Shown here: positions 1-64,000 of the stretch, piece by piece | Layout of the letters: each line of letters starts with the position of its first letter | How positions within the stretch are numbered: the first letter of the stretch is position 1 | Origin: Taeniopygia guttata | Lineage: Eukaryota | Reading direction: 5' to 3' | DNA: 64,000 nt | Assembly: GCF_048771995.1 (NCBI RefSeq) | Contig: NC_133041.1 | Location: 4,599,324 to 4,663,323 of the forward strand | Notes under the pieces: generated by a model | The model's input: only the letters and a program-made list of their open reading frames with translations | What the model was told of the DNA's origin: nothing | Databases searched by the model: none | Translations under genes and position numbers: made by a program

Positions 1-640
1 GAAAGGGGAATTTTGGGGGAAAATTGAGGATAAATGGGAATTTTGGAGCATTTTTGAGGGAAAAGTGAGGGAAAATGGAATTTTGGAGCTTTTTGAGGGA
101 AATTTGAGGAAAAAAGGGAAATTTTGGAGCTTTTTGGGGGAAAATTGAGGAAAAGGGGGAATTTTGAAGCTTTTTGAGGGAAATTTGAGGAAAAAATGGG
201 AATTTTGGAGCTTTTTGGGGGAAATTGAGGGGAAAAGGGGAATTTTGGGGGAAAATTGAGGATAAAAGGGAATTTTGGAGCTTTTGGGGGAAAATTGAGG
301 ATAAAAGGGAATTTTGGAGCATTTTTGAGGGAAAAGTGAGGGAAAAGGGGGAATTTTGGAGCTTTTTGAGGGAAATTTGAGGAAAAAAGGGGAATTTTGG
401 AGCTTTTTGGGGGAAAATTGAGGAAAAGGGGGAATTTTGGAGCTTTTTGAGGGAAAATTTGAGGGGAAAAGGAGAATTTTGGAGCTTTTTGGGAGAAAAT
501 GAGGAAAAAAAGGGAGTTTCGGAGCTTTTTTGGGGAAAAGTGAGGATTAAAGGAAATTTTGGAGCATTTTTGAGGGAAATTTGAGGGAAAAATGGAAATT
601 TCCTTTTTGGGGGAAAATTCGGGGGTAAAGGGGATCCCAC
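1..640. repeat. Tandem satellite with a ~58-60-bp unit (ggggaattttggagctttttgagggaaa(a)ttgaggaaaa..)
   Basis: The periodicity is visible directly, and the ORFs here are low-complexity artefacts. Confidence 0.9.
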
Positions 641-2399
641 CAAGGGGTTTTGGGGGATTTCGGGCAATTTTTGATCACTTTAATTCCATTTAAGTCACTT
701 TAATGTCACTTTTGATCACTTTAGTGTAAATTTTATTCATTTTAAACTCATTTTTACCCCTTTAAGGCACTTAAATGTCACTTTTGGTCACTTCAATGCC
801 ATTTTTGGTCACTTTAATACCATTTTGGATCACTTTAATGCATTTTTTTCTCCATTTAGGACATTTTAATGTAACTTTTCCTCCATTTCCTGGAACTTTG
901 CCTCCCCCTACCCAAATTTTGGGTGGGTTTCAGTCAGTTTTGGGTCATTTTCAGTCGGTTTTGGGTCATTTTCAGTTGGTTTTGGGTTATTTTCAGTCGG
1001 TTTTGGGTGGATTTCAGTCATTTTTTAGGTTTTGAGGGGTTTCACTCCTTTTCAGCTCGGTTTCGCTCATTTTTGGGTCATTTTCTCTTGGTTTTGGGTT
1101 GTTTTCGCTTCATTTTGGGTCAGTTTCACTCAGTTTTGGGTCATTTTCACTCCATTTTGGGTCATTTTCACTCCATTTTGGGTGATTTCGCTCAGTTTTG
1201 GGTGGATTTCACTCAGTTGTGGGCAAGTTTCACTCAGATTTGGGTCATTTTCACTCCATTTTGGGCCAGTTTCACTCCATTTTGGTCCATTTTGGGTCAT
1301 TTTCACTCCGTTATGGGCCATTTTCACTCCATTTTGGGCAAGTTTTCCTCCATTTTGGGCCAGTTTTACTCCATTTTGGGTCATTTTATGTCATTTTTAC
1401 TCCATTTTGGGTAATTTTCACTCAATTTTGGGTAATTTTCACTCCATTTTGTGTTGGTTTCACTCAATTTTGGGTCATTTTCACTCCATTTTGGGCCATT
1501 TTCACTCAATTTTGGGCCATTTTCACTCCATTTTGGGTCATTTTCACTCCATTTTGAGCCATTTTCACTCAATTTTGGGTCATTTTCACTGGGTTTTGGG
1601 CCATTTTCACTGGGTTTTGGGCCATTTTCACTGGGTTTTGGGTCATTATCACTCTGTTTTGGGTCATTTCCACTCCATTTTGGGCCATTTTTACTCTGTT
1701 TTGGGCCATTTTCACTGGGTTTTGGGCCATTTTGGGTCATTTTCACTAGGTTTTGGGCCATTTTCACTCCATTTTGGGCCATTTTCACTCAATTTTGGGT
1801 CATTTTCTCTCCATTTTGGGTCATTTTCACTCCATTTTGTGCCATTTTTACTCAGTTTTGGGCCATTTTCACTGGTTTTTGGGCCATTTTCACTGGTTTT
1901 TGGGCCATTTTCACTCCATTTTGGGCCATTTTGCGTCATTTTCACTGGGTTTTGGGCCATTTTCACTCCATTTTGGGCCAGTTTTACGCCATTTTGGGCC
2001 ACTTTGGGTCATTTTCACTCCATTTTGGGTCATTTTCACTCCACCTTGGGCGATTTTTACTCCGTTTTGGGCCATTTGGGTCATTTTCACTCCATTTTGG
2101 GCCATTTCCACTCCATTTTGGGCCATTTTCACTCCGTTTTGGGCCATTTCCACTCCATTTTGGGCCATTTTCACTCCGTTTTGGGCCATTTCCACTCCAT
2201 TTTGGGCCATTTTCACTCCGTTTTGGGCCATTTTCACTGGGTTTTGTTCCATTTTCACTGGGTTTTGGGCCATTTTCACTCCGTTTTGGGCCATTTTCAC
2301 TCTGTTTTGGGCCATTTTGGTTCATTTTCACTCCATTTTCACTGGGTTTTGTGCCATTTTCACTCCGTTTTGTGCCATTTTGGGCCATTTTCCCCGTTT
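641..2399. repeat. Tandem satellite with ~21-24-bp units (cactttaatg.. then gggycattttcactcmrttttg)
   Basis: There are hundreds of near-identical units. The overlapping multi-frame ORFs (for example 1032-3338) are artefacts. Confidence 0.9.
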
Positions 2400-2602
2400 T
2401 CACTCCCTTTTCCCCTTCTCCCCCCTCCACCTGCGCAGGTTGAGCCCCAGCAGCGCCAGGTTAACCCCGTAGGTGCCGAGGCAGACCAGGCACAGGTCCC
2501 TGAGGCCGAAGAGCAGGACCCCCGCCAGCCACAGCGAGGCCAGCGCCGAGGCCACCGACGAGGCCACCAGGGCCACCGAGGCCACCCGGCCGCGCCGGAC
2601 AC
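2400..2602 (-). CDS. VKORC1: Vitamin K epoxide reductase complex subunit 1, exon 3 (terminal, includes stop)
   Basis: The minus-strand translation is GVRRGRVASVALVASSVASALASLWLAGVLLFGLRDLCLVCLGTYGVNLALLGLNLRRWRGEKGKRE*. It aligns to the VKORC1 C-terminal half (..[35 protein letters not shown]..) and includes the CxxC redox motif. The acceptor is ..ctgtggcag| at 2603-2604 (revcomp), and the phase (1 nt from exon 2) gives LLLG|V. Confidence 0.85.
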
Positions 2603-2639
2603 CTGCCACAGAGGTCACACCAGTTTGGCCCAGTTTGGC

Positions 2640-4600
2640 CCAGTTTGGTCCCAGTCTGTCCCCAGTTTGGCCTCAGTTTCCCCAGTTTGTTCCCAGTTTG
2701 TCCCAGTGTCCTCCTCAGTGTTCCCAGTTTGGTCCCAGTTCCTCCCCAGTTTGTCCCAGTTTCTCCCAGTGTCCTCCTCACCTTCCTCCACAGTTTGTCC
2801 CAGTTTCTCCCCAGTTTCTCCCAGTTTCTCTCCCAGTTTCCCCAGTTTGTCCCCAGTTTCCCCAGTTTGTCCCCAGTTTCCCCAGTTTGTCCCCAGTTTG
2901 TCCCCAGTTTGGCCCAGTTTGCCCCAGTTTGGCCCAGCCACAGCGAGGCCAGCGCCGAGGCCACCGACGAGGCCACCAGGGCCACCGAGGCCACCCGGCC
3001 GCGCCGGACACCTGCCAGAGAGGTCACACCGGTTTGGCCCAGTTTGGGCCCAGTCTGGCCCAGTTTGTCCCCGGTTTGGCCTTAATGTTCCCAGTCTGTC
3101 CCCAGTTTCTGCCCAGTTTGGCCTCAGTGTCCCCAGTTTGTCCCAGTGTCCTCCTCACCTTCCTCCCCAGTTTGTCCCAGTGTCCCCCAGTTTTTCTCAG
3201 TTTGTCCCAGTTTGTCCCCAGTCCCCTCCAATCCCCTCCCAGTCCCTCCCAGTCCCTCCCAGTTCCCTCCCAGTCCATCCCAGTATAACCCAGTCCCCCC
3301 AATCCCCCCAAAACCCCACCCAGTCCCTTCCAGTATAACTCAGTGCCCCCAAACCTCCTCCCAGTCTCTCCCAGTCCATCCCAGTAACCCCGAATTCCAT
3401 CCCAGTTCCCTGTAACCCCCTCCCAGTCCCTCCCAGTATAACCCAGTCCCCCCCAAACCCCCAAAAACCCCTCCCAGTCCCTCCCAGTCCCCTTTAACCC
3501 CCTCCCAGTCCATCCCAGTGCCCTTTAACCCTTTCCCAGTCCCTCCCAATCCCCCCAATCCACTCCCAGTCCTTCCCAGTCCCCTCCAATCCCATCCCAG
3601 TCTGTCCCAGTATAACCCAGTCCCCCCCAATCCCCTCCCAGTCCCCTTTAACCCCCTCCCAGTTCCCTCCCAGTCCCTCCCAATCCCTTTCCAGTCCATC
3701 CCAGTCCCTCCCAGTTCCCTCCCAGTCCCTCCCAACCCCCTCCCAGTCCCTCCCAGTCCATCCCAGTGCCTTTTAACCCTTTCCCAGTCCCCCCCAATCC
3801 CATCCCAGTCTGTCCCAGTATAACCCAGTCCCCCCCAATCCCCTCCCAGTGCCCTTTAACCCCCTCCCAGTTCATCCCAGTCCCTCCCAGTGCCCTTTAA
3901 CCCCCTCCCAGTTCCCTCCCAATCCCTTCCCAGTCCATCCCAGACCCCCCAATCCCTCCCAGTCCCCTCCCAGTCTATCCCAGTCCCCCCAAACTACCTC
4001 CCAGTCCCTCCCAGTGCCTTTTAACCCTTTCCCAGTTCCCTCCCAGTCCCTCCCAGTCCCCCCCAAACCCCCTCCCAGTCCCTCCCAGTGCCCTTTAACC
4101 CCCTCCCAGTCTCTCCCAGTGGCTCCCAGTCCCCCCCCAACACCCACCCAGTCCCTCCCAGTCCATCCCAGTGCCTTTTAACCCTTTCCCAGTTCCCTCC
4201 CAGTCCCCCCAATCCCCTCCCAGTCCCTCCCAATCCCTCCCAGTCCCCTCCCAGTCTATCCCAGTCCCTCCCAGTGCCCTTTAACCCCCTCCCAGCCCCT
4301 CCCAGTGGCTCCCAGTCCCCCCCAAACCCCCTCCCAGTGGCTCCCAGTGGCTCCCAGTATAACCCAGTCCCCCCCAACCCCCTCCCAGTCCCTCCCAGTC
4401 CCTCCCAGTGCCCCCCAAACCCCCTCCAAGTCCCTCCCAGTGGCTCCCAGTGACTCCCAGTCCCCCCCAAACCCCATCCCAGTCCCTCCCAGCCCCTCCC
4501 AGTCTATCCCAGTCCCCCCCAAACCCCATCCCAGTCCCTCCCAGCCCCTCCCAGTCCCTCCCAGTCCCCCCCAAACCCCCTCCCAGTGGCTCCCAGTACA
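2640..4600. repeat. Satellite (cccagtttg / ccctcccagt, ~9-10-bp unit) filling VKORC1 intron 2
   Basis: The periodicity is visible directly. Confidence 0.9.
2934..3041 (-). pseudogene. Partial duplicate (~105 bp, ~98% identical) of the VKORC1 exon 3 5' end plus its acceptor, lying inside intron 2
   Basis: Sequence 2936-3019 is identical to 2525-2608 (offset 411 bp), and the AG acceptor is retained (ctctctggcag|gtgtcc on the minus strand). Reading from this copy runs on into the cccagtttg satellite (ORF 2461-3027). Confidence 0.8.
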
Positions 4601-4622
4601 CCCCAGTGCCCGGGGTTGTTAC

Positions 4623-4732
4623 CCAGCAGCCCCTGCAGCAGGTAGAAGATCAGCCCGATGGCGCCATTGGGCACGTTCAGGGCGCTGGCCCCGCCCAGCA
4701 CCGGCTCCACCAGCCCCAGGCCACGCCCCCAC
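4623..4732 (-). CDS. VKORC1: VKORC1 exon 2 (110 nt)
   Basis: It encodes (R)WGRGLGLVEPVLGGASALNVPNGAIGLIFYLLQGLLG, matching VKORC1 [39 protein letters not shown]. The acceptor is ttttgcag|G and the donor G|GTAAC, and the 110-nt length is the same as human exon 2. Confidence 0.85.
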
Positions 4733-4849
4733 CTGCAAAAGGGGCGTGGCACCGCCGGGACACGCCCACAAATGGTTAGACACGCCCCCACGCCCATATA
4801 TGGTGTGTAACTGCGGATAAACCACGCTCCTTGTTTGTTGCTAAGCCAC

Positions 4850-5800
4850 GCCCACCACATTTACATATCCATAGATGGTCATGGCTGGGTTAAACCACAC
4901 CCCCTCAGCGAGATGCCACGCCTTCATATATGCAAATAGCCCATGCAAACATGGCCGCATGTGGAAATGAATGGAATAAACCACGCCTTCGTTTGCATAT
5001 ATGCAAATGACCCATGCAAATCATGCCTTCATGCCCATATATGGAATAAACCATGCCTCATGCCTATGTATGCAAATAAACCACACCTTCGCCCACCTAT
5101 GCAAATAACCCATGCAAACATGCCCATATATGGAAATAATAGACACAGACCACTCCTTCATGTGCATATATGCAAATAACCCATGCAAATCGCCTTCATG
5201 CCCATATATGCAAATAAACCACGCCTTTATGTCTATATATGCAAATAAACCATGCCTTCATGCCAATATATGCAAATAAACCATGCCCTCATGCCCATAT
5301 ATGCAAAAAATCCATGCAAATAACTCTTTTATGCCCATATCTGGAAATAAATTATGCAAACGATGTCCTCATGCCTATATATGCAAATAGCCCATTCAAA
5401 ACATGCATTCATATATGCAAATAAGTGACACAAACCACGCCTCCATGCCCATATATGCAAATAACCCATGCAAACAACTACTTCATGCCCATATATGCAA
5501 ATAAACCATGCCCTCATGCCCATATATGCAAATAACCTACACAAACCACCCCTGCATGCCCATATATGCAAATAACCCATGCAAACCATGCCTTCATGCA
5601 CATATATGTAAATAAACCATGCCCTCATGCCAATATATGCAAATAACCCATGCAAACCACCCCTGCATGCCATATATGCAAATAAACCATGCATTCATGC
5701 CCATACATGCAAATAACCCATGCAAACCACGCCTCCATGCTATATATGCAAATAAATCATGCAAACCACACCCCCATACCCATATATGGACACAGTATAT
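4850..5800. repeat. ~25-bp satellite (catgcccatatatgcaaataaaccatgcctt) in VKORC1 intron 1
   Basis: The periodicity is visible directly. Confidence 0.9.
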
Positions 5801-5939
5801 TTATTCATGCAATATAAATCTTTAATTAACATAAACCCCGCCCCTTATTTAAGCCACGCCTCTTCCCGTACTCCATACAAAGCCCCGCCCCTTTCTCCTC
5901 ACGGGCCCCGCCCACCACGCCCCCTAGCGAATCGCCCCG

Positions 5940-6130
5940 CCCCTCCACCACCATTGGCCGCCGCCTGACGCAAGCCCCGCCCACTCGCGTTTCCCTCACT
6001 ACCATTGGCCGCCGCCTCAGCAGGCCCCGCCCACTCAATTTTCCCGCCAACACCGCTGCCTAGCGGCCCGTCCTTCCCCTCCCCGCTATTGGCCGCCGCC
6101 TCACGCAAGCTCCGCCCACTCCCGTTCCCG
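5940..6130. promoter_or_regulatory. Three tandem modules of a CCAAT box plus GC box in VKORC1 intron 1
   Basis: The motif ccattggccgccgcc..(c)ccccgcccactc occurs three times (about 5953, 6004, 6087). Read on the VKORC1 sense strand each is a CCAAT box next to an Sp1-like GGGCGGGG site. Confidence 0.35.
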
Positions 6131-6174
6131 CCCGCCCCCTCCCGTTACTCCCGGGCCGTTCCCGGTGCTTTTAC

Positions 6175-6329
6175 CGGGAGGAAAACACCCGCGTGCAGGA
6201 CACCGAGGGCCCCAGGTCGCAGGCGGCTCGGTAGGACGGGTCCTTGGCCACCTCATGCTCCACATGCAGCGCGTACACCGACAGCGCCGCGCCCGCCACA
6301 CACAGCGCCGCCCGCAGCGCCGCCGCCAT
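6175..6329 (-). CDS. VKORC1: VKORC1 exon 1 coding part (ATG at 6327-6329)
   Basis: It encodes [52 protein letters not shown], matching VKORC1 ..[35 protein letters not shown]. The donor is CG|GTAAAAG, leaving R split across exons 1 and 2. The tracked ORF begins at an upstream in-frame GTG (6368), but the first ATG is at 6329. Confidence 0.8.
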
Positions 6330-6720
6330 CGTCCAACCCCGATTGGGCGTCGCCGCTGCCACTCCCACCTCCCCTGTCCTGTGATTGGCCGGCGCGATGA
6401 AATCCCGCCTTGTTTCCGGTTGGGGCGCGGGGGTTGTTGGGAGTTGTAGTCCCGCGGGAAGTAACAGCGCGGATGAAAAATGGCGGGAGCGCGGCCAAGA
6501 TGGCGGCGGGGAGCTGAGTGAGGGCTCGGGCTCGGCCCCGCCGCTCCGGAGCCCTCCCGGAGGCCTTTGGGGAAGGTCGGGGCTCGGTGAGTGAGGCCCG
6601 GAGGGGTCCCGGGGGTCGCGGGGGTCCCGGGGGTGGCGGGGACGGGAGGGAATGGGTGGGATGGGGGGGCGGTGACGTCACGGGGCAAGATGGCGGCGGC
6701 GGCGTGAGGGGAAGGGGGGG
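6330..6720. promoter_or_regulatory. CpG-island promoter upstream of VKORC1, possibly bidirectional with PAGR1
   Basis: It is CpG-dense and carries a reverse CCAAT box (gtgattggccgg ~6382), an ETS-like ttccgg, gggagttgtagtcccg (reverse complement ACTACAACTCCC, a ZNF143/SBS-type motif), a CRE palindrome tgacgtca (~6672), and two YY1-core motifs caagatggcggcgg (6496, 6686), each followed by a gtgag(t/g)g donor-like site. Confidence 0.6.
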
Positions 6721-6779
6721 GGGGGAGGGAAATGGTGGGAGAGGCCCTGAGGGAGAGAAATAAAGCGCCGGGATTGAAC

Positions 6780-9230
6780 TGGGATGGAACTGGGAATAAA
6801 CTGGGAAAGAGCTGGGATTAAACTGGGATGGAACTGGGATTAAACTGGGATGGAACTGGGATTAAACTGGGATGGAACTGGGAGCCCAAACTGGGAGCAC
6901 TGGGAACCCCTCATGGATCAAAATGGGAGCACTGGGATCAAACTGGGATTCTCCCATCCCAATGTGGTTTTTCCCCCTTTTATTGTGTTTTTCTTCTCCT
7001 TTTTCGCCCCTAAATCCCCAATTTTTTCCCAAATTCCCCAAACGTTTCCCAAATCCCCCCATTTTTCCTCATTTCCACCCATTTCTTCCCAATTTGTTCC
7101 CATTTTTCCCAATTTCCCCCCAATTTCCCCCTTTTTCACCAATTTTCTCCCATTTCCCAATTTCCTCTAATTTACCCCCATTTTTTCTTCCATGTTCCCT
7201 TATTTTCCCCTATTTTTTCTAATTTCCCCCCTATTTTTCCCTTTTCCCCCCATATTGTTCCCATTTCCTCCCATTTTGCTCAATTTACCCCATTTTTCTC
7301 CCATTTTCCCAAATTTTTCCCAATTTTTTCCCATTTTCCTTCATTTTCCCCCCTTTTCCCCATTTTCTCCCATATTTTCCTCAATTTACCCCAATTTTCC
7401 CCATTTTCTCCCATTTCCCTCCATTTTTCTCAATTTTTTCCCATTTATCACCATTTTTTCCCAATTCCCCCTATTTTCTCCAATTTCCCCCCATTTTTCT
7501 CAATTTTTTCCCATTTCCCCCAATTTTCCCCATTTATTCCCCATTTTTTCCCATTTCCCCCCATTTTTCCCCCCATTTTCCCAATTTCCCCCAATTTTCC
7601 CCATATATTCCCATTTTCCACATTTTTTCTCAATTTTTCTCATTCTTCCCTGTATTCTCCCCAATTCCCTCCATTTTTCCCCTTGTTTTCCCATTTTTCC
7701 CCATTTTTTCCATTTTTTCCAATTTACTCCCAATTTTCCCCATTTCCTCCCATTTCCCCCGAATTTTCCCTACTTTTCCCCCATATTATCCCAAATTTCC
7801 CCCATTTTTCCCCATTTTCTCCAATTTTTCCCCATTTATCCCAATTTTCCCCAATTACCCCAATTTGCCCCATTTTCCCCCGTTTTCTCCAATTTTTTTC
7901 CATTTTTTCCCCTTTTTCCAATTTTTTTCCTGATAAATTCCCATTTCCCCACATTTTTTTATCAATTTTTTCCTTTTTCTCTCATTTTTCCCATTTTTCC
8001 CATTTTACCCCATTTCCCCCCCATATTTTTCCCATTTCCCCCCATTTTTCCCAATTTCCTCCCATTTCCTCCCATTTTCCCCATTTTTTCCCATTTTTTT
8101 TCCATTTTTCTCAATTTTTCCCATTTTTTCCCCATATATTCCCAATTTTCTCAATTTTTCCCATTTTTTTCCCATTTTACCCCATATCTCCCCCATATTT
8201 TTCCCAATTCCCCCCCATTTTTCCCAATTTCCCCCCATTTTCCCCCATTTTTCCCAATTTCCCCCCATTTTCCCCCATTTTTCCCAATTTCCCCCCATTT
8301 TCCCCCATTTTTCCCAATTTCCCCCATTTTCCCCCATTCCCCCCCATATTTCCCCCCATCTCCCCTCCATTTTCCCCTTGTTTTCCCCCCACTTTTCCCG
8401 ATTTCCCCCCATTTTTCCCTATTTTCCCCCATTTTCCCCATATTTTCCCCATTTTCCCCCATTTTCCCCCATTTTTCCGCATTTCCCCACATATTTTTCC
8501 CTATTCCCCCCATATTTTTACCAATTTCCCCCCTTTTTCCCTATTTCCCCCCAATTTCCCAATTACCCCCATTTTCCCCATTTTTCGCAATTTCCCCCAT
8601 TTTTCTCCCCAAATATTCCCATTTTTACCCCAAATTTTCCCGTTGTTTCCCATTTTTACCCCATTTCCCCCCATTTTCCCCATTTCCCCACATAATTTTC
8701 CCAATTTCCCCCCATTTTTCTCCCCAAATATTCCCATTTTTTCCCATTTTTACCCCAAATTTTCCCATTTTTACCTCATTTCCCCCCATTTTTCCCAATT
8801 TTCCCCCATTTTCCCCCCATTTTTCTCCCCAAATATTCCCATTTTTTCCCATTTTTACCCCAAATTTTCCCGTTTTTTCCCATTTTTACCCCATTTCCCC
8901 CCCATATTTCCAATTTCCCCCCATTTTTCCCAATTTCCCCCCATTTCCCTCCAATTTCCCCCCATTTTTCCCGATTTCCCCCATTTTTCTCCCATTTTCC
9001 CCCATTTTCCCCCATTTTCCTCCATTTCCCCCCATATTTTTCTCAATTTTTCCCATTTCCCCCCATTTTTCCCAATTCCCCCCATTTTCCCAATTTCCCC
9101 CCATTTCCCCCCATTTTCCTCCCAAATATTCCCATTTTTTCCCATTTTTACCCCAAATATTCCCATTTTTCCCCATTTTTACCCCAAATTTTCCCATTTT
9201 CCCCGCATTTTCCCCCAATTTCCCCCCCAG
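6780..9230. repeat. A 22-bp satellite ctgggatggaactgggattaaa (6780-6960), then a ~20-bp pyrimidine-only satellite ccccattttcccaatttcc (6960-9230)
   Basis: The plus strand is almost free of G, so all three frames stay open (ORFs 7192-9714 and 7683-9692 are artefacts). Confidence 0.9.
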
Positions 9231-9627
9231 CCCCCCATGTCCGCCCCCCCCTCCCCCCTCCCCCCCCCCCTGCACACCCTCACCCTCACCCCTCCCCCCC
9301 CCCCCCCAAATCCCCCCAGGAACCCCCGGAACACCCCGACAAACCCCCGGAAAAAGCCCCAAAATCGCCGGAATTCGCCCCAAACCCGCCGGAGGAGGAG
9401 GAGTGGGGGGTGCCCTGGAGCGAGGAGGAGGAGGAGGAGCCCCCCGGGGGATGGACCCCCGAGCCCCCCGAGATCCGGCGCCTCTTCGAGGCCATCGCGC
9501 GCGCCGGGACCCTCCCGCTGCGGAGCGGCCCCCTGCCCCGCCGCCAGCCCACCCCGGAGCCCCCCAGCGACCCCGAGGACGGGGGGGACCCCGCCCAGAG
9601 CCCCCCCCAGCGGCCCCCCGAGATCAA
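9231..9627 (+). CDS. PAGR1: PAXIP1-associated glutamate-rich protein 1, first coding exon (5' boundary and start unresolved)
   Basis: Frame 2 encodes ..EEEEWGVPWSEEEEEEPPGGWTPEPPEIRRLFEAIARAGTLPLRSGPLPRRQPTPEPPSDPEDGGDPAQSPPQRPPEI(K), matching human PAGR1 ..[55 protein letters not shown]... The donor is AA|GTACAC at 9628. The candidate ATG at 9237 (preceded by the acceptor-like ttcccccccag) is in frame 0 and would join frame 2 if the C17 homopolymer at 9291-9307 were one base longer. Confidence 0.65.
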
Positions 9628-9689
9628 GTACACTTTGGGGCAAAAAATGGGCGTTTTGGGCAAAAAAAAAGGGGATTTTTAGGTGGTTT

Positions 9690-12600
9690 TAGGGGGGGTT
9701 TAGAGCGATTTTAGGGGGATTTTGGGGCCATTTTAGAGGCAAAGTTGAGGATTTTTTGAAGGTTTAGGGTGGATTTTGGGAAATTTAGGATGGATTTTGG
9801 GTGATTTAGGGTGGATTTTGGGGGATTTTGGGTGGATTTAGGGGGGATTTAGGATGGATTTTGGGGGATTTTGGCAGGTTTAGGATGGATTTAGGAAGGA
9901 TTTTGGGGGATTTAGGATGGATTTAGGATGGATTTTGGGGGATTTTGGATGGATTTTGGGCCATTTCAGACAGATTTTGGGAGATTTAGGATGGATTTGG
10001 GATGGATTTTAGGGGATTTAGGATGGATTTAGGACAGTTTAGGATGGATTTTGGGGGATTTTGGGTGGATTTTGGGTGGATTTAGGATGGATTTTGGATG
10101 GATTCTGGGGGATTTAGGATGGATTTAGGAAGGTTTAGGATGGATTTTGGGTGGATTTGGGAAGGTTTAGGATGGATTTGGGAAGGTTTAGGATGGATTT
10201 TGGGAGATTTCGGAAGGATTTCAGAAGGTTTAGATTGGATTTAGGATGGATTTCGGAAGGTTTGTGATGGATTTTGGAAGATTTAGGATGGATTTTGGGA
10301 GATTTCGGATGGATTTAGGATGGATTTCGGACGGATTTTGGGCCATTTCAGGTGGATTTTTGGCCATTTCAGGTGGATTTTGGGCCATTTCAGACAGATT
10401 TTGGCCCGTTTCGGGTGGATTTTAGGCCATTTTGGGTGGATTTTGGGCGGTTTCGGGTGGCGCCGGGACCCTCCCGCTGCGGAGCGGCCCCCTGCCCCGC
10501 CGCCAGCCCACCCCGGAGCCCCCCAGCGACCCCGAGGACGGGGGGGACCCCGCCCAGAGCCCCCCCCAGCGGCCCCCCGAGATCAAGTACACTTTGGGGG
10601 GAAAAATGGGGGTTTTGGGCAAAAAAACCGGGCGTTTTTAGGGGGTTTGGGGGCCATTTTAGGGGGATTTTGGGGCCATTTCAGAGGGAAAGTTGAGGGT
10701 TTTGGAAGGTTTAGGATGGATTTTGGGGCATTTAGGATGGATTTTGGGGGATTTAGGATGGATTTTGGGTGGATTTAGGGTGGATTTCCGATGGACTTTG
10801 GGGGATTTAGGATGGATTTTGGAACATTTAGGATGGAATTAGGCAGGTTTAGGATGGATTTTGGGGCATTTCGGATGGATTTAGGAAGGTTTAGGATGGA
10901 TTTTGGGTGGATTTTGGGGAATTTAGGATGGATTTAGGATGGATTTAAGCAGGTTTTGGATGGATTTTGGGGCATTTTGGATGGATTTAGGAAGGTTTAG
11001 GATGGATTTTGGGTGGATTTAGGAAGATTTAGGATGGCTTTGGGAAGGTTTAGGATGGATTTTGGGGCATTTCGGGTGAATTTTAGAAGGTTTAGGATGG
11101 ATTTAGGAAGATTTAGGATGGATTTAGGATGGATTTAGGAAGATTTAGGATGGATTTTGGGAGATTTAGAATGGATTTAGTGTGGATTTAGGATGGATTT
11201 TGGGCCATTTCGGGCAGATTTTGGGCCGTTTCGGGCGGCGCCGGGACCCTCCCGCTGCGCAGCGGCCCCCTGCCCCGCCGCCAGCCCACCCCGGAGCCCC
11301 CCAGCGACCCCGAGGACGGGGGGGACCCCGCCCAGAGCCCCCCGCAGCGGCCCCCCGAGATCAAGTACACTTTGGGGGGAAAAACGGGCGTTTTGGGCAA
11401 AAAAACCCGGCATTTCTACGTGGTTTGGGGGCCATTTTAGGGGGATTTTTGTGCCATTTCAAAGGGAAAGTTGAGGATTTTGGAAGGTTTAGGATGGATT
11501 TAGGATGGATTTAGGATGGATTTTGGGCCATTTCGGGTGAATTTTAGAAGGTTTAGGATGGATTTAGGAAGATTTAGGATGGATTTTGGGAGATTTAGGG
11601 TGGATTTAGGATGGATTTAGGATGGATTTTGGGCCATTTCGGGCGTATTTTGGCCCATTTCGGGCGGCGCCGGGACCCTCCCGCTGCGCAGCGGCCCCCT
11701 GCCCCGCCGCCAGCCCACCCCGGAGCCCCCCAGCGACCCCGAGGACGGGGGGGACCCCGCCCAGAGCCCCCCCCAGCGGCCCCCCGAGATCAAGTACACT
11801 TTGGGGCGAAAAACGGGCGTTTTGGGCAAAAAAACCGGGGATTTCTACGTGGTTTGGGGGCCATTTTAGGGGCATTTTGGGGGGATTTTGCGGCCATTTC
11901 AGAGGGAAAGTTGAGGGTTTTTGGAAGGTTTAGGATGGATTTTGGGGCATTTAGGATGGATTTAGGATGGATTTTGGGGGATTTAGACAGGTTTAGGATG
12001 GATTTTGGGAGATTTCAGGTGGATTTAGGATGGATTTTGGGAGATTTAGGGTGGATTTAGGATGGATTTAGGATGGATTTTGGGGTATTTAGGATGAATT
12101 TTGGAACATTTAGGATGGATTTTGGGGAATTTAGGAAGGATTTAGGCAGCTTTAGGATGGATTTTGGGGGATTTAGGATGGATTTAGTATGGATTTTTGG
12201 GGATTTTGGATGGATTTCGGAAGGTTTAGATTGGATTTAGGATGGATTTAGGAAGGTTTGGGATGGATTTAGGAAGATTTAGGATGGATTTTGGGGCATC
12301 TAGGATGAATGTGGGATGGATTTTGGGGGATTTAGGGTGGATTTGGGATGGATTTTGGGGGATTTAGGATGGATTAAGGATGGATTTGGAGCATTTAGGA
12401 AGGTTTCGGATGGATTTTGGGGCATTTAGGGTGGATTTAGGATGGATTTTTGGGGCATTTAGGATGGATTTGGGATGGATTTTGGGGGCTTTAGGATGGA
12501 TTTTGGGGGATTTAGGGTGGATTTAGGATGGATTTTGGGGCATTTAGGAAGGTTTCGGATGGATTTTGGGGGATTTAGGATGGATTTACAAAGTTTTAGG

Positions 12601-13080
12601 ATGGATTTCGGATGGATTTTTGGGCATTTCGGATGGATTTAGGAACATTTAGGATTGATTTTGGGGGATTTAAGAAGGATTTTGGGGGATTTAGGATGAA
12701 TTTGGGAAAATTCAGAACAGATTTTTGGGGTTTGGACGAATTTTGGGATGAAATTTAAGCGATTTCGGGGCCATTTCCCAGTGAAAATTGAGGATTTTGG
12801 GAAGCTTCGGGTCAGATTTTGGATGAATTTTTGGGATTTCCAAAGAATTTGGGAGAAATTTTGGGGGAATTTTTCAGCATTTTGGCACAATCGAGGAAAA
12901 TTTCGGTTTTCATTCTAAATTTGAGTTTAATTCCTGCAAATCCAGGAAAAATCTCAGAATTTTCCAGCCAAAATCCCCCAAAATTTAACCCAAAATTCCC
13001 AAATTTTTGCTTTTTGGATCCCAAAATTTCCCCCAAAATCCCCCAAAGGAATTTTTTCCCAATTTTGTGGGATTTGACCC
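9690..13080. repeat. ~22-bp satellite ggatggatttaggatggattttgggg (PAGR1 intron 1) with embedded exon-1-tail copies
   Basis: The periodicity is visible directly. Confidence 0.9.
10459..11900 (+). other. Three partial copies of the PAGR1 exon 1 3' end plus donor plus ~90 bp of intron, inside the intron-1 satellite
   Basis: Copies of gcgccgggaccctcccgctgcg..cccccgagatcaa|gtacactttgggg..gggcgttttgggcaaaaaaacc lie at about 10459-10690, 11228-11470 and 11658-11900, and each keeps the GT donor. Confidence 0.8.
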
Positions 13081-13100
13081 CAAACTTTGGGATTTTCCAG

Positions 13101-13183
13101 GCCCCCTCCCCCCACGGAATTCGATTTTGACGACGAGCCCCTCCCCCCCAGCCCCGCCCTGATCGACCGGCGCCGCGCCCCAG
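13101..13183 (+). CDS. PAGR1: PAGR1 exon (83 nt)
   Basis: The acceptor is ttttccag|G and the donor cag|GTACC. It encodes (K)[27 protein letters not shown](G), matching human PAGR1 [26 protein letters not shown], and the phases fit both the previous and the next exon. Confidence 0.85.
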
Positions 13184-13189
13184 GTACCA

Positions 13190-14170
13190 AAAACACAAAT
13201 TTGGGGCGATTTGGGGGATTTGGGGAGTTTTGGGGAATTTGGGGAGCATTCTGGGATTTTGGGGAGATTTTTGGGGGATTTTTGGGGGGGTTTTGGGGGG
13301 TTTTTAGGGATAATTTTGGGTAATTTTGGGGAAATTCTGGGATTTTGGGGGAATTTTGGGAGGGGTTTTGGGGAATTTTGGGGGAATTTTTGGGGTTTTT
13401 TGGGGATATTTTTGGGGGTGATTTTGGGATTTTGGGGGGATTTTTTTGGGGTTTTTTGAGGGGATTTTTTTGGGGTTTTTGGGGTGATATTTTAGGGTTT
13501 TTTTGGGGTGATTTTGGGGCATTTTAGGATGGTTTTGGGGATATTTTGGGGGGATTTTTTGATTTTTGGGGGATTTTTGTGGGTTTTTTTGGTGGGGAGT
13601 TTTGGGGTTTTTGGGGGATTCTTTGGGGCGAATTTTGGGAAATTTTTTGGGGATTTTCGGGGGTTTGGGGATAATTTCAGGGTTTTTAGGGGGATTTTTG
13701 GGCCAATTTTGTGGCATTTTCACAGCGGTTTTTGGGCTGAATTTGCAGCAATTTCTCCGCAATTTTTGGGTTAATTTTGGGCATTTTCACAGCGATTTTT
13801 GGGCCAATTTTGGGTTCATTTTGTCGACGCTCACAGAGATTTTTGGGCTGATTTTGGGTTGATTTGGGTGATTTTCAGTGATTTTTGGGTCAATTTTGGA
13901 TTGATTTTCGTGATTTTCACAGTGATTTTTGGTCTATTTTGGGCTGATTTTGGGGCATTTTCAGAGCGATTTTTGGGTTGATTTTTGTGATTTTCACAGT
14001 GATTTTTGGGTTAATTTTGCGCATTTTCACTGCGATTTTCTGGGTAATTTTGTACATTTTCACAGAGATCTTCGGGTTAATTTTGGGTTAATTTTGTGCA
14101 TTTTCACAGTGATTTTTGGATTGATTTTGTGCATTTTCACAGCGATTTTCAGGTTAATTTTGTGGATTTT
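13190..14170. repeat. G/T-rich satellites (gggaattttgggg; cacagcgatttttgggttaattttgtgcatttt, ~62-bp) in PAGR1 intron 2
   Basis: The periodicity is visible directly. Confidence 0.85.
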
Positions 14171-14181
14171 CCCCATTTCAG

Positions 14182-14336
14182 GCCCGCCCAGCCGGGGGCA
14201 GAAGCGCGAGGCGCGGCTGGACAAGGTCCTGTCGGACATGAAGCGCCACAAGCGGCTGGAGGAGCAGATCCTGCGCACCGGCCGGGACCTGTTCCCGCCC
14301 CAGGGCCAGCGCCCCTTCCCCCGCCACAAAAACTGA
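14182..14336 (+). CDS. PAGR1: PAGR1 terminal coding exon (stop TGA at 14334-14336)
   Basis: The acceptor is ccccatttcag|. It encodes (G)[50 protein letters not shown], a near-identical match to human PAGR1 [37 protein letters not shown]. Confidence 0.85.
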
Positions 14337-14439
14337 CGGAAAAGGGAAAAAATGCAAAAAAAAATAACAGTTCGGGCACCTCGTGGTGTTTTGGGTCGAT
14401 TTGGAGCTGTTTTAGGGAGTTATACATTGATTTTTGGGG

Positions 14440-17400
14440 CATTTCCGGCCAGGACCTGTTCCCGCCCCAGGGCCAGCGCCCCTTCCCCAGGCACAAAAAC
14501 TGACGGAAAATGGGAAAAAATGCAAAAAAAATAATGGTTTGGGCACTCCGTGCTGTTTTGGGACGATTTGGAGCTGTTTTAGGGAGTTATACATTGATTT
14601 TTGGGTGATTTTTGGGGCATTTCCGGCCGGGACCTGTTCCCGCCCCAGGGCCAGCGCCCCTTCCCCAGGCAGAAAAACTGAGGGAAAAAGGGAAAAAATT
14701 GAAAAAAATTAACATTTCAGGCACTCGGCCTCGTTTTGGGTGAATTTCGGTGGTTTTTGGGTGATTTTTGGGCAATTTTTGGGTGATTTTTGGGGCATTT
14801 CCGGCCGGGACCTGTTCCCGCCCCAGGGCCAGCGCCCCTTCCCCCGCCACAAAAACTAAGGGAAAAAGGGAAAAAATCCAAAAAAAATAACATTTACGGC
14901 ACCCCACGGTGTTTTGGGACGATTTGGAGCTGTTTTAGGGAGTTATACATTGATTTTTGGGTGATTTTTGGGTGATTTTTGGGGCATTTCCGGCCGGGAC
15001 CTGTTCCCGCCCCAGGGCCAGCGCCCCTTCCCCCGCCACAAAAACTGAGGGAAAAGGGAAAAAATTGAAAAAAAATAATAGTTTGGGCACCCCACGTTGT
15101 TTTGGGGCGTTTTAGGGAGTTGTACATTGATTTTTCGGTGATTTTTCGGTGATTTTTGGGAGTTGTACATTGATTTTTGGGTGATTTTTGGGGTATTTTT
15201 GGCCAGGACCTGTTCCCGCCCCAGGGCCAGCGCCCCTTCCCCCGCCACAAAAACTGAGGGAAAAGGGAAAAATGCAAAAAAAATAACGTTTCGGGCACCC
15301 TGTGGTGTTTTTGGGTGAATTTTGGTGGTTTTTGGGTGATTTTTGGGCGATTTTATGGAGTTATACGTTGATTTTTCTGTGATTTTTGGGAGTTGTACAT
15401 TGATTTTTGGGTCATTTTAGGGAGTTTTATGTGGATTTTTGGGTGATTTTTGGGACTTTTACATTGAATTTTGGGACTTGTACATTGATTTTTGGGTGAT
15501 TTTTGGGAGTTATACATTGATTTTTGGGTGATTTTTAAGAGTTGCACATTGATTTTTCGTGATTTTTTTGGGAGTTATACATTGATTTTTTGGGTGATTT
15601 TTGGGAGTTGTACGTTGATTTTTCAGTGATTTTTGGGAGTTGTACATTTATTTTTGGTGATTTTTGGGGTGATTTTTGGGGTGATTTGGGGCATTTCCGG
15701 CCGGGACCTGTTCCCGCCCCAGGGCCAGCGCCCCTTCCCCCGCCACAAAAACTGACGGAAAATGGGAAAAATGCAAAAAAAATAACGTTTCGGGCACCCT
15801 GTGGTGTTTTTGGGTGAATTTTGGTGGTTTTTGGGTGATTTTTGGGCGATTTTATGGAGTTATACGTTGATTTTTCTGTGATTTTTGGGAGTTGTACATT
15901 GATTTTTGGGTCATTTTAGGGAGTTTTATGTGGATTTTTGGGTGATTTTTGGGACTTTTACATTGAATTTTGGGACTTGTACATTGATTTTTGGGTGATT
16001 TTTGGGAGTTATACATTGATTTTTGGGTGATTTTTAAGAGTTGCACATTGATTTTTCGTGATTTTTTTGGGAGTTATACATTGATTTTTTGGGTGATTTT
16101 TGGGAGTTGTACGTTGATTTTTCAGTGATTTTTGGGAGTTGTACATTTATTTTTGGTGATTTTTGGGGTGATTTTTGGGGTGATTTGGGGCATTTCCGGC
16201 CGGGACCTGTTCCCGCCCCAGGGCCAGCGCCCCTTCCCCAGGCACAAAAACTGAGGGAAAATGGGAAAAAATCCAAAAAAAAAAACATTTCAGGCACCTC
16301 ACGGTGTTTTGGGTCATTTTACGGAGTTGTACATTGATTTTTGGGTGATTTTTGGGGCATGTTTTACCAGGACCTGTTCCCGCCCCAGGGGCAGCGCCCC
16401 TTCCCCCGCCACAAAAACTGAGGGAAATGGGAAAAATGCAAAAAAAAATAACGTTTTGGGCATCTGGCGTTGTTTTGGGCGAATTTGGTGGTTTTTGGGT
16501 GATTTTTGGGCGATTTTATGGAGTTATACGTTGATTTTTGGGTGATTTTTGGGAGTTGTACATTGATTTTTCAGTGATTTTTGGAACTTGTACATTGATT
16601 TTTGGTGATTTTTGGGTTACTTTTGGGAGTTGTACATTGATTTTTGGGTGATTTTTGGGACTTGTACATTGATTTTTGGGAGTTGTACGTTGGTTTTTGG
16701 GTGATTTTTGGGTGATTTTTGGGGCATTTCCGGCCGGGACCTGTTCCCGCCCCAGGGCCAGCGCCCCTTCCCCAGGCACAAAAACTGAGGGAAAAAGGGA
16801 AAAAATGCAAAAAAAATAACGTTTCGGGCACTCGGCCTCGTTTTGGGTGAATTTCGGTGGTTTTTGGGTGATTTTATGGAGTTATACATTGATTTTTCGG
16901 TGATTTTTGGGAGTTATACATTGATTTTTCAGTGATTTTTGGGAGTTGTACATTGATTTTTCAGTGATTTTTGGAACTTGTACATTGATTTTTGGTGATT
17001 TTTGGGTTACTTTTGGGAGTTGTACATTGATTTTTGGGTGATTTTTGGGACTTGTACGTTGATTTTTGGGTGATTTTTCAGTGATTTTTGGGAGTCGTAC
17101 GTTGATTTTTGGGTGATTTTCGGCTGGGACCTGTTCCCGCCCCAGGGCCAGCGCTCCTTCCCACGGCACAAAAACTGACGGAAAAGGGGAAAAATGCAAA
17201 AAAAAATAACATTTACGGCACCCCACGGTGTTTTTGGGTCGTTTTAGGGAGTTGTACATTGATTTTTGGGTGATTTTTGGGAGTTGTACATTGATTTTTG
17301 GGTGATTTTTGGGGCATTTCCGGCCGGGACCTGTTCCCGCCCCAGGGCCAGCGCCCCTTCCCCAGGCACAAAAACTGAGGGAAAATGGCAAAAAATGCAA

Positions 17401-17740
17401 AAAAATAACATTTCAGGCACCCTGCCTCGTTTTGGGTGAATTTCGGAGGTTTTTGGGTGATTTTTGGGAGTTAAACACTGATTTTTCAGTGATTTTTCAG
17501 AGTTGTACATTGATTTTTCAGGGAATTTTGGGAGTTGTACATTGATTTTTGGGTGATTTTTGGGTGATTTTTAGGAGTTTTATGTTGATTTTTGGGAGTT
17601 GTACGTTGATTTTCAGGTGATTTTAGGGACTTCTACGTTGATTTTTGGGTGATTTTTGGGGCATTTCCGGCCGGGACCTGTTCCCGCCCCAGGGCCAGCG
17701 CCCCTTCCCCCGCCACAAAAACTGAGGGAAAAGGGAAAAA
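14440..17740 (+). other. About 12 partial copies of the PAGR1 last-exon 3' end (last ~17 codons plus stop plus the start of the 3' UTR), embedded in a ~35-bp satellite
   Basis: The unit gggacctgttcccgccccagggccagcgccccttcccc[ca]g[gc]cacaaaaactga[cg]ggaaaa.gggaaaaaatgcaaaaaaaataac recurs at about 14449, 14628, 14808, 14990, 15203, 15696, 16197, 16360, 16731, 17128, 17323 and 17664. Confidence 0.8.
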
Positions 17741-18436
17741 ATTCTCAAAAAAATAACGTTTCAGGCACCCCGTGGTGTTTTGGGTCGTTTTTTGGGTGAA
17801 TTTATGGAGTTATACATTGATTTTGGCTGATTTTTGGGTGATTTTTGGGAATTGTACATTGATTTTTCGGTGATTTTTGGCAGTTGTACATTGATTTTTT
17901 GGTAATTTTTGGGACTTCTACGTTGATTTTTGGGTGATTTTACGGAGTTTTATGTTGATTTTAGGGAGTTGTACATTGATTTTTGGATGATTTTTGGGAC
18001 TTTTACATTAAATTTTGGGTGATTTTGGGAGTTGTACATTGATTTTTTGGTAATTTTTTTAGGAGTTGTACGTTGATTTTTTGGCGATTTTTGGGGATTT
18101 TATGTTGATTTTTGGATGATTTCTGGGAGTTATACATTGATTTTTAGCGATTTTTGGGAGTCGTACATTGATTTTTGGGTGATTTTTGGGATTTTTACAT
18201 TGAATTTTGGGACTTGTACATTGATTTTTGGGTGATTTTTGGGTGATTTTTTGGGTGATTTTGGGCTGATTTTTTGGGTAATTTTGTGCATTTCCACGGC
18301 GATTTTCTCATTTCCACGACGATTTTTTTAACAGTTTTTTCCCATTTTTATGCTGAATTTCAATTCCCCCCCGAGTCCCAAAAAAACCCCAAAAGTCCAA
18401 GAATTCCCCCCAAAAAACCCCAAATTTGGGGTTTCT

Positions 18437-18549
18437 TCATTCGCTGTCGGAGTCGACGACGCCGCGGAGCCGCGACCAGTCCGGGGGGGGGAGGGGCGAC
18501 CTCGGCGGCGATTTTGGGGCCGTTTCGGCGTTTCTGCGGCGGGATCGCG
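18437..18549 (-). CDS. HIRIP3: HIRA-interacting protein 3, terminal coding exon (stop at 18437-18439)
   Basis: The minus-strand translation is (A)RSRRRNAETAPKSPPRSPLPPPDWSRLRGVVDSDSE*, matching the human HIRIP3 C-terminus ..RPRRRTAWNPLGEAAPPGELYRRTLDSDEERPRPAPPDWSHMRGIISSDGESN*. The acceptor is ttttttcccccag| (phase 1), which is compatible with the upstream exon. Confidence 0.65.
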
Positions 18550-18559
18550 CTGGGGGAAA

Positions 18560-19350
18560 AAAGAAATTAATTTGGGGAAATTTGGGAAAAATTTGGGAAA
18601 ATTTGGGGTTTTTACAGCGATTTTTTGGTGGTTTTATGGCGATTTTTCGTGTTTTTACGGTGATTTTTTGGTGTTTTTTGGGGATTTTTACGTTGATTTT
18701 TTGGCGAATTTTTGGGTCATTTTTTGGGGATTTTTTAGGTCGTTTTTGGGTGATTTTGTGGTGAATTTGGGGGTTTTACAGCGATTTTTGGGTGTTTTAT
18801 CGGTGATTTTGGGAGTTTTTATGGTGTTTTTTGGGTAATTTTGTGGCAATTTTATGGTGATTTTTTTGGGTCATTTTTAGGTGAATTTGGGATTTTTGTA
18901 GCGATTTTTGGGTGTTTTTTCGGTAATTTTGGGGGATTTTTATGTTCATTTTTAGGCAATTTTTGGATAATTCTTTGGCAATTTTAAGGTGATTTTTTTG
19001 GGTCATTTTTGGGTGATTTTGGGAATTTTCACAGCGATTTTGGGGCAGTTTTGGGATTTCTGCGGCGGGATCGGGATAAAAAAAGAAATTCAAGGGGAAA
19101 ATTTGGGGAAATTTGGGGAAAATTTGGGGTTTTTACAGCGATTTTTGGGTGATTTTTTCTGATCTTTTTTTTTGGGTGATTTTGGGGTGATTTGAGCATT
19201 TTCCCAACGATCTTCGGGGCAATTTTTTGGGTGATTTTGGAGATTTTTTTGATGATTTTAAAGGAATTTTGGCCATTTTCTCAACGATCTTTGGGGCGAT
19301 TTTGGTTCTTTTTTTTTTAAATAAAATGTTGGCGATTTTCACAGAAAATT
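18560..19350. repeat. G/T-rich satellite (ggtgattttgtggtgaatttgggggttttacagcgatttttgggtgtttt)
   Basis: It contains a second partial copy of the HIRIP3 last-exon flank (tttctgcggcgggatcggg at ~19060). Confidence 0.8.
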
Positions 19351-19396
19351 GAAGTTTTTAAGGGCAGAATTTTGGGGTTTTTTTGGGTTTTTTTAC

Positions 19397-19489
19397 CGGG
19401 TAAAATGTTGGAGGCGTCGAGGGCGGCGAGTTCGGCTCTTTCCTCGCGGCGGCGGCCGAGGCGGCGGCACCGGGCCAGGGACGGGGTGC
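19397..19489 (-). CDS. HIRIP3: HIRIP3 penultimate exon (3' end may extend: an alternative in-frame stop lies at 19317)
   Basis: The minus-strand translation is (G)TPSLARCRRLGRRREERAELAALDASNILP(G), matching human GTPSLGKCRALKEQREEAAEVASLDVANIISG. The acceptor is ctttttcag| and the donor G|GTAAAAAAA. Confidence 0.7.
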
Positions 19490-19499
19490 CTGAAAAAGC

Positions 19500-21200
19500 C
19501 AAAAAACGACCCAAAATTCACCCCAAAATCCACTGAAAACTCCACCCAAATCTGCAAAATTCCGCCAAAATTCCCCCAAATCCCAAAATTTCAGCCAGAA
19601 TCCCCCAATTCCCACCAAATCCCCCAAAATAACCGAATTTTACCCAAAATTACAGCAAAATTCCGCCCAAAATCCCGAAATTCTGCCCAAAATTCTGTGA
19701 AAATCCCAAAATTCCCCCAAATTCCTGTGAAAATCCCAAAATTCCCCCAAAATCCTTCAATTCTCCCAAAAATTCACCCGAAATTACAGAATTCCAGCAA
19801 AATCCATAAATTCCCAAAAAATTCTCTGGAAAATCCAAAAATGTCACCAAAAGTCCCAAAGTTCCACCCAAAATTCCTTGAAAATTCCAGGATTTCACTC
19901 AAAGTTATCCCCAAAATTTAATTTCACCCATAATTCCGTGAAAATCTCAAAATCCCACCCAAATTCCCAAAATTTCACCCAAAATCCTCCTGAAAGTCCC
20001 CAAAAAATCCGCAAAAACCCCAAAATCCCAGGAATTAATCCCAAAATCCCAAAATCCTGGGAATGAACCCCAAAAACCCTAAAATCACGGGAATTATCCC
20101 CAAAATCCCATGAATGAATCCCAAAATCCTGGGAATTAACCCCCAAAATCCCGGGAATTAACACAAAAAACCAAAATCCCGGGAATTAACTCCCAAAATC
20201 CCAGAAATTCATCCCAAAAAACCCCAAAATCCTGGGAATTAACCCCCAAAATCTCGGGAATTCACCCCAAAACCCCCAAAATCCTGGGAATTTTCCCCGA
20301 AAGCCCCAAAAATCCCGGGAATTATCCTCAAAATTCTGGGAATTCACCCCAAAATCCTGGGAATTAACCCCCAAAAAAACACCCAAAATCCCAGGAATTA
20401 AACCCAAAATCCCAAAATCCCGTGAATTCACCCCAAAATCCCGGGAATTGGCCCCAAAATCCGAAAACGCCGGGAATTCCCCCCGAAACCCCCCAAAATC
20501 CCGTGAATTCACCCCAAAACCCCCAAAATCCCGTGAATTCCCCCCAAAACCCCCAAAATCCCGTGAATTCCCCCCAAAACCCCCAAAATCCCGTGAATTC
20601 CCCCCGAAAACCCCAAAATCCCGTGAATTCCCCCCAAAACCCCCAAAACCTCGTGAATTCCCCCCAAAATCCCGTGAATTCCCCCGAAAATCCCCTGAAC
20701 TCCCCCCAAATCCCCAAAATCCCGGGAATTCCCCCCGAAATCCCCAAAATCCCGGGAATGAACCCCAAAATCCCGGGAATTCACCCCTAAAAAACCCAAA
20801 ATCCCGGGAATTCACCTCAAAACGCCGGGAATTCACCCCAAAAGCCCCGAAATCCCGGGAATCGATCCCCAAATCCCGGGAATTCACCCCAAAAGCCCCA
20901 AAATTCCAAGAATTCCCCCCAAAACCCCCAAAATCCCGGGAATGAACCCCAAAATCCCAGGAATTCACCCCAAAATCTCAGGAATTAACCCCAAAATCTC
21001 AGGAATTCACCCCAAAATCCTGGGCATTAACTCCTAAAATCTGAGGAATTCCCCCCAAAAAACCCGAAAATCCCGTGAATTCCCCCCAAAATCCCGAGAA
21101 TTCCCCCCAAAGCCCCAAAATCCCGGGAATTACCACAAAAAGACCCAAAATCCCGAGAATTCCCCCCAAAATCCCGGGAATTCCCCCAAACCCCACATCC
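19500..21200. repeat. ~22-bp satellite cccaaaatcccgggaattcacc in the HIRIP3 intron
   Basis: The periodicity is visible directly. Confidence 0.9.
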
Positions 21201-21206
21201 GGGCAC

Positions 21207-21351
21207 CTCTGAGGCCGAGCTCGCGCAGGGCGCCCCTCAGCGCCTCCAGCGCCTCGCGGCGGCTGCGGCACTTCCGGAACAGCCGCTTGTAGTTAGGGCG
21301 CCACCCAGCGGCGCGGAGGTATCGCTTCAGCCGCGCCACTTCCGGCGGGTC
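21207..21351 (-). CDS. HIRIP3: HIRIP3 exon encoding the conserved CHZ-adjacent region
   Basis: The minus-strand translation is DPPEVARLKRYLRAAGWRPNYKRLFRKCRSRREALEALRGALRELGLR(G), matching human MRLKRYIRACGAHRNYKKLLGSCCSHKERLSILRAELEALGMKG. The acceptor is ccccag| and the donor AGAG|GTGCCC. Confidence 0.75.
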
Positions 21352-21539
21352 CTGGGGGCGGGGCTCAGTCAGGGGCGGGGCTTGCGCAAACCACGCCCCC
21401 TCTGGGGATTTGGCGGGAAATTGGGGGTTTTGGCGGGAATGGGAAATTAAGGGGATTTTGGGGGATTTTGGCATAAATTTGTTCAAGTTTTGGGGTTTTG
21501 GGGTTTTGGAAAATGTGGGGAAGGTTTTGTGGGGAAAGT

Positions 21540-22300
21540 TGGTGAGGTGGTGATAAAGGAATGTGAATAAGGTAATTAAATAGAGAATAAAAATAAATAA
21601 ATAAAAATAAAAATAAATATAAATATAAAAAGAAATATAAATATATGTAAATATAAAAATCAATATAAATATAAAAATAAAAATAAAAATAAAAATCAAT
21701 ATAAATATAACCATAACTATAACTATAGCTATAACTAAAATATAAATATAAATATAAATATAAATATAAATATAAATGTAAATGTAAATGTAAATATATG
21801 TAAATATAAAAATCAACATAAATATAAAAATCAAAATAAATATAAAAATCAATATAAGTATAACCGTAACTATAACTATAACTATAACTAAACTAAAATA
21901 TAAATATAAATATAAATATAAATATAAATATAAATATAAATATAAATATAAATATAAACAGAGTATAAATATAAATATAAATATAAATATAATAGTTATA
22001 AAATTAACCATTAAATAATATAAGTATAAATAGTGCATAAATATAAGTATAAATATGAATAAAATAATTATAAAATTAACAATAAAATAAGATACATATA
22101 AGTACAAATAAAAGAAAATAATAAAATTAAAAATAAAATAATAAAAATAAAAATAAGAAATAAAATATAATATAATAAAATATAAAATTTAAAAACTAAA
22201 TAAAGTAAGTATAAATAAAAGAAATAAAATAATATAAATTAAACATATAAATAAAATAATATAAATAAAATAATAAAAGTTTTGTGGAAATTTAACAAAA
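21540..22300. repeat. AT-rich microsatellite, (ATAAAT/ATATAA)n
   Basis: The block is ~90% A+T inside an otherwise GC-rich region. Confidence 0.9.
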
Positions 22301-22379
22301 ACGGCAAATCGCAAACAAAATCTCGCCAAAAATCGAGAAAAACGGCACAGAAATAACCAATTGTTACCTTCATAATATT

Positions 22380-23860
22380 CCGATATTCTGCCCCAAAATT
22401 CCCCCCAATATTACCCCCAAAATCCCAAAAATCCCCCCCAAAAATTATCCCCAAAGTCCTTCAAAATCTCCCCAAAATTTCCCCAAAATCCCAAAAATCT
22501 CCCCCAGATTCTCCCCCAAATTCCCTCCAAAATCCCCCCAAAATCACCCCAAAATCCCCCCAAATTCCCTCCAAATTCCTCCCAAAATTCCCCCCAAAAT
22601 TCTCCCCAAATCTCCCAAAACCCCCCAAATTTCCACAAAAAGCCCCTAATATTTTTCCCTGAAAATCCCACATTTCCCCCCTAAAAATCCCAAAATTCCC
22701 CACAAATCCCCAAAAATCCCAAATTTTACCCCAAAATCCCAATTTCCCCAATTTTTTTTCCAGAAAACCCAAATTTTACCTAAAAATCCAAAATTTCCCC
22801 CAAAAATTTCCCAAAATTCATAAATTTTCTTAAAACTCCCCTCAAAAATCCCAAATTTCCCCAAAATTCCCCCCAAAATCCAAATTTTCCCAATCTTTAC
22901 ACAAAAACACCCAAAAATTCCAATTCTCTTATTTTTTTCCCCAAAAATCCCAAATTTCCACCTAAAACCCCCAAAATTCCCCCAAAATTTTCCCAAAAAA
23001 ACCATTTTTTCCCCCAAATTTTCCCACAAAACCCCACATTTTCCCCATAAATAACCGATTTTTCCCCAAAAATCCCAAATTTCCCCCCAAAATCCCCATT
23101 TTCCCCAAAATTTTCCCAAAATTCCTCCCAAAAATCCCAATTTTTTCCCAAAACCCCCAAATTTCCCCAAAATTCCCCTCAAACACCCCAAATTTCCCCA
23201 AATATCCCCCCAAAAATCAAAATTTTCTGCAAAATTCCCTCCAAAATCCCAATTTTTTTACCAAAACGCCCAAATTTCCTCAAAATTCCCCTCAAAAACC
23301 AAAATTTTCCCAAAATTCCTCCCAAAAATCCCAATTTTTTCCCCAAAACCCCCAAAATTCCCCAAAAATCCCCTCAAAAATCAAAATTCCCCAAAATTCC
23401 CCTCAAAATTCCCAAATTTCCCCAAAATTCCCCCCAAAATCCCATATTTTTTCCCAGGACCCCCAAATTTCCCCAAAATTCCCCTAAAAAACCCCAAATT
23501 TCCCCAAAATTCCCCAAAACCTTCAAATTTCCCCAAATATCCCCCGAAAAATCAAAATTTCTCCAAAATTCCCCCCAAAAATCCCAAATTTCCTCAAAAT
23601 TACCTCAAAAAAAATCCCAATTTTCTCCAAATTCCTTCCAAAAATACCAATTTTTTTACCAAAAAAACCAAATTATCCCCAAAATTCCCCCCCCAAAATA
23701 ATAATTTTTGTCCTGAAAAAAACAATTTTTCCCCAAAATTTCCCCCAAAATCCCAATTTTTTTACCAAAATCCCCAATTTTTCCCTAAAATTTTCCCAAA
23801 ACCCCCCAAAATTTTCCCAAAAACCCCCAAATTTTCCCAAAAAAACCCCAAATTCCCCCA
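22380..23860. repeat. C/A-rich satellite (ccccaaaattcccc..aaatcccaaattt, ~40-bp)
   Basis: The periodicity is visible directly. Confidence 0.85.
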
Positions 23861-23870
23861 AAATTTTCAC

Positions 23871-26800
23871 CTTCCTGGGATTCCACCACGTCTCTTCCTC
23901 CTCCTCTTCCTCCTCCTTCCTCCTCCTCTTCCTCGTCCCCCGCTCTTCCTCCCGCTCCCGTTTTCGCCGTTTTTCCGCCCATTTCGCCAGCGGCAAATCC
24001 TCGGAATCCTCCGAATCCGACCCCGCCGATTTTTGGGGCAATTTCGGGGATTTTCGGGCAATTTTTGGGGCTTTTTCGTCCTCTTCATCTTCATCCTCTT
24101 CTTCCTCGCTCTCAAATTTTGATTTTTTGGTCAATTTTTTTGTCATTTTTTGCCTTTTTTCCTCAATTTTTCCTGTTTTTTTCCTGTTTTTCCCACCTGG
24201 ATCTTCCTCTTCTTCCTCTTCTTCCTCCTCATCTTCATCCTCATCTTCATCTTCTTTGCTCTCAATTTTTGATTTTTTGGTCAATTTTTTTGTCATTTTT
24301 TGCCTTTTTTCCTCAACTTTTCCCGTTTTTCTCCCATTTTTCTTGCCTGAATCTTCCTTTTCCTCCTCCTCATCTTCATCCTCTTCATCCTCTTCTTCCT
24401 CGCTCTCAAATTTTGATTTTTTGGTCAATTTTTTGGTCGTTTTTTGCCTTTTTTCCTCGGTTTTTCCTGTTTTTTTCCCATTTTTCTTGCCTGGATCTTC
24501 CTCTTCTTCCTCCTCATCTTCATCCTCCTCTTCCTCACTCTCAAATTTGGATTTTTTTGCCCCTTTTTGCCTTTTTTCCTCGATTTTTCCCGTTTTTTTC
24601 CTGTTTTTCTTGCCTGGATCTTCCTCTTCTTCCTCCTCATCTTCATCCTCCTCTTCCTCGCTCTCAAATTTCGATTTTTTGGTCATTTTTTTTGTTATTT
24701 TTTGCCTTTTTTCCTGATTTTTTCCCGTTTTTTTCCTGTTTTTCCCGCCTGGATCTTCCTCATCTTCCTCCTCATCTTCATCCTCCTCTTCCTCACTCTC
24801 AAATTTTGATTTTTTTGCCGCTTTTTGGGTCACTTTTTGCCTTTTTTCCTCGATTTTTCCTGTTTTTTTCCTGTTTTTCCCACCTGGATCTTCCTCTTCT
24901 TCCTCTTCTTCCTCTTCATCTTCCTCGTCCTCGCTCTCAAATTTCGATTTTTTGTTCAATTTTTTGGTCGTTTTTTGCCTTTTTTCCTCGATTTTTCCCG
25001 TTTTTCTCCCATTTTTCTTGCCTGAATCTTCCTCTTCTTCCTCCTCATCTTCATCTTCTTCATCCTCCTCTTCCTCACTCTCAATTTTTGATTTTTTTGG
25101 CCTTTTTTGCCTTTTTTCCTCCACTTTTCCTGTTTTTTTCCTGTTTTTCCCACCTGGATCTTCCTCTTCCTCCTCCTCATCTTCATCCTCCTCTTCCTCA
25201 CTCTCAAATTTCGATTTTTTGGCCAATTTTTTGGTCATTTTTTGCGTTTTTTCCCCAATTTTTCCCGTTTTTTTCCTGTTTTTCCCACCTGGATCTTCCT
25301 CTTCTTCCTCCTCATCTTCATCCTCGTCTTCCTCACTCTCAAATTTTGATTTTTTTGCCCCTTTTTGCCTTTTTTCCTCGATTTTTCCCGATTTTTTCCT
25401 GGTTTTCCCGCCTGGATCTTCCTTTTCCTCCTCCTCATCTTCATCCTCTTCATCCTCCTCTTCCTCACTCTCAAACTTCGATTTTTTGGCCAATTTTTTG
25501 GTCATTTTTTGGGTTTTTTCCCCAATTTTCCCCGTTTTTTTCCTATTTTTTCGGTCTGGCTCTTCCTCTTCCTCCTCCTCATCTTCCTCCTCCTCACTCT
25601 CCATTTTCCTCCTTTTTCCCCCCATTTTTTCCCATTTTCCCCCTTTTTTCTCCTCATTTTTCCCAGATTTTGCTGATTTTTCCCCAATTTTTCCCCTTTT
25701 CACCCCGATTTTCTCCCTCTCTTCTTCCTCCTCCTCTTCCTCCTCCTCACTCTCCATTTTCCCCTTTTTCGCCCCGTTTCTCCCAGAATTTTCGGATTTT
25801 TCTCCAATTTTTCCTTTTTTCACCCCAATTTTTATCCTCTCCTCTTCCTCTTCCTCCTCATCTTCCTCACTCTCAATTTTCCTCCTTTTTGCCCAATTTT
25901 TCCCCATTTTTTCCTCATTTTTCCCCCCAAATTTCTTCATCTCCTCCTCTTCCTCCTCCTCCTCTTCCTCACTTTCAATTTTCCTCTTTTTTGCCCCATT
26001 TTCCCCCATTTTTTCCTCATTTTCCCCATCATTTTTCCCGGAATTTTTGGATTTTTCTTCATTTTTTCCATTTTTCACCCCATTTTTCTTCCTCTCCTCT
26101 TCCTCCTCCTCCTCCTCTTCCTCATTTTCAATTTTCCCAATTTTTTGCCCATTTTTGCCCATTTTCCCCTCATTTTTTTCCTTTTTTGCCCCATTTTTCC
26201 TTTCTTCTTCCTCGTCCTCTCCATCACTTTCAATTTTCCCCATTTTTGCCCCATTTTTTCCAATTTTTTGACCATTTTTCCACTTATTTGCCTCATTTTT
26301 CTTTTCTTCTTCCTCCTCCTCTTCCTCACTTTCAATTTTCCCCATTTTTGCCACATTTTTTCCCACTTTTTCCTCATTTTTTCCCATTTTTGCCTCATTT
26401 TTCCTTTCTTCTTCCCCCTCCTCTTCCTCACTCTCATTTCCCCCCTTTTTCTCCCCATTTTTCCCAGAACTTCTGGATTTTTCCTCATTTCTTCCTTTTT
26501 TCACCCCATTTTTCTCCCTTTCCTCTTCCTCCTCTTCCTCACTTTCCATTTCCCTCATTTTTTTCCCATTTCCCCCCAATTTTTCCTCATTTTCCCCCTT
26601 TTTTGCCCCATTTTCCCTTTCTTCTTCCTCCTCCTTTTCCTCACTTCCAATTTTCCCCATTTTTGCCCCATTTTCCCCCATTTTTTCCTCATTTTCCCCC
26701 GTCTCTTCCTCATCTTCATCCTCCTCTTCCTCGCTCTCAAATTTCGATATTTTCACCCTTTTTTTGGTCATTTTTTCCCTTTTTTCCACAATTTTTCCCA

Positions 26801-27137
26801 ATTTTTTCCCGCCTGGATCTTCCTCCTCATCCTCATCTTCCCCTCCCTCAAATTTCGCTTTTTCTCCCCATTTTTTCCCCATTTTTTCCCCGATTTCCCC
26901 CGTTTTTCCCCCATTTTTCCTCTCTGCCTCCTCCCCTCCCTCCTCTTCCCCCTCCCCCACCATTTTCCTCATTTTTGTCCCATTTTCCCCCATTTTTTCC
27001 CCATTTTCCTCCTCATTTCTCTTCCTCCTCTCCTCCTCTTCCTCAGCCCCATTTTTCCCGCCATTTTCACTTTTCCCGCCATTTCCGCCATTTTCCCGCC
27101 ATTCTCCCCATCCGCCAGGGGGCGCCCCTCTGGCCAC
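23871..27137 (-). CDS. HIRIP3: Putative HIRIP3 large acidic exon expanded into ~25 in-frame tandem repeats of ~120-135 bp (K/E/D-rich); the 5' limit is unknown
   Basis: A 1154-codon open frame lies on the HIRIP3 strand with units ..DPGGKNRKKTGKIEEKRQKMTKKLTKKSKFESEEEEDEDEEEEEE... It ends ..[50 protein letters not shown] with a strong donor AAG|GTGAAAA at 23870, in phase with exon 21207-21351. Human HIRIP3 has a comparable Ser/Glu/Lys-rich centre. Caveat: a purine-only repeat whose unit is a multiple of 3 stays open without selection. Confidence 0.4.
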
Positions 27138-27901
27138 GCCCCCTTCCAGCTCCGCGCATGCGCAATCGGCCTCGCCGCCACCCGGCGCCCTGCGGAGAAG
27201 AAAAGGGCGTGGTCAAACAGGGCGTGGTCAAACAGGGCGTGGCAGCATCGGGGGCGTGGCCAACGCAAGGCGTGGCCCCCCCGGGGGGGTCTCCGGTGTT
27301 TCCCCTCCCCCCTCCCGGTACCGTTCGCAGCCGCTCGCCGCCGCCGCCGCCGCCATTTCTGCGCCCTCAGAGCAGCGACCAATGAGGATGGGGATGAACG
27401 ACAGTGAGGCGGGGCTTGAGGCGTGATAACCAATGAGGTGCAGCGCTATGAACCAGGAAGCGGCGACAACCAATAGAAGCGAGGAAAAGGCGGGGTGAAG
27501 TTGAGCGGCAGCAGTTTTGGCCAATCAGAAGCGCGGCAGAACAGCGCAGGCCAATAGAGCGCGGAGCAACTTGTGGGAGTGAATGGCAGCCACTTTAACC
27601 AATCAGAAGCCGGCTAGGAGCTGCAACAACCAATTAGAAGCGTCAGTAGGCGGGGCTAAGCTGCTGAGCCATGCCTAACACGGAAACGCTTGGCGCGTGA
27701 TTGACAGCAGCGCCACCCAATCAAATCGCCGCTTTCTGACGGTTTAACTAATCACACACAGCAGAAGGCGGGGTTTAATCCCGCTCCCGGAGAAGAACCC
27801 GGAAGAGGAACGCGGGGTTGGACCAAAAGGGACCAATCAGGAGGCGGCGCGGGAAGGGGAGAGCCAATGAGGAGCGAGGGGAAGGGCGGGGCTTGTCCGC
27901 C
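27138..27901. promoter_or_regulatory. HIRIP3/INO80E bidirectional CpG-island promoter with an array of 11 same-orientation CCAAT boxes
   Basis: CCAAT boxes lie at 27379, 27430, 27470, 27521, 27551, 27599, 27629, 27717, 27833 and 27864 (plus a variant 27748), mostly in the context RRCCAAT[CG]AG, which is the NF-Y consensus. There are also runs of gggcgtggtcaaacagggcgtgg and an ATGGCGGCGGCGGCG stretch on the minus strand (about 27340). The INO80E ATG follows at 27902. Confidence 0.65.
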
Positions 27902-27985
27902 ATGAACGGGGCGAGCGAGGGCGATGGCGGCGGCTACAAACGGCGCTGCCGGGCCCTGAAACGGCGCCTGAAGCTGCTGCTCTAC
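27902..27985 (+). CDS. INO80E: INO80 complex subunit E, exon 1 coding part
   Basis: It encodes MNGASEGDGGGYKRRCRALKRRLKLLLY with the donor TAC|GTGAGG. It matches human INO80E [27 protein letters not shown]. Confidence 0.85.
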
Positions 27986-28059
27986 GTGAGGGGCGGGGCC
28001 AAGGGGAAAGGGGAGGGGCTTAAAGGGCGGGAAGGGAAAAGGGGCGGGGCTTCAGCGTG

Positions 28060-29100
28060 AGGGGAGTGGGGGGCAATGGGGGGAATGTGAAATATTGGGG
28101 AAAAAATGGGAATTTTGGGGGGAAAAATGGGAAAATTTGGGGGGAATAGGGGAGTTTTGAGGGTTTGGGGGGGTTTTGGGGAAAATTTGGGGGTTTTGGG
28201 AAAGAATTTGGGGGTTTTGGGGGGGAAAATGCTAATTTTGAAAGGAAAAATACCGAAATATTGGGGGAAAAAAGTGAATTTTTAAGGGGAAAAATGGTAA
28301 TGTTTGATGGGAATTAGGGAGTTTTGGGTGTTTGGGGGAGTTTTGGGGGGTTTGGGGGAAAATTTGGGGGTTTTGGGGGGAAAAATGATAATTTTGAAAG
28401 GAAAAATACCGAAATATTAGGGGAAAAAAGTGAATTTTCAAAGGGGAAAAAGGGTAAAGTTTGGGGGAATTAGGGAGTTTTGGGTGTTTGGGGGAGTTTT
28501 GGGGGTTTTTGGGGAAAATTTGGAGTTTTTGGGAGGAAAATGGGAATTTTGAAAGGAAAAATACCGAAATATTAGGGGAAAAAAGTGAATTTTTAAAGGC
28601 TAAAAAGGGTAAAGTTTGGTGGGGGAAAATACAATTTTTAGGGGGAAAATTGGAATTTTTGGAGAGAAAAAAAGTCAACTTTTGGGGTAAAAATTTGAAT
28701 TTTTGGGGACAAAAAGGACCATTTGGGGGTAAAAAAGGTTGAATTTTCAAGGGTAAAAGCTGACTTTTGGGAGGAAAAAAATAGAATTTTTAGGGGGAAA
28801 AGGTGGATTTTTGAGAGGAAAAAAAGCCAAATTTTTGGGTAAAAAAGGTGAAATTTTTGAGGGGGAAAATGGTAAATTATGGGGGAGAAAAAGTCAAATT
28901 TTGTGGGGAAGAACATGAATTTTTAGGGGTAAATAGCCAAATATTGGGGGCAAAAAAAGCTGAATTTTTGAGAGCAAAAAAAGAGAAATTTTAGGGGGGA
29001 AAACCTAAATTTCGGAGGGGAAAAAAGCCAAATTTGGGGGGGAGGGGGGGGAACGTGAATTTTAGGGTAAAAAAGCCAAATTTTGGGCAAAAATTAAAAT
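28060..29100. repeat. ~130-bp satellite (ggggaaaaatg.taattttgaaaggaaaaataccgaaatattgggg..) in INO80E intron 1
   Basis: The periodicity is visible directly. Confidence 0.85.
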
Positions 29101-29108
29101 TCCCCCAG

Positions 29109-29179
29109 GAGCAGGAATGTTTCCAGGAGGAGCTGAGGAGGGCCCAGCGCAAACTCCTGAAAGTCTCCAGGGACAAAAG
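29109..29179 (+). CDS. INO80E: INO80E exon 2
   Basis: The acceptor is tcccccag| and the donor AG|GTACC. It encodes [23 protein letters not shown](R/S), matching human [24 protein letters not shown]. Confidence 0.9.
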
Positions 29180-29199
29180 GTACCAAAATCATCAAAATT

Positions 29200-30150
29200 C
29201 ACCCCAAAAATTCCTTTTTTTCTTCAAATTCTTCAAATTCCTTAAAATCGTCCTAGAAAGTTCACAATTTAAAAAAATTAATTTAATTTTATTTCCAAAA
29301 TTCTAAATTTTTCAGATTTTTATTTTGAATTTCCAAATTTTTAAGATTTCTATGCTTAAAAATAACCTATTTTTAAAATTTTAGTTTATGTTCTTTCTAA
29401 ATTCCCAGTTTAAAATTTTTTTCCAAGATTCTCAAATTTTAAAAAAATTTTTCCCAAATTGCCAACTTTTATTTCTATTTTTTGCCCCAAAAATTTCCTT
29501 TATTAGAATTTTTATTTTTACTTTTTTTTTTTCCAAGTTCTCCATGTTTTTTTTTTATTTCTTGATTTTTCCCAAACTTCTGTTAGGCTTTTTTTGCAAA
29601 AATCCTCAATTTTTAAAAACTTCCCATTTTGACTTCTGTTTTTTCCTAAAGTCGTTAATTTCTGGTTTTTATTTCCATTTAATTTTTATTTATAATTTTT
29701 TTTTTTATTTAGCTTTCTAATTTTTCAATTTTTAGTTTTTATTTATTTTTCTTTTAATTTTTTCACAACTTTTTTTAATTTTTAGGTTTTATTTATATTT
29801 TTTTGTTTCAATTTTTTATTTTTGTCTTTTAATTTTAATTTTTTATCTTTATTACTTTTTTATTTTTAATTTTTTTTCTTTATGTTTTTTACTTCTAATT
29901 TTTTATTTGTCTTTTTTATTTTTATGTCTTTTTTATTTTCATTTTTTCCTTATTTTTAATTTTTAGTTTTGTTTCTATTTTTTATTGATTTTTTTTTCTT
30001 GCTTTTATTTCATCCTAGAACCTCACTTTATTCAATTTTTTTCCTTTTTTTCCCTTATTTTTCCCCCAAAATTCCCAACTTTTTCCATTTTATTTAAAAT
30101 TTTTTTTCCCCTTCTTTTCCCCCCCAAAACCTTCAAATTTTTGGTTTTTT
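29200..30150. repeat. AT-rich low-complexity block (tttttaattttttatttt) in INO80E intron 2
   Basis: It is low complexity and T-rich. Confidence 0.8.
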
Positions 30151-30157
30151 TCCTCAG

Positions 30158-30210
30158 TTTCCTTTTGGACCGGCTCCTGCAGTACGAAAACGTCGACGAT
30201 GATTCCTCAG
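30158..30210 (+). CDS. INO80E: INO80E exon 3
   Basis: The acceptor is tcctcag| and the donor G|GTACC. It encodes (S)FLLDRLLQYENVDDDSS, matching human SFLLDRLLQYENVDEDSS. Confidence 0.9.
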
Positions 30211-30315
30211 GTACCTCTGGGGGGTCAAAGGTCAAACCCAGGGGGGGTCAGAGGTCAAACCCGGGGCTGGCCCCGCCCCTCCCGCACCCCCTGATTGGCT
30301 CCTCCCCCTCCCCAG

Positions 30316-30391
30316 ACTCGGAGGCGACGGCGTCGTCCGACAACAGCGACGGCGACGGCGCCAAGGGGGCGGAGCCAACGCCCGCCAAGAG
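30316..30391 (+). CDS. INO80E: INO80E exon 4
   Basis: The acceptor is ccccag| and the donor AG|GTCAGC. It encodes [25 protein letters not shown](R), matching human [27 protein letters not shown]. Confidence 0.85.
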
Positions 30392-30419
30392 GTCAGCGAG
30401 GGGTTAAAAAATCCAAGAT

Positions 30420-31330
30420 GGCCGCCAGGGTGGGCGTGGTTTCAAAATGGCCGCCCAAGAGTTGGGAGGGGTTTCAAAATGGCGGATCTTGAGGTGGGCG
30501 GGGTTTCAAAATGGCGGATCTTAGGTGGGCGGGGTTTCAAAATGGCGGAGCTTGAGGTGGGCGGGGTTTCAAAATGGCGGATTTTGAGTTGGGTGTGGCT
30601 TCAAGATGGCTGCCGTCATGGTGGTAAAAATCTAAGATGGCCACCATTGTGGGTCTCAAAATCCAAGGTGGCTGCCATTATGGGGGCCAAATTTCAAAAT
30701 GGCTACCATCCTGTGGGTGAAAATCCAAAATGGCCACCAATATGGAGGTTAAGATTCAAGATGGCCTCCACCATGTGGTTTAAGATTCAAGATGGCTGCC
30801 ACCATGAATGTAAAATTTCAAGATGGCCACCATCATGGCCGTCAAATTTTAATATGGTTGCCACCATTTGGGTGAAAACCCAATATGGCTGCCATCATGG
30901 CAGTCCAATTTCAAGATGGCGGCCACCACGTGGGTGAAAATCCAAGATGGATACCATCATGAATGTAAAATTTCAAGATGGCCACCATTATGGATGTCAA
31001 ATTTGAATATGGTTGCCATAATTTGGGTGAAAATCCAATATGGCTGCCATCATGGCAGTCCAATTTCAAGATGGCGGCCACCACATGGGTTAAAATCCAA
31101 TATGGCTGCCATCATGGCAGTCCAATTTCAAGATGGCGGCCACCACGTGGGTGAAAATCCAATATGGCTTCCATCATGGCAGTCCAATTTCAAGATGGCG
31201 GCCACCACGTGGGTGAAAATCCAATATGGCCGCCATTATGGATGTCAAAATCGAAGATGGCTTCCATCATGGCGGCCAAATTTCAAGATGGCTGCCACGA
31301 TGAATGACAAAATCCAAGATGGCTGCCTAA
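30420..31330. repeat. ~60-bp satellite carrying a YY1-core (AAGATGGCGGCC) and an E-box (CACGTG) in INO80E intron 4
   Basis: The unit ccaatatggctgccatcatggcagtccaatttcaagatggcggccaccacgtgggtgaaaat occurs about 15 times, with divergent copies toward the 5' side. Confidence 0.85.
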
Positions 31331-31363
31331 TAAGTGGGCGTGGCCAACGCTTCTTCCTTGCAG

Positions 31364-31415
31364 GCGCCGCTCTCCGACCCCGCCCCCCTCAAACTTTGGC
31401 CCCTCCTCCTATTTG
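31364..31415 (+). CDS. INO80E: INO80E exon 5
   Basis: The acceptor is ttccttgcag| and the donor TTG|GTGAGT. It encodes (R)RRSPTPPPSNFGPSSYL, matching human KRKRSPPLGGAPSPSS.. The phase is consistent with exons 4 and 6. Confidence 0.75.
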
Positions 31416-31504
31416 GTGAGTGCCCCTCCCCTTCCTCTTTAAGCCCCGCCCATTTTTGCGGACAAAGTGGGCGGGGCCTGACGTGGCCCCTCCCCCTTCC
31501 CAAG

Positions 31505-31606
31505 ATGGCGTCGCCGCCGTACGGGTCGTTCCCCCTCCCCCCGCAGGGCGGGGCCCGGCCACGCCCCGTCCCCGCCCGGCGCAGCAAAGGGACGCGCAGA
31601 GGCCAG
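31505..31606 (+). CDS. INO80E: INO80E exon 6
   Basis: The acceptor is cccttcccaag| and the donor CAG|GTGAGG. It encodes MASPPYGSFPLPPQGGARPRPVPARRSKGTRRGQ, matching human ..SRYPPFPSDY..LRPKREKRPRLPRKLK. The acceptor choice is slightly uncertain, with an alternative at cccgcag|GGC (31546). Confidence 0.7.
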
Positions 31607-31609
31607 GTG

Positions 31610-32800
31610 AGGGGCGGGGCTAACGGAAAGGGGTGGGGCTAAAGGAAAGGGGTGGGGCCAAAAAGAAAAGGGGCGGGCTAAAGAAAAAGGGGCGGGGATA
31701 AAGAAAATTTATTAACGGAAAAGGGGCGGGGCTAAACGGAAAGGGGCGGGGATAAAGAAAAAGGGGGTGGGGCTAATGGTAAAGGGGTGGGGCTAAACGG
31801 AAAGGGGCGGAGATAAAGGGAAAGGGGAGGGGCTAAAGAAAAAAAGGGTGGAGCTTAAAATAAAGGAGGTGGGGTTAAAGGGAAAGGGGTGGGGCTAAAA
31901 GAAAAGAGGTGGAGTCAAAGAGAAAGGGGTGGGGCTAAAGGAAAAGAGGAGGGGCTAAAGGGAAAGGGGTGGGGCTTAAGGGAAAGGAGGTGGGGCTAAA
32001 GGGAAAGGGGTTAAAAGGAAAAGAGGTGAGGCTAAAAAGAAAGGGGTGGGGCTAAAGAAAAAGTGTTAAAAGGGAAAGGGGCGGGGCTAAATAAAAAGGG
32101 GCGGAGCTAAAGAAAAAAGTGTTAGTGGGAAAGGGGTGGGGCTAAAATGAAAGGGGTGGGGTTAAAAGGGAAAGGGGTGGGGCTAAAGAAAAAAGGGGTG
32201 GAGCTTAAAAGAAAGGAGGTGGGGTTAAAGGGAAAGGGGTGGGCTAAAGGGAAAGGGGCGGGGCTAAAGGGAAGGGGCGGGGCTAAAGAAAAAAGTGTTT
32301 AAGGGAAAATGCCGGTACCAAAGGGAAAAGGGGTGGGGCTAAAGTGAAAGGGGTGGGGCTTAAGGGAAAGCAGGTGGGGTTAAAGGAAAAGGGGTGGAGC
32401 TAAAGGGAAAGGGGTGTGGCCAAGGGAAAGGGGCGGGGCTAAGGGAAAAGGGGCAGGGCTAAAGGGAAAGGGGTGGGTATAAAAAAAGAAAGGGTTAAAA
32501 GGGAAAGGGGCGGGGCTAAAAAGAAAGGGTGAAAAGTGTAAGGGGCGGGGCTAAATAAAAAGGGTTAATGGAAAGGGGTGGGGCTAAAAGAAAAGGGGTG
32601 GGGCTAAAGAAAAAGGGTTAAAAGGAAAAGGGGTGAGGCTAAAGGGAAAGGGGCGGGGCTAAAAAGAAAGGGGGTGGGGCTAAAAGGAAGTGGGATTACG
32701 GGAAAGGGGTGGGACTAAAGAAAAGGGGGTGGGGCTAAAGAAAAAAGGCGGGGTTAAAAGGGGAAAGGGGTGTGGCTAAATGGGGAGGGGTCATGGGGGT
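31610..32800. repeat. 18-bp GC/GT-box satellite (aaaggggtggggctaaag / ggggcggggc), ~65 copies, in INO80E intron 6
   Basis: The periodicity is visible directly. Confidence 0.9.
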
Positions 32801-32867
32801 CAAGGTGGGGTCAGGGGTCACTCAGCGGTCACTCACTGACCCTCCCCCCCTCTCTCCCCCCCCCCAG

Positions 32868-33110
32868 CCCCCTCCCGCCCCTCCCCCTCTGCCCCTTTCG
32901 GGGGGTGGGGCGGGGGCGGGGCTGGGCGGGGGGCGTGGCCCTGGCTCGCCCCTCCCCCCGGCGCTGGCCCCGCCCCCGGCCCCGCCCCCCGTGCCCCCCA
33001 CGCTGCCCCGGCGGCTCCTGAGCGGCCCCGGGGGCGGGGAGGGGGAGGGGGAGGGCAGCGACGACCCCCTGGACGGGGACGACGAGCTGGTCATCGACCT
33101 GCCCGAGTGA
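32868..33110 (+). CDS. INO80E: INO80E terminal exon (stop TGA at 33108-33110)
   Basis: The acceptor is cccccccag|. It encodes a Pro/Gly-rich segment followed by ..PPTLPRRLLSGPGGGEGEGEGSDDPLDGDDELVIDLPE*, matching the human INO80E C-terminus ..[22 protein letters not shown]. Confidence 0.85.
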   Translation, partial: PPPAPPPLPLSGGGAGAGLGGGRGPGSPLPPALAPPPAPPPVPPTLPRRLLSGPGGGEGEGEGSDDPLDGDDELVIDLPE

Positions 33111-34620
33111 CCCCGAGTGACCCCGAGTGACCACTGACCCCTGAGTGACCCCTGAGTGACCATCGGCCTCCCTGAGTGACCCCTGAGTGACCACCGACCT
33201 TCCCTGGACGGGGACGACGAGCTGGTCATCGACCTGCCCGAGTGACCCCGAGTGACCCCGAGTGACCCTGAGTGACCCCTGAGTGACCAGTGAGTGACCA
33301 GTGACCTCCCTGAGTGACCACCGACCTTCCCTGGACGGGGACGACGAGCTGGTCATCGACCTGCCTGAGTGACCCCTGAGTGACCATTGACCTCTCTGAG
33401 TGACCAGTGACCCCGAGTGACCCCGAGTGACCATCGGCCTCCCTGAGTGACCCCTGAGTGACCATCGGCCTCCCTGAGTGACCACCAACCTCCCTGAGTG
33501 ACCATCGGCCTCCCTGAGTGACCATCAGCCTCCCTGAGTGACCATCGGCCTCCCCAAGTGACCACCGGCCTTCCCTGGACGGGGACAACGAGCTGGTCAT
33601 CGACCTGCCCGAGTGACCCCGAGTGACCCCTGAGTGACCACTGAGTGACCCTGAGTGACCACTGAGTGATCCTGAGTGACCGCTGAGTGACCACTGACCT
33701 CCCTGAGTGACCATCGGCCTTCCCTGGACGGGGACAACGAGCTGGTCATCGACCTGCCCGTGTGACCCCTGACCGCTGAGTGACCACTGAGTGACCACCG
33801 ACCTCCCTGAGTGACCATCAGCCTCCCTGAGTGACCATCAACCTTCCTGAGTGACCATCGACCTTCCCTGGACGGGGACGATGAGCTGGTCATCGACCTG
33901 CCCGAGTGACCCCGAGTGACCCTGAGTGACCCCTGAGTGACCATTGACCTGCCCGAGTGACCCCGAGTGACCCCTGAGTGACCACTGACCTCCCTGAGTG
34001 ACCATCGGCCTTCCCTGGACGGGGACGACGAGCTGGTCATCGACCTGCCCGAGTGACCCCTGAGTGACCCCGAGTGACCCCGAGTGACCCTGAGTTACCC
34101 TGAGTGACCATCGGCCTCCCTGAGTGACCCCTGAGTGACCACCGGCCTTCCCTGGACGGGGACGACGAGCTGGTCATCGACCTGCCCGAGTGACCCCGAG
34201 TGACCCCGAGTGACCCCGAGTGACCAGTGAGTGACCATCGACCTCCCTGAGTGACCATCGGCCTCCCTGAGTGACCATCGGCCTTCCCTGGACGGGGACG
34301 ACGAGCTGGTCATCGACCTGCCCGAGTGACCCCGAGTGACCCTGAGTGACCAGTGAGTGACCACTGACCGCTGAGTGACCCCTGAGTGACCAGTGACCTC
34401 CCTGAGTGACCACCGACCTTCCCTGGACGGGGACGACGAGCTGGTCATCGACCTGCCCGAGTGACCCCGAGTGACCCCTGAGTGACCCCGAGTGACCCTG
34501 AGTGACCACTGAGTTACCACTGACCCCTGAGTGACCGCTGAGTGACCATCGGCCTCCCTGAGTGACCCCTGAGTGACCACTGAGTGACCACGGGGTGTGG
34601 AGTGACCATCGGCCTTCCTG
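33111..34620 (+). other. About 9 partial copies of the INO80E last-exon 3' end (LDGDDELVIDLPE plus stop) within a GAGTGACC micro/minisatellite
   Basis: The unit cttccctggacggggacgacgagctggtcatcgacctgcccgagtga recurs at about 33199, 33320, 33562, 33710, 33858, 34008, 34140, 34284 and 34416, separated by (gagtgacc/cctgagtgacc)n. Confidence 0.85.
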
Positions 34621-36550
34621 AGTGACCAATGGGAGTTTTTGGGTGTAAAAATGTCAATTTTGGTGTTAAAATTTTTTTTTTTTTTTTAATTGGGATTTTT
34701 GGACGTAAAAATGTCAATTTTGAGGTTAAAATTGGGGAAATTTGGGTCAAATGTGGATTTTTAATGTAAAAATGTCAATTTTGGGGTTAAAATTGGGGAA
34801 ATTTGGGTCAAATGTGGATTTTTAATATAAAAATGTCAATTTTGGGGTTAAAATTGGGGATTTTGGGTTAAATGGAATTTTTGGATGTAAAAATGTCCAT
34901 TTTGGATATGAAATGAGGAATTTTGGTGTTAAATGAATTTTTGGATGTAAAAATGTCAATTTTGGGGTTAAAAAAGGAAGTTTTCAGTCAAATGTGAATT
35001 TTTGGATGTAAAAATGTCAATTTTGGGGTTAAAATTGGAGAATTTTGGTGTGAAATGGGAATTTTTAAATGTAAAAATGTTAATTTTGGGATTAAAATTG
35101 GGGAATTTTTGGTTAAATGGGAATTTTTGGATGTAGAAATGTCAAATTTGGGGTTAAAATTGGGGAAATTTGGGTCAAATGTGGATTTTTAAAGTAAAAA
35201 TGTCAATTTTGGGGTTAAAATTGGGGATTTTGGGTTAAATGGAATTTTTGGATGTAAAAATGTCAAATTGGAGGTTAAAAATGGGGAATTCTGGGTCAAA
35301 TTGGAATTTTTAGATGTAAAAATATCAATTTTGGGATTAAAATTGGGGGTTTAGGGTTAAATGTGAATGTTTTAGATGTAAAAATGTCAATTTTGGGGTT
35401 AAAATTGGGGATTTTTCAGTTAAACTGGAATTTTTGGATGTAAAAATGTTAATTTTGGGATTAAAATTGGGGAATTTTGGGTTAAATGGGGATTTTGGAC
35501 ATAAAAGTATCAATTTTGGTGTTAAAATTGGGGTTCTGGGTTAAATGTGGATATTTGGATTAAAAATTTTTAATTTTGGGGTTAAAATTTGGGAATTTCG
35601 GGTCAAATGAGAATTTTTAGATGTAAAAATCTCATTTCTGGGGTTAAAACTGGAGAATTTTGGTGTGAAATGGGAATTTTTGGATGTAAAAATGTCAATT
35701 TTGGGGTTGAAATTGGAAGTTCTGCGTCAAATGGGAATTTTTGGAAGTAAAAATGCCAACTTTGGGGTAAAAAAAAATAGGAAATTTTGGGTTAAAATTA
35801 GGGATTTTGGATAAAAAACAGAGAATTTTGGTGTGAAATGGGAGTTTTTGGATGTAAAATTTTCAATTTTGGGGTTAAAATGGAGGGTTTGGGGTTGAAT
35901 GTGAAGTTTTGGATGCAAAAATGTGAATTTTGGGGTGCTGAGGAGAAAACCCTTTGAATTTGATGTAAAAAAGTCGAATTTTTATTAAAATTCGTTAAAT
36001 TCTCACCCAAAATTGGGGATTTTTGGGGTTAAAATCTTAAATTTTGGGTTTAAATCAGCCAATTTCAGGAAAAAAAAAACCCCAGCAGTAATTCTGAGGG
36101 GAAAATTTGCAAATTCTGAGGGGAAAACCTTTGAATCTGAGGCAAAAAAGTCGATTTTCATTAAAAACGTTCGAGTCTCACCCAAACCGTGAATTTTGGG
36201 GGTAAAATCCGAGATTTTTGGGTTAAAATGAGCCGATTTTAGGAAAAAAAACCCCCACAATAATTCTGAGGGGAAAAGTTGCAAATTCTGAGGGGAAAAC
36301 CTTCGAATCTGAGGTAAAAAAGTCGATTTTTATTAAAAACGTTCAATTCTCACTCAAACCGTGAACTTTGGGGGTAAAATCTGAGATTTTTGGGGTAAAA
36401 TCAGCCGATTTTAGGAAAAAAAAAACAACCCAATAATTCTGAGGGGAAGATGTATGAATTCTGAGGGGAAAAATATCACCAAATTTGAGGTTAAGAATTC
36501 GAATTTTATTAAAAACGTTCGATTCCCACCCAAAAATGAGAATTTTGGGG
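34620..36550. repeat. ~60-bp satellite (gtaaaaatgtcaattttggggttaaaattggggaatttgggtcaaatgtggatttttaa), then a ~120-bp repeat four times (36050-36550)
   Basis: The periodicity is visible directly. Confidence 0.85.
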
Positions 36551-36559
36551 CTAAAAGCG

Positions 36560-36720
36560 CCGATTTTTGCTCTTGGCCACTTCCGGACTCGCTTTCCCAG
36601 CGTCCTTTGCGCGCCTAACCCGGAAACAGGAGGGGTGGAAGCGGAAGCGACGTGACGTCACTTCCGTCTTCCGGCGCTTCCCGATCGTCGCTCCGCGTGC
36701 GGCTCGTTCGGTGCGGGGGG
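36560..36720 (+). promoter_or_regulatory. Candidate EIF3C promoter and non-coding exon 1 (CpG island)
   Basis: This non-repetitive CpG-rich island has ETS-like cttccgg three times, the CRE palindrome tgacgtca (36653-36660), and a donor-like cg|gtgcgggg at 36711. The EIF3C ATG is 1.7 kb downstream, after a satellite-filled intron. Confidence 0.45.
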
Positions 36721-36849
36721 GGTGGGGCGGAATTTGGGGTAAAATTTGGGGATTTTGGGGTTAAAAGCGCGGAAAAAATCGGTGGTGGGGAGAGGGGAGA
36801 GGTTTGGGGCGAAATTTGGGGGGTTTGGGGCTGAAATTGGGGGTTTGGG

Positions 36850-38280
36850 GGCTTAAATTTGGGTTAAATCCGTTCGGTTTTGGGTTTAATTTCTTTGGTT
36901 TTGGATGAAATTTCTGTGGTTTTTGGGTTAAATTCCTCCGGTTTTGGGTCAAATCCCTCCGGTTTTGGGTTAAATTCGTCCGGTTTTGGGTTAAATTCTT
37001 CCGGTTTTGGGTTAAATTTCTCCGGTTTTGGGTCTAATCTCTCCGGGTTTGGGTTAAATTCCTCCGGTTTTGGGTGGAAACGCGCGAATTTGGGGTGACA
37101 ATGTCCAAATTTGGGGTAGAAACAGGAAAATTTGGGGTGAAACCGCGGGAATTTGGGGTGAAAAAGTCCAAATTTGGGGTGAAAACTCGAGAATTTGGGG
37201 ATGAAATTCGGAAACTTGGGGTGAAAATGTCCAAATTTGGGGTAGAAACAGGAAAATTTGGGGAAGAACTGCGGAAATTTGGGGTGAAAACGCAGGAATT
37301 TGGGGTCGAAAAGCCCAAATTTGGGGTGAAACCGCGGGAAATTGGGGTGAAAACGTCCAAATTTCGGGTGGAAACGCTGGAAATTGGGGTAAAAAAGCCC
37401 AAATTTGGGGTGAAACCGCAGGAATTTGGGGTGAAAAGGTCCAAATTTGGGGTGGAAACGCAGAAATTTGGAGTGAAAACATCCAAATTTGGGGTGAAAA
37501 TGTCCAAATTGGGGGTGAAAACGCGGGAATTTGGTGTAAAACCGCGGGAATTTGGGGTGAAAAAGCCCAAATTTGGGGTGAAACCGCGGGAATTTGGGGT
37601 GAAAAAGTCCAAATTCAGGGTGAAAACGCGAAAATTTGGGGTGAAACCGTGGGAATTTGGGGTGGAAATGTCCAAATTTGGGGTGAAACCGTGGGAATTC
37701 GGGGTGAAAAAGTCCAAATTTGGGGTGAAACTGCGGGAATTCGAGGTGAAAACATCCAAATTTGAGGTGAAAACGAGAAAATTTAGGGTGAAACCGTGGG
37801 AATTTGGGGTGAAAAAGTCCAAAACTGGGATGAAAAAGTGGGAATTTGGGGTGAGAACGTCCAAATTTGGGGTGAAATCGCAGGAATTTGGGATGAAATC
37901 GCAGGAATTTGGGGTAAAAATGCAGGAATTTGGGGTGGAAAAGCCCAAATTTGGGGTAAAACCGCGGGAATTTGGGGTGAGAACGTCCAAGTTTGGGGTT
38001 AAAATGTGGGAATTTGGGGTAAAAATGTCCAAATTTTAGGATGAAATGCGGAAATTTGGGGTGAAAAAGTCCAAATTTGGGGTGAAAAAGTCCAAATTTG
38101 TGGTTAAAACGCGGGAATTTGGGGTAAAACCGCGGGAATTCGGGGTAAAAAAGCCCAATTTGGGGTGAAACCGCGGGAATTGGGTTTGAAAAAGCCCCAA
38201 TTTGGGTTAAAACCGCGGGAATTCGGGGGTGAGAACATCCAAATTTGGGTTAAAACCGCGGGAATTCGGTGTCGGGAGCT
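36850..38280. repeat. ~32-40-bp satellite (ggtgaaaacgcgggaatttggggtgaaaaagtccaaattt) in EIF3C intron 1
   Basis: ORF 37074-38039 (FGVK repeats) is an artefact. Confidence 0.9.
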
Positions 38281-38389
38281 GTAATTTTTTTACCGCCCGT
38301 GTCCCGCAGGCTGCCGCTGTCCCTGTCCCTGTCCCTGTCGCTGTCCCTGTCCCTGTCCCTGTCGCTGTCCCCCTGTCGCTGTCGCGGTC

Positions 38390-38487
38390 ATGTCGCGATT
38401 CTTCACCACCGGCTCCGACTCCGAGTCCGAATCCTCCGCGTCCGGAGACGAGACCGCGCCCAAAGCGGCCGGAGGGCCCTACAGCAA
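38390..38487 (+). CDS. EIF3C: Eukaryotic translation initiation factor 3 subunit C, first coding exon (exon 2; acceptor at 38309, 5' UTR 38310-38389)
   Basis: It encodes [32 protein letters not shown](K), matching human EIF3C [33 protein letters not shown]. The donor is AA|GTGGGC. The 5' UTR contains a (CTGTCC)n microsatellite. Confidence 0.9.
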
Positions 38488-38499
38488 GTGGGCGGGGCT

Positions 38500-39540
38500 T
38501 AGGGGGAAAGGGGCGGGGTTTGGGGAAAAGGGGCGGGGTTTGGGGAGAAACGGGCGCGGATTGGGTAAATGGGGCGAGATTTAAATAAAAGGGGGCGGGG
38601 TTTGGGGGAAAGGGGCGGGGTTTGGGGAGAAACGGGCGGGGATTGGGTAAAGGGGGCGGAATTTGAATAAAACGGGGCGGGGTTTAAGGAAAGAGGACGA
38701 GATTTAAATAAATAGAGGCGGGGTTTGGGTAAAAGGGACAAAATTTAAATAAAAGGGGGCGGGGTTTGGGTAAAAGGTGAAGTTTGAATAAAAAGGGGTG
38801 GGGTTTGGGTAAAAGATGAAATTTGAATAAAAGGGGGAGGAGTTTGGGTAAAAGGGGTGAAATTTGAATAAAAGGAGGTGGGGTTTGGGTAAAAGGGGTG
38901 AAATTTAAATAAAAGGAGGCGGGGTTTGGGTAAAAGGGGCGATATTTGACTAAAAGGGGGTGGGGTTTAAGGAGAAAGGGCAAGATTTAAATAAAAGGGG
39001 GCGGGGTTTGGGCAAAAGGGGCGAAATTTGAATAAAAGAGGGAGGGGTTTGGGAAAAGGCGAAATTTGAATAAAAATGGGGGGAGTTTGAGTAAAAGGGG
39101 CGAAATTTGAATAAAGGCGGCGGGGTTTGGGAAAAAGGGCAATATTTAAATAAAAGGGGGCGGGGTTTGGGAAAATGGGAAAATTTAAATAAAAGGGGGC
39201 GGGTTTTAGGTAAAAGGCATGAATTTTAAATAAAAGGCGGTGAGGTTTGACTAAAAGGGGCAAAATTTAAATAAAAGGGGGCGGGGTTTGGGGGAAAAGG
39301 GGCGAAATTTGGATAGAAGGAGGCGGGTTTTGGGTGAAAGGGGCAAAATTTAAATAAAAGGGGGTGGGGTTTGGGGAAAGGGGCATGATTTGGGTAAAAG
39401 GGGGCGGGGTTTGGTGAAAAAGGCAAAATTTGGGTAAAAGGGGGCGGGGTTTGAGTAGAAAGGGGCGGGGTTTATCAGAAGGGGTGTGGTTTGAGGCCAA
39501 GGGGCGGGGTTTTGGGGAAATGGGCGTGGTTTGCATAAAA
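38500..39540. repeat. ~40-bp GC-box satellite (aaaagggggcggggtttgggtaaaaggggcgaaatttgaat) in EIF3C intron 2
   Basis: It carries ~25 GGGGCGGGG motifs. Confidence 0.9.
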
Positions 39541-39571
39541 AGGGGCGTGTCTGATGCGGCCCCGCCCCCAG

Positions 39572-39637
39572 GCCGCTGCTGCTGAGCGAGGATGAGGAGG
39601 ACACGAAACGCGTGGTGAGGAGCGCCCGCGACAAGAG
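39572..39637 (+). CDS. EIF3C: EIF3C exon 3
   Basis: It encodes (K)[21 protein letters not shown](R), matching human [22 protein letters not shown]. The acceptor is cccccag| and the donor AG|GTATTG. Confidence 0.9.
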
Positions 39638-39639
39638 GT

Positions 39640-41220
39640 ATTGATCGGGTATTGATCCGGTATCGATCGGGGATTGGTGCGGTATTGATCCGCCAGCCAT
39701 CGGGTATTGGTCCGGGATCGATCAGGGATTGGTCCCGTATTGGGCCGGGATTGATCGGGTGTTGATCCGCTATCGATGGGGTATTGGTGCGGTATTGATC
39801 GGGAATTGGTCCAGGATTGATCGGGGATCGGTCCCATATTGGGCCGGGATTGGTCGGGTATTGGGCCGCTAGCGATCAGGTATTGATCCGCCAGCGATCG
39901 GTTATTGGTCCGCTAGAGATCAGGTATTGGTCCGGTATCAATCGGGTATTGGGCCGGTATCGATTGGGTATTGTTCCGGTATTGATTGGTTATTGGTCCA
40001 GTATTGATCGAGTATTGATCTGTTATTGATCCAGTATTGATCGGTTATTGATCCACTAGCCTTGATATTGATATTGGTCAATATCAATACCCTTGATATT
40101 GACCAATATCAAGGGTATTGGTCCCTTATTGATCGGGTATTGATCCCTTATTGATTGGTCTTTGATCCCTTCTTGATTGGTTATTGATCCCTTATTGATT
40201 GGTTATTGGTCCGCTAGCTATCGGGTATTGATCCGCTAGCGATCGGGTATTGGTCCATTATTGATCATTTATTGATTCGGTAGTGAACGGTTATTGATCC
40301 GCTATCGATCGGGTATTGGTCCCTTACTGATTGGTTATTGATCCCTTTTTGACTGGTTTTTGATTCCTTATCAATGAGTTATTTATCCCTTATCAATGAG
40401 TTATTGATTTCTTGTTGATTGGTTATTGATGCTTTATTGATTGAAGATTGATCTGCTAGCAATCAGTTATTGGTGCCTTATTGATCGGTTATTGATCCAG
40501 GATTGACCGGTTATTGATCCCTTATTGATCAGTTATTGGTTTTATTGATCGGTTATCGGTTCCTTATTGAGCCGTTATCAGTTTCTGATTGAGCCGTTAT
40601 CGGTTCCTTTTTGAGCCGTTATTGATCTGGTATAGATTGGTTATTGAACCCTTATTGATCAGGTATTGATCCCTTATTGATTGGTTATCAGTTCCTTATT
40701 GAGCCGTTATTGAGCCGTTTTTGAGCCATAATCGAGCAAGTATTGATCCCTTATTGAGTGGCTATTGAGCAGTTATGGATCTCTTATTGATTCATTATTG
40801 GTCTCTTATTGATTGGTTATTGATACATTTTTGAGCAGTTATTGATTTGTTATTGGTCAGCTATTGACCAGTTATTGATTGGTTATCGGTCCCTTATTGA
40901 GCGGTTATTGATCCCTTTTTATCCCTACTGGTCCCAATGGGTCCTTATTGATCCCTATTGGTTCCTATTGGTTTGGTTTCTATTGATCCCAATGGCCCCA
41001 GATGGATCCTTATTGATCCTGATCAATCCTTATTGATCCCTATTGATCGCAACGGGTCTGTATTGATCCCTGTTGGTCCCAATGGATCCCTATTGATCCC
41101 TATTGGTTCCTATTAGTTTGGTTTTAATTCATCCCTGTTGATCCCGATTGATCCCAATGGACCCAAATCGATCCCGATTGATCCCGATCGATGCCAATCG
41201 CCCCTGATTGATCCCGATCG
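39640..41220. repeat. ~22-bp satellite (gggtattgatccgctagcgatc and variants) in EIF3C intron 3
   Basis: The periodicity is visible directly. Confidence 0.9.
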
Positions 41221-41227
41221 ATCCCAG

Positions 41228-41303
41228 GTACGAGGAGCTCACCAACCTGATCCGCTCCATCCGCAACGCCATGAAGATCCGCGACGTCAGCCGCTGCCTC
41301 GAG
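41228..41303 (+). CDS. EIF3C: EIF3C exon 4
   Basis: It encodes (R)[25 protein letters not shown], matching human [25 protein letters not shown]. The acceptor is atcccag| and the donor GAG|GTGCCC. Confidence 0.9.
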
Positions 41304-41309
41304 GTGCCC

Positions 41310-43360
41310 GAAACCCCGAAATTCCCAATTTTCACCCCAAAAATCCCAGATTTATGCTCTCAAAAATCTCCAATTTTCAGCCCAAAAATCCCCCAGAAAA
41401 TTCCCCCAATTTCAGCTCAAAAATCCCCAATTTTCATCCCAAAAATCCCAGATTTCGGCTCCCAAAAATCTCTAATTTCACCCCAAAAATCCCCCTCAAC
41501 AGTCCCCCCATTTCACCCCAAAAATCTCCAGTTTTCACCCCAAAACCCCCAATTTTCACCCCAAAAATCTCCAATTTCACCCCAAAATTCCCCCTCAACA
41601 GGCCCCTCATTTCACCCCAAAAATCTCCAGTTTTCACCCCAAAACCCCCAATTTTCACCCCAAAATACCCAGATTTTGTCCCCCAGAAATCTTCAATTTC
41701 ACCCCAAAAATCCCCCTCAACAATCCCCCCCGTTTCACCCCAAAAATCCCCAATTTTCACCCCGAAAATCCTCAGTTTTCACCCCAAAAATCTCAAATTT
41801 CCAACCCAAAAATCCCCCAGAAAAATCCCCCAATTTCAGCCCAAAAATCCCAAAATTTTCATGTCAAAATTCTCCAAATATCACCCCAAAGTTCCTCAAT
41901 TGTCACCCAAAAAATCCCCATTTTTCACCCCAAAAATCTCTAATTTCAACTCCCAAAAATCTCCAATTTCCAGTCCAAAAATCCCCAAATTCTACTCCCA
42001 AAAATCCCTAATTTTCACCCAAAAAAATCCCCGAATTTCCCCATTTTTCCCATTTCCCCCCAATTTTCCCCCCATTTTTCCCATTTTTCCCCCCAATTTT
42101 TTCCCCATTTTCCCCCTATTTTTCCCATTTCCCCTCATTTTTCCCCATTTTTCCCATTTTTCCCATTTTTCCCCCATTTTCTCCCAATTTTTTCCCATTT
42201 TTCCCCCATTTTCCCCCATTTTTTCCCATTTTCCCCCATTTTCTCCCATTTTCCCCCCATTTTTTCCCCATTTTCTTCCCCAAATATTCCCATTTTCCCC
42301 CCGAATTTCCCCATTTTTTCCCATTATCCCCCCATTTTTTCCCATTTTGCCCCCAAATTTCCCCATTTTTCCCCAATTTCTCCCATTTTCTCCCATTTTC
42401 CCCCATTTTTTCCCATTTTCCCCTTGAATTTTCCCATTTATTCCCATTTTCACTCCAAATTTCCCCATTTTTTCCCCCCATTTTTTCACTTTCCCCCCAT
42501 TTTTTCACATTTTCCCCCCAATCTTCACATTTTTTCAATTTTCCCCCATTTTCCCCATTTCCCCCCATTTTCCCCCCAAATTTCCCCATTTTTCCCCATT
42601 TTCACACCAAATTTCCCCATTTTTTCCCATCTTCCCCCATTTTTCCCCATTTTTTCCCATTTTCCCCTTCGATTTTCCCTATTTTCCCCCCTAATATTCC
42701 CATTTTCCCCCCGAATTTCCCCATTTTTCCCTAATTTTCCCCCCATTTTTCCCCATTTTTCCAAATTTTCACCCCGAATTTCCCCATTTTTCCCCCATTT
42801 CCCCCTAATTTTTCCCCATTTTCCCCCATTTGCCCCATTTTCCCCCCATGTTTCCCCATTTATTCCCCATTTTTCTACCCAAATATTCCCATTTCCCCCC
42901 AAATTTCCCCATTTTCCCCATTTCCTTCATTTTTTCCCATTTTCACCCCAATTTTCCCGCCATTTTCCCCTCATGTTTCCCCTCCTGTTTCCCCATTTTT
43001 CTCCCCAAATATTCCTATTTTTCCCCATTTCCCCCCAATTTTCCCCCATCTCTCCCCAATTTTTCCCCATTCTCCCCCATTTTCCCCATTTTTTCCCATT
43101 TTCACCCCAAATATTCCCATTTTTTCCTATTTTTTCCCATTTTCACCCATTTTTTTTCCCATTTTTACCCTTTTTAAACCCAATTTCCCCCATTTTTAAC
43201 CTCATTTTTAACATAAAATTTCCTTTTTCCCTCACATTTTTCCCATTTTTCCCCAATTTTTTCCCCGTTTTCCCGCGTTTTCACCCCAAATTTTCCCATT
43301 TTCCCCCTAAATTATCCCAAATTTCCCATTTCCCCCCTTTTTCACCCAAATTTCCCTTTT
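41310..43360. repeat. C/A-rich satellites (ccccaaaaatctccaatttcacc; cccattttccccc) in EIF3C intron 4
   Basis: The periodicity is visible directly. Confidence 0.85.
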
Positions 43361-43366
43361 TCGCAG

Positions 43367-43480
43367 GAGTTTGAGCTGCTGGGCCGCGCCTGGGCCAAGG
43401 CCAAGGGGGTGGTGGACAGGGAGGGGGTCCCGCGCTTCTACCTGCGCATCCTGGCCGACCTCGAGGACTACCTCAACGAG
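43367..43480 (+). CDS. EIF3C: EIF3C exon 5
   Basis: It encodes [38 protein letters not shown], matching human [38 protein letters not shown]. Confidence 0.9.
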
Positions 43481-43499
43481 GTGAGAAATGCCTTTTTGG

Positions 43500-44770
43500 G
43501 GATAAAAACGCACATTTTGGGGCATTCCAAACATTTAATCTATTGAGGGATTTTTGGAATTTTTTTCGGATTTTTTTTTGATTTTTTTTCCGCTTTTTTT
43601 CTGAGTTTTTCTAAATTTTTTTGAATATTTTTGCATTTTTTTCAGATTTTTTTTTAATTTTTTTTCCGCCTTTTTTTTCTGGGTTTTTCTGAATTTTTTG
43701 GAACTTTTTTTCAGGTTTTTTTTTTATTTTTTTTACGCTTTTTTTTCTAAGTTTTTCTTGATTTTTCTGAATTTTTAAAAATTTTTGTCAGATCTTTTTT
43801 GGATTTTTTTCCACTTCTTTTTTCTGGGTTTTTCTTAATTTTTCGGAATTATTTGGAATTTTTTTCAGATTTTTTTTTCTTCCACTTTTTCTTCTGAGTT
43901 TTTCTGAATTTTTTTCAATTTTTTTCGATTTTTTTTTTAATTTTTTCAGATTTTTTAAGGGTTTTTTGCATTTTTTCCACAATTTTTCTAAATTAAAAAA
44001 AACCCATATTTTTGCATTTTTTACCATTTTTTTTCCATTAATTTTTCCTATTTTTTTTAATTTTTTTGAGTTTTTTCACGATTTTCCCCGATTTTTTTTC
44101 TTAATGGCTTTTCTTTTTCACTTTTTGTGGTTTTTAAAAGGATTTTTTTTGAATTTTTTTCAGATTTTTTCTGATTTTTAAATATTTTTTTTTTGCATTT
44201 TTTTTGCCCTTTTTTTCCTGAATTGTTTCCTGAATTTTTCTGATTTTTTTTTTGAAATTTTTCATGGTTTTTCAGGTTTTTTTCAGATTTTTTTTTTAAT
44301 TTTGGTGGACTTTTTTTTTTTTGTGGTTTACAAAAGTATTTTTTTTTTTTTAGAATTTTTTGGGGGTTTTTCAAAATATTTCAAAATTTTTTTTTTTTTT
44401 AAGATTTGTTGGGGTTTTTTTTTTAATTATTTTGGGATTTTTTTTTTAATCTTTATTTGTGGCTTTTCACCATTTTTGGGGTCATTTTTTTATCTTTTTT
44501 TGGGTCATTTTTTAATCTTTTTTTTTTGATATTTCACCATTTTGGGGTCATTTTTTTAATCTTTATTTGTGGCTTTTCAGCAGTTTTGGGGTCATTTTAT
44601 ATTTTTGGGGTCATTTTTTAATCTTTATTTTTGATTTTTCACTATTTTTGGGTCATTTTTTTATCTTTTTTTGCGTTTTTTCACCATTTTTTTGTGTTTT
44701 TTCACCATTTTTTTGTGTTTTTTCACAATTTTTTTTTTGTTTTTCACCGTTTTTTGTGCTTTTTCCCCGT
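43500..44770. repeat. T-rich low-complexity block (ttttttcagattttttttt..)
   Basis: It is a low-complexity block. Confidence 0.8.
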
Positions 44771-44780
44771 TTTTGGGCAG

Positions 44781-44906
44781 CTGTGGGAGGACAAGGAGGG
44801 GAAGAAGAAAATGAACAAAAACAACGCCAAAGCCCTGAGCTCTTTGAGGCAAAAACTGCGGAAATACAACCGCGACTACGAGGGGCAGATCGCTGCCTAC
44901 AGACAG
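44781..44906 (+). CDS. EIF3C: EIF3C exon 6
   Basis: It encodes [42 protein letters not shown], a near-identical match to human EIF3C. The donor is CAG|GTCAGC. Confidence 0.9.
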
Positions 44907-44909
44907 GTC

Positions 44910-46330
44910 AGCAAGGGGTTAAAAACGGGGAAAATTTGGGGGAAAACGGGAAAAAAATTGGGAGAAATTTGGGGGGAAAAATGGGTGAAAAATGGGCAAA
45001 ATATGGGGGAAAAATAAGCAAAAAACAGGGAAAATATTGACAAAAAATGGGGGAAATTTAAGCAAAAAATTGGGAAAATATTGACAAAAAGTGGGGGAAA
45101 TTTGGGGGGAAAATGGGGAAAAAAATTGACAAAAATGGGGGGAAAAATGTGGGAAATGGGGAAAAAATGGATGAAATTGGGCAAGAAATGGGGGGGAAAT
45201 GGGGAAAAAGGGGCAAAAAATGGGGGAAAATTAAGCAAAAAACCAGGGAAAATATTGACAAAAAATGGGGGAAATTTGGGGGGAAAATGGGGGAAAATAT
45301 TGACAAAAATGGGGGGAAAAAAATGGGGGGAAAATGTCCAAAAATGGGAAAAATACAACCGGGACTACGAGGGGCAGATCGTCGCCTACAGACAGGTCAG
45401 CAAGGGGTTAAAAACGGGGAAAATTCGGGGGAAAACGGGAAAAAAAAGGGGAAAAAATGGGGGAAAAATGGGCAAAAAATGGGAGAAAATTATAGGAAAA
45501 ATGGGGGAAAATTATGGAGAAAATGGGGGGAAAATTGAGAAAAATGGGGGGAAAAATGGGGAAAAAATGAAATTGGGCAAGAAATGGGGTGAAAATAGGA
45601 AAAAATGGGGGAAAATTAAGAAAAAACAGAGAAAATATTGGCAAAAAAGGGAAAAAAATGGGGGAAAATTAAGCAAAAAACTGGGAAAATTTTGACAAAA
45701 ATGGGGGAAAAATGGGGGAAATTTGGGGGGAAATGGGGAAAAATTGACAAAAATGGGGGAAATTTGGGGGAAAAATGGGGAAAAAATGGACAAAAATGGG
45801 GAGAAATGGGGAAAAATGGGCAAAAAAGGGGGGAAAATTGGGAAAAAAGGTGGAGAAAATGGGCAAAAATTAAGAAAAAAATGGAGAAGAAAAAGAGGGA
45901 AAATTGGGGAGAAAATGGACAAAAAATGGGAGAAAAATGTCCAAAAATGGGCAAAAACTGCAGAAATACAACTGGGACTACGAGGGGCAGATCGCCGCCT
46001 ACAGACAGGTCAGGAAAGGGTTAAAAACGGGGAAAATTTAGGGGAAAAAGGGAAAAAAAAAAGGGAGAAATTTGGGGGAAAAATGGGGGAAAATAAGCAA
46101 AAAACGGGGAAAATATTGACAAAAAATGGGGGAAAATTAAGCAAAAAACAGGGAAAATATTGACAAAAAATGGGCAAAAAATGGGGGAAATTTGGGGGGA
46201 AAATGGATTAAAAAATTGACAAAAATGGGGGGGAAATTGGGGGAAAAAATGGGGGGAAAATGTACAAAAATGGGAAAAATACAACCGCGACTACGAGGGG
46301 CAGATCGCCGCCTACCGACAGGTCAGGAAA
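44910..46330 (+). other. Three partial copies of the EIF3C exon 6 3' end plus donor plus flanking intron, in the downstream satellite
   Basis: The unit aaatacaacc[gc][cg]gactacgaggggcagatcg[ct]cgcctac[ac]gacag|gtca[gc][gc]aa[ag]gggttaaaaacgggg occurs at about 45348, 45955 and 46275. Confidence 0.8.
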
Positions 46331-47376
46331 GGGTTAAAAACGGGGGAAATTCGAGGGAAAATGGGAAAAAAAAGGGCAAAAAATGGGGGAAAATTAAGCA
46401 AAAAACAGGAAAAAATGGGCAAAAAATGGGGGAAAATTATGGGGAAAATGGGGGGAAAACTGACAAAAATGGGGGGGAAAATGGGGAAAAAATGAAATTG
46501 GGCAAGAAATGGGGTGAAACTAGGAAAAAATGGGCAAAAAATGGGGGAAAATTAAGAAAAAACAGGGAAAATATTGGCAAAAAAGGGCAAAATATGGGGG
46601 AAAATTAAGCAAAAAACTGGGAAAATTTTGACAAAAAAATGGGGGAAAAAATGGGGGAAATTTGGGGGCAAAATGGGGGAAAAATTGACAAAAATGGGGG
46701 AAATTTGGGGGAAAATGGGGAAAAATTGATTAAATTGGGCAAGAAATAGGAAGAAAATGGGCAAAAATGGGCAAAAAATGGGGGAAATTAAGCAGAAAAC
46801 AGAGAAAATATTGACAAAAAAATGGGGGAAATTTGGGAGAAAAAATGGGTAAAAAATTGACGAAATTGGGAAAAAAATGGGCAAAAAATGGGCAAAAAAA
46901 TGGGGGAAAATTAAGCAAAAATCAGGGAAAACATTGAGAAAAAATGGGGGAAACTTGTTGGGGAAATGGGGAAAAAAATTGGCAAAAATAGGGGAAAAAT
47001 GGGAGAAATTTGAGTGAAAAATTGGGGAAATTTGGGGAAAAAAGGGGAAAAAATGGGTAGGGAAAATGGGGGAAAATTGACAAAAATGGGGAGAAAATGG
47101 GGGAAAATTGACAAAAATGGACAAAAAAGGGACAAAAATGGGGGAAATTTGGGAAAAATGGGTAAAAAAATGGGGAAATGAGAAAAGAATGGGTAAAAAT
47201 TTGGGAAAAAAATTTAAAAATATTGGTTTAAAATGGGTAAAAAAAAGAATAAAAAATAGATTTAAAAAAACGGGAGAAAATGTATTTTAAAAACCTAAAA
47301 AATGGGTTGAAAAGGGTGAAAATAAATTTTAAAAATGAATTAAAAATGACCAAAAATTTGGATTTTTCCCCCCCAG

Positions 47377-47428
47377 AACCCCGAGCAGTCGGACGAGGAC
47401 GAGGAAAAAAGCCGCAGGGACTCGGAAG
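47377..47428 (+). CDS. EIF3C: EIF3C exon 7
   Basis: It encodes NPEQSDEDEEKSRRDSE(G), matching human NPEQSADEDAEKNEEDSEG. The acceptor is cccccag| and the donor G|GTCGG. Confidence 0.85.
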
Positions 47429-47429
47429 G

Positions 47430-48255
47430 TCGGAAAATTCGGGATTTTGGGGGAAATTTGGGGATTTTTGGGACAAATTTGTGGATTTTTGGGATCATTT
47501 TGCCATTTTTTGGACAATTTTTGGAATTTTCGGGGACAAATTTGGGGATTTTTTTGGCAAATTTGGGATATTTTGGGCCACTTTTGGGTGGGAGAATTTT
47601 TGGGGCAATTTTTTTGATTTTTTTAGGGCAATTTTGGGCATTTTTGGGACAAATTTGGCGATTTTTAGGATAATTTTTGGGGCAAATTTTGGATTTTTGG
47701 AGCATTTTTGGGATAATTTTGGCATTTTTGGGGCATTTTTGGGATTTTTGGGCTTTTTTGGGGGGTAATTTCTGCAATTTAAAAAATATTTTGGGACATT
47801 TTGAATTTTGGGACAATAAATTAAATTTTGGGGTAAATTTGGGGGGTTTTGGTGAACTTTTGAGATAATTTTTGGGATTTTAGATTGTTTTGGGTGTAAT
47901 TTCTGGAATTTTGAAATACTTTTGGGGTATTTTGGATTTTGGGGCAATAAATTGAATTTCAGGGGAATTTTTGGACGATTTTGGGTGAGGTTTTGGGGTA
48001 ATTTTGGGGATTTTGGGCTTATTTGGGGGGTAATTTCTAGGATTATGAAATAACTCTGGGATATTTCTGATTTTGGGGCAATAAATTGAATTTTGGGAGA
48101 ATTTTTGGTGGATTTTGGGGTCATTTTGGAGGATTTTTGGCCTTTTTTGGGGTGTTTTGCGGGTAATTTCTGGAATTTTTTAAAATTTTGGGCTATTTTG
48201 GGTTTTGGGCCAATAAATTGAATTTTGGGTGAATTTTGGGTGAATTTTTGGTTTT
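47430..48255. repeat. G/T-rich satellite (tttgggacaaatttggcgatttttgg; ggggcaataaattgaattttgg)
   Basis: The periodicity is visible directly. Confidence 0.8.
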
Positions 48256-48261
48256 TTCCAG

Positions 48262-48347
48262 GCTCTGGTTCCTCCTCGGGGGCCGAGGACGACGCCGGGA
48301 ATTTCCTGAAGCGCCGCGAGCGCGACGAGCCCCGGAGCCGCTACAAA
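48262..48347 (+). CDS. EIF3C: EIF3C exon 8
   Basis: It encodes (G)SGSSSGAEDDAGNFLKRRERDEPRSRYK, matching human SSDEDEDEDGVSAATFLKKKSEAPSGESRKFLKK. The phase is consistent. Confidence 0.75.
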
Positions 48348-48349
48348 GT

Positions 48350-49490
48350 GACCGAAATTGGGGGAAAAAATCGGAATTTTGGGCAAATCCGGGAGGGAAA
48401 ACTGGGGGGAAAATTGGGGAAAAATTGGGGAAAATTTTGGGGAAAAAATGGGGAAAATTTTGGGGGAAAATTGGGGGGAAAATGCGGAAAAAATGGGATT
48501 AAAATATGGGGAAATTTTGATTGAAATGGTTGAAAATTGGGATTTAATTTGGATTAAAATAAGATTTAATTGTCATTAAAATGGGGATAAATTGGCATTA
48601 AAATGAGATTTATTTTAGATCAAAATGGGAAAATTTGGATTTAATTGGCGTTTAACTGGAATTAAATTGGATTTATTTGGGATTTTATTGAGATTAAAAT
48701 GGGATTTAATTTGCATGGAATTGGGATTTAATTGGGATTGAAGTTGCACTAAAATGGGGAAAATTTGGATTAAAATTGGATTTATTTCGGATTTAAATGG
48801 GTTTTAGTTGAGATTTGAATGGGATTTAATTTGTATTAAGAGAGGATATAATTGGGATTTAATTTGCATGAAAATTGGATTAAATTTGCATGAAAATGGG
48901 AATAAATTGGGATTGAATTGTGTTTAAAATGGGATTTAATTGATATTAAAATGAGATTGAATTGGGATTTAATTGAAATTTAAATTGCAATAAATTGGGA
49001 TTGAAATGGGATTTAATTGGGATTCAATTAGTATTAAAATGGGATTTCTATTGGGATTTAATTTGCGTTAAAAAGTGATTTAATTGGTGTTTAATTGGGT
49101 TTTAAATGAGGTTTACTTAAAAATTGGATTAAATTGGGATAATATTGGGGATTTAATTTTAATTAAAATGGGATTTATTTGGGATTTAAAGGGGATTTAA
49201 TTGGGATTTAAATGGGATTTTATTGGGATTTAAATGGGATTTAATCGAGATTTAAATGGGATTTAATTTGCATTAAAATGGGATTTAATTGGGATTTTAT
49301 TGAGATTTAAATGGCATTTAATTGCATGAAAATAGGATTTAATTGGTAATTAAATGGGATTTAATTGAGATTTAAATGGGGTTTAATTAAGATTTAAAAT
49401 GGATTGAATTGGGATTTAATTTGCATAAAAACGAGGGAAAATTGGGATTTTTTGGGGCTTTAATTAAGATTTAATCACTGTTTAATGATC
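48350..49490. repeat. ~20-bp satellite (gggatttaattgggattaaaat)
   Basis: The periodicity is visible directly. Confidence 0.9.
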
Positions 49491-49514
49491 TGCCCCGGTG
49501 AACCGCAAACCCAG

Positions 49515-49639
49515 GAGTCGGAGTCGGAGCCGGAGTCGGAGTCGGACGAGGATTGGGGCGATTCCGCCTCGGAGTCGGACTCGGAGTCGGATGAGGACGA
49601 CGGAAAATTCACCTCGTTGGCCTCCAAATTCCTCAAAAA
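49515..49639 (+). CDS. EIF3C: EIF3C exon 9
   Basis: It encodes ESESEPESESDEDWGDSASESDSESDEDDGKFTSLASKFLK(K), matching human ..[39 protein letters not shown]. The donor is AA|GTCAGG. Confidence 0.85.
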
Positions 49640-51340
49640 GTCAGGAAATCGGGAAAATTGGGAATTTCGGGAAAATTTGGGTGAAAAAACGGGAAAAATC
49701 GGGTGAAAAATGGGAAAAATCCGGGGAAAATTGGGTGGAAAATTGGGAAATTGGGGGAAAGTTGGGTGGAAAACACGGAAAAATCCTGGGAAAATTTTGG
49801 GGCAAATTCACCTCTCTGGGCTCCAAATTCCTCAAAAAGTCAGGAATTCGGGAAAATTGGGGATTTTGGGAGAATTTGGGGGAAAAAACGGGAAAAATCG
49901 GGTTAAAATTGGGGGGAAAATGGGGAAATTGGGGGAAAGTTGGGGGGAAAATACGGAAAAATCCCGGGGAAAATTCACCTCATTGGCCTCCAAATTCCTC
50001 AAAAAGTCAGGAATTCGGGAAAATCGGGGATTTCCGGAAAATTTGGGGGAAAAAACGGGAAAAATCGGGTGAAAAATGGGAAAAATCCGGGGGAAATTGG
50101 GGGAAAGTTGGCTGGAAAATATGGAAAAATCCCGGGGAAAATTTGGGGGAAATTGGGAAAAATCGGGTGAAAATTTGGGAAATTTTGGAGAAAAATTGGG
50201 TGGAAAATTGGGAATTTTGGGAAAAATTTGGGAAATTTTGCGGGAAAATTGGGGGAAATCGGGTGAAAATTGGGGAAATTTTGTGTGAAAGTTGGGTGGA
50301 AAATAGGGAAAAATCCGGGAGAAAATTCACCTCATTGGCCTCCAAATTCCTCAAAAAGTCAGGAAATTGGGAAAATTGGGAATTTTGGGAGAATTTGGGG
50401 GGAAAAATGGGAAAAATCGGGTGAAAAATGGGAAAAATCCGGGGGAAAATTGGGTGGAAAATTGGGAAATTGGGGGAAAGTTGGGTGGAAAATACGGAAA
50501 AATCCCAGGGAGAATTGGGGAAAATTCACCTCGCTGACTCCAAATTCCGCAAAAAGTCAGGAAATCGGGAAAATCGGGAATTTCCGGAGAATTTGGGGGA
50601 AAAAATGGGAAAAATCGGGTTAAAATTGAGTGAAAAATGGGGAAAATTGGGTGAAAGTTGGGTGGAAAATACGGAAAAATCCTGGGGAAATTTGGGAAAA
50701 TTAGTGGGAAAATTTGGGTGAAAATTGGGGAATAATTGGAAAATTTTGAGGAAAAATTGGGTGAAAATTGAGGAAAATTGGGTGGAAAATTTGCACGAAA
50801 ATTGGGGGTAAATTGGGAAATTTTAGGGGAAAATTGAGGAAAATTGGGAACAATTCGAGAGAAAATTGGGGAAATTTGGGAAATTTTGTGTAAAGGTTGG
50901 GTGAAAAATTGGGGCAAATTCACCTCTCTGGCCTCCAAATTCCTCACAAAGTCAGGAAATCGGGAAAATTGGGGATTTTGGGAGAATTTGGGGGAAAAAA
51001 CAGGAAAAATCGGGTGAAAAATGGGAAAAATCCGGGGGAAATTGGGTGGAAAATGGGGGAAATTGGGGAAATTGGGTGGAAAACTGGGTAATTTTGGAGG
51101 AAAATTGGGGGGAAATTGGGAAAAATCGGGTGAAAATTTGGGAAATTTTGGAGAAAAATTGGGTGAAAAATTGGGAAAATTGGGGAAAATTTGGGAAGAA
51201 ATTGGGGAAAATCGGGTGAAAATTGGGGAAATTTTGTGTGAAAGTTGGGTGGAAAATTGGGAAAAATCCGGGGAAAATTTGCCTCGCTGGGCTCCAAATT
51301 CCTCAAAAAGTCAGGAAATCGGGAAAATTGGAAAATTCGG
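49640..51340 (+). other. Six partial copies of the EIF3C exon 9 3' end plus donor, embedded in the downstream satellite
   Basis: The unit [ag]aaattcacctc[gtac]..ggc[ct]ccaaattcctcaaaaa|gtcaggaa[at]tcgggaaaattgg occurs at about 49795, 49972, 50316, 50518, 50910 and 51276. Confidence 0.8.
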
Positions 51341-52740
51341 GAAAATTTTGGGGGATTGGGAAAAATTGGGTTAAAAAATGCAAAAAATCAGGTGAAAATT
51401 GGGTGAAAAATGGGTTAAAATGCCTCAAAATTGGATTTTTTGGGGAATTTTTGGGGATTTTTTTGAATATTTTGGGATTTTCTTGGGAATTTTGGGTAAT
51501 TTTTGGGGAATTTTTTGGGAAATTTGGGGAATTTTTGAGGAATTATATGACATAAAATCGCTCCAAATTGAGTCAAAAATGGATTAAAATGCCCCAAAAA
51601 TGGGAATTTTTTTGGGGGATTTTTGTGCAAATTTCGTGGAATTTTTGAGGAATTTTTGGGAATTTTGGGAATTTTTTGGAATTTTGGTGGGAAGAGTTAC
51701 AGGGCAGGAAACTGCTGAAAAATACGTCAAAAATTAGTAAAAAATCACTTTAAAATGCCAAAAAAATGGGATTTTTGTGGGAATTTTTGGAAATTTTTGT
51801 GGGTTTTTTTATGGAAATTTTTTGGGAAGTTTTTCGGAATTTTGGAATTTTTTGGGGATTTTTTTGGGAAGTTTTTGGGAATTTTGGCGGGAATTTTGAG
51901 ACGGATTTATGGGACGAAAATTCCTAAAACACGGTTCAAAAATGGCCTCAAAATGGGATTTTTGGGGGATTTTTCGGGATTTTTTTGGGAATTTTGGGGA
52001 ATTTTTGAGGAATTGTTTGGGTATTTTGGGAATTTTTTTAGAGATTTTGGGAATTTTGGTCAGACTGTAGAGGAGCAGCTATGGAGCAGAAAAATACTGA
52101 AAAATGGGTCCAAAATAAGTAAAAACTCAGTTTAAAATGGCCAAAAAAAGGGATTTTTGTGGGAATGTCGTGGAATTTTTTGGGAATTCTGGGAATTTTT
52201 GGGAATTTTGGTAAGATGGTAAAGGAAGAATTTCAGGGCAGGAAACTGCTGAAAAATGGGTCAAAAATGAGTAAAAAATCACATTAAAATGCCAAAAAAA
52301 AGGGATTTTTGCGGGAATTTCGGGGGAAATTTTGGGAATTTTTTGAGGAATTTTTTGGGAATTTTGGGAGTTTTTTGGAATTTTGGTCAGAATGTGGAGG
52401 AGGACTTATAAAACAGAAAATCACTCAAAAATGGGTCAAAAATAAGTAGAAAATCAGTTTAAAATGTCCAAAAAATTGGATTTTTGTGGGAATTTTGGGG
52501 GGTTTTTTTTGGGATTTTTTGAGGAATTTTTTGGGAATTTTGGGGATTTTGGGGAATTTTGGTCAGAATGTAGGGAAGGGATTATGGAGCAGAAAATTAC
52601 TCAAAAATGAGTAAAAAATCACTTTAAAATGGCCGAAAAATGGGATTTTTGTGGGAATTTGGTGGAATTTTTGTGGGATTTTTTGTGGAATTTTTTGGGA
52701 AATTTGGGAATTGGGTAAAATTTGGGAATTTTGGGATTTC
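51340..52740. repeat. G/T-rich satellite and ~130-bp repeats (gggaattttgg..cagaaaatcactcaaaaatgggtcaaaaataagta)
   Basis: The periodicity is visible directly. Confidence 0.8.
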
Positions 52741-52745
52741 CCCAG

Positions 52746-52890
52746 GGACGAGGAGCGTCGCGGGGCGGAGCGGCGGCGCGAGGAAAAGGCCAAGAAGAAA
52801 CTGGAGCGGAAAAGCCGCCGGGAGGAGGAGGAGGAGGAGGAGGAAGGGGGAGAGTGGGAGAAGGTCAAGGGAGGAGTCCCCCTCATCAAG
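52746..52890 (+). CDS. EIF3C: EIF3C exon 10
   Basis: It encodes (K)[48 protein letters not shown], matching human [49 protein letters not shown]. Confidence 0.9.
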
Positions 52891-52899
52891 GTGGGAAAT

Positions 52900-54860
52900 T
52901 GGGGCGAAAAATGGGGATTTTGGGAAAAAGGGAATTTTGGGGGAAAAAAAAATGGGATTTATGGGAAAAAAATTGGGGTTTTTAGGGGGAAAAATGGGAT
53001 TTTTAGGGGGAAAATTGGGGTTTTAGGGAGAAAAAATTGAACTTTTGGGGTGAAAAATTTGGGTTTTGGGGGGAAAAATTGGATTTTTGGGACAAAAAAT
53101 TGAATTTTTTGGGGAAAAATGGATTTTTGGGGTGAAAAATGGGATTTTAGGGGATTTTGGGGAAAAAATTAGAATGTTTGGAGATTTTAGGGCTTAAAAA
53201 TGGAGGTTTTGGGGGGGAAAATTGGATTTTTGGGACAAAAAATTGGATTTTGGAGAGAATTTTTAATTTTTGGGGTAAAAAATGGGATTTTTGGGAAAAA
53301 TTTTGATTTTTTGCACAAAAAGAGAATTTTTTTGGGATAAAAATGGATTTTTTGGGGTGAAAATTAGGATTTTCAAGAAAAAATTGGATTTTTGGGAGAA
53401 AAGATGGGATTTTTAGCAAAAAATTGGGGTTTTTAGGGGGAAAAATTGAATTTTTGGGAGAAAAAAATTGAATTTTTGGGGTAAAAATGGATTTTTGGGG
53501 TAAAAATGGGATTTTAAGGGATTTTTGGAAAAAAAAATTTAATTTTTGGTGATTTTAGGGGTGAAAAATGGGGGTTTTGGGGGAGAAATTGGATTTTTGG
53601 GAAATTTTTTTTAGATAATTCAGGGAGGCTTTGGGGGGAAAATGGTTTTTTCAGGACAAAAAAATGGAATTTTGAGGTAAAAAATGGGATTTTTGGGGTG
53701 GAAATTGGAATTTTGGAGGGGGGGAAATTGAATTTTTGTCAGGGAAATTGGGATTTTTTGGGGGGGGGAAATTTCAATTTTTTGGGCAAAAATCAGAATT
53801 TTGGGGGGATTTTTATGGGATTTTTTTTGATAATTCAGGGAGGTTTTGGGGAAGTTTTTTTTTATTTTTGGGGGGGATTTTTGTCACTTTTTGGATCATT
53901 TTTTGGGGCAGGAAAAGCCGAAAATGTTCGCCAAGGGCACGGAGATCACGGTGGGGCTGGTGATGAAAAAACTCAACGAGATCCTCCAGGCCCGGGGCAA
54001 GAAGGGCACCGACAGGTGGGCCAAAAAAGCCAAATTTCACCCCAAAATTACCCCAAAATTCACCCCAAAATTACCCCAAAATCACCCTGAAATTACAGCA
54101 AAATTCCAGCAAAATTCCATTTAAATTCACCCCAAAATTCCCCAAATTAACACAAAATTCACCCCAAAATTTCAGTAAAATTCACCCCAAAATTCCATCA
54201 AAATTCACCCCAAAAATTCCAGAAAAATTCACCCCAAATTCCCCCTGAAATTACCCCAAAATTCCCCCAAATTCATCCCAAAATCCTCCTGGAATTACCC
54301 CAAAATTCCCCAAAATTTACCCCAAAATCTCCCTTAAATTACCCTAAAATTCCAGCAAAATTCCATTAAAATTCGCCCCAAAACACCCCAAAATTCACCC
54401 CAAAATCACCCCAAAATTCCAGCAAAATTCACCCCTAAATCCTCTTGGAATTACCCCAAAATTGCCCCAAAATTAACCCCGAAATTCACCCCAAAATTCC
54501 ATTTCAATTCACCCAAAATTGCCCTGAAATTGTCCTGAAAATCCCCAATTTTTTCCCAATTTCCCCCAATTTTTACCCCATTTTTCACCCCTTTTTTCAC
54601 CCTTTTTTCACCCAATTTTCACTAAATTTCCCCCAATTTTTTTCCTCATTTTATCTCAATTTTCCCCAATTTTTAATTTCATTTTTAACCCTTGTTTTAC
54701 CTCCAAAAAGACCCAAATAAATCCCATTTTTCAACCATTTTTCCCCCATTTTTCCCCATATTTTCCCCATTTTTGCCCCAATCTCCCCCGGGTTTTTTGC
54801 TTTATTTTTTGCTCTATTTTTTTTGCCCGATTTCCCCGTTTTTCACCCCATTTTCCCCTC
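52900..54860. repeat. Satellites (ggggtgaaaaatgggatttttgg at 52900-53905; caccccaaaattccagcaaaattca at 54020-54855) in EIF3C introns 10 and 11
   Basis: The periodicity is visible directly. Confidence 0.85.
53912..54015 (+). CDS. EIF3C: EIF3C exon 11
   Basis: It encodes [34 protein letters not shown](R), matching human [35 protein letters not shown]. Confidence 0.9.
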
Positions 54861-54862
54861 AG

Positions 54863-55004
54863 GGCGGCGCAGATCGAGCTGCTGCAGCACCTGGTGGCCG
54901 TGGCCCACGAGCACCAGCTGGGGGTGCCCCTGGAGCTGAAAATCAAATTCAACATCGTGGCCTCGCTCTACGACTACAACCCCAACCTGGCCGCCTACAT
55001 GAAG
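54863..55004 (+). CDS. EIF3C: EIF3C exon 12
   Basis: It encodes (R)[47 protein letters not shown], matching human [47 protein letters not shown]. Confidence 0.9.
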
Positions 55005-55009
55005 GTGAA

Positions 55010-56150
55010 ATCGGGGCAAAAAACGGGGAAATCGGGCAAAAAACACAGAAAAAAAAAAGGGGAAATCGGGCAAAAAATAGAGAAAAAAAATGGGGAAAAT
55101 TGGGGCAAAAATGGGGTTAAAAATGTGATTTATTTGGATTTTTTTTTGATTTTTTGAAGGTAAAAGAAGGGTTAAAAATGAAATTTAAAAGGGAAAAAAA
55201 TTGGGGAAAATTGAGATAAAATAAGCAAAAAATTGGGGAAAATTTAATTAAAATTTGGTGAAAAAAGGGTTAAAAATGGGATTTATTTGGATTTTTGGGG
55301 AATTTTTTAAGGGAAAATAAGGGTTAAAAATGAAATTATAAAAGGGAAAACTGGGGGGAAATTAAGATAAAATGGGGAGAAAATTGGGGAAAATTTGGTG
55401 AAAATTGGGTGAAAAAAGGAATAAAAATGACGATAATAATGGGATTTATTTGGGTTTTTGGGACTACAACCCCAACCTGGCCGCCTACATGAAGGTGAAA
55501 ACGGGGCAAAAAACAGCGAAATTGGGCAAAAAATAGAGAAAAAAACCCGGGGGAAATTGGGGCAAAAATGGAGAAAATATGGAGAAAATATGGGGAAAAA
55601 AAGGTGGAAAATTGGGGTTAAAAATGTGATTTATTTGGATTTTTTTGCGATTTTTTTAAGGGAAAATAAGGGTTAAAAATGAAATTAAAAAGGGAAAAAA
55701 TTGGGGAAAATTAAAAGAAAATGAGGAAAAAATTGGGGGAAATTTGGTGAAAATTGGGTGAAAAAAGGAATAAAAATGGGGATAAAAATGGGATTTATTT
55801 GGATTTTGGGGATTTTTTAAAGGTAAAACAAGGGTTAAAAATGGAGGAAGAATGGGGAAAATTGAGATAAAATTAGGAAAAAATTGGGGAAAATTTGGTG
55901 AAAATTGGGTGAAAAAAGGGTGAAAAATGGGGATAAAATGGGATTTATTTGGATTTTTTTAAAGGTAAAACAAGGGTTAAAAATGAAATTAAAAAGGGAA
56001 AAAATGGGGGAAAATTGAGATAAAATGAGGGAAAAATTTGGTGAAATTTGGTGAGAAAAGGAATAAAAATGGGGTTAAAAATGGGATTTATTTGGGTTTT
56101 TGGGACTACAACCCCAACCTGGCCGCCTACATGAAGGTGAAAACGGGGCA
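55010..56150 (+). other. Two partial copies of the EIF3C exon 12 3' end plus donor in a ~640-bp higher-order repeat
   Basis: The unit gactacaaccccaacctggccgcctacatgaag|gtgaaaacggggcaaaaaac occurs at about 55463 and 56103. In the copies the breakpoint lies inside the exon, before GACTAC. Confidence 0.8.
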
Positions 56151-56639
56151 AAAAACGGCAAAATCGGGCAAAAAATAGAGAAAAAAACCCGGGGGAAATT
56201 GGGGCCAAAATGGGGAAAATATGGGGGAAAAACGGTGGAAAATCGGGGTAAAAATGGGATTTATTTGGAATTTTTTTGGGATTTTTTGAAGGTAAAAGAA
56301 GGGTTAAAAGTGAAATTTAAAAGGGAAAAAAAATTGGGGAAAATTGAAATAAAATAAGCAAAAAATTGGGGAAAATTTAATTAAAATTTGGTGAAAAAAG
56401 GGTTAAAAATGGGATTTATTTGGATTTTTTAGGAATTTTTGGAGGTAAAACAAGGGTTAAAAATGAAATTAAAAAGGGAAAAAATGGGGGAAATTAAAAT
56501 TAAATGAGGAAAAAATTGGGGGAAATTTGGTGAAAATTGGGTGAAAAAAGGAATAAAAATGGGGGGAAAAATGGGATTTTTTTGGATTTTTTTTGGGATT
56601 TTGTGAAGGGCGGATCTGTGGGTCAGACAGGATCTATGG

Positions 56640-57514
56640 GGCGGATCTATAGGGTGAGTTTCTATAGGCGGAGCTGTGGCAGCGCTGCCTGGGATGTATA
56701 GAGGAGCTCCTGGAGCTGCTATGGGGCAGATCTATAGGCTCGGGGCGGATCTATGGGCTCGGGGCGGATCTATGGGGCAGATCTATGGGTCAGACAGGAT
56801 CTATGGGGCGGATCTATAGGGTGATATTCTATAGGCGGAGCTGTGGCAGCGCTGCCTGGGATGTATAGAGGAGCTCCTGGAGCTGCTATGGGGCAGATCT
56901 ATAGGCTCGGGGCGGATCTATAGGGCAGATCTATGGGTCAGACAGGATCTATGGGTCAGACAGGATCTATGGGTCAGGGCGGATGTGTGGGTCAGGATCT
57001 ATAGGGTGATATTCCATAGGCGGAGCTGTGGCAGCGCTGCCTGGGATGTATAGAGGAGCTCCTGGAGCTGCTATGGGGCAGATCTATGGGCTCGGGGCGG
57101 ATCTATGGGGCAGGATGGATCTATAGGGCAGGATCTGTGGGTCAGGATCTATGGGGCAGATCTATAGGGTGAGTTTCTATAGGCGGAGCTGTGGCAGCGC
57201 TGCCTGGGATGTATAGAGGAGCTCCTGGAGCTGCTATGGGGCAGATCTATAGGCTCGGGGCGGATCTATGGGGCAGGGTGGATCTATAGGGCAGATCTAT
57301 GGGTCAGACAGGATCTATGGGGCGGATCTATAGGGTGATATTCTATAGGCAGAGCTGTGGCAGCGCTGCCTGGGATGTATAGAGGAGCTCCTGGAGCTGC
57401 TATGGGGCAGATCTATGGGCTCGGGGCGGATCTATGGGGCAGGATGGATCTATAGGGCGGATCTGTGGGTCAGACAGGATCTATGGGGCGGATCTATAGG
57501 GTGATATTCTATAG
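56640..57514 (+). other. Five upstream partial copies of the EIF3C exon 13 acceptor plus its first ~53 nt in a ~170-bp tandem array
   Basis: The unit ttctatag|gc[ga]gagctgtggcagcgctgcctgggatgtatagaggagctcctggagctgct occurs at about 56669, 56836, 57021, 57181 and 57351. The copies diverge after GCTGCT into atggggcagatctat.., and only the final copy continues into the real exon. Confidence 0.85.
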
Positions 57515-57640
57515 GCAGAGCTGTGGCAGCGCTGCCTGGGATGTATAGAGGAGCTCCTGGAGCTGCTCTTTGCCCACCCCGAGATCTTCGTGGGCGAAAA
57601 CGTCCTCGAGGAGTCCGAGAACCTCAGCAACCCCGAGCAG
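57515..57640 (+). CDS. EIF3C: EIF3C exon 13
   Basis: It encodes [42 protein letters not shown], matching human [42 protein letters not shown]. The acceptor is ttctatag| and the donor CAG|GTATGG. Confidence 0.85.
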
Positions 57641-58460
57641 GTATGGGGCAATCTATGGGGCACCTATGGGGCACTTGTGGGGTACTTGTGGGGCACTTAT
57701 GGGGCATTTATGGGGTGTGGGGGCACCTATGGGGTCATTTTTGGGGTCACTTATGGGGTAATCTATGGGGTCATTTATGGGGCTCCTATGGGGTCATTTA
57801 TGGGGTGTGGGGGCACTTATGGGGTTATTTATGGGGCACTTATGGGGTAATCTATGGGGCACTTATGGGGCACCTGTGGGGTCACTTATGGGGCACCTGT
57901 GGGGTCACTTATGGGGAACTTATGGGGCACTTTGGGGCACTTATGGGGCACTTATTGGGTTATCTATGGGGTCACTTATGGGGCACCTATGGGGCACTTA
58001 TGGGGCACCTATGGGGCACTTATGGGGCACCTATGGGGTCATTTATGAGGCACTTACGGGGCACTTATGGGGCACTTATGGGGTACCTATGGGGCATTTA
58101 TGGGGCACTTGTGGGGTCATTTATAGGGTCACTTTTGGGGTCACTTATGGGACACTTATGGGGATTTTGGGGTCACTTTTGGGATTTTGGGGTCATTTTG
58201 GGGTCAGTTTTGGGGTAATTTTGGGTTTATTTATGGGATTTTATGGTCGGTTTTGGTTTTTGGGGTAAATTTTGGGGATTTTGGGTCCGTTTCAGCCGTT
58301 CCGGGTGCGCGGCTGCGTCCTGACCCTGGTGGAGCTGAGGGGTCATTTTGGGGTCATTTATGGGTTTTGGGGTCACTTTTGGGGTTTTTTGGGTGGGTTT
58401 TGGGTTTTTGAGGACAGTCACGGATTTTTGGGGTAAATTTTGGGGATTTTGGGTCCGTTT
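57641..58460. repeat. ~22-bp satellite (cacttatggggcacctatgggg)
   Basis: ORFs 57523-58218 and others (MGHLWGTYG..) are artefacts. Confidence 0.9.
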
Positions 58461-58463
58461 CAG

Positions 58464-58557
58464 CCGTTCCGGGTGCGCGGCTGCGTCCTGACCCTGGTGG
58501 AGCGGATGGACGAGGAGTTCACCAAGATCATGCAGAACACCGACCCCCACTCCCAGG
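58464..58557 (+). CDS. EIF3C: EIF3C exon 14
   Basis: It encodes [31 protein letters not shown](E), matching human [32 protein letters not shown]. One partial upstream copy of the acceptor plus first ~45 nt lies at about 58284-58330. Confidence 0.9.
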
Positions 58558-59589
58558 GTGGGTCCGGCTGTGGGGCAGAGCTCGGCCCCATAGATCCAAA
58601 AACCCCAAAAAAACCCAAAAACCCCAAAAAATCTGAAAAAATGTGAATTTTTGGTCATTTTTTGGCTTAATTTCCTTTTTTTTTGGCCAATTTTGGTCAT
58701 TTTCACTCCAAATTTGGAGGTTCTGTGGGGCAGGTGGGATGTGGGGCAGAGCTCGGCCCCATAGATCCCAAAAACCCCAAAACCACAAAAAAAAACCCAA
58801 AAAAAAATCTCAAAAAATGTGAATTTTTGGTCTTTTTTTGGGAAATTTTCACTTTTTTTGGCCAATTTTGGTCATTTTCACCCCAAATTTGGGGTTTTTG
58901 TGGGGCAGGGGGGAAGTGGGGGAGGGCTCGGCCCCATAGATCCCAAAAAACCCCAAAAAACCCCAAAAAACAAAAAAAAAAACCCAAAAAAACCTCAAGA
59001 AATGTGAATTTTTGGTCATTTTTTGGCTTAATTTCCTTTTTTCTTGGCCAATTTTGGTCATTTTCACCCCAAATTTGGGGTTTTTGTGGGGCAGGTGGGA
59101 TGTGGGGAAGGGCTCGGCCCCATAGATCCCAAAAACCCCAAAAAACCCCAAAAAACAAAAAAAAAAATCTCAAAAAATGTGAAATTTTGGTCATTTGTTG
59201 GCCAATTTTAGCTTTTCATGGCCAATTTTGGTCATTTTTACCCCAAATTTGGGGTTTTTGTGGGGCAGGTGGGATGTGGGGCAGGGCTCGGCCCCATAGA
59301 TCCCAAAAACCAAAAAAAACCCCAAAAAACCCCAAAAAAACTCCCCAAAAAAACCCTCAAAAATGTGAATTTTTGCTGATTTTTTTGGCCAACTTTGGCT
59401 TTTTTTTTGGCCAATTTTGCTCCTTTTCACCCCAAATTTGGGGCTTCTGTGGGACAGGTGAGCTCCGGGTGGGCGGAGACTCACCTGGGTGAGGTTTTGG
59501 GGTTTTTGGAGGGGATTTTTGGGGTATTTTGGGGTTTTTTTGGGTTTTTTGGTGGTTTTTTGGGTTTTTAAAGTCTCACCTGCCCACCA

Positions 59590-61929
59590 GGTGTGCCCAG
59601 GTGTGTCCAGGTGTGACCTCAGTGTACCTGGAGCACCTGAAGGATCCAAACCCTGAACGGGGGCTCACCTGGAGCTCACCTGGCTGTGATTTCGATGGGA
59701 TTTTTGGGGTTTTTTTGGACTTTTTTGGGTTTTTTGGGGTTTCTTGGGGTTTTTTTGGCATTTTAATCCCTCACCTGCCCACAAGGTGTGCCCAAGTGTG
59801 CCCAGGTGTGCCCAGGTGAATCCTCAGAACTCCTGGAGCACCTGAAGGATCCAAATCCTGAGCTGGAGCTCACCTGGCTGGGATTTTGATGTGGTTTTTT
59901 GGGGGTTTTTTGGGTTTTTTGGTGTTTTTTGGGTTTTTAAAGTCTCACCTGCCCACCAGGTGTGCCCAGGTGTGACCTCAGTGTACCTGGAGCACCTGAA
60001 GGATCCAAACCCTGAACTGAGACTCACCTGGAGCTCACCTGGGGCTCACCTGGATGGATTTTGGAGGATTTTTGGGGTATTTTTGGGCTTTTTTGACATT
60101 TTAATCCCTCACCTGCCCACAAGGTGTGCCCACAAGGTGTGCCCAGGTGTGCCCAGGTGAATCCTCAGAACTCCTGGAGCACCTGAAGGAGCTGGAGCCT
60201 CACCTGGGGCTCACCTGGAGCTCACCTGGCTGGGGATTTTGGGGATTTTTTGGAGTATTTTGTGGGTTTTTTGGGTTTTTAGGTCTCACCTGCCCAACAG
60301 GTGTGCTCAGGTGAGTCCTCAGAACACCTGGAGCCTCACCTGGGGCTCACCTGGCTGGGTTTTTTGGGGATTTTTTGGGCTTTTTTTGGTTTTTTTGGTG
60401 TTTTTTTGGCATTTTAATCCCTCACCTGCCCACCAGGTGTGCCCAGCTGTGCCCAGGTGAGTCCTCAGAACACCTGGAGCACCTGAAGGAGGTGGAGCCT
60501 CACCTGGAGCTCACCTGGCTGGGATTTCGATGTGGTTTTTGGCTTTTTTTTTGTCCTTTTTTTGGTTTTTTTTTTGGTTTTTTTTCTTTTTTCGCTATTT
60601 GCCCCCTCACCTGCCCGCCAGGTAACCCAGGTGTGTCCTTTCAGAGTACGTGGAGCACCTGAAGGATCCAAACCCTGAACTGGGGCTCACCTGGCTGGGA
60701 TTTCAATGGGATTTTTGGGGTTTTTTTGGGTTTTTTGGTATTTTCAGCCTCACCTGCCCGCCAGGTGACCCCGCCAGGTAACCCAGGTGTGTCTTTGCAG
60801 AGTACGTGGAGCACCTGAAGGAGCCGGAGCCTCACCTGGAGCTCACCTGGCTGTAATTTTGATGTGGTTTTTGGCGCTTTTTTGTCCTTTTTTTGGATTT
60901 TTTTTTTGCATTTTCCGCTATTTCCCCCTCACCTGCCCGCCAGGTAACCCAGGTGTGCCTTCACAGAGTACGTGGAGCACCTGAAGGAGCTGGAGCCTCA
61001 CCTGGGGCTCATCTGAGGCTCATCTGGAGCTCACCTGGCTGGGATTTCAATGTGATTTTTTGGGGTATTTTTGGGGATTTTTGGTGTTTTTTGGGTTTTG
61101 AAGGTCTCACCCCTCAGCCAGGTGTGTCCAGGTGAGTCCTCAGAACAATTGGAGAACCTGAAGGAGCCGGAGCCTCACCTGGCTGGGATTTTGGGGATTT
61201 CTTGGTGTATTTTTGGCCTTTTTTTGTCCTTTTTTTGGGTTTTTTTGGGGTTTTTTTTGCCACTTCCCCCCTCACCTGCCTGCCAGGTGTGCTCAGGTGT
61301 GCCCAGGTGTGACCAGGTGTGACTTCAGTGTACCTGGAGCACCTGAAGGATCCAAACCCTGAACTGAGACTCACCTGGAGCTCACCTGGAGCTCACCTGG
61401 AGCTCACCTGGGGCTCACCTGGGGCTCACCTGGCTACGATTTTGGGGTTTTTTGGGCTTTTTTAATCATTTTTTTGGATTTTTTTCCTTTTTTCACTACT
61501 TCCACCCTCACCTGCCCGCCAGGTAACCCACCAGGTAACCCAGGTGTGTCTTTCAGAGTACGTGGAGCACCTGAAGGATCCAAACCCTGAACTGGGGCTC
61601 ACCTGGAGCTCACCTGGCTGCGATTTTGGGGATTTCTTGGTGTATTTTTGGCTTTTTTTTGTCCTTTTTTTGGGTTTTTTTTCCTTTTTTCGCTATTTCC
61701 TCCCTCACCTGCCCGCCAGGTGAGCTCAGCTGTGCCCAGGTGTGTCCAGGTGAGTCCTGAGAACACCTGGAGCACCTGAAGGATCCAAACCCTGAACTGG
61801 AGCTCACCTCGCTATGATTTCTATGTGATTTTTCGGGGTTTTTTAGGTTTTTTGGGCGTTTTTTTGGCATTTTCACCTTTACCTGCCCGCCAGGTGACCC
61901 CGCCAGGTAACCCAGGTGTCTCTTCCCAG
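59590..61929 (+). other. About 12 upstream partial copies of the EIF3C exon 15 acceptor plus first ~22 nt, in a ~150-190-bp tandem array
   Basis: The motif (t)ttcag|agtacgtggagcacctgaag and the variants cag|aacacctggagcacctgaag and cag|tgtacctggagcacctgaag occur at about 59609, 59828, 59972, 60166, 60466, 60644, 60800, 60965, 61140, 61325, 61548 and 61757. Each is followed by gatccaaaccctgaactgg..ctcacctgg rather than the exon body. Confidence 0.85.
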
Positions 61930-62096
61930 AGTACGTGGAGCACCTGAAGGACGAGGCGCGGGTGTGCGGCATCATCGGGCGGCTGCAGCGCTACCTGCAG
62001 GCCAAGGGCAGCCCCGAGGAGCTGTGCCGGGTGTACCTGCTGCGCGTCCTCCACACCTACTACAAGTTCGACTACGCCGCCGCCCGCCGCCGCCAG
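61930..62096 (+). CDS. EIF3C: EIF3C exon 15
   Basis: It encodes (E)[55 protein letters not shown], matching human [55 protein letters not shown]. Confidence 0.9.
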
Positions 62097-62186
62097 GTGC
62101 GGCCCCGCCCGCAGGTGAGCCCCGGCCCGCAGGTGAGCCCCGGCCCGCAGGTGAGCCCCGGCCCGCAGGTGAGCCCTGACCCGCAG
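62097..62186 (+). repeat. An intron (or exitron) built from 5 tandem 18-bp units, each starting GT and ending AG, that stays in frame with the flanking exons
   Basis: The units are gtgcggccccgcccgcag once, gtgagccccggcccgcag three times and gtgagccctgacccgcag once. The ORF track reads straight through them as [30 protein letters not shown]. Confidence 0.85.
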
Positions 62187-62275
62187 GAGAAGGAGAAGGA
62201 GGATGAGGAGAAGGAGAAGCAGGAGGAGGAGGAGGAGGAGGAGGATTCGGAGGCGTTGATGGAGAGGTTGTGCAG
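62187..62275 (+). CDS. EIF3C: EIF3C exon 16 (the gene continues beyond the window end)
   Basis: It encodes [29 protein letters not shown](R/K), matching human ..[22 protein letters not shown]. The donor is AG|GTGAGT at 62276. Confidence 0.85.
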
Positions 62276-64000
62276 GTGAGTGGGGCACACCTGGGCACAC
62301 CTGGAGGGCATCAAGACACACCTGGATACACCTGGGTGGGGTCAGGGCACATCTGGGTGGGGTCAGGGCACACCTGGGTACACCTGGGTACACCTGGAGG
62401 TGTTAAAGACACACCTGGATTGGCTTAGAGAACACCTGGATACACCTGGAGGGGGTAAAGACACACCTGGGTGGGGTAAAGGCACTCCTGGACACACCTG
62501 GAGAGGGTCAGGGCACACCTGAGTACTCCTGGGTTGGGTCAGGGCACACCTGGGTGGGGTCAGGGCACACCTGGGTGGGGTCAGGGCACACCTGGGTGGG
62601 GTCAGGGCACACCTGGATACACCTGGAGGGCATAAAGACACACCTGGATTGGCTTAGGGCACACTTGGAGGGAGTCAGGGCACACCTGGAGGGGGTAAAG
62701 ACACACCTGGGTACACCTGGGTGGGGTGGGGGCACACCTGGGTGGGGTTGGGGCACACCTGGATATACCTGGATACACCTGGGTGGGGTTTGGGCACACC
62801 TGGGTGGGGTAAAGACACACCTGGGCACACATGGATACACCTGGGAGGGCTCAGGGCACACCTGGGTGGAGTCAGGGCACACCTGGGTTGGGTTAGGGAA
62901 CACCTGGATACACCTGGAGGGGGTAAAGACACACCTGGACACACCTGGATACACCTGGAGGGCATAAAGACACACCTGGATACACCTGGGTGGGGTTGGG
63001 GCACACCTGGAGGGGGGAAAGACACACCTGGATACACCTGGAGGGGGTCCAGGCACACCTGGGCACACCTGGATACACCTGGAGGGGGTAAAGACACACC
63101 TGGGTACACCTGGAGGGGGTCAGGGCACACTTGGATACACCTGGGTGGGGTCAGGGCACACCTGGGTACACCTGGGTGGAGTAAACGCACACCTGGGCAC
63201 ACCTGGGTACACCTGGGTAGAGCAAACGCACACCTGGACACACCTGGATACACCTGGAGGGGGTCCAGGCACACCTGGGCACACCTGGGTACACCTGGAT
63301 ACACCTGGGTGGGGTCAGGGCACACCTGGAGGAGGTGGGGATGCACCTGGGTACACCTGGATACACCTGGATGGGGTTGAGGCACACCTGGGTACACCTG
63401 GAGGGGGTCAGGGCACACCTGGATACACCTGGAGGGGGTCAGGGAACACCTGGAGGGGGTAAAGATACACCTGGGCACACCTGGGTACACCTGGAGGGGG
63501 TCAGGGCATACCTGGATACACCTGGAGGGGGTCGGGGCACACCTGGACACACCTGGATACACCTGGGTGGGGTCAGAGCACACCTGGGCACACCTGGAGG
63601 GGGTCGGGGCACACCTGGACACACCTGGATACACCTGGGTGGGGTCAGAGCACACCTGGGCACACCTGGAGGGGGTCAGGGCACACCTGGGCACACCTGC
63701 AGGGAGACGAGACACACCTGGAGGGGGTCAGGGCACACCTGGACACACCTGGATACACCTGGAGGGGGTCCGGGCACACCTGGGCACACCTGGATACACC
63801 TGGGTGGGGTCAGGGCACACCTGGAGGAGGTGGGGATGCACCTGGGTACACCTGGGTGGGGTTGGGGCACACCTGGGTACACCTGGAGGGCATAAAGACA
63901 CACCTGGATTGGCTTAGGGCACACTTGGAGGGAGTCAGGGCACACCTGGGCACACCTGGAGGAGGTGGGGATGCACCTGGGCACACCTGGATGGGGTCAG
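62276..64000. repeat. ~30-bp satellite (cacacctgggtggggtcagggcacacctgga..) in EIF3C intron 16; it runs to the window end
   Basis: It is rich in CACCTG/CAGGTG E-box motifs, and its many ORFs are artefacts. Confidence 0.9.

Follow-up and report, generated by a model that had tools for sequence, protein, structure and literature searches.

Intron-private tandem arrays, partial exon copies and a candidate repeat-coding HIRIP3 exon in a zebra finch segment matching the human 16p11.2 block

Sequence stuttering is a genome architecture published in 2025-2026, and the kind of organization described here is therefore already known. Chicken dot chromosomes carry the same architecture, confirmed with raw nanopore reads, and show "exon stuttering", with EIF3C on chromosome 38 among the listed examples. 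In zebra finch, the T2T genome papers have already reported minisatellite content, 10-11-bp units and a coding-strand G4 bias; on the dot chromosomes, tandem repeats account for more than 70% of introns, with unit lengths in multiples of 10-11 bp, and G4s within introns lean to the coding strand. Orthologous introns reportedly vary among related species and also from one chicken to another, within-species length polymorphism being a defining feature of stuttering. The cited stuttering papers offer a mechanism as speculation only. A zebra finch non-B DNA preprint raises possible roles in splicing and recombination. Dot-chromosome euchromatin also exhibits strong HiFi coverage drop-outs.

The stretch analysed here (the window, 64 kb) is zebra finch (Taeniopygia guttata), as judged from an exact VKORC1, a HIRIP3 C-terminus at 98% identity and a passerine-like EIF3C. 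It comprises five ordinary housekeeping genes, namely VKORC1 (minus strand), PAGR1 (plus), HIRIP3 (minus), INO80E (plus) and the 5' part of EIF3C (plus). Gene models were predicted by three-frame reading of the sequence and exon chaining, and domains were scored against Pfam curated cut-offs. Each of the five genes named in the first-pass annotation could be rebuilt as an in-frame exon chain, four of them exceeding those cut-offs, and canonical AG acceptors and GT donors flank the exons at all 27 internal junctions. Exons measure 35-346 bp, with the sole exception of a HIRIP3 exon of 3,319 bp.

VKORC1 (2400-6329, minus strand; exons 6175-6329, 4623-4732 and 2400-2602) has a complete CDS of 155 aa whose product equals T. 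guttata XP_041575461.1/XP_072792559.1 at every position (100% identity), scores 95 bits against Pfam VKOR, keeps the CXXC motif and matches 6WV3, a structure of human VKOR, at E = 4e-42. PAGR1 (9320-14336, plus strand; exons 9320-9627, 13101-13183 and 14182-14336, the last with the stop) covers the entire PAXIP1_C profile at 120 bits. The 5' limit of its exon 1 is provisional, as no in-frame ATG occurs from 8696 to 9320, the ATG at 9237 lies in a different frame, and C-runs of 11-14 bases adjoin this region. HIRIP3 (18437-27356, minus strand) is predicted to encode 1,234 aa from exons 27322-27356 (with the ATG), 23871-27189, 21207-21351, 19397-19489 and 18437-18549 (with the stop). INO80E (27902-33110, plus strand) has a complete CDS of 226 aa in exons 27902-27985, 29109-29179, 30158-30210, 30316-30391, 31364-31415, 31505-31606 and 32868-33110, joined at AG/GT junctions, and scores 76 bits against Pfam INO80E; its middle exons are less certain because the exact model is absent from the protein collection searched.

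EIF3C (38390-64000, plus strand) continues past the window end, with 14 coding exons at 38390-38487, 39572-39637, 41228-41303, 43367-43480, 44781-44906, 47377-47428, 48262-48347, 49515-49639, 52746-52890, 53912-54015, 54863-55004, 57515-57640, 58464-58557 and 61930-62275. It scores 486 bits against Pfam eIF-3c_N and shares 85-92% identity with bird homologues. Within exon 14, TRF and three-frame reading reveal an 18-bp unit, CAGGTGAGCCCCGGCCCG, repeated 5.2 times (62094-62187, plus strand) as in-frame QVSPGP repeats, each unit carrying a consensus donor CAG|GTGAGC and a CAG at its end; this array may be coding, or it may be a 90-nt in-frame mini-intron.

In chicken, dot chromosome 38 carries the orthologues of the block (EIF3C, MAZ, KAT8, PPP4C and ALDOA). 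In human, EIF3C is located in the distal BP2-BP3 interval and PAGR1, HIRIP3 and INO80E in BP4-BP5, and the gene order of the window is not collinear with the human one. PAGR1 and HIRIP3, separated by seven genes in human, are 4.1 kb apart here, and VKORC1 and EIF3C flank the PAGR1-HIRIP3-INO80E core on sides opposite to those in human; compaction therefore involves rearrangement and gene loss, KCTD13 and DOC2A being listed among the genes that all birds lack. The first-pass proposal, in which 16p11.2 corresponds to a dot- or microchromosome segment of a bird, filled throughout with intron-private tandem repeats, finds support in the VKORC1 match, the chromosome 38 orthologues and the published repeat architecture. 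Very probably, the window is dot-chromosome euchromatin matching the chicken chromosome 38/human 16p11.2 block, with local arrays of stuttering origin, the chromosome itself being assigned indirectly.

Tandem repeats cover 83.9% of the window (TRF, default scoring, score >= 50), bearing out an initial estimate of about 85%, versus just 0.3-1.0% in block-shuffled copies; introns total 41.6 kb, of which 87% is TRF-covered. The initial label of satellite is too strong a term, the arrays being local, degenerate minisatellites that extend over just 0.1-2.3 kb. Similarly, the description as GC-rich applies to the exons (69% GC; GC3 0.87-0.93, apart from the large HIRIP3 exon at ~0.45) and fails for the window overall (44.6% GC). 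At a 12-mer containment of >= 0.10, the 76 arrays that reach 150 bp or more fall into 37 families, and at looser thresholds into 18-28, so that a count of more than 30 satellites stands at a moderately strict definition only.

Most of this repetition is private. Among repeated 16-mers, 80% are limited to a single intron or spacer, and sharing averages 0.29 within segments versus 0.003 between them, with a cross-segment median of 0. The expectation of a different family per intron thus largely holds. The exception is the AAAAATGGGG/CCCCATTTTT motif family, which turns up in four introns of EIF3C, in HIRIP3 exon 2 and in a single spacer. The 2.2-kb CCCCATTTTT array of that spacer (7057-9226, plus strand, upstream of PAGR1; TRF period 10) clusters with kin in EIF3C introns 3, 5, 8 and 11 and in HIRIP3 exon 2, its 16-mer sharing with EIF3C intron 3 reaching 0.13. 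Such recurrence could indicate spread from elsewhere by a small number of dispersed families, of satellite type or derived from transposons, as could the 10-mers common to different segments (7% versus 0.9% in shuffles) and a 10.5-bp periodic pattern of A/T-runs and G-runs that all families have in common, with window-wide peaks at 10-11, 21, 31-32, 42, 52-53 and 63 bp. A transposable-element origin is conceivable for the short shared motif. However, spread from elsewhere is very improbable given the privacy of the 16-mers and the lack of any match in the Rfam and tRNA scans. Moreover, eleven arrays include fragments of the unique exon beside them, in the exon's own orientation, and for these only a local origin is therefore possible.

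Partial exon copies were absent from the earlier description, yet they are the most informative feature of the window. Above the published 42.1-bit threshold (blastn-short), 46 copies were detected, all on the source strand and adjoining the source exon, with 90-100% identity to it, and every one starts or ends within 4 nt of an exon border; five shuffles produced no match above the threshold, the best reaching 36 bits. AG or GT is retained in 24 of the 25 decoys derived from internal exon edges. Judged from this one assembled window, the copies are of the chicken dot-chromosome "exon stuttering" type.

On the minus strand, VKORC1 intron 2 contains a copy of the opening 78 nt of exon 3, preceded by the CAG acceptor (2934-3011; 155 bits, 100% identity), and HIRIP3 intron 4 contains the 5' 40 nt of exon 5 (19034-19073; 48 bits, 90%) without an acceptor, the upstream flank ending in TAT. 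The remaining copies lie on the plus strand. PAGR1 intron 1 harbours three copies of the last 127 nt of exon 1 with the GT donor (10460-10586, 11238-11364 and 11667-11793; 236-252 bits, 98-100%), each followed directly by GTACACTT. Twelve copies of the PAGR1 CDS end, comprising the last 52-59 nt with the stop (14445-17725; 84-117 bits, 93-100%), occupy the 4.1-kb tail-to-tail spacer between PAGR1 and HIRIP3 at periods of 178, 356 and 499, TRF arrays on this side spanning 14278-17078. Nine copies of the INO80E CDS end, its last 44 nt ending in LDGDDELVIDLPE plus the stop, lie in the 3' flank (33202-34464; 72-88 bits, 95-100%) and were also recovered by tblastn.

EIF3C introns carry donor and acceptor decoys alike. 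Donor decoys with GT comprise three of exon 5 in intron 5 (3' 45-59 nt; 45351-46321; 66-86 bits; GTCAG after each), five of exon 8 in intron 8 (3' 31-38 nt, ending SLASKFLKK; 49804-51309; 44-68 bits; GTCAGGAA directly 3' of all five) and two of exon 11 in intron 11 (3' 33 nt; 55462-56136; 66 bits, 100%; GTGAAAAC after each). Acceptor decoys comprise five of exon 12 in intron 11 (5' 50-53 nt with TAG; 56671-57401; 100-105 bits, 100%), one of exon 13 in intron 12 (5' 40 nt with CAG; 58296-58335; 80 bits, 100%) and four of exon 14 in intron 13 (5' 22 nt with CAG; 60645-61578; 100%), the last group barely exceeding the threshold at 44 bits each, with related EHLKDPNPE frames present.

Arrays of this kind might be assembly or sequencing artefacts arising from noisy long reads or mis-joined repeats. 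The HiFi drop-outs of dot-chromosome euchromatin lend this some weight, and the missing in-frame ATG of PAGR1 beside its C-runs could be a homopolymer length error. Nevertheless, the canonical junctions and in-frame chains, a VKORC1 exactly equal to the RefSeq protein, the close identity of decoys to their source exons, and the same architecture in raw chicken nanopore reads and the curated zebra finch T2T assembly leave an artefact with hardly any probability.

The arrays would instead have arisen in place, replacing nearly everything between short, very GC-rich exons, as local segments tens to hundreds of bases long were duplicated in tandem or slipped many times over; Hron et al. (2026) call this "sequence stuttering". 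Where a duplicated segment crossed an exon-intron border, the exon edge and splice site would have been copied into the intron as a decoy, the true exons being preserved by selection. The pattern suggests replication or repair slippage with unequal exchange as the probable driver, possibly aided by non-B-prone sequence in which G-runs recur every ~10.5 bp, chiefly along the non-template strand, on a small chromosome for which frequent recombination is reported.

On the sense strand of introns, G outnumbers C by 11,919 to 5,739, and canonical G4 motifs number 142 sense versus 34 antisense; polarity is reversed in four introns (HIRIP3 intron 4, INO80E intron 2, EIF3C introns 3 and 10), and a simple transcription-coupled rule therefore fails. 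The intronic arrays could be kept for function, through G4 or A-tract tuning of splicing or transcription or as recombination hotspots, rather than as tolerated by-products. This would accord with the G-run bias of most introns, the helical-repeat phasing, the roles raised in the non-B DNA preprint, and the 166-bp unit of the EIF3C exon 12 decoys, in which unit alignment reveals an invariant exon-derived part beside a variable intronic part. It is nonetheless unlikely, since array sequences are private and fast-diverging, polarity is not constant, and orthologous introns reportedly differ across species and individual chickens.

Several repeat-poor spacers are candidate regulatory regions. The non-repetitive, GC-rich stretch from the VKORC1 start towards PAGR1 (6330-6770, low-TRF islands) contains two exact copies of the YY1-like motif AAGATGGCGGC, at 6497 and 6687, a motif found 13 times window-wide versus 0.64 expected, and is probably a bidirectional promoter. 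Gene arrangement indicates that the same is probably true of the 545-bp repeat-free spacer between the divergent HIRIP3 and INO80E starts (27357-27901; TRF coverage 0.00, GC 0.58), a head-to-head arrangement likewise found in the human pair. The EIF3C ATG is preceded, at a distance of 1.7 kb, by a further non-repetitive GC-rich island (36600-36720) with CGGAAG and TGACGTCA motifs; this island may be the promoter of the gene or its first exon, a non-coding one.

HIRIP3 itself has no Pfam match, and its identity rests on homologous proteins: the last 202 aa match the nr entry HIRA-interacting protein 3 [Taeniopygia guttata] at 98% identity, the N-terminus matches Pseudopodoces humilis HIRIP3, and comparison with human and other species shows conservation of the extended CHZ region. 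Between these parts, exon 2 (23871-27189, minus strand) is a 3.3-kb in-frame tandem array of ~19-24 units, each consisting of a basic patch, then K-F/I-E-S, then a poly-E/D run. Its frame connects the conserved N-terminal piece ACAELEGGVARG with the conserved SGSDSEDSEDLPLAKW block without a stop in 1,106 codons, versus 87 and 21 stops in the other sense frames and 58 on average in shuffles, and no other window segment of at least 800 bp has a stop-free frame. All 15 TRF periods are divisible by 3 (55 of 163 elsewhere), even for units with differing basic-patch length, as are 22 of 24 acidic-run spacings, which take 16 different lengths. Differences by codon position number 29/21/54, third positions varying about twice as much as first or second.

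This region may alternatively be mostly intronic or untranslated and open by chance, the real protein being short like the database models of 200-258 aa, a reading that is a genuine possibility while falling short of probable. Its GC3 resembles that of the intronic arrays rather than of other exons, the AAAAATGGGG motif family occurs in it as well as in introns, the array has no match among database proteins, and annotated passerine models are all short, starting within or after it. In addition, (GAR)n tracts naturally slip by three bases at a time, explaining part of the frame preservation, and the antisense frame is likewise open, by composition. Against this stand the stop-free frame with its conserved ends, unique among the window's longer segments, the periodicity in threes and the third-position excess; the short models may also stem from gaps in older assemblies. 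The array therefore remains a candidate coding stutter, and it suggests that stuttering entered coding sequence, in-frame expansion being apparently tolerated in a disordered Glu/Lys-rich region until a 3.3-kb repeat exon resulted. Within an architecture otherwise already described, this in-frame tandem-array exon of HIRIP3 is the one point that may be new.

The five genes were first recognised by six-frame reading of the islands of normal complexity, after which exon edges were read in three frames and the chains assembled. A tblastn check with human proteins, used as a lead only, indicated the same places, and the gene identifications rest on Pfam, PDB, and database homologues. All five genes named in the first-pass annotation are present as in-frame chains with AG...GT at each internal junction: VKORC1 on the minus strand (three exons, 155 aa, complete), PAGR1 on the plus strand (three exons, with a tentative 5' end), HIRIP3 on the minus strand (five exons, a 1,234-aa model), INO80E on the plus strand (seven exons, 226 aa, complete), and EIF3C on the plus strand (its first 14 coding exons, the gene extending past the window edge). 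Four of them score far over the curated Pfam-A cut-offs. VKORC1 matches PF07884 (VKOR) at 95 bits against a cut-off of 27.5, PAGR1 matches PF15364 (PAXIP1_C) at 120 bits over profile positions 1-132 of 132, INO80E carries the N-terminal domain PF24237 at 76 bits, and EIF3C matches PF05470 (eIF-3c_N) at 486 bits over profile positions 8-441 of 593, its PCI domain falling beyond the window. VKORC1 aligns with the human VKOR structure 6WV3 (E = 4e-42), retaining the loop cysteines C43 and C51 and the CxxC motif (CLVC), and the rebuilt protein is identical from first to last residue to T. guttata RefSeq XP_041575461.1 / XP_072792559.1. The C-terminal DGDDxLVIDxPE tail of INO80E, read directly, resembles the human tail; an exact look-up of the 226-aa model in the protein collection returned no identical entry, so the model is provisional at residue level. 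EIF3C has its nearest homologues among birds, and its acidic linker is similar to the one in the passerine Sylvia borin. Across the whole window, neither Rfam at the gathering threshold nor a tRNA scan gave a match, and the introns are therefore without recognisable snoRNAs or other ncRNAs.

The 5' end of PAGR1 is tentative. Its conserved frame contains no ATG back to the stop at 8696 (8696-9320, in an exon region of 8696-9627), and the sole nearby ATG, at 9237, is out of frame and followed by C-runs of 8-14 bases. The missing start could be explained by an error in homopolymer length, by a coding exon further upstream, or by a splice acceptor at 9319. ATG-bearing candidate mini-exons at 6497 and 6687 were rejected as the start, neither giving an in-frame join to the 9319 acceptor. 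A YY1-like core, AAGATGGCGGC, occurs 13 times in the window with at most one mismatch, against 0.64 expected: two copies lie at 6497 and 6687 in the promoter-like spacer between VKORC1 and PAGR1, nine inside the INO80E intron-4 array, and one at the acceptor of INO80E exon 6, the INO80E occurrences falling within 30415-31512. A GC-rich, repeat-free island at 36600-36720, bearing CGGAAG and TGACGTCA motifs, is situated 1.7 kb upstream of the EIF3C ATG and is parted from it by a 1.2-kb array; it is possibly the EIF3C promoter, followed by a stuttered 5' UTR intron.

A compact cluster orthologous to human 16p11.2, as initially proposed, is a fair description of this region, about 62 kb here corresponding to roughly 2.4 Mb in human, but the compaction includes gene loss and rearrangement, and the order is not collinear with the human one. 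In human 16p11.2, EIF3C is located in the distal BP2-BP3 interval, and PAGR1, HIRIP3, and INO80E in BP4-BP5; human VKORC1 lies about 1 Mb further proximal than the BP4-BP5 genes. The two species share the five genes, the PAGR1(+)-HIRIP3(-)-INO80E(+) order and orientation, and the head-to-head arrangement of HIRIP3 and INO80E, and differ in that the VKORC1 and EIF3C flanks are swapped. Seven genes that intervene between PAGR1 and HIRIP3 in human (MVP, CDIPT, SEZ6L2, ASPHD1, KCTD13, TMEM219, and TAOK2), as well as DOC2A, which follows INO80E, do not occur in the window; two of these, KCTD13 and DOC2A, are on record as lost throughout birds. PAGR1 and HIRIP3 face each other tail to tail across 4.1 kb, and 5.3 kb separate INO80E from EIF3C. 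In chicken, EIF3C, MAZ, KAT8, PPP4C, and ALDOA are located on dot chromosome 38, and from these orthologues we infer a dot-chromosome location for the window in zebra finch.

Tandem repeats dominate everything between the exons. TRF at its default scoring marks 83.9% of the 64 kb as repeat, against only 0.3-1.0% once the window is shuffled within 1-kb blocks, which bears out the estimate of about 85% satellite as a repeat share and leaves 93 unmasked islands, mostly of 40-550 bp. The introns total 41.6 kb and are 87% TRF-covered, each intron longer than 100 bp having a covered fraction of 0.46-1.00. Leaving HIRIP3 exon 2 aside, the exons add up to 3.8 kb, with 69% GC, GC3 of 0.87-0.93, and 19% TRF coverage. 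The GC content of the whole window is only 44.6%; the window as a whole is therefore not GC-rich, and that part of the earlier description applies to the exons. Local privacy of the repeats is pronounced, since 80% of the 16-mers occurring at least three times are private to a single intron or spacer, and mean 16-mer sharing is 0.29 within segments versus 0.003 between them. The 76 arrays of at least 150 bp form 37 families at a 12-mer containment of 0.10, in keeping with the more than 30 satellites originally counted, but only 18-28 at looser settings. The families are not wholly separate: 10-mer sharing between segments is 8 times that in shuffles, a 10.5-bp pattern is common to all of the non-exonic sequence, and members of the AAAAATGGGG/CCCCATTTTT family turn up in the spacer between VKORC1 and PAGR1, in EIF3C introns 3, 5, 8, and 11, and in HIRIP3 exon 2.

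The 10.5-bp periodicity appears as autocorrelation peaks at 10-11, 21, 31-32, 42, 52-53, and 63 bp, and TRF periods concentrate at 10, 11, 20-23, 31-33, 41-44, 51-52, and 63. On the sense strand, the introns contain 11,919 G and 5,739 C, a ratio of about 2:1, and canonical G4 motifs number 142 sense versus 34 antisense. Four introns show the opposite polarity, with arrays that are C-rich on the sense strand: HIRIP3 intron 4 (18550-19396), INO80E intron 2 (29180-30157), EIF3C intron 3 (41304-43366), and EIF3C intron 10 (54016-54862). EIF3C intron 3 alone has 19 antisense G4 motifs and no sense motif.

These arrays share with classical satellite DNA their tandem arrangement and the high fraction of sequence they occupy. 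Classical satellites, however, form long homogeneous arrays with one family at many loci, typically in heterochromatin, whereas the arrays of the window measure 0.1-2.3 kb (the longest being 2.3 kb), are degenerate (59-90% matches), and belong to some 37 mostly locus-private families inside genes, in gene-dense euchromatin. The label satellite is too strong, and minisatellite or stutter, the latter meaning a local tandem expansion, is more accurate. With this correction, and with GC richness confined to exons, a shared 10.5-bp pattern, and a non-collinear gene order, the overall interpretation in the first-pass annotation is supported.

Some of the arrays contain partial copies of the neighbouring exon, nearly all of which retain a splice site or stop codon and can be regarded as decoys. 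The published exon-stuttering screen (blastn-short, dust filter off, matches of at least 20 nt and more than 42.1 bits) recovered 46 copies in 11 expansions, with all five genes represented, and five shuffled controls reached 36.2 bits at most, with no match over the threshold. Each copy has the same strand as its source exon, is placed in the adjacent intron, or in the 3' flank where the source exon is terminal, and has one end within 4 nt of the exon border. Copies are 22-127 nt long and number 1-12 per expansion. GT directly follows all 13 copies of 3' exon edges and AG directly precedes 11 of the 12 copies of 5' edges, so that 24 of 25 internal-edge decoys keep their splice dinucleotide. 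Since the arrays hold copies of otherwise unique exon sequence, they grew in place. The INO80E intron-4 array was considered as a stutter of the AAGATGGCG edge of exon 6 and rejected, only about 11 nt being alike, which is under the screen threshold.

Two expansions derive from terminal exons. The stop-codon end of PAGR1 is present in 12 copies (14445-17725) that occupy the entire PAGR1-HIRIP3 spacer, and the coding end of INO80E, including its stop codon, in nine copies downstream of the gene (33202-34464); the 3' UTRs or polyadenylation regions of both genes must then lie within, or be made of, such copies. In the EIF3C exon 12 array (56563-57590, 166-bp units), the six copies show 100% identity over their exon-derived 50-53 nt, and the intronic part of the unit has substitutions and sub-repeat indels. 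This pattern points either to amplification in the very recent past or to conversion by the true exon that is still going on.

Earlier work has documented the phenomenon in both chicken and zebra finch. Hron et al. (Genome Biol Evol 2026, PMC12954441; preprint September 2025) described sequence stuttering on chicken dot chromosomes as imperfect tandem repeats confined to introns, with a median intron repeat coverage per dot chromosome of 7-93% and marked length polymorphism among individuals. By their count, exon stuttering affects 115 genes and 236 introns; its sources lie at exon borders, the copies measure 20-187 bp, and each expansion comprises 1-44 of them. EIF3C (chr38) is among the 115 genes. 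The window resembles the chicken case in its intron-filling imperfect repeats bounded by exons, its local privacy (the AAAAATGGGG family excepted), its border-sourced copies of exon edges with splice sites in the adjacent intron, its GC-rich exons, the involvement of intergenic spacers, and its copy lengths (22-127 versus 20-187 nt). Coming from a different species, the window arrays are independent of the chicken ones. In zebra finch itself, according to a T2T preprint (10.1101/2025.10.14.682431) and a non-B DNA preprint (10.1101/2025.10.17.683159), about 51% of dot-chromosome euchromatin is degenerate minisatellite, repeat units are most often multiples of 10-11 bp, the repeats coincide with G4, A-phased, and direct-repeat motifs, and the coding-strand bias of intronic G4s is strongest on dot chromosomes. 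The same preprints put tandem repeats at more than 70% of dot-chromosome introns, compared with 87% in the window, where the 10-11-bp multiples and the G4 excess on the coding (non-template) strand are likewise found. The 10.5-bp periodicity and the sense-strand G bias therefore cannot count as new, both being already reported in 10.1101/2025.10.17.683159. These preprints give genome-wide statistics and, in the passages considered, do not describe this locus, the exon decoys, or the HIRIP3 array.

All general features having been described, the window is one more instance, in a second species. As mechanism, Hron et al. (PMC12954441) suggested stress on replication or repair where DNA forms G4s, or else gene conversion during meiosis where recombination is frequent, and the window data fit either. 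Two departures from the chicken report stand out. The chicken screen covered introns only, whereas two window expansions copy a terminal exon end with its stop codon into the 3' flank. Moreover, Hron et al. (PMC12954441) stated that coding regions are intact and that repeats never extend into exons, whereas coding sequence seems to have undergone in-frame expansion in HIRIP3 exon 2 and possibly, through an 18-bp repeat, in EIF3C exon 14. From sequence alone, these two would be the exceptions among 32 exons, the other 30 having no repeat that crosses into coding sequence.

The HIRIP3 model (18437-27356) has no Pfam match. Over its last 202 residues it shares 98% identity with the nr entry 'HIRA-interacting protein 3 [Taeniopygia guttata]', and 202 library proteins align with the C-terminal CHZ-type region at E <= 0.001. 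Many of these proteins match exons 3-5 in tblastn, where the extended CHZ region and the C-terminal DWSxLRG motif of the family are found. In the human protein, the extended CHZ region (403-527) is required for H2A-H2B binding, and the Glu-rich N-terminal half is dispensable for that binding in vitro. The vertebrate N-terminal domain (FxRSxFxGxPDLSxLTHxIVRxxYL) was absent from the whole window in tblastn with P0131, a HIRIP3 homologue used as query, and other full-length homologues. The N-terminus that is present resembles the ground tit model, likewise without this domain, and the passerine N-terminus may have been lost or replaced.

In the model, exon 1 (MAAAAAASGCE...) is spliced to an exon starting ...APGGGEADCACAELEGGVARG, giving an N-terminus in common with the ground tit model, and this exon 2 (23871-27189, minus strand, 3,319 bp) ends in the block ...SAGSDSEDSEDLPLAKWAEKRRK... 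common to all passerine models. Between these two blocks, which are in one frame, lie 3.1 kb of tandem repeats. The frame contains no stop in 1,106 codons, against 87 and 21 stops in the other sense frames and an average of 58 in shuffles, and no frame free of stops exists in any other window segment of 800 bp or longer. All 15 TRF periods in the exon (81-315 bp) are divisible by 3, compared with 55 of 163 elsewhere in the window; the spacings between acidic runs take 16 distinct values and are multiples of 3 in 22 of 24 cases. Ten aligned units show 29, 21, and 54 differences from their consensus at codon positions 1, 2, and 3. The array comprises about 19-24 acidic/basic units, each predicted to encode a Lys/Gly/Asn-rich patch, then K-F/I-E-S, then 10-18 Glu/Asp, and resembling the Glu-rich region of human HIRIP3.

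Other properties of this exon speak against its translation. Its GC3 of about 0.45 is like that of the intronic arrays and unlike that of all other exons in the window, and (GAR)n tracts tend to slip by three in any case, which explains some of the frame preservation without selection. The passerine HIRIP3 models in annotation are all short (200-260 aa), the human protein having 556 aa. No database protein contains the array, but the search behind this, in which the N-terminal repeat had no match among 8,000 low-complexity candidates, is uninformative on coding. GTRAG sites in the exon were rejected as internal donors, being AGT-GAG (Ser-Glu) codons in each unit without a preceding AG. Taking both sides together, translation of exon 2 as one piece is somewhat more likely than not. 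Compared with the window at 23871-24140, the nr T. guttata HIRIP3 model (P0123) has a few residue differences and, in the last repeat unit, Glu runs whose length is changed in frame, a hint of individual or assembly variation in the array. The annotated N-terminus of the HIRIP3-like protein of Ammospiza caudacuta (P0126; …ARKRRMKMRRKK…) reads as though the same acidic repeat had been translated out of frame, so that other passerine gene models may start inside an equivalent array.

Coding minisatellites are known in disordered regions such as acidic histone-chaperone tails, and the HIRIP3 array likewise consists of in-frame units rich in Glu/Asp and Lys. It differs from them in being built partly from the AAAAATGGGG-type motif of the neighbouring non-coding stutters and in its low GC3, which suggest that the array arose from dot-chromosome instability rather than from an old conserved repeat domain. 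That this intron instability also expanded a coding exon, making HIRIP3 exon 2 a 1,106-codon array in a protein of about 1,234 aa, is in our judgement slightly better than an even prospect.

The second, smaller candidate is a block in EIF3C exon 14 (62094-62187), where the 18-bp unit CAGGTGAGCCCCGGCCCG is repeated 5.2 times and reads in frame as QVSPGP repeats. Each unit ends in CAG and contains a perfect donor consensus, and the block may just as well hold a 90-nt in-frame mini-intron (62098-62187). Human EIF3C has an intron at the matching position.

The window exemplifies why hundreds of bird genes long seemed missing: short, extremely GC-rich exons amid unstable, G4-prone minisatellites defeat both short-read assembly and ORF-based gene finding. 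This explanation has been published for both chicken and zebra finch, and the window mainly confirms it at one locus. It adds the exon positions of five genes together with 46 decoy exon edges, a map useful for testing how the spliceosome ignores perfect decoys, and two terminal-exon ends whose stop codon is stuttered into the 3' flank. It also adds a candidate in-frame expansion of a protein-coding exon by stuttering, in HIRIP3, which may be the single point going beyond the literature. If true, the HIRIP3 array would contradict the published statement that stuttering spares coding regions, and stuttering would be able to remodel proteins directly.

What the first reader, a model, noticed from the sequence alone, without database searches (positions are those of the whole stretch)
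2934..3041. Intronic duplicate of the VKORC1 exon 3 5' end with a preserved acceptor
A ~105-bp segment, ~98% identical to the start of VKORC1 exon 3 including the cag| acceptor, lies 411 bp upstream in transcript sense inside intron 2. If used it yields GVRRGRVASVALVASSVASALASLWL followed by read-through into satellite. This product would be truncated before the CxxC active site.
Basis: seen in the sequence. Interest (0 to 1): 0.55.

Follow-up and report, generated by a model that had tools for sequence, protein, structure and literature searches.

The report
Stuttered exon-edge copy in VKORC1 intron
A 409-bp tandem duplication in the zebra finch VKORC1 gene has put a second, intact copy of the exon-3 splice acceptor and the first 78 exon bases inside intron 2; this looks like a songbird case of the "exon stuttering" recently described on chicken dot chromosomes, and is most likely a tolerated by-product of repeat instability, not a functional element.

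Summary
Window 2934-3045 matches 2525-2636 at 110 of 112 bases. The 78 exon bases are identical, the CAG acceptor is kept, and both mismatches are intronic. The gene is zebra finch VKORC1 on the minus strand; its spliced product is 100% identical to the NCBI protein. The copy is the second unit of a head-to-tail 409-bp duplication. The junction lies at 2933|2934 on a 4-nt microhomology between exon 3 and the intronic 10-11-bp minisatellite.

The decoy acceptor is at least as good as the true one. Together with a strong donor-like site (AAG|GTGAGG) it forms a complete 230-nt pseudo-exon. Using the decoy would not truncate the protein. It would give frameshifted products of 271 or 245 aa without the CxxC.

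The same architecture recurs in this window at EIF3C (three exon edges) and PAGR1 (13 copies), and at VKORC1 in a chickadee. It fits "exon stuttering" (Hron et al. 2026), so far described only in chicken.

Two viduid finches have a single copy, so the event arose after that split. Whether the decoy is spliced, and whether it is polymorphic, could not be tested. This is a new member of a known kind, of modest interest.

The parts
6175..6329 (-). VKORC1 exon 1 coding part (ATG at 6329-6327; donor CCG|GTAAAA)
   Evidence: Translation and splicing; tblastn; the spliced product equals P0001 at 100%.
4623..4732 (-). VKORC1 exon 2 (110 nt; donor TGG|GTAACA; ends in phase 1)
2603..4622 (-). VKORC1 intron 2 (2020 nt), almost wholly 10-11-bp minisatellite. 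The unit is CCCAGTCCCT-type at 3217-4597 and CCAGTTTGGCC-type at 2620-2935 and 3032-3222.
   Evidence: Tandem Repeats Finder; a CAAACTGGG minisatellite also lies just upstream of exon 3 in Vidua and, less regularly, in Anomalospiza.
2400..2602 (-). VKORC1 exon 3 coding part. The true acceptor AG is at 2604-2603, the CxxC codons at 2492-2481 and the stop codon at 2402-2400.
2525..2933 (-). Duplication unit, copy 1 (409 bp): first 78 nt of exon 3, the true acceptor and about 330 nt of intronic minisatellite
   Evidence: (family D18, spacing 409).
2934..3166 (-). Duplication unit, copy 2, securely homologous part: exon fragment, decoy acceptor, proximal intron and the landmark. Weaker satellite-level similarity runs on to about 3300.
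2934..3011 (-). Exon-3-derived fragment inside intron 2 (78 nt, 100% identical to 2525-2602)
3012..3013 (-). Decoy acceptor AG (context ...gtgacctctCtggcag|GTGTCC). It differs from the true site only at -7 (G to C) and -20 (T to C).
   Evidence: the longest pyrimidine run is 7 against 5, and pyrimidines in -20..-4 number 10/17 against 9/17.
2934..2937 (.). Duplication junction (2933|2934). The 4-nt microhomology CCAG (CTGG on the transcript strand) is shared by exon 3 (2525-2528) and the minisatellite unit.
   Evidence: Read directly from the sequence and from the alignments.
2776..2784 (-). Donor-like site AAG|GTGAGG (last 'exon' base 2782). With the decoy acceptor it delimits a 230-nt pseudo-exon, 3011..2782.
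   Evidence: 8 of 9 consensus matches, against 6/9 and 5/9 by my count from the real donor sequences printed in that call; 230 mod 3 = 2.
3153..3161 (-). Paralogous copy of the donor-like motif in unit 2, upstream of the decoy acceptor in the transcript. It lies within the exact 25-nt landmark 3142-3166.
2461..2463 (-). Stop codon (TAA) reached in the +1 frame if the decoy acceptor is used with read-through (271-aa product)

Best explanation
The feature is a real, lineage-specific tandem duplication of 409 bp as it now stands. It spans the intron 2 / exon 3 boundary of zebra finch VKORC1. The most likely origin (inferred) is replication slippage or unequal exchange between a CTGG in exon 3 and the same tetranucleotide in the CAAACTGGG minisatellite that fills the 3' end of intron 2. 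This is the single-extra-copy stage of 'exon stuttering', the local tandem expansion that copies exon edges with their splice sites into the repeat-filled introns of avian dot-chromosome genes. The whole extra unit lies upstream of the true acceptor, so splicing from exon 2 to the downstream acceptor removes it and gives the normal 155-aa enzyme. The duplication is therefore silent as long as the downstream site is chosen. The upstream copy is a decoy 3' splice site with no function of its own. If it is used, it gives either a 409-nt longer last exon (271-aa product) or a 230-nt cassette ending at AAG|GTGAGG (245-aa product). Both are frameshifted after Leu114 and lack TM4 and the CxxC redox centre, so they are presumably inactive. 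Shown here: the structure, the junction, the coding consequences, the recurrence at other genes, and the absence from two viduid outgroups. Inferred: the mutational mechanism, a young age, neutrality, and predominant use of the true acceptor.
For: Structure: 78/78 identical exon bases plus the acceptor; copy 2 begins where copy 1 ends; CCAG microhomology at the junction. An exact 25-nt landmark found only twice in the window extends the homology to at least 233 nt. The window has no Ns. Gene model: the spliced product equals the NCBI zebra finch VKORC1 at 100% under two accessions, neither carrying an isoform label, and no decoy-derived protein appeared among 107 homologues. Lineage: Vidua chalybeata and Anomalospiza imberbis each have one exon-3 copy, and a CAAACTGGG minisatellite lies upstream of the acceptor in Vidua and, less regularly, in Anomalospiza. 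Both zebra finch copies share all zebra-finch-specific substitutions. Recurrence in the same window: the EIF3C acceptor edge occurs 6 times, 50/50 identical. The EIF3C donor edge occurs 3 times, and the 5' edge of another EIF3C exon about 4 times. The 3' edge of the last PAGR1 exon occurs 13 times. Recurrence elsewhere: in Poecile atricapillus the 3' part of VKORC1 exon 3 is repeated 6 more times. Published kind: Hron et al. [quoted passage not shown] They report that the source lies within 1 base of the exon border in more than 90% of cases, that exon parts are 20-187 bp, that there are 1-44 copies, and that the splice site is copied, creating potential alternative transcripts. Re-running their blastn-short test here gives bit score 155 against their cut-off of 42.1. 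All five EIF3C decoys keep an intact tatag|GC acceptor, although I know eIF3c to be a core translation initiation factor. Intact decoys are thus evidently tolerated.
Against: No transcript data could be consulted, so predominant use of the true acceptor rests only on the annotated protein and on the gene's presumed importance. By sequence the decoy should compete well: it has the same branch-point candidate, a longer pyrimidine run, the same first 78 exon bases, and a downstream donor-like site closer to consensus than either real VKORC1 donor. No independent zebra finch assembly or reads could be examined. Between the core and the landmark the satellite is no more similar than random satellite pieces (68% against a 70% background), so the original extent of the unit is uncertain. 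Placement on a dot chromosome is inferred only from the 5.74-Mb record length and the dot-chromosome size given in the zebra finch T2T paper. Hron et al. themselves note that single-copy cases may come from other processes.
Confidence: 0.75

Rival explanations
1. Assembly artefact: the extra 409-bp unit is a false expansion made while assembling a minisatellite- and G4-rich region that is hard to sequence.
For: The zebra finch T2T paper reports that HiFi coverage is related to minisatellite content on dot chromosomes and that non-B DNA motifs hinder HiFi sequencing. In the Vidua locus a 99% identical 1.7-kb copy that includes exon 2 abuts a 500-N gap and looks like a false duplication. No second zebra finch assembly could be fetched.
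Against: The window has no gap or N. The junction is seamless and sits on a microhomology. The two units differ by point changes, by a 32-nt length difference before the landmark and by heavily diverged satellite; that does not look like a repeated read or a collapsed haplotig. The same architecture occurs at several other exon edges in this window and in independent assemblies of other species. In chicken it was verified with raw nanopore reads.
Confidence: 0.07
2. Functional alternative splicing: the decoy acceptor, alone or with the AAG|GTGAGG donor as a 230-nt poison exon, is used at an appreciable and possibly regulated level and lowers the output of active VKORC1.
For: The decoy acceptor is slightly better than the true one: a pyrimidine run of 7 against 5. 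The donor-like site matches 8/9 consensus positions, against 6/9 and 5/9 for the real donors. At 230 nt the pseudo-exon has a typical internal-exon size, and it is transcribed first. A human 403-bp duplication of an exon-intron junction (FGG) does cause aberrant splicing.
Against: The NCBI protein carries two zebra finch accessions, both the canonical product and neither with an isoform label. No decoy-derived protein is among the homologues. The sequence after the 78-nt fragment is intron-like minisatellite with twice the G-run density of the real exon (7.6 against 3.9 per 100 nt); from general knowledge, such runs tend to act as silencers within exons. EIF3C carries five intact decoy acceptors in the same window. 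Both products are frameshifted, and nothing indicates selection on the copy: 0 differences in the 78 exon bases against 2 in the 34 intron bases is not significant (about P = 0.09 that both fall in the intron).
Confidence: 0.12
3. An old duplicate kept identical by gene conversion with the real exon 3 (concerted evolution), possibly feeding variants back into the exon.
For: The exon fragment is 100% identical while the adjacent satellite is at background similarity. Exon-derived parts are also 100% identical across 6 and 13 copies in the EIF3C and PAGR1 arrays. The 5' part of exon 3 is unusually diverged from Vidua: 76.8% identity, against 96-97% for exons 1 and 2. Hron et al. propose non-crossover gene conversion as one possible mechanism.
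Against: Minisatellites change by slippage far faster than unique sequence, so the contrast is also expected for a young duplication. The unique part has only 2 differences in 112 nt, which is consistent with youth. The copy is absent from both viduid outgroups. There is no estrildid comparison to show age.
Confidence: 0.1

Closest known systems
Exon stuttering / sequence stuttering of avian dot-chromosome genes (Hron et al., Genome Biol Evol 2026, PMC12954441)
   Same: It is a direct tandem copy of the lateral part of a coding exon, together with its splice site, in the adjacent intron. The intron is filled with imperfect short tandem repeats. The source starts at the exon border. The exon part is 78 bp, within their 20-187 bp range. 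The real exon is left intact. The setting is GC-rich and G4-rich. EIF3C, which shows the same thing in this window, is in their chicken list.
   Different: They screened only chicken, where copies number 1-44 with a median of 4. Here it is a songbird, a gene not found in the text of the two supplementary files held for that paper, and only one extra copy. They call that stage possibly early, or possibly due to other processes. The intraspecific length variation that they regard as a main feature was not testable here.
Pathogenic duplication of an exon-intron junction: FGG exon 8-intron 8, 403 bp (Guipponi et al. 2021, PMC9052919)
   Same: An intragenic tandem duplication of about 400 bp duplicates a splice site and offers the spliceosome two equivalent sites.
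   Different: In FGG the donor is duplicated, and minigenes showed aberrant transcripts with premature stops that cause disease. Here the acceptor is duplicated, and the normal mRNA can be made simply by using the downstream site. No splicing data exist for this case.
Rogers model: tandem duplication supplies duplicated splice signals so that the redundant segment is spliced out (Hellsten et al. 2011, PMC3265369)
   Same: A segmental tandem duplication within a gene is made harmless because the duplicated part can be removed as intron, leaving the peptide unchanged.
   Different: In that model a new intron is created within an exon from a duplicated AGGT. Here the duplication straddles an existing intron-exon boundary, so the existing intron simply becomes 409 nt longer.
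Alternative or mutually exclusive exons born by tandem exon duplication (Kondrashov and Koonin 2001; Letunic et al. 2002; cited from my own knowledge, not from a tool)
   Same: Tandem duplication of exon sequence within a gene creates alternative splice choices.
   Different: In those cases whole exons are duplicated in frame and give functional isoforms. Here only 78 nt of the last exon are copied, and every product that uses the copy is frameshifted.

Membership tests
Exon stuttering (Hron et al. 2026) | [quoted passage not shown] | tested here: met
   Exon 3 nt 1-78 recur once in intron 2 in the same orientation. Unit 2 starts where unit 1 ends.
Exon stuttering (Hron et al. 2026) | The source lies at the exon border (within 1 base in more than 90% of cases), so the copy spans the exon-intron border and carries the splice site | tested here: met
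   The blastn-short hit starts at exon base 1. The AG acceptor and at least 34 nt of proximal intron are copied.
Exon stuttering (Hron et al. 2026) | Exon-to-intron blastn-short bit score above the shuffled control (their cut-off 42.1) and hit length of at least 20 | tested here: met
   Bit score 155 over 78 nt at 100% identity; the best of 50 shuffled controls was 20.3.
Exon stuttering (Hron et al. 2026) | The host intron is heavily covered by imperfect simple or tandem repeats | tested here: met
   Tandem Repeats Finder arrays cover 2620-2935 and 3032-4597 of intron 2603-4622.
Exon stuttering (Hron et al. 2026) | Location on a dot microchromosome | tested here: inconclusive
   The record carrying the gene is 5,740,876 bp, and zebra finch dot chromosomes are given as 5.99 +/- 1.57 Mbp. 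Chicken EIF3C is on dot chromosome 38. The window's own chromosome identity is not given.
Exon stuttering (Hron et al. 2026) | Extensive length variation of the intron between individuals | not testable with these tools
   No second zebra finch assembly or reads could be reached.
Exon stuttering (Hron et al. 2026) | Clusters of several copies (median 4) | tested here: not met
   Only one extra copy is present. The authors accept single copies but flag them as possibly early, or as due to other processes. Multi-copy arrays of the same design occur at EIF3C and PAGR1 in this window.
VKORC1 (VKOR family, Pfam PF07884) | The spliced product is a VKOR-domain protein with the CxxC redox motif, orthologous to VKORC1 rather than VKORC1L1 | tested here: met
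   It is 100% identical to NCBI VKORC1 of T. guttata, which carries PF07884. CLVC is at residues 126-129. BCKDK lies immediately downstream in Vidua, and EIF3C and PAGR1 are in the same window. From my own knowledge, this matches the human 16p11.2 neighbourhood of VKORC1.
Alternative 3' splice site / poison exon | Intact splice signals: AG, pyrimidine tract, branch-point candidate and, for a cassette, a downstream donor | tested here: met
   cag|G is kept, the pyrimidine run is 7, and the same gTGAC branch-point candidate is present at -13. AAG|GTGAGG lies 230 nt downstream.
Alternative 3' splice site / poison exon | Transcripts that actually use the site | not testable with these tools
   No RNA-seq is available. 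The only indirect evidence is that the zebra finch VKORC1 protein (two NCBI accessions) is the canonical product without an isoform label.

The most novel reading that the evidence does not exclude
The decoy acceptor and the near-consensus donor 230 nt downstream form a poison exon that is actually included in a sizeable share of VKORC1 transcripts. Exon stuttering would then act as a fast-mutating, heritable dial on the dosage of dot-chromosome genes. It could be a first step toward the gene attrition seen on these chromosomes, and here it would make zebra finches partly VKORC1-deficient and dependent on VKORC1L1.
Probability: 0.1. Interest if true: 0.6.

Novelty: new member of a known kind. 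Interest (0 to 1): 0.3.

Why it matters
Taken alone, this is a small structural quirk in one bird gene. Its value is as a clean, minimal example of exon stuttering: two units, an exact junction and a 4-nt microhomology. That phenomenon was described only in 2026, only in chicken, and its mechanism is unknown. The example shows three things. First, the process also operates in songbirds: zebra finch VKORC1, EIF3C and PAGR1, and chickadee VKORC1. Second, the breakpoint lies on a tetranucleotide shared by the exon and the adjacent minisatellite unit, which points to slippage or template switching seeded by the minisatellite. Third, one event can create a full pseudo-exon with splice signals at least as good as the real ones. 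This makes a concrete question testable: how do dot-chromosome genes ignore intact decoy splice sites? It also warns annotators that models in these regions can pick the wrong copy.

Tried and rejected
1. Looking up the spliced zebra finch protein to fetch independent assemblies failed. Lonchura isoform X2 and Agelaius X1 were not on record either. The old Lonchura assembly holds only exon 1 amid gaps.

2. A composite query was built from the decoy-derived product plus the other five reading frames across the junction. It was meant to catch transcript or read-assembly ORFs that span the junction. That result is uninformative, and the search was wasted.

3. An exact search of metagenome contigs for the exon fragment found nothing.

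4. I first read the EIF3C array as having lost its CAG acceptor in 4 of 5 decoys, which would suggest selection against decoys. I rejected this after locating the previous exon. That exon ends in phase 0 (...YMK|gtgaa, at 55004), so the real acceptor is tatag|GCA, and it is intact in all copies.

5. Numerical splice-site scores (MaxEntScan) could not be computed offline. Only position-by-position differences and consensus match counts are given.

6. I considered treating the open reading frame through the minisatellite as evidence of coding. I rejected this because every minus-strand frame of the satellite has few stops.

7. A literature search for VKORC1 with zebra finch found nothing relevant.

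Full report
**What is there**

The left end of the window carries a three-exon gene on the minus strand.
- Exon 1 coding part: 6329-6175.
- Exon 2: 4732-4623.
- Exon 3 coding part: 2602-2400.

The spliced product is 155 aa. It is 100% identical to the NCBI protein [quoted passage not shown] (P0001; XP_041575461.1 and XP_072792559.1; Pfam PF07884). The window is therefore zebra finch DNA. Orthology to VKORC1 rather than VKORC1L1 is supported by BCKDK lying just downstream in Vidua and by EIF3C and PAGR1 in the same window. From my own knowledge, this is the human 16p11.2 neighbourhood. Introns and flanks are almost entirely minisatellite. The window contains no N.

Window 2934-3045 matches 2525-2636 at 110 of 112 positions.
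- The 78 exon-derived bases (2934-3011 against 2525-2602) are identical.
- The next 34 intronic bases, which include the AG acceptor, differ at two positions.
- An 80-nt pattern across the fragment and acceptor occurs exactly twice in 64 kb, against none in shuffles.
- A blastn-short comparison of exon 3 with intron 2 gives bit score 155, against at most 20.3 for shuffled introns.

The offset is 409 bp, not 411. The first base after the decoy acceptor is 3011, not 3020.

**Anatomy**

The copy is the second unit of a head-to-tail duplication. Unit 1 is 2525-2933 and unit 2 begins at 2934.

The junction falls within CCAG (CTGG on the transcript strand). This tetranucleotide occurs both in exon 3 (...GCTGTGGCTGG|CGGGG) and in the intronic unit (...AAACTGG|GCCAAACTGG).

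Homology extends beyond the 112-nt core. A 25-nt landmark, CCCAGTGTCCTCCTCACCTTCCTCC, is exact and present only twice in the window: 162 nt beyond the true acceptor and 130 nt beyond the decoy. The satellite between the core and the landmark is no more similar than random pieces of the same satellite (68% against a 70% background). I attribute this to fast minisatellite turnover.

**Coding and splicing consequences**

The decoy acceptor (...gtgacctctCtggcag|GTGTCC) differs from the true one (...gtgacctctGtggcag|GTGTCC) only at -7 (G to C) and -20 (T to C). This gives it a pyrimidine run of 7 instead of 5.

On the transcript strand the landmark reads GGAAG|GTGAGGAGG. In unit 1 this places an 8/9-consensus donor 230 nt downstream of the decoy acceptor. 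The real donors of exons 1 and 2 match 6/9 and 5/9 (my count from the sequences). The duplication has thus assembled a complete pseudo-exon, 3011..2782.

- Using the decoy with read-through gives a 271-aa protein. The frame stays open through the 409 nt, re-enters exon 3 in the +1 frame and stops at 2463-2461.
- Including the 230-nt cassette gives a 245-aa protein.

Both products diverge after Leu114 and lack the in-frame CLVC motif (residues 126-129). The open frame is not evidence of coding, because all minus-strand frames of this satellite have few stops.

**Comparative evidence**

Vidua chalybeata and Anomalospiza imberbis (Viduidae) each have a single exon-3 copy. A CAAACTGGG minisatellite lies just upstream of the acceptor in Vidua and, less regularly, in Anomalospiza. 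Both zebra finch copies share all zebra-finch-specific substitutions. The event therefore postdates the estrildid-viduid split.

With 2 differences in 112 unique bases it is probably young, but two substitutions do not allow real dating. Lonchura striata has an identical protein sequence in this region, but its locus could not be fetched.

**It is not a one-off**

A self-comparison of the window led to further cases.
- The acceptor edge of an EIF3C exon (tatag|GCAGAGCTGTGG...) occurs six times with a 163-185-bp period, 50/50 identical. Only the last copy continues into the exon.
- The donor edge of the preceding EIF3C exon (...TACATGAAG|GTGAAA) occurs three times.
- The 5' edge of another EIF3C exon occurs about four times.
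- The 3' end of the last PAGR1 coding exon, including its stop codon, occurs 13 times.

Gene identities were confirmed by homology. In the black-capped chickadee, the CxxC-encoding 3' part of VKORC1 exon 3 is repeated six more times downstream of the gene.

**Relation to what is known**

Hron et al. (Genome Biol Evol 2026, PMC12954441) describe "sequence stuttering" in genes of chicken dot chromosomes. A subset of cases is "exon stuttering": a lateral part of an exon, with its splice donor or acceptor, is copied through the adjacent intron, "creating potential alternatively spliced transcripts".

Their figures:
- sources within 1 base of the exon border in more than 90% of cases;
- exon parts of 20-187 bp;
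- 1-44 copies, median 4;
- 190 of 236 affected introns on dot chromosomes.

They screened only chicken and regard the mechanism as unknown; they suggest G4-linked replication stress or meiotic gene conversion. EIF3C is in their chicken list. VKORC1 was not found in the two supplementary files held as text.

The zebra finch T2T paper reports minisatellite- and G4-rich introns in dot-chromosome euchromatin but does not mention exon copies.

The VKORC1 duplicate meets every sequence-level criterion of exon stuttering that I could test. The exception is copy number: there is only one extra copy. Intraspecific polymorphism and dot-chromosome location could not be established directly; the 5.74-Mb record length fits a dot chromosome.

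**Mechanism and rivals**

Best explanation (confidence about 0.75): this is a real, recent duplication seeded by microhomology with the minisatellite. It is silent when the downstream acceptor is used and leaves a non-functional decoy.

Evidence that decoys are tolerated:
- EIF3C, which I know to be a core translation initiation factor, carries five intact decoy acceptors in this window.
- The zebra finch protein carries two NCBI accessions, both the canonical VKORC1 product and neither with an isoform label. By NCBI's naming convention, from my own knowledge, this suggests a single protein isoform is annotated.
- The sequence after the 78-nt fragment has twice the G-run density of the real exon.

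Rivals:
- Assembly artefact (about 0.07). Against it: a seamless microhomology junction, diverged units, no gaps, and recurrence across loci and species.
- Appreciable or regulated use as an alternative acceptor or poison exon (about 0.12). The splice signals are good enough that this cannot be dismissed. A human 403-bp junction duplication in FGG does derail splicing.
- An old duplicate homogenised by gene conversion (about 0.1).

**What could not be done**

No RNA-seq, reads or second zebra finch assembly were reachable. One large protein search was wasted on a composite low-complexity query. Proper splice-site scores were not computable offline.

**Verdict**

- The feature is a new songbird member of the recently described exon-stuttering class.
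- Interest is modest (0.3). The main open question is whether the decoy, or the 230-nt pseudo-exon, is ever spliced.

Noticed in passing
window 56671-57567 (+): The acceptor edge of an EIF3C exon (tatag|GCAGAGCTGTGGCAGCGC..., protein [18 protein letters not shown]...) is repeated 6 times at 56671, 56838, 57023, 57186, 57352 and 57518, with a period of 163-185 bp and 50/50 identity. Only the last copy continues into the real exon, and all five decoys keep the AG acceptor.
   Followed up: yes
window 54972-56148 (+) and 60620-61950 (+): More EIF3C exon-edge copies. The last 33 nt plus the donor of the exon ending at 55004 recur at 55462 and 56104, with 1 mismatch each. The 5' edge of the exon starting near 61928 recurs at 60620, 60776 and 60942, and a shorter copy lies near 61532-61579.
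   Followed up: partly
window 14285-17710 (+): The 3' end of the last PAGR1 coding exon ([18 protein letters not shown], with the start of the 3' UTR) is repeated 13 times downstream of the gene. The period is 167-500 bp, with 0-2 mismatches in 37 nt.
   Followed up: partly
L005 4699-6300 (Poecile atricapillus, GCA_030490865.1): The CxxC-encoding 3' part of VKORC1 exon 3 (DLCVVCVSTYGVNLALLWLN...) is repeated six more times downstream of the gene, with periods of 172-276 bp. Each copy is preceded by ...GGGGTCAG|GACCTG.
   Followed up: partly
L001 1-1733 vs 3198-4932 (Vidua chalybeata): A 1.7-kb stretch that includes VKORC1 exon 2 is present twice at 99% identity. The upstream copy abuts a 500-N gap (1734-2233), so it is probably a false duplication in that assembly.
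   Followed up: partly
window 4900-5800 (VKORC1 intron 1): The 31/40-bp minisatellite of intron 1 carries 21 perfect ATGCAAAT motifs, which I recognise as the octamer motif. All are on the + strand, and they are the only + strand occurrences in the whole window.
   Followed up: no
window 2605-4622 (VKORC1 intron 2): There are 49 non-overlapping G-quadruplex motifs (G3+N1-7 x4) on the transcript-sense strand of intron 2 and none on the other strand. This fits the G4 link proposed for stuttering.
   Followed up: no
window 2525-2636 vs L001 5590-5700: The 5' part of exon 3 with its acceptor region (112 nt aligned) is only 76.8% identical to Vidua, against 96-97% for exons 1 and 2. The zebra finch exon here also has a 12-nt internal periodicity (CGAGGCCACCGA x4, coding VASV/ALVA/SSVA/SALA).
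   Followed up: no
proteins P0106, P0107, P0054, P0109: Database models near this locus look like annotation casualties of the repeats. Zebra finch A0A674H295 reads from exon 1 into the intron 1 minisatellite. The old Lonchura model fuses VKORC1 exon 1 to BCKDK. Agelaius phoeniceus isoform X1 reads exon 3 in a shifted frame, the same frame the 230-nt cassette would give here. The Turdus rufiventris EIF3C fragment repeats FLDPNLEEEE...[15 protein letters not shown] twice.
   Followed up: no
window 5939-6103 and 6380-6400 (-): Three copies of a CCAAT-box/GC-box module (GGCGGCGGCCAATGG...GGGCGGGG) lie just inside intron 1, and another CCAAT lies upstream of the ATG. A short ATGGCGGCGGCGGCG|GTGAGG on the + strand near 6690-6712 looks like the first exon of a divergently transcribed neighbour.
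   Followed up: no

What the first reader, a model, noticed from the sequence alone, without database searches (positions are those of the whole stretch)
9229..9410. PAGR1 start codon out of frame across a C17 homopolymer
The only ATG upstream of the conserved PAGR1 exon-1 body (9237, MSAPPSPLPPP.., preceded by a strong acceptor-like ttcccccccag) is in frame 0, while the conserved body (from about 9308) is in frame 2. A run of 17 C (9291-9307) lies between them, and one extra C would join the frames. This is either a homopolymer length error in the assembly, a real frameshifted allele, or the true start lies elsewhere.
Basis: inference. Interest (0 to 1): 0.5.

Follow-up and report, generated by a model that had tools for sequence, protein, structure and literature searches.

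The report
One-base poly-C miscount in PAGR1
The zebra finch PAGR1 gene looks broken because a run of 14 C's sits between its conserved start codon and the rest of the protein, but comparison with other songbirds suggests the run is probably miscounted by one base in the assembly, so this is most likely a technical artefact and not new biology.

Summary
The window is a zebra finch dot-chromosome region: its VKORC1 protein is identical to Taeniopygia guttata XP_041575461.1.

**What holds up.** The PAGR1 identification, the ATG at 9237 (frame 0), the body in frame 2, and "one extra C joins them" are all correct.

**What needs correcting.**
- The run is C14 (9294-9307), not C17; 9291-9293 is CCT.
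- The "acceptor-like" site at 9229-9230 is a real splice acceptor. A related bird's cDNA joins a 5'UTR exon (about 6509-6586) to 9231.

**Where the frame breaks.** Both sides of the run match songbird PAGR1 N-termini, each in its own frame. The break therefore lies inside the run.
- Four other passerines have C6 at this spot, so the finch run grew by 8 bases. Growth by 9 (C15, three extra prolines) would be in frame.
- Two other passerine assemblies have the same conserved ATG out of frame, at different poly-C runs of this exon.

**Verdict.** The most likely cause is a one-base length error in the assembly. A real slipped allele cannot be excluded without reads. A different start is unlikely. 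Interest is low.

The parts
6509..6586 (+). PAGR1 non-coding 5'UTR exon. Its 5' end is approximate. It lies in the promoter region shared head-to-head with VKORC1. The donor G|GTGAGT is at 6586|6587.
   Evidence: Logan cDNA L006 bases 30-109 align to 6509-6586. The cDNA leaves the genome exactly at a GTGAGT donor that is conserved in six passerine sequences (window plus five loci).
6587..9230 (+). Intron 1, inside the 5'UTR. Its 3' part (at least 8700-9228) is CT-rich tandem repeat. It ends in the polypyrimidine-AG at 9220-9230.
   Evidence: The cDNA junction is ...GGGGGTCG|CCCCACCATGTCC. cDNA base 111 onward aligns from window 9231. CAGCCCCCCATG is identical in the window and four ortholog loci.
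9231..9627 (+). First coding exon (transcript exon 2). The donor GT is at 9628-9629.
   Evidence: cDNA alignment, tblastn with PAGR1, and the splice-phase check that gives a continuous ORF.
9237..9293 (+). Conserved start codon and N-terminal peptide MSAPPSPLPPPLHTLTLTP, in frame 0.
   Evidence: It matches Motacilla MSTPRPSPPSPLPPSLHSLSLTPPP, Agelaius MSTPHPSPPSPLPPSLHTLSLTPPP and Zonotrichia. The LH(S/T)L(S/T)L(T) motif corresponds to (V)TSGLQSLAV of other birds.
9294..9307 (+). C14 homopolymer (poly-proline codons). This is where the frame switches from 0 to 2. C15 or C12 would be in frame.
   Evidence: Run length. The orthologous run between ACCCCT and AAATCC is C6 in Agelaius, Motacilla, Camarhynchus and Onychostruthus. 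It is the longest G/C run in the window.
9308..9627 (+). Rest of the exon, in frame 2: KSPQEPPEHPDKPPEKAPKSPEFAPNPPEEEEWGVPW... It includes the start of the PAXIP1_C domain.
   Evidence: It matches Agelaius ...KSPQKPQTSPEKAPKSPDFPPNPPE.
13101..13183 (+). Coding exon 2 (PPPPTEFDFDDEPLPPSPALIDRRRAPG).
   Evidence: tblastn, sequence and splice sites, cDNA alignment.
14182..14336 (+). Coding exon 3 up to the stop codon TGA at 14334-14336.
   Evidence: tblastn, sequence, cDNA alignment to 14300, stop codon orthologous to other passerines.

Best explanation
This is the orthologous PAGR1 (PA1) gene of the zebra finch. Its real start codon is the ATG at 9237, in the second exon of the transcript. In the finch lineage a short proline-coding C run (C6 in other passerines) grew into a long pure homopolymer. 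In the living bird the run is most likely C15, giving three extra prolines and an intact 209-aa protein. The assembly consensus reports C14, one base short, which puts the start codon out of frame with the rest of the gene. Long G/C homopolymers in dot-chromosome euchromatin are where long-read consensus is least reliable.

Shown here: gene identity, exon structure, the conserved start, the position of the frame switch, and the lineage-specific expansion.

Inferred: that the missing base is a consensus error rather than a real allele.
For: - Species: VKORC1 from the window is identical over 155 aa to T. guttata XP_041575461.1 / XP_072792559.1.
- Gene: PAXIP1_C at E = 1e-34. The best hits are passerine PAGR1. 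The VKORC1-PAGR1 neighbourhood is the same as in five passerine loci.
- Both flanks of the run match ortholog N-termini in their own frames. The switch is therefore confined to 9294-9307.
- Orthologs have C6 at this spot, so the window has +8 nt, and +9 would be in frame.
- Indels between the ATG and CTGCAC are multiples of 3: -12 nt in the window and -15 nt in Ammospiza, both against Motacilla. This is as expected for coding sequence.
- An Illumina-derived cDNA from a related bird starts at this ATG, in frame.
- The rest of the gene is intact, with good splice sites. dN/dS against Motacilla is 0.40.
- The as-is product from 9237 is 150 aa with no Pfam domain.
- Three of five passerine assemblies have the same conserved ATG out of frame, each at a different poly-C run. 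Camarhynchus has C6 versus C8 at offset 20. Ammospiza breaks somewhere in its C9/C7/C9/C9 cluster. A short-read contig of Onychostruthus ends just upstream of the run. Independent null alleles of this conserved gene in three reference birds are unlikely; a sequencing problem in this C-rich exon is the simpler explanation.
- Literature: residual errors of HiFi assemblies concentrate in homopolymers >10 bp (PMC12212083). Zebra finch dot-chromosome euchromatin is rich in minisatellites and non-B DNA motifs that HiFi has difficulty sequencing through (10.1101/2025.10.14.682431).
Against: - No reads, second haplotype or same-species transcript could be examined. No zebra finch or Lonchura PAGR1 protein or transcript fragment is in the protein collection, and the look-ups failed.
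- In well-validated human assemblies about 78% of coding frameshifts are true variants (PMC12212083), so an assembly frameshift is not automatically an error.
- The finch copy has a shortened C-terminal tail and a somewhat higher dN/dS against the cDNA species (0.59). Relaxed constraint in this lineage is therefore not excluded.
- The three copies of the exon's 3' end in the intron align to it without gaps, so short runs (C8 or less) appear well called in this assembly.
Confidence: 0.8

Rival explanations
1. The C14 is a real slipped allele. A 14-15 nt mononucleotide run mutates easily by replication slippage. The assembled haplotype could carry a genuine -1 allele, probably heterozygous, that encodes a 150-aa product lacking the PAXIP1_C domain.
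For: - The run is a lineage-specific pure homopolymer of a length prone to slippage.
- The rest of the gene is intact, as expected for a very recent mutation.
- Many assembly frameshifts in humans are real (PMC12212083).
- Dot-chromosome sequences are unusually unstable (PMC12954441).
Against: - PAGR1 is conserved across vertebrates. From my own knowledge, not checked here, loss of Pagr1a in mouse is embryonic lethal.
- The same kind of break in two other species' assemblies at other runs points to a technical cause.
- The as-is product has no recognisable domain.
Confidence: 0.12
2. The true start lies elsewhere. With a real, fixed C14, translation would begin at ATG 6397 in an extended first exon. 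It would read through the 6586|9231 junction into frame 2, giving a 273-aa protein with a new N-terminus.
For: - In the sequence as it stands, the ORF from 6397 is open to the donor and joins the body in frame.
- NCBI's Camarhynchus model P0002 uses the same upstream reading frame.
Against: - Two cDNAs from two bird species begin downstream of the position equivalent to 6397.
- ATG 6397 lies in the VKORC1/PAGR1 bidirectional promoter, 68 nt from the VKORC1 start codon.
- The upstream peptide resembles no PAGR1 from other vertebrates.
- This reading discards the conserved MS..LH.L.LT N-terminus, which is still intact in frame 0.
- The in-frame junction has a 1-in-3 chance of arising by accident.
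- The other upstream ATGs (6473, 6480, 6500) reach TGA within about 15 codons.
- Exon 2 has no near-cognate start codon in frame 2 (read).
Confidence: 0.04
3. Recoding. The C14 is real, and the frame is restored in part of the product by RNA polymerase slippage on the C run or by +1/-2 ribosomal frameshifting on the proline codons.
For: Only that long homopolymers can cause transcriptional slippage in other systems (general knowledge). The run lies exactly at the frame junction.
Against: - Orthologs are in frame with a short C6 run, so no recoding site is conserved.
- The breaks in Camarhynchus and Ammospiza are at other runs, and Camarhynchus needs a shift of a different size.
- Nothing suggests a stimulatory element, though I did not search for one.
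Confidence: 0.02

Closest known systems
Homopolymer-length consensus errors in long-read genome assemblies (false frameshifts; NCBI 'LOW QUALITY PROTEIN' or 'partial' models)
   Same: - A single-base discrepancy inside a run longer than 10 nt.
- Both flanks keep their coding conservation.
- The region is GC-rich and repeat-rich, where read coverage and accuracy drop (PMC12212083; 10.1101/2025.10.14.682431).
- Related assemblies show the same kind of break, and their annotations work round it.
   Different: - The error was not demonstrated from reads.
- The run itself is a real evolutionary expansion (C6 to about C15), not a pure artefact.
Coding mononucleotide microsatellites that frameshift by replication slippage (for example the A10 run of TGFBR2 in mismatch-repair-deficient tumours; from general knowledge)
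   Same: A long pure mononucleotide run inside a coding exon, where a +/-1 slip destroys the downstream reading frame.
   Different: Those are documented somatic or germline mutations. Here a germline allele is only the minority explanation.
PAGR1 / PA1 (PAXIP1-associated glutamate-rich protein 1), Pfam PAXIP1_C
   Same: - Full-length PAXIP1_C match.
- Up to 83% identity to passerine PAGR1.
- Conserved synteny with VKORC1.
   Different: - The N-terminus is proline-rich rather than glutamate-rich, as in other passerines.
- The C-terminal tail is 8 codons shorter than in other passerines and lacks KRPPGLFLR.RKY.
Sequence/exon stuttering on avian dot chromosomes (PMC12954441)
   Same: - The locus shows intronic tandem repeats.
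- Partial exon copies lie next to their source exons in PAGR1, EIF3C and VKORC1.
- This fits the described instability of GC-rich dot-chromosome genes.
   Different: Stuttering concerns copies of tens to hundreds of bases. The finding concerns a mononucleotide run inside an exon.

Membership tests
PAGR1 / PA1 ortholog | PAXIP1_C domain (PF15364) above Pfam's gathering score | tested here: met
   120 bits against a cut-off of 27, E = 1e-34, covering 1-132 of 132 profile positions.
PAGR1 / PA1 ortholog | Best matches are PAGR1 of related species, and the gene neighbourhood is conserved | tested here: met
   The top hits are passerine PAGR1. VKORC1 lies head-to-head upstream in the window and in five passerine loci.
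PAGR1 / PA1 ortholog | Uninterrupted ORF from the conserved start codon | tested here: not met
   ATG 9237 is 167 nt (mod 3 = 2) from the WGVPW codon. The ORF is restored only by adding 1 C.
Assembly homopolymer-length artefact | The frame break maps inside a long homopolymer, with coding conservation intact on both sides | tested here: met
   The switch is confined to C14 at 9294-9307. Frame 0 before the run and frame 2 after it both match orthologs.
Assembly homopolymer-length artefact | Raw reads or an independent assembly of the same individual disagree with the consensus length | not testable with these tools
   No reads are available. The zebra finch and Lonchura loci could not be retrieved, and no same-species protein fragments were found.
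Assembly homopolymer-length artefact | The same type of break recurs in independent assemblies of relatives | tested here: met
   Camarhynchus (mod 3 = 1) and Ammospiza (mod 3 = 2) break at other poly-C runs. Agelaius and Motacilla are in frame.
Programmed frameshift / transcriptional slippage site | The slippery run and the two-frame arrangement are conserved in orthologs | tested here: not met
   Orthologs have C6 and a single frame.
Alternative upstream start (ATG 6397) | The start codon lies within the transcript | tested here: inconclusive
   Two cDNAs from other bird species start downstream of the equivalent position. No zebra finch transcript data are available.
Alternative upstream start (ATG 6397) | The upstream reading frame is conserved as coding sequence in orthologs | tested here: not met
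   In Agelaius and Motacilla the canonical ATG is in frame with the body. The upstream frame, which enters exon 2 in frame 2 relative to the ATG, would therefore be out of frame there. In Camarhynchus the body is in f1, so the upstream frame would not join it through the canonical acceptor either.

The most novel reading that the evidence does not exclude
The C14 is real and fixed in zebra finch. Functional PAGR1 is then made from a new start codon (ATG 6397) in an extended first exon, so the ancestral N-terminus has been replaced through a frameshift. Alternatively, the frame is restored by slippage on the C14 run.
Probability: 0.05. Interest if true: 0.5.

Novelty: not a real feature. Interest (0 to 1): 0.15.

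Why it matters
The practical value is for annotation. As it stands, the sequence would make PAGR1 look like a pseudogene, a partial gene, or a gene with a false N-terminus in the zebra finch reference.

- The same problem has already distorted NCBI models in Camarhynchus (P0002, with a chimeric N-terminus) and Ammospiza (P0004, "partial").
- Apparent gene decay on avian dot chromosomes needs read-level checks at poly-C/G runs before it is counted as gene loss.
- If the C14 were real, it would be a null or re-started allele of a conserved chromatin-regulator subunit. That would be of moderate interest.

Tried and rejected
- **Same-species evidence:** I looked up zebra finch VKORC1 (P0121) and Lonchura VKORC1 (P0122) to fetch independent assemblies of the locus. 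Neither is on record.
- **Transcript fragments:** I searched the protein collection with the N-terminal 79 aa alone, hoping to expose zebra finch transcript fragments across the run. Only two distant partial proteins came back.
- **Exact look-up:** the repaired 209-aa protein is not in the collection.
- **Ortholog look-ups:** Zonotrichia P0003 and Catharus P0014 are not on record.
- **Passer montanus locus L004:** it lacks the start motif, so it was uninformative for the run.
- **Other exons:** tblastn with EIF3C and VKORC1 sequences written from memory found each exon as a single-frame match. This shows no general indel problem, but those exons hold no long runs, so the test is weak.
- **Chance test:** C14 alone is not significant.
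- **Non-AUG start:** I found no near-cognate start codon in frame 2 of exon 2.
- **Better C-terminal exon:** a search elsewhere in the window found none. The tail is simply shortened.
- **Automatic alignment:** the MAFFT DNA alignment of the N-terminal region misplaces gaps in the poly-C sequence. I used anchor-based comparison instead.

Full report
**1. What is in the sequence**

On the + strand the only ATG between 8500 and 9450 is at 9237, in frame 0. It is preceded by ttccccccccag and followed by a very C-rich stretch with runs of C8, C6, C11, C14 and C6. The longest run is C14 at 9294-9307.

Frame 2 from 9308 reads KSPQEPPEHPDKPPEKAPKSPEFAPNPPEEEEWGVPWSEEEEEEPPGGWTPEPPEIRRLFEAIARAGTLPLR... 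The ATG frame reads MSAPPSPLPPPLHTLTLTPPPPPP and then runs into unrelated arginine-rich sequence.

A C14 run by itself is not unusual for this composition. The expected number is 1.57, and 55 of 100 shuffles hold at least one. It is nevertheless the longest G/C homopolymer in the window.

**2. The gene**

- tblastn and splice-site reading give three coding exons...9627 (donor GT 9628), 13101-13183, and 14182-14336 (TGA).
- With one C added after 9307 the exons form a 209-aa ORF. It matches Pfam PAXIP1_C over the whole profile (E = 1e-34).
- Its best hits are passerine PAGR1, with Motacilla alba at 83%.
- VKORC1 lies head-to-head upstream (exons 6175-6329, 4623-4732 and 2400-2602, minus strand), as in five other passerine loci.
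- The window's VKORC1 protein is identical to Taeniopygia guttata XP_041575461.1 / XP_072792559.1, on a 5.74-Mb record. The window is therefore a zebra finch dot-chromosome region.

**3. The start codon and the "acceptor"**

A Logan RNA-seq contig from a related bird (L006, complete CDS) aligns to the window in four blocks: 6509-6586, 9231-9560, 13097-13184 and 14179-14300.
- Its 5'UTR leaves the genome at a G|GTGAGT donor (6586|6587) that is conserved in six passerine sequences.
- It re-enters exactly after the AG at 9229-9230.
- The "acceptor-like" site is therefore a real acceptor of a 2.6-kb 5'UTR intron, and the ATG exon is exon 2.
- CAGCCCCCCATGTCC is identical in the window, Agelaius, Motacilla, Camarhynchus and Ammospiza.

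The frame-0 peptide matches the N-termini of other passerine PAGR1 proteins:
- Motacilla: MSTPRPSPPSPLPPSLHSLSLTPPPKSP...
- Agelaius: MSTPHPSPPSPLPPSLHTLSLTPPPKSPPKSPQKPQTSPEKAPKSPDFPPNPPE...
- Zonotrichia: MSTPRPSPPSLHSLSLTPPPP...

Its LH(S/T)L(S/T)L(T) core corresponds to the (V)TSGLQSLAV motif of non-passerine birds. The frame-2 sequence after the run matches the next part of the same orthologs. Length differences between the ATG and CTGCAC are multiples of three. ATG 9237 is therefore the conserved start.

**4. Where the frame breaks**

Frame 0 is homologous up to ACC CCT (9288-9293), and frame 2 is homologous from AAA TCC (9308). The switch is therefore confined to the C14 run.

The same anchor reads ACCCCT-C6-AAATCC in Agelaius, Motacilla, Camarhynchus and Onychostruthus. 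The finch run is 8 nt longer. A 9-nt expansion (C15, three extra prolines) would keep the frame.

**5. Recurrence in other assemblies**

The distance from the conserved ATG to the WGVPW codon, modulo 3, is 0 in Agelaius and Motacilla, 2 in the window, 1 in Camarhynchus parvulus and 2 in Ammospiza caudacuta.
- In Camarhynchus the break is at a C6 run that is C8 in Agelaius and Motacilla. NCBI's model (P0002) avoids it with an N-terminus read from the 5'UTR exon.
- In Ammospiza the break lies in a cluster of C9/C7/C9/C9 runs, and the NCBI protein (P0004) is "partial".
- The short-read contig of Onychostruthus ends just upstream of the run.

In each case both sides remain conserved as protein. 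Three independent null alleles of this gene in three reference individuals are improbable. Trouble sequencing this C-rich exon is the simpler explanation.

The literature agrees. Residual errors in HiFi-based assemblies concentrate in homopolymers >10 bp (PMC12212083). The euchromatin of zebra finch dot chromosomes is rich in minisatellites and non-B DNA motifs that HiFi has difficulty sequencing through (10.1101/2025.10.14.682431).

**6. State of the rest of the gene**

There are no other frame breaks or stop codons, and the splice sites are canonical. dN/dS is 0.40 against Motacilla; Motacilla against the cDNA species gives 0.35, and the window against the cDNA species gives 0.59.

The C-terminal tail is 8 codons shorter than in other passerines, but it stays in frame overall and ends at the orthologous stop codon.

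Taken as it stands, ATG 9237 would give a 150-aa product that stops in coding exon 2 and has no Pfam domain.

**7. Rivals**

(a) A real slipped allele. This is possible, because a 14-15-nt run is mutable. It cannot be excluded without reads. In validated human assemblies most coding frameshifts are real (PMC12212083). I give it about 0.12.

(b) Start elsewhere. In the as-is sequence ATG 6397 opens a frame that reads through 6586|9231 into the body, giving 273 aa. Several points count against it:
- It lies upstream of the 5' ends of two cDNAs from other species.
- It lies inside the VKORC1/PAGR1 promoter.
- It encodes nothing PAGR1-like.
- It would not be in frame in the species whose ATG is in frame.
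- The other upstream ATGs stop within about 15 codons.
- I saw no near-cognate start in frame 2 of exon 2.

I give this about 0.04.

(c) Recoding by slippage. No conserved site exists (C6 in relatives). I give it about 0.02.

**8. What could not be done**

No reads were available. No second zebra finch or Lonchura assembly could be retrieved. No same-species transcript-derived protein was found. The choice between a consensus error and a real allele therefore rests on comparative inference.

**9. Verdict**

The start at 9237 is the true conserved start.

The frame break is most likely (about 0.8) a one-base undercount of a lineage-specific poly-C (poly-proline) expansion. The finding is ordinary and useful mainly as an annotation warning.

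Noticed in passing
window 10460-10599, 11238-11377, 11667-11806: The last 140 bp of the PAGR1 ATG exon is copied three times (98.6-100% identical, no gaps) inside the following intron, among GGATTT-type tandem repeats. This fits the 'exon stuttering' described for chicken dot chromosomes (PMC12954441). NCBI models of Camarhynchus (P0002) and Passerculus (P0011) include such a copy as extra protein sequence.
   Followed up: partly
window 14286 to about 17750: There are thirteen tandem copies of the last ~50 nt of the PAGR1 coding sequence plus the start of the 3'UTR ([16 protein letters not shown]). Only the first copy is attached to the rest of the exon. Agelaius also has about eight ~850-bp repeats that include this exon.
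   Followed up: partly
window 14286-14336: The zebra finch PAGR1 C-terminal tail is 8 codons shorter than in other passerines ([13 protein letters not shown] versus PPEGPQSPKRPPGLFLRTRKY*). It has lost a motif present in the other bird PAGR1 sequences examined here. The frame is kept overall and the stop codon is orthologous.
   Followed up: partly
L003 (Camarhynchus parvulus) 6549-6745; L005 (Ammospiza caudacuta) 3915-4115: Both assemblies have the conserved PAGR1 ATG out of frame with the body, at other poly-C runs. The NCBI protein models are distorted as a result (P0002 has a chimeric N-terminus; P0004 is 'partial').
   Followed up: yes
window 38.3-64 kb, + strand: EIF3C starts at about 38.4 kb (MSRFFTTGSDSESE) and runs off the end of the window. 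Partial copies of its exons sit in adjacent introns: 56668 and 56835 (copies of exon 57518-57640), 58269 (copy of exon 58461-58556), and many 'EHLKD' copies at 59.5-61.7 kb upstream of exon 61929-62075.
   Followed up: partly
window 2400-6329, - strand: VKORC1 has three exons (6175-6329, 4623-4732, 2400-2602). Its protein is identical to zebra finch XP_041575461.1. A partial copy of the last exon lies at about 2781-3023.
   Followed up: partly
window 6497, 6687; 30913, 31068, 31130, 31192: The motif AAGATGGCGGC (YY1-like, from memory) occurs at the PAGR1 5'UTR exon, where it is conserved in the passerine loci examined. It occurs again 190 bp downstream, and four more times around 31 kb, which may mark another promoter inside a repeat.
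   Followed up: no
window 18437-18553, 19399-19490, 21211-21353 (minus-strand gene): The Logan cDNA L006 continues past the PAGR1 stop into three spliced blocks that encode, on the opposite strand, the C-terminus of a convergent gene (...KRYLRAAGGRPNYKRLLGKC...DWSRLRGVVSSDSE*). From memory this looks like HIRIP3, but Pfam gave no match.
   Followed up: partly
window 6397-6586: An ORF on the + strand, open from ATG 6397 through the 5'UTR exon, happens to join the PAGR1 body frame across the 6586|9231 junction in the as-is sequence. This could tempt gene predictors into a false 273-aa model.
   Followed up: yes

Follow-up and report, generated by a model that had tools for sequence, protein, structure and literature searches.

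Exon edges copied beside four genes

The window, the whole stretch of 64,000 nucleotides analysed here (zebra finch, Taeniopygia guttata, contig NC_133041.1, positions 4,599,324 to 4,663,323), carried four neighbouring genes. VKORC1 was assigned by Pfam VKOR and by its protein, which is 100% identical to T. guttata VKORC1, PAGR1 and INO80E were assigned by Pfam matches to PAXIP1_C and INO80E, and EIF3C was identified as the fourth gene. Nearly all intron and intergenic DNA was tandem repeat (739 rows in Tandem Repeats Finder), and G-quadruplex motifs were dense, mostly on the coding strand. The window would come from a zebra finch microchromosome, most likely a dot chromosome, as judged from gene content and repeat structure. 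Minisatellites make up more than 70% of introns on zebra finch dot chromosomes (10.1101/2025.10.17.683159).

Copies of exon edges were detected by running every exon as a BLASTN query against the window and by anchored read-outs, with 30 dinucleotide-shuffled versions of every flanking region as a control. We found 54 partial exon copies in the arrays beside 10 exon edges of the four genes. Real matches scored 44-252 bits, compared to 18-32 bits for the best shuffled matches. The exon part of the copies measured 22-127 nt, with 1-12 copies per family and spans of 168-3389 nt. All 54 copies stopped exactly at the exon border and continued into the flanking sequence beyond it, and each of the 10 families lay on the expected side of its exon (3' edges downstream, 5' edges upstream), as the original prediction had stated. 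It had also listed the families and counted their copies. Every family was recovered, and the counts of 3, 12, 9, 3, 6 and 2 for the 3' edges and 5, 1, 12 and 1 for the 5' edges were correct. The observation was confirmed. The proposed range of 9690-61929 was too narrow, since it left out the copy of VKORC1 exon 3 (2934-3011) and the source edge of PAGR1 exon 1 (9501-9627).

About 60 fragments with intact splice sites had been noted, but only 33 of the 54 copies had a splice site (14 donor, 19 acceptor). In these copies the sites were well preserved. GT was intact in 14/14 donor copies, the donor nine-mer was identical to the authentic one in 12 and differed at position +6 in the other two, and AG was intact in 19/19 acceptor copies. 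A GT donor had been assigned to all six 3'-edge families. This was true of four, whereas the PAGR1 and INO80E last-exon families carried a stop codon. Their 21 copies (20 with TGA, one with TAA) continued into downstream sequence after the stop, without a splice donor. Reading onward from a decoy acceptor would lead to a stop codon within 17-54 codons.

In the case of VKORC1, on the minus strand, the 78-nt 5' edge of exon 3 (2525..2602, acceptor ...ctgtggcag) had one decoy at 2934..3011 in intron 2, 409 nt upstream. The 78 nt were 100% identical with AG kept, and the duplication also took in about 95 nt of the intron upstream. All other families were on the plus strand. The 127-nt 3' edge of PAGR1 exon 1 (9501..9627, donor CAA/gtacac) had three decoys at 10460..11793 (10460-10586, 11238-11364 and 11667-11793), which were 98-100% identical to the source and had identical donor nine-mers. 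The final 59 nt of the last PAGR1 coding exon, including TGA (14278..14336), were followed by 12 copies of the coding end, stop and downstream flank at 14445..17725 (ends 14503, 14681, 14859, 15048, 15257, 15755, 16254, 16421, 16788, 17178, 17378 and 17725). Downstream of this exon no AATAAA or ATTAAA occurred before 18007. The INO80E last exon was corrected to 32868-33110. Its final 44 nt including TGA (33067..33110) gave nine copies of the coding end and TGA at 33202..34464, spaced 127-244 nt apart (ends 33245, 33372, 33616, 33765, 33909, 34056, 34193, 34329 and 34464).

EIF3C contained six families, and our numbering of its exons differs from the earlier one, which is given in brackets. The 3' edge of E5 (exon 6; 44781-44906, source 44848..44906, donor CAG/gtcagc) had three decoys with donor at 45351..46321, comprising the last 45-59 nt (ends 45395, 46008 and 46321). 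That of E7 (exon 9; 49515-49639, source 49603..49639, donor AAA/gtcagg) had six of about 37 nt at 49802..51309 (ends 49838, 50005, 50357, 50555, 50950 and 51309), all with the authentic donor nine-mer. That of E10 (exon 12; 54863-55004, source 54972..55004, donor AAG/gtgaaa) had two of 33 nt (55462-55494 and 56104-56136) whose exon part was 100% identical. On the upstream side, the 5' edge of E11 (exon 13; 57515-57640, source 57515..57567, acceptor ttctatag/) had five decoys with acceptor of 53 nt each at 56668..57401, spaced 163-185 nt apart (starts 56668, 56835, 57020, 57183 and 57349). E12 (exon 14; 58464-58557, source 58464..58503) had one of 40 nt with acceptor at 58296..58335, 168 nt upstream and 100% identical. 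E13 (exon 15; 61930-62275, source 61930..61951) had 12 of 22 nt with acceptor at 59623..61783, each with 0-5 mismatches (starts 59623, 59828, 59982, 60169, 60469, 60645, 60801, 60967, 61144, 61329, 61557 and 61762).

Each family had one common junction except EIF3C E5, in which one of three copies had a longer exon part (59 nt compared to 45). Copies differed from one another by substitutions, and the spacing between them was variable. The original claim that every unit holds an exon copy was valid for the higher-order unit of 127-959 nt, which held one exon piece, but not for the 10-42-nt minisatellite units between copies, in which exon sequence was absent. When the 40-nt flank alone served as query, every unit found in seven families also had the exon piece. 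For INO80E and E13, the flank was too repetitive or too divergent for this search to be informative.

Divergence of the copies and their presence in other passerines

The exon parts of the copies were about five times less diverged overall than the adjacent 40 nt (3.7% compared to 18%, p about 1e-60). The exon part was 2-10 times less diverged than the flank, also when decoys were compared with each other. The same or stronger contrast was found in the terminal-exon families, with 3.8% and 15.7% for the PAGR1 last exon and 1.3% and 23.7% for the INO80E last exon. Since these families have no splice site, the contrast did not depend on splice function.

Copies of this type were also found in four further passerines, whose assemblies are independent. 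EIF3C E13 in GCA_041296385.2 had seven upstream copies with the same breakpoint as in zebra finch, ...CTGAAGGA/YCCAAAYCCTGA. The 3' edge of PAGR1 exon 1 had five copies in Vidua and three in Motacilla, and its junction matched that of zebra finch in Vidua and lay within about 10 nt of it in Motacilla. The non-exon side of both junctions was also common across species, as seen in YCCAAAYCCTGAAC...GGGCTCACCTGGAGCTC, which follows the E13 fragment, and in ...GG(C)CGGTTTGGGGC, which precedes that of PAGR1. In Manacus, other EIF3C edges had copies, in numbers that were unequal between two contigs. Copy number also varied between species, and most stuttered edges were not the same.

Copies resembled the exon of their own species. 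PAGR1 exon 1 was about 81% identical between zebra finch and Vidua. However, the copies in zebra finch showed 98-100% identity to the zebra finch exon, and those in Vidua and Motacilla read out as nearly identical to the exon of their own species. The E13 decoy flanks agreed with the acceptor flank of their own species at 0.91 and 0.66, compared to 0.55-0.59 with that of the other species. A common breakpoint together with copies matching their own exon points to two old arrays that were probably homogenised by concerted evolution. On the cryptic isoforms that had been predicted, indirect evidence came from the NCBI gene models of Motacilla PAGR1 and of EIF3C in GCA_041296385.2, which used the authentic sites and skipped the decoys. 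The decoy sites are probably mostly ignored, or their transcripts would be degraded by nonsense-mediated decay.

Origin of the arrays and alternative explanations

We consider exon stuttering in minisatellite-filled euchromatin, by junction-spanning tandem duplication, amplification and concerted evolution, to be the best explanation, with a probability of about 0.87. One breakpoint of a local tandem duplication would have lain in the exon, and the second in the intron next to it or, for a last exon, downstream of the gene. The resulting unit would consist of the exon edge, the splice site or stop codon and the flanking repeats. It would then have been amplified and continually reshuffled within the array by slippage, unequal exchange or gene conversion, so that units stay similar to the exon of their own species, which is concerted evolution. 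The common junctions, the differences in copy number and the homogenisation within species support the original view that a border-spanning unit was duplicated in tandem and amplified to form the arrays. At the molecular level, replication may have slipped or switched template at non-B DNA, or the arrays may have changed through meiotic unequal exchange with conversion.

Because the duplicated segment begins in the exon, the copy contiguous with the remainder of the exon is complete and all others are truncated. The strict polarity is thus a geometric consequence that requires no special selection and does not count as a finding of its own. Nor is it necessary to assume, as had also been proposed, that purifying selection retained only the terminal functional copy, because partial copies without the other exon end could never have been functional. 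The only events removed by selection would be those that disrupt the complete exon, and the arrays would therefore be bounded by exons. The low divergence of the exon parts counts against this explanation, since purely neutral turnover of whole units does not predict it. To account for the contrast, one must assume that the low-complexity flanks are hypermutable or that the exon parts were converted from the constrained exon. These flanks consist of low-complexity G/A runs and likely mutate faster.

An alternative is that duplication occurred recurrently and independently at the same fragile exon positions, without an ancestral array under concerted evolution. According to Hron et al., the expansion of orthologous introns took place independently in related species (PMC12954441). 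In agreement with this, zebra finch and Manacus both had stuttering at the E5 and E11 edges, but the breakpoints differed (45-59 nt compared to 25 nt, and 53 nt compared to 75 nt), and the Motacilla PAGR1 last-exon copy had an extent unlike that in zebra finch. A hotspot could in principle also give a shared breakpoint. However, EIF3C E13 and PAGR1 exon 1 share the non-exon side of the junction as well, and independent events would not be expected to reproduce both sides. We regard this alternative as unlikely, although it is the strongest of those considered.

It is less probable still that the fragments are functional and selected, acting as splice-site decoys or U1/U2 landing pads for processing or regulating minisatellite-filled introns. 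They might suppress premature polyadenylation, cause intron retention as decoy exons do, or act in regulation through nonsense-mediated decay. The better conservation of the exon parts, which held among decoys alone, the intact dinucleotides in 33/33 splice-site-bearing copies and the persistence of two arrays in other species would fit such a role. However, the equal or stronger contrast in families without a splice site, the probably faster-mutating flanks, the difference of most stuttered edges between species and the skipping of decoys in gene models argue against it.

False expansions or mis-joins in the assembly of this low-complexity, non-B-DNA-rich sequence are very improbable. The region is extremely repetitive, HiFi coverage drops out in exactly such sequence according to the zebra finch T2T paper, and the PAGR1 start codon lay out of frame with poly-C runs in between, suggesting that there are some homopolymer errors. 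However, the substitutions between copies, their variable spacing and the occurrence of copies in four independent passerine assemblies, with the breakpoint of two arrays the same or within about 10 nt, are evidence against an artefact. In chicken, the repeat structure of the PHF8 introns was verified by raw nanopore reads (Hron et al., PMC12954441). An origin as retrocopies, or as exon pieces taken up by transposable elements, would account for nothing more than exon-derived sequence outside exons, and it is refuted by the unspliced intron or downstream sequence that continues every copy, by the local, tandem, same-orientation arrangement and by the lack of BLASTN matches of exons in non-adjacent introns of the window other than GAG-type low-complexity ones.

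Comparison with known systems

Minisatellite and higher-order-repeat arrays such as rDNA and alpha-satellite undergo concerted evolution by unequal exchange and gene conversion. The arrays described here were similarly homogenised within species and diverged between them, with copy number varying by species or haplotype-like contig. Unlike in those arrays, part of a functional exon belongs to the unit, and this exon anchors and bounds the array. In mammalian splicing, decoy exons and splice sites promote intron retention or nonsense-mediated decay. The authentic-looking intronic sites found here could likewise engage the spliceosome non-productively, but each fragment has one splice site and stems from duplication of a neighbouring exon edge. 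As in tandem exon duplication and mutually exclusive exon arrays, exon-derived sequence lies in tandem within the gene. However, the copies are truncated and lack the other exon end and the second splice site, and so could not substitute for the exon.

The phenomenon has already been described, and our findings match the exon stuttering of chicken dot chromosomes (Hron et al. 2026, Genome Biol Evol, PMC12954441). In that study, more than 90% of stuttering sources lay within 1 base of an exon border and the splice site was copied. The exon part measured 20-187 bp, with 1-44 copies and spans of 112-23,555 bp, and EIF3C on chr38 was in the gene list (PMC12954441). In both birds, imperfect tandem repeats of a lateral exon part with its splice site extended through the adjoining repeat-filled intron, the source lay at the exon border and the coding exons were intact. 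The zebra finch exon lengths, copy numbers and spans were all inside the chicken ranges. The differences, apart from the species, concern four points. The chicken screen covered introns only, whereas two zebra finch families were terminal-exon families with the stop codon copied downstream. Stuttering affected 3.4% of chicken dot-chromosome introns (PMC12954441), compared to about 7 of roughly 20-25 introns in the window, by a rough estimate. The zebra finch exon parts were markedly better conserved than their flanks. In contrast to the independent expansion in each species inferred by Hron et al., two passerine arrays had a common breakpoint and species-specific homogenisation.

Copies of exon edges in the window

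Each exon was compared with the window by BLASTN together with anchored read-outs. We found 54 copies, which are truncated duplicates of an exon edge lying beside their source exon, and they belonged to ten exon edges of four adjacent genes. Copies of 3' edges were located downstream. They were three copies of the last 127 nt of PAGR1 exon 1, 12 copies of the last 59 nt of the last PAGR1 coding exon (exon 3), nine copies of the last 44 nt of the last INO80E exon (32868-33110), and, in EIF3C, three copies of the last 45-59 nt of E5, six of ~37 nt of E7 and two of 33 nt of E10. Copies of 5' edges were located upstream, with five of the first 53 nt of EIF3C E11, one of the first 40 nt of E12, 12 of the first 22 nt of E13 and one of the first 78 nt of VKORC1 exon 3. 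Every family named in the original prediction was present with the predicted number of copies, and E5, E7, E10, E11, E12 and E13 correspond to its EIF3C exons 6, 9, 12, 13, 14 and 15. The span of 9690-61929 assigned to them did not hold, as the VKORC1 copy and the source of the PAGR1 exon 1 family fell outside it. In 54 of 54 copies, the exon part stopped at the exon border and the copy then ran on into flanking sequence. The true matches scored 44-252 bits in all families, and the best match after shuffling scored 18-32 bits (30 dinucleotide-preserving shuffles per flanking region). Elsewhere in the window, including non-adjacent introns, BLASTN gave no significant exon match except for GAG-type low-complexity sequence.

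Each copy contained one edge only, 22-127 nt of exons that were 94-346 nt or longer. The families had 1-12 copies over spans of 168-3389 nt, with a spacing of 127-959 nt. The exon edge had been expected in every unit of the arrays. This was correct once per higher-order unit of 127-959 nt and incorrect for the short minisatellite units between the copies, from which the exon piece was absent. Two different exon-derived arrays were observed in one intron, between EIF3C E10 and E11 (55005-57514, + strand). Its first half held copies of the E10 3' edge with the donor, and its second half held copies of the E11 5' edge with the acceptor. A cluster was also observed among the 53 spacings between successive copies. 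Nine were 166-168 nt, from five unrelated unit families (the PAGR1 last-exon, EIF3C E7, E11, E12 and E13 arrays), and 34 were within 125-215 nt. The cluster may point to duplications of a favoured size, such as that of a nucleosome, an Okazaki fragment or 16 helical turns. The preference for 166-168 nt was not seen in the orthologous arrays of other species.

The initial exon mapping was performed by tblastn with human proteins, gene identities were confirmed separately, and exon borders and splice sites were placed by hand. The gene order was VKORC1 (- strand), PAGR1 (+ strand), a HIRIP3-like gene (~18430-27300, - strand), INO80E (+ strand) and EIF3C (+ strand), whose first 13 mapped coding exons were in the window. 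Pfam matches were obtained for PAXIP1_C (PAGR1), INO80E and VKOR. The three-exon VKORC1 protein showed 100% identity over its full length with Taeniopygia guttata VKORC1. In homologue searches, the spliced EIF3C fragment matched vertebrate EIF3C proteins, those of passerines being the closest, and the spliced PAGR1 fragment matched passerine PAGR1; zebra finch EIF3C and PAGR1 proteins were not among the matches listed. The third gene may be HIRIP3, as suggested only by C-terminal pieces at ~21130-21330 and ~18440-18520 that resemble the human protein. All source exons had open reading frames and intact splice sites.

Outside the exons, the 64-kb window was almost all tandem repeat, with 739 rows in Tandem Repeats Finder, periods mostly of 10-42 nt and additional larger higher-order periods. 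Chicken EIF3C is located on dot chromosome 38, and the repeat structure of the window fits zebra finch dot-chromosome euchromatin. G-quadruplex motifs were dense, the majority being on each gene's coding strand, in line with published proposals. Together with GC skew, they tracked gene orientation across the whole window, the coding strand being G-rich in VKORC1, the HIRIP3-like gene, INO80E and most of EIF3C. The exceptions, with a C-rich coding strand, were the EIF3C introns at 40-44 kb and the PAGR1 region, which had 5 motifs on the + strand and 12 on the - strand. At 9237-9310 (+ strand), the only ATG 5' of the conserved PAGR1 coding sequence was at 9237, out of frame across long poly-C runs. 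Either a wrong homopolymer length in the assembly or a start elsewhere would account for this frame clash. In the HIRIP3-like gene, a stop-free frame was observed at 23673-27137 (- strand), and its length of 1154 codons is weak evidence for coding, the purine-rich strand being poor in stop codons. The frame was built from a 135-nt acidic unit (45 aa; KFESEEEEDEDEEEE..PGGKNRKKTGKIEEKRQK) present ~11 times, together with variants of 102 nt to 315 nt. Possible readings are a minisatellite that codes in frame and the stuttering of an acidic exon edge through an intron. No match to the acidic minus-strand frame was found in Pfam or PDB.

Splice sites and divergence of the copies

The original prediction held that every fragment carried a splice site. 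This was true of the internal-edge copies, 33 of 33 of which had GT or AG, and it failed for the 21 copies of the terminal exons, PAGR1 exon 3 and the last INO80E exon, which spanned the stop codon (20 TGA, one TAA) and the downstream border and had no donor. GT was kept in all 14 donor copies. The nine-mer was identical to the authentic one in 12 of the 14, and position +6 was the sole difference in the other two; this comparison is one of nine-mer identity between decoy and authentic donors, the scoring matrix being approximate. The acceptor copies kept AG in 19 of 19 cases, with similar pyrimidine content. The decoy splice sites are, locally, no worse than the authentic sites. In the E11, E12 and E13 copies checked, a frame entered from the decoy acceptor reached a stop within 17-54 codons, and transcripts entering from these acceptors would for this reason probably be degraded. 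The NCBI gene models of Motacilla PAGR1 and of EIF3C in a passerine assembly (L001, GCA_041296385.2) used the authentic sites and skipped the decoys, a weak indication that the decoys may be ignored. The decoys are a likely source of mis-annotation, such as 'LOW QUALITY PROTEIN' EIF3C models, and they provide a natural experiment on spliceosome choice among identical splice sites.

As the original prediction had suggested, the exon part of each unit was compared with its intron part. Fixed exon parts and the adjacent 40 nt were used, and 200-nt local-alignment windows were dropped because the source and copy windows overlapped physically. Relative to the source, divergence was 3.7% in the exon-derived parts and 18% in the adjacent 40 nt (p ~1e-60). 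The contrast, which is exemplified by the sites 10460-10626 and 33202-33285, was significant in six of nine families. When decoys were compared only with decoys, the exon parts were 2-10 times less diverged than the flanks in all families except E7, in which both were equally diverged. Ascertainment through the exon part was rejected as the cause in the seven families tested by a flank-only search, which found no unit without the exon piece; the flanks of INO80E and E13 were too repetitive or diverged for such a search.

Selection acting on the decoys would also yield such a contrast. This explanation was not favoured, as the stop-codon families of the terminal exons, which have no splice site, showed an equal contrast. 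Faster mutation of the low-complexity G/A-rich flanks is therefore the simplest explanation, possibly with additional conversion from the constrained exon. We also considered a joint reading, in which the fragments are not neutral debris, the arrays are splice decoys and they grow by a unit of ~167 nt. We judged this combination to be very improbable. Under it, selection, or gene conversion directed from the constrained exon, may have preserved a near identity between the fragments and the functional exon for tens of millions of years. If it were true, decoys of authentic strength could recruit U1 or U2 inside minisatellite introns and could help to suppress premature polyadenylation or tune output via nonsense-mediated decay. 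The ~167-nt unit would then tie array growth to nucleosome- or Okazaki-fragment-sized duplication.

Orthologous loci and origin of the arrays

A comparison with related species, which had also been proposed, showed that copies were present in Vidua, Motacilla, Manacus and L001. In L001, the EIF3C locus had seven upstream copies of the E13 edge, whose breakpoint and post-breakpoint sequence were those of zebra finch; the remaining EIF3C copies of zebra finch had no counterpart at this locus. Vidua chalybeata (L002) had five copies of the PAGR1 exon 1 edge downstream, and their junction was the same as in zebra finch (GCGCCGGG...). Motacilla alba (L005) had three PAGR1 exon 1 copies with the junction within ~10 nt and similar pre-junction sequence, and one copy of the PAGR1 coding-sequence end with the stop codon, of a different extent from that in zebra finch. 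In two contigs of Manacus candei (L003 and L004), copies were located at other EIF3C edges (E3 5', E4 3', E5 3', E8 5', E11 5'), and at four of them the two contigs differed in copy number, an indirect hint of the within-species variation in intron length that goes with exon stuttering. An assembly artefact was considered very unlikely, because independent assemblies of the orthologous loci (L001-L005) carried copies and because the repeat structure of the chicken PHF8 introns was validated by raw nanopore reads (PMC12954441).

Two irregularities were observed at these loci. In Manacus candei, the E3 and E4 matches were contiguous (L003 5978-6167, L004 14520-14709) with no intron between them, compared to an intron of ~2 kb in zebra finch, which may be due to loss of the intron or to a quirk of assembly or annotation. 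In Vidua chalybeata (L002), VKORC1 exons 1 and 2 were found twice, at 6804-8715 and 10001-11914, 3.2 kb apart, and the locus also held a 500-N gap. Either a genuine tandem duplication or a fault in the assembly would explain this doubling.

All copies of a family shared one junction, except for E5, which had two junction variants. Each shared junction indicates a single founding event followed by amplification. In the most probable mechanism, a tandem duplication would take a segment that begins within the exon and ends in the flanking repeat. The exon-contiguous copy would stay complete, and all others would be truncated. The predicted agreement of polarity with the exon side was borne out, with 0 of 54 copies on the wrong side, and this strict polarity would be a geometric consequence of duplication because the duplicated segment starts inside the exon. 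At the molecular level, the process may have been driven by non-B DNA, through slippage or a switch of template, or by unequal exchange with conversion in meiosis. The observation behind the original prediction was confirmed with corrections, and its interpretation was supported in part.

PAGR1 exon 1 showed ~81% identity between zebra finch and Vidua, and the zebra finch copies were 98-100% identical to their own exon. The Vidua and Motacilla copies were also nearly identical to their own exon in the read-out. For the E13 decoy flank, the similarity to the own-species acceptor flank was 0.91 in L001 and 0.66 in zebra finch, and that to the flank of the other species was 0.55-0.59. Because junctions were shared and units were homogenised within species, these sequence comparisons point to old arrays that evolve in concert. 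Shared old arrays would qualify the inference of Hron et al. that expansion was independent in each species (PMC12954441). Most stuttered edges were lineage-specific, and turnover would therefore be fast.

Comparison with exon stuttering in chicken

Hron et al. (Genome Biol Evol 2026, PMC12954441) described chicken dot-chromosome introns filled by locally expanded imperfect tandem repeats and named the phenomenon exon stuttering. More than 90% of the sources were within 1 base of the exon border, with exon parts of 20-187 bp, 1-44 copies and spans of 112-23,555 bp, and EIF3C (chr38) was in the supplementary gene list (PMC12954441). That study also noted that the copies 'create potential alternatively spliced transcripts' (PMC12954441). 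In zebra finch, the T2T paper and a companion study report that dot-chromosome euchromatin is ~51% minisatellite, and dot-chromosome introns are >70% tandem repeat and enriched in G-quadruplex and other non-B motifs (10.1101/2025.10.17.683159). A literature search for exon stuttering in zebra finch found no earlier description.

Two other known types of feature were rejected. Retrocopies or processed pseudogene fragments, which are spliced and dispersed, did not fit local tandem copies that ran on into the unspliced intron beside them. Nor did tandem duplicated (mutually exclusive) exons fit, as no copy was complete with both splice sites.

EIF3C E13 itself contained a repeat at 62096-62185 (+ strand), five in-frame 18-nt units CCCGCAG|GTGAGCCCCGG that encode PQVSPG, and each unit held a near-consensus donor motif within the coding sequence. 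The EIF3C proteins of L001 and Manacus lacked the PQVSPG repeat. Such expansion within an exon differs from chicken exon stuttering, as the chicken study reported observing none (PMC12954441).

The anatomy of the window matches the exon stuttering of chicken dot chromosomes. Similar to chicken, partial copies lay in the adjacent intron above the shuffled control, exon-part size, copy number and imperfect tandem clustering were in the published range, and the host introns were covered by repeats with the coding exon intact. The kind of feature was already published in 2025-2026, and the zebra finch instance adds to it. A songbird, like chicken, is affected, at an unusually high density of ten edges in four adjacent genes. 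The decoy exon-derived part was far better conserved than its flanks, and some arrays appear to be old, common to passerine families and homogenised within species, neither of which is part of the published description. In contrast to that description, which does not cover them, terminal coding exons also stuttered, and the coding end with its stop codon recurred as many as 12 times beyond the gene on its downstream side.

What the first reader, a model, noticed from the sequence alone, without database searches (positions are those of the whole stretch)
27370..27880. Array of 11 tandem, same-orientation NF-Y-type CCAAT boxes in the HIRIP3/INO80E bidirectional promoter
Ten to eleven CCAAT pentamers with the extended consensus RRCCAAT(C/G)AG are spaced ~30-50 bp apart, immediately upstream of the INO80E ATG (27902) and downstream of HIRIP3 in antisense. 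This is far denser than typical promoters, which have 1-3, and looks like a promoter-embedded minisatellite of NF-Y sites.
Basis: seen in the sequence. Interest (0 to 1): 0.6.

Follow-up and report, generated by a model that had tools for sequence, protein, structure and literature searches.

The report
Ten CCAAT boxes in one promoter
The short gap between two head-to-head zebra finch chromatin genes (HIRIP3 and INO80E) holds ten same-direction CCAAT boxes, left by old tandem duplication of a promoter module; this is an unusually large example of a known promoter type, not a new mechanism.

Summary
There are 10 exact CCAAT on the + strand between 27379 and 27868 and none on the - strand, where 0.37 are expected. 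One decayed box (CTAAT) sits at 27748. Six of the ten match RRCCAATSR fully.

INO80E starts at 27902 (+). HIRIP3 is on the - strand upstream. The window is zebra finch: its VKORC1 is 100% identical.

The array is not a plain minisatellite, and TRF finds no repeat. It is about five degenerate head-to-tail copies of an 80-118 bp module: DECA-like site, 11 bp, CCAAT, 25 bp, CCAAT, 14 bp, GGCGGGG. Across module copies the motif columns are about 90% identical and the spacers 41%.

Orthologous promoters have 13 boxes in a tyrant flycatcher, 5-6 in a cuckoo, and 4 in a parrot and a goose. A sea turtle has 4 inside a 95%-identical 57-bp minisatellite. Two mammals have none.

The best reading is a TATA-less CpG-island promoter, bound by several NF-Y with Sp/KLF and possibly TALE partners, that grew by tandem duplication with the motifs kept by selection. 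Protein binding and transcription start sites were not tested.

It is a large variant of known multi-CCAAT promoters. Interest is moderate.

The parts
27379..27383 (+). CCAAT box 1 (gaCCAATga; full RRCCAATSR match). A GGCGGGG follows at 27408. Remnant of a module copy.
27410..27500 (+). Module copy m1. CCAAT at 27430 (aaCCAATga, full consensus) and 27470 (aaCCAATag), 40 bp apart. GGCGGGG at 27489-27495.
   Evidence: nhmmer E=8.9e-9; this copy was used to build the model, so it matches by construction
27501..27578 (+). Module copy m2. DECA-like TGAGCGGCAG at 27502-27511, 11 bp after its GGC to CCAAT 27521 (ggCCAATca, full consensus). Second CCAAT at 27551, 30 bp on. No GC box.
   Evidence: (D5, D9)
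27579..27696 (+). Module copy m3. DECA-like TGAATGGCAG at 27580-27589, 11 bp, CCAAT 27599 (full consensus). CCAAT 27630 follows at 31 bp (aaCCAATta). GGCGGGG at 27649-27655.
   Evidence: (D4, D5, D9)
27697..27812 (+). Module copy m4. Exact DECA TGATTGACAG at 27698-27707, the only match with up to 1 mismatch in 64 kb. 11 bp after its GAC comes CCAAT 27717 (acCCAATca). The decayed box CTAAT at 27748 follows at 31 bp. GGCGGGG at 27767-27773. Then an 85-bp stretch without CCAAT, holding CCGGAAG at 27799-27805 inside a GAACCCGGAAG block shared with Myiozetetes.
27813..27901 (+). Proximal module copy m5. CCAAT at 27833 and 27864, both full consensus, at -69 and -38 from the ATG and 31 bp apart. GGGCGGGG at 27884-27891. 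The double box with its exact 26-bp spacer length is shared by zebra finch, flycatcher, parrot and goose.
27902..27985 (+). INO80E exon 1 (MNGASEGDGGGYKRRCRALKRRLKLLLY, donor gtgagg). Later exons lie at about 29109, 30158 and 30316; the last one ends at 33107.
27322..27356 (-). Putative HIRIP3 exon 1 (ATG at 27356-27354; MAAAAAASGCE..). The inferred intron is 27321-27190 (GT...polypyrimidine-AG). Exon 2 from 27189 is in frame with an open frame of 1183 codons rich in E, K and G. This model is an inference and is not verified by RNA.
   Evidence: HIRIP3 identity and strand
27204..27290 (+). Five GGGCGTGG (Sp/KLF-type GT/GC) boxes in tandem, same orientation as the array, inside the putative HIRIP3 intron 1. 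Also present in Myiozetetes.
27154..27163 (.). Perfect NRF1-type palindrome GCGCATGCGC. It may mark an alternative HIRIP3 promoter or start-site region.

Best explanation
The 545 bp between the INO80E ATG (27902) and the putative HIRIP3 ATG (27356, - strand) in zebra finch form a TATA-less CpG-island promoter shared by the two head-to-head genes.

Build. The region consists of about five degenerate head-to-tail copies of an 80-118 bp composite module: DECA-like site (TGATTGACAG type), 11 bp, CCAAT, 25 bp, CCAAT, 14 bp, GGCGGGG.

Origin (inferred). The module was amplified by tandem duplication in the passerine lineage, from an ancestral bird promoter that already had two double-CCAAT units. 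The spacers have since diverged almost to randomness. The CCAAT pentamers, the GC boxes and the spacings (11 bp, 30-31 bp, 19-20 bp) were kept, which points to purifying selection on factor binding.

Mechanism (inferred from what is published on these motifs). Up to ten NF-Y trimers can bind at once, because each contacts about 30 bp and no two boxes are closer than 30 bp. They would act together with Sp/KLF factors on the GC boxes and, at least at 27698-27721, with a PBX/PREP (TALE) dimer in the canonical DECA-11 bp-CCAAT geometry. The assembly would keep the whole intergenic region free of nucleosomes and drive divergent transcription of both genes.

Shown: motif content, orientation, spacing, module structure, conservation and gene identities.
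Inferred: protein occupancy, effect on transcription, positions of start sites, and the duplication history.
For: Enrichment. 10 + strand CCAAT against 0.37 expected, and 0 on the - strand. 6 of the 11 strict NF-Y-type matches in 64 kb lie in these 511 bp. The consensus RRCCAATSR, the roughly 30-bp footprint and the -60/-100 rule come from PMC11802806.

Module structure. In the alignment of 5 window and 6 Myiozetetes copies, the invariant or nearly invariant columns lie almost wholly in the two CCAAT boxes and the GC box; a few more lie in the DECA-like 5' part and just after CCAAT 1. Motif columns are 90% identical and spacers 41%. Information content is 1.50 bits per position in the pentamer and 0.38 bits away from it.

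Fixed spacings. Distances of 30-31 bp recur 4 times in the window and 6 times in Myiozetetes. The proximal double box keeps an indel-free 26-bp spacer in 4 birds, with spacer identity 51% and pentamer identity 100%.

DECA. The only TGATTGACAG (up to 1 mismatch) in 64 kb is at 27698, and CCAAT follows exactly 11 bp after its GAC. GANNGRC-N11-CCAAT occurs 4 times against 0.5 expected: 3 in the array and 1 at the VKORC1 promoter. The geometry is as published, GAnnGAC-11bp-CCAAT with 10-12 bp tolerated. DECA, CCAAT and Sp/KLF motifs co-occur at TALE-bound sites (PMC6023610).

Origin by tandem duplication. All CCAAT, all GGCGGG and all DECA-like sites are on one strand in every bird and in the turtle. 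The turtle orthologue is a 57-bp, 4.7-copy, 95%-identical minisatellite with one CCAAT per unit. Box number runs 4 (goose, parrot), 5-6 (cuckoo), 10 (window), 13 (flycatcher).

Promoter context. GC 0.58, CpG observed/expected 0.87, no TATA. Gene identities. Precedent: four same-strand CCAAT boxes bound by NF-Y drive the bidirectional Mrps12/Sarsm promoter (PMC1802594).
Against: - There are no binding, accessibility or start-site data. The only cDNA contig recovered begins 2 nt before the ATG.
- TRF finds no repeat.
- Spacer identity of 41% is barely above what aligned random sequence of this composition would give. Common descent of the copies therefore rests on shared order, orientation and spacing rather than on sequence similarity.
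- One-to-one orthology of copies between the two passerines is only partly consistent.
- Box number varies from 0 in two mammals to 13, so most boxes cannot be essential for expressing these housekeeping genes.
- The neighbourhood is full of tandem arrays that carry factor-like motifs with no evident function, such as the ATGCAAAT satellite at 5000-5788 and the CAAT satellite at 39600-41250.
- Boxes at -38 and -69 from the ATG are too close for the usual -60/-100 position unless the 5' UTR is very short.
- The 30-31 bp spacing is not one of the modal human double-CCAAT distances of 24-27, 36 and 43 bp.
- Only one of the three DECA-like sites is a good DECA.
- Helical phasing of the boxes is not significant in the window (P about 0.25).
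Confidence: 0.68

Rival explanations
1. Largely neutral repeat relic. The promoter lies in an exceptionally repeat-prone bird genomic region, and a CCAAT-bearing unit was amplified by slippage or unequal exchange without any benefit. Only the ancestral proximal one or two double boxes work. The extra boxes are passengers that have not yet decayed or are homogenised now and then.
For: - Tandem arrays are everywhere in the window, including arrays of perfect factor-like motifs: 20 ATGCAAAT at 5000-5788, the 11-bp CAAT satellite at 39600-41250, a 51-bp CCAAT+GC-box repeat in VKORC1 intron 1, and repeated copies of the INO80E last exon.
- The turtle array is 95% identical, hence young, so selection need not be invoked there.
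- Box number differs three-fold among birds and is zero in two mammals.
- One box has decayed (27748), and Myiozetetes has two decayed boxes, TCAAT and CTAAT.
Against: - Spacers have diverged to 41% identity while the pentamers and GC boxes stay at about 90% and the spacings stay exact. Neutral decay at that spacer divergence would have destroyed most pentamers.
- The control satellite shows conservation spread over the whole unit, not islands at the motifs.
- Most boxes sit at colinear positions in a flycatcher, a suboscine passerine.
Confidence: 0.2
2. The array belongs essentially to INO80E alone. HIRIP3 starts from its own promoter farther left, around the NRF1 palindrome at 27154 and the GGGCGTGG boxes. 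The CCAAT array then lies 200-700 bp upstream of the HIRIP3 start and is not a shared bidirectional core.
For: - A perfect GCGCATGCGC sits at 27154.
- In Myiozetetes two CCAAT in the HIRIP3-sense orientation, 31 bp apart, lie at L001 9019 and 9050 on the HIRIP3 side.
- The HIRIP3 exon 1 model (ATG 27356) has no RNA support, and the N-terminal exons conserved in mammals and turtle could not be found in birds.
- All boxes are in the INO80E-sense orientation.
Against: - An ATG, a GT donor, a polypyrimidine-AG acceptor and frame continuity into an open frame of 1183 codons are all present. A parallel ATG/donor/acceptor arrangement with the same phase exists in Myiozetetes.
- NF-Y acts in either orientation, and same-strand arrays drive both directions at Mrps12/Sarsm.
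- Either way the two genes are head to head within 750 bp or less.
Confidence: 0.3
3. The pentamers are read by something other than NF-Y, for example a different CCAAT-binding or homeodomain factor. Alternatively the array acts mainly through DNA structure or as a recombination-associated feature of a CpG island.
For: There are no binding data. Four of the ten boxes miss one flank position of RRCCAATSR. Several boxes read CCAATNAGAAG, a longer shared flank than NF-Y needs.
Against: RR is present upstream in 9 of 10 boxes and S-R downstream in 7 of 10, which fits the asymmetric NF-Y site. The minimum spacing respects the NF-Y footprint. The partner motifs (GC box, DECA at 11 bp) are those published for NF-Y.
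Confidence: 0.07

Closest known systems
Mrps12-Sarsm (Sars2) bidirectional promoter of mouse and human: an array of four CCAAT boxes bound by NF-Y (Zanotto et al. 2007, PMC1802594)
   Same: Head-to-head genes less than 1 kb apart. TATA-less. All CCAAT boxes on the same strand. The array fills the space between the two start codons. Boxes of better and weaker consensus are mixed.
   Different: Four boxes in under 200 bp there, against 10 (+1 decayed) in 490 bp here. No reported modular repeat structure, GC-box partner or DECA. NF-Y binding and the effect on directionality were shown by experiment there and are only inferred here.
DECA-CCAAT composite elements read by TALE (PBX/PREP), NF-Y and Sp2, e.g. 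the mouse Sp2 promoter with five CCAAT in 150 bp (bioRxiv 10.64898/2026.02.16.706105; Ladam et al. 2018, PMC6023610; Voelkel et al. 2015, PMC4368557)
   Same: TGATTGACAG lies exactly 11 bp (counted from GAC) before a CCAAT, in the same relative orientation. There are several CCAAT boxes and Sp/KLF-type GC motifs nearby. The 11-bp distance is kept in all three window copies, in four flycatcher copies and at the VKORC1 promoter.
   Different: Only one of the three window sites is a true DECA; the others have 2-3 mismatches (GGC instead of GAC). The element is repeated in tandem as part of a larger module. The genes concerned are not known TALE targets. Occupancy is untested.
Cell-cycle (G2/M) promoters with two or three precisely spaced CCAAT boxes (cyclin B2, cdc25C; cited in PMC1802594 and PMC4889920)
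   Same: Precisely spaced same-strand double CCAAT boxes about three helical turns apart, in TATA-less promoters.
   Different: No CHR element (TTYGAA) anywhere in 27000-28000. Many more boxes. The 30-31 bp spacing differs from the human genome-wide modes of 24-27, 36 and 43 bp.
LTR12/ERV9 repeats carrying several NF-Y sites (PMC4889920, PMC11802806)
   Same: A repeat-borne multiplicity of NF-Y sites.
   Different: LTR12 boxes are typically 19 bp apart and belong to a dispersed retroelement. Here the module profile finds no strong copy elsewhere in the window or in the flanks of the other loci, and the array sits at an orthologous position in several birds.
Human INO80E/HIRIP3 head-to-head overlapping gene pair (PMC11890862)
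   Same: Same gene pair and same divergent arrangement.
   Different: The human study names RARG, RNA duplexes and R-loops and never mentions NF-Y or CCAAT. The ibex and seal intergenic regions have no + strand CCAAT and a single conserved ATTGG next to the HIRIP3 start.

Membership tests
NF-Y-type CCAAT box | Intact CCAAT pentamer | tested here: met
   10 exact pentamers on the + strand, plus 1 decayed (CTAAT)
NF-Y-type CCAAT box | Asymmetric flanks RRCCAATSR (PMC11802806) | tested here: inconclusive
   6 of 10 match fully and 4 of 10 miss one flank position. No calibrated weight matrix (JASPAR or HOCOMOCO) was available to set a threshold.
NF-Y-type CCAAT box | Neighbouring boxes at least about 19-24 bp apart, so that trimers can bind together (PMC4889920) | tested here: met
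   The smallest distance is 30 bp
NF-Y-type CCAAT box | Position about -60 to -100 from a transcription start site | not testable with these tools
   No start-site data. cDNA contig L004 begins 2 nt before the ATG.
NF-Y-type CCAAT box | Occupancy by NF-YA/B/C | not testable with these tools
   Needs ChIP, CUT&RUN or EMSA
Multi-CCAAT bidirectional promoter (Mrps12/Sarsm type) | Two divergent protein-coding genes with 5' ends less than 1 kb apart | tested here: met
   INO80E ATG at 27902 (+). The HIRIP3 open frame on the - strand reaches at least 27189, and its putative ATG is at 27356.
Multi-CCAAT bidirectional promoter (Mrps12/Sarsm type) | TATA-less CpG island with all boxes on one strand | tested here: met
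   No TATA, CpG observed/expected 0.87, 10 boxes on + and 0 on -
DECA-CCAAT composite element (TALE/NF-Y/Sp2) | DECA motif TGATTGACAG (core GAnnGAC) | tested here: inconclusive
   One exact site at 27698-27707, the only one in 64 kb. Two paralogous sites are degenerate: TGAATGGCAG and TGAGCGGCAG.
DECA-CCAAT composite element (TALE/NF-Y/Sp2) | 11 bp (10-12 tolerated) between GAC and CCAAT, in a fixed relative orientation | tested here: met
   Exactly 11 bp in all three window sites and in four Myiozetetes sites; pattern count in the window 4 against 0.5 expected
DECA-CCAAT composite element (TALE/NF-Y/Sp2) | Co-occupancy by PBX/PREP, NF-Y and Sp2 | not testable with these tools
   Needs ChIP or EMSA
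Minisatellite / tandem repeat | Head-to-tail copies recognisably similar in sequence (TRF-detectable, about 70% or more) | tested here: not met
   TRF reports no repeat over the array in the window, Myiozetetes or Cuculus. Spacer identity is 41%. The feature is met only at the turtle orthologue: 57 bp x 4.7 copies, 95%.
Minisatellite / tandem repeat | Repeated unit with conserved internal order and orientation, and copy number varying between species | tested here: met
   Module alignment and profile. Strict single-strand orientation, and 4 to 13 boxes across sauropsids.
G2/M cell-cycle CCAAT promoter | CHR element (TTYGAA) downstream of the CCAAT boxes | tested here: not met
   No TTYGAA on either strand in 27000-28000
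Transposon-borne NF-Y array (LTR12-like) | Dispersed copies of the same element elsewhere | tested here: not met
   The module profile gives only weak partial hits outside the orthologous promoters. Only 64 kb plus about 190 kb of loci could be searched.

The most novel reading that the evidence does not exclude
The INO80E/HIRIP3 promoter of birds and turtles is a recurrently expanding 'promoter minisatellite'. Its repeat unit is a complete factor platform: a TALE site, two NF-Y sites at fixed spacing, and an Sp/KLF site. Copy number (2 modules in goose and parrot, 5-7 in passerines, an independent 57-bp amplification in a sea turtle) would act as an evolvable dial. It would set the width of the nucleosome-free region and the output or balance of the two divergent chromatin-regulator genes. 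Selection would preserve motifs and spacings long after the repeat has become unrecognisable. Expansion may be driven by the promoter-centred recombination of birds, which lack PRDM9 (the recombination point is from my own knowledge, not tested here).
Probability: 0.3. Interest if true: 0.6.

Novelty: new variant of a known kind. Interest (0 to 1): 0.4.

Why it matters
Promoters with two to five NF-Y sites are textbook material. An array of ten to thirteen same-strand sites, built from a repeated composite module, is to my knowledge undescribed, and nothing like it turned up in the literature searched.

It offers a natural series for asking how the number of NF-Y sites affects three things: the width of the nucleosome-free region, the choice of start site, and the balance of a bidirectional promoter. 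The series runs 0 boxes in mammals, 4 in goose and parrot, 5-6 in cuckoo and 10-13 in passerines, with a young minisatellite in a turtle.

It also shows how tandem duplication followed by selective decay can turn a repeat into a dense cluster of binding sites.

Because the window is zebra finch, a laboratory model, the predictions can be checked directly with accessibility, start-site and ChIP assays.

It does not reveal a new mechanism. If the distal boxes prove to be unbound, it is just one more repeat in a very repeat-rich region.

Tried and rejected
- TRF on the array in the window, flycatcher and cuckoo found no repeat. The 'plain minisatellite' reading is rejected for birds.
- A helical-phasing (Rayleigh) test on box positions was not significant in the window (P about 0.25) and marginal in the flycatcher (0.023). 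A first version of the script timed out.
- Scans for TATA, CHR and E-box in 27000-28000 found none. The G2/M-type promoter is rejected.
- I searched for the conserved HIRIP3 N-terminal exons (MA.E.EM..FTR and LTHSIVRRRYLAH) in four birds by tblastn and found nothing. The HIRIP3 start is therefore only modelled.
- The third protein search, with the HIRIP3 C-terminal exons at E<=1e-8, returned nothing. The threshold was probably too strict for a database of 5.8 billion sequences. That search was wasted.
- cDNA contig L004 starts 2 nt before the ATG, right after a sequencing adaptor, so it gives no start-site information.
- Human INO80E (P0014) was not on record. Ibex and seal were used instead.
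- Locus L011 turned out to be an AT-rich non-vertebrate sequence and is irrelevant.
- In the frog locus the ATG lies downstream of an intron. The true 5' region there has three CCAAT of mixed orientation, so 'zero in frog' would be wrong.
- A metagenome scan with the conserved 28-mer around the ATG gave 0 hits.
- Mantovani's 1998 frequency table was not held. I therefore did not run a weight-matrix scan rather than invent a matrix.
- One-to-one orthology of module copies between the two passerines is only partly supported. The duplication history is left open.
- The transposon-origin idea was tested with a module profile, which found no dispersed copies.
Full report
1. What is in the sequence

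Between 27379 and 27868 there are ten exact CCAAT pentamers, all on the + strand: 27379, 27430, 27470, 27521, 27551, 27599, 27630, 27717, 27833 and 27864. There is none on the - strand. Twenty thousand dinucleotide-preserving shuffles of the 511 bp give a mean of 0.37 (maximum 4). An eleventh, decayed box (CTAAT, 27748) sits where the other module copies have an intact CCAAT.

Raw CCAAT density is not special in this window. There are 354 CCAAT, fewer than the shuffled mean, and most lie in simple satellites such as CCCAATTTT or the 11-bp GACCAATAACC repeat at 39600-41250. The flanks are what distinguish the array. Nine of ten boxes have RR upstream, and six match the full published NF-Y consensus RRCCAATSR (PMC11802806). 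Six of the eleven matches to RRCCAAT[CG][AG]G in the whole 64 kb, both strands, lie in these 511 bp.

2. Gene context and species

The ATG at 27902 opens INO80E exon 1 (MNGASEGDGGGYKRRCRALKRRLKLLLY, donor gtgagg). Exons 2-4 and the last exon follow with correct splice phases. The spliced 95 residues score 78.7 bits on Pfam INO80E (cut-off 27.8), and the best named homologues are bird INO80E.

HIRIP3 lies upstream on the - strand. The seal CHZ-domain gene that neighbours INO80E gives three colinear tblastx matches at 21360-21208, 19478-19395 and 18490-18440. A long open frame rich in E, K and G runs up to 27189.

A plausible first exon has its ATG at 27356-27354, a GT donor at 27321 and a polypyrimidine-AG acceptor at 27190. 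It joins in frame to an open frame of 1183 codons. The flycatcher has a parallel arrangement with the same phase. This model is an inference. The N-terminal exons conserved in mammals and turtle were not found in birds, and a perfect NRF1 palindrome at 27154 may mark another start region.

Either way the two genes are head to head within 750 bp or less. The intergenic 544 bp have GC 0.58, CpG observed/expected 0.87 and no TATA.

The window is zebra finch. All three VKORC1 exons in the window (first exon from the ATG at 6329 to about 6172, - strand) are 100% identical to Taeniopygia guttata VKORC1, and the next best species is at 86%.

3. Anatomy: a degenerate higher-order repeat, not a simple minisatellite

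TRF reports nothing over the array. Gapless repeat search does find weak direct repeats spaced 78, 116 and 118 bp apart (families D4, D5, D9).

I aligned five window segments and six from the flycatcher orthologue. This gives a module GTGAnnGGCAGC-N8-CCAAT-N25-CCAAT-N14-GGCGGGGC. The invariant or nearly invariant columns lie almost wholly in the two CCAAT boxes and the GC box; a few more lie in the DECA-like 5' part and just after the first CCAAT. Motif columns are 90% identical between copies and the rest 41%. Information content is 1.50 bits per position in the pentamer and 0.38 away from it. In a control satellite from the same window (ATGCAAAT repeat, 5000-5788) conservation spreads over the whole unit.

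Spacings are fixed. The two CCAAT of a module are 30-31 bp apart in four window copies and six flycatcher gaps. The second CCAAT is 19-20 bp before GGCGGG.

The 5' part of the module is a DECA-type site. The only TGATTGACAG (up to 1 mismatch) in 64 kb is at 27698-27707. CCAAT 27717 follows exactly 11 bp after its GAC. That is the published geometry of the TALE/NF-Y/Sp2 composite element, GAnnGAC-11bp-CCAAT, with 10-12 bp tolerated. DECA is defined as TGATTGACAG and co-occurs with CCAAT and Sp/KLF motifs in PMC6023610. The two paralogous sites (TGAATGGCAG, TGAGCGGCAG) keep the 11 bp but are poor DECA motifs. The pattern GANNGRC-N11-CCAAT occurs four times in the window against 0.5 expected: three in the array and one at the VKORC1 promoter.

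4. Related sequences

I fetched orthologous INO80E 5' regions by exact-protein look-up. The counts below are + strand CCAAT upstream of the ATG.
- Myiozetetes cayanensis (suboscine passerine): 13 in 687 bp, with the same module and several ETS-like CGGAAGTG.
- Cuculus canorus: 5-6, each followed by GGGCGGGGCTTG.
- Lathamus discolor (parrot): 4.
- Anser cygnoides (goose): 4 of promoter type.
- Natator depressus (sea turtle): 4, inside a 57-bp, 4.7-copy, 95%-identical minisatellite.
- Capra ibex and Weddell seal: none, with a single conserved ATTGG next to the HIRIP3 start.
- A caecilian: one. A frog: three of mixed orientation at the 5' ends.

In every bird and in the turtle, all CCAAT and all GGCGGG are on the INO80E-sense strand.

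The proximal double box is shared by zebra finch, flycatcher, parrot and goose. Its 26-bp spacer has no indels and is 51% identical, while the pentamers are 100% identical.

A global alignment of the zebra finch and flycatcher arrays places eight boxes at colinear positions. Module-by-module similarity only partly confirms one-to-one orthology. The alignment is anchored by the motifs themselves, so I treat the exact duplication history as open.

5. How it most likely works

Shown: motif content, strict orientation, fixed spacings, motif-island conservation among paralogous copies and among species, CpG-island and TATA-less context, and gene identities.

Inferred, from what is published on these motifs:
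- NF-Y contacts about 30 bp and sits at -60/-100 (PMC11802806).
- No double boxes closer than 19 bp occur in bound regions (PMC4889920).
- NF-Y acts in both directions from same-strand arrays in a bidirectional promoter (PMC1802594).
- NF-Y maintains the nucleosome-depleted region (cited in PMC11802806).

On that basis, up to ten NF-Y trimers, Sp/KLF factors on the GC boxes, and a TALE dimer at least at 27698 would occupy the region together. They would hold roughly 500 bp open and drive both genes.

The array arose by tandem duplication of a composite module. The evidence is uniform orientation, the variation in copy number, and the turtle minisatellite, which shows the same process at an early stage. 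Selection then kept the motifs and spacings while the spacers decayed.

I put this at about 0.68.

6. Rivals

(a) Neutral relic of a repeat-prone region, with only the proximal boxes functional (about 0.2). It is favoured by the many motif-bearing satellites nearby and by the wide variation in copy number. It is disfavoured by the motif-island pattern and the exact spacings.

(b) The array serves INO80E only, and HIRIP3 starts near 27154 (about 0.3). This is compatible with the main explanation in other respects.

(c) The boxes are read by a factor other than NF-Y, or act through DNA structure (about 0.07).

7. Comparison with what is known

The nearest experimentally characterised case is the Mrps12/Sarsm bidirectional promoter, with four same-strand CCAAT boxes bound by NF-Y. 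The mouse Sp2 promoter has five CCAAT with DECA sites at 10-11 bp.

The present array differs in number (10-13), in being a tandem repeat of a complete composite module, and in being specific to birds and turtles. It lacks the CHR element of G2/M promoters, and there is no sign of a dispersed element.

The 30-31 bp double-box distance is not one of the human modes of 24-27, 36 and 43 bp. The human INO80E/HIRIP3 study does not mention NF-Y or CCAAT at all. I found no description of this bird array in the library searched.

8. Verdict

The unit is a composite module, the repeat is ancient and degenerate in this species, and occupancy is untested. It is a new, unusually large variant of a known promoter type, of moderate interest (0.4). 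It is directly testable because the species is zebra finch.

Noticed in passing
window 33067-34567: The end of the INO80E coding sequence (..LDGDDELVIDLPE, stop at 33107) and its 3' flank are re-duplicated in tandem about nine times downstream of the real last exon. TRF gives a period of about 291-293 bp and 74-83% matches. A similar repeat aligns in Myiozetetes.
   Followed up: partly
window about 23675-27189, - strand: With the modelled first exon, HIRIP3 has an open frame of 1183 codons made of roughly 100-bp tandem repeats encoding stretches rich in E, K, G and N. This is far longer than the mammalian acidic/basic middle region. The same is seen in Myiozetetes. The N-terminal exons conserved in mammals and turtle were not detectable in four birds.
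   Followed up: partly
window 5941-6390, - strand: A second, smaller cluster of five same-strand CCAAT surrounds VKORC1 exon 1 (ATG 6329, donor after about 6172). Two lie upstream of the ATG, one of them with GAGTGGC-N11-CCAAT. Three lie in intron 1 inside a 51-bp repeat of CCAAT plus GGGCGGGGCTTG (TRF 5941-6054, 81%). Module duplication at 5' ends may be common in this region.
   Followed up: partly
window 5000-5788: A satellite of 31-40 bp period carries 20 perfect octamer motifs (ATGCAAAT), just downstream of the VKORC1 intron-1 CCAAT repeats.
   Followed up: partly
window 39600-41250: An 11-bp-period satellite (GATCAATAAGG / GACCAATAACC on the - strand). It accounts for dozens of the window's CCAAT hits and is not promoter-like.
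   Followed up: yes
window 27047-27111 and 27154-27163: Four to five tandem CCGCCATTTT (AAAATGGCGG on the - strand, YY1-like) lie inside the HIRIP3 open frame. A perfect NRF1 palindrome GCGCATGCGC lies just upstream of them on the - strand.
   Followed up: no
L001 (Myiozetetes) 9640-9760: In the flycatcher copies the DECA-like site overlaps a good ETS motif (GCGGAAGTGAC, three times). The zebra finch copies lack it. The partner motif of the module seems to differ between the two passerines.
   Followed up: no
L005 9300 and L010 5299 (ibex, seal): Mammals have a single conserved ATTGG (CCAAT in the HIRIP3 sense) about 15-20 bp upstream of the HIRIP3 ATG and about 700 bp from the INO80E ATG. It is the only CCAAT in the intergenic region.
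   Followed up: no
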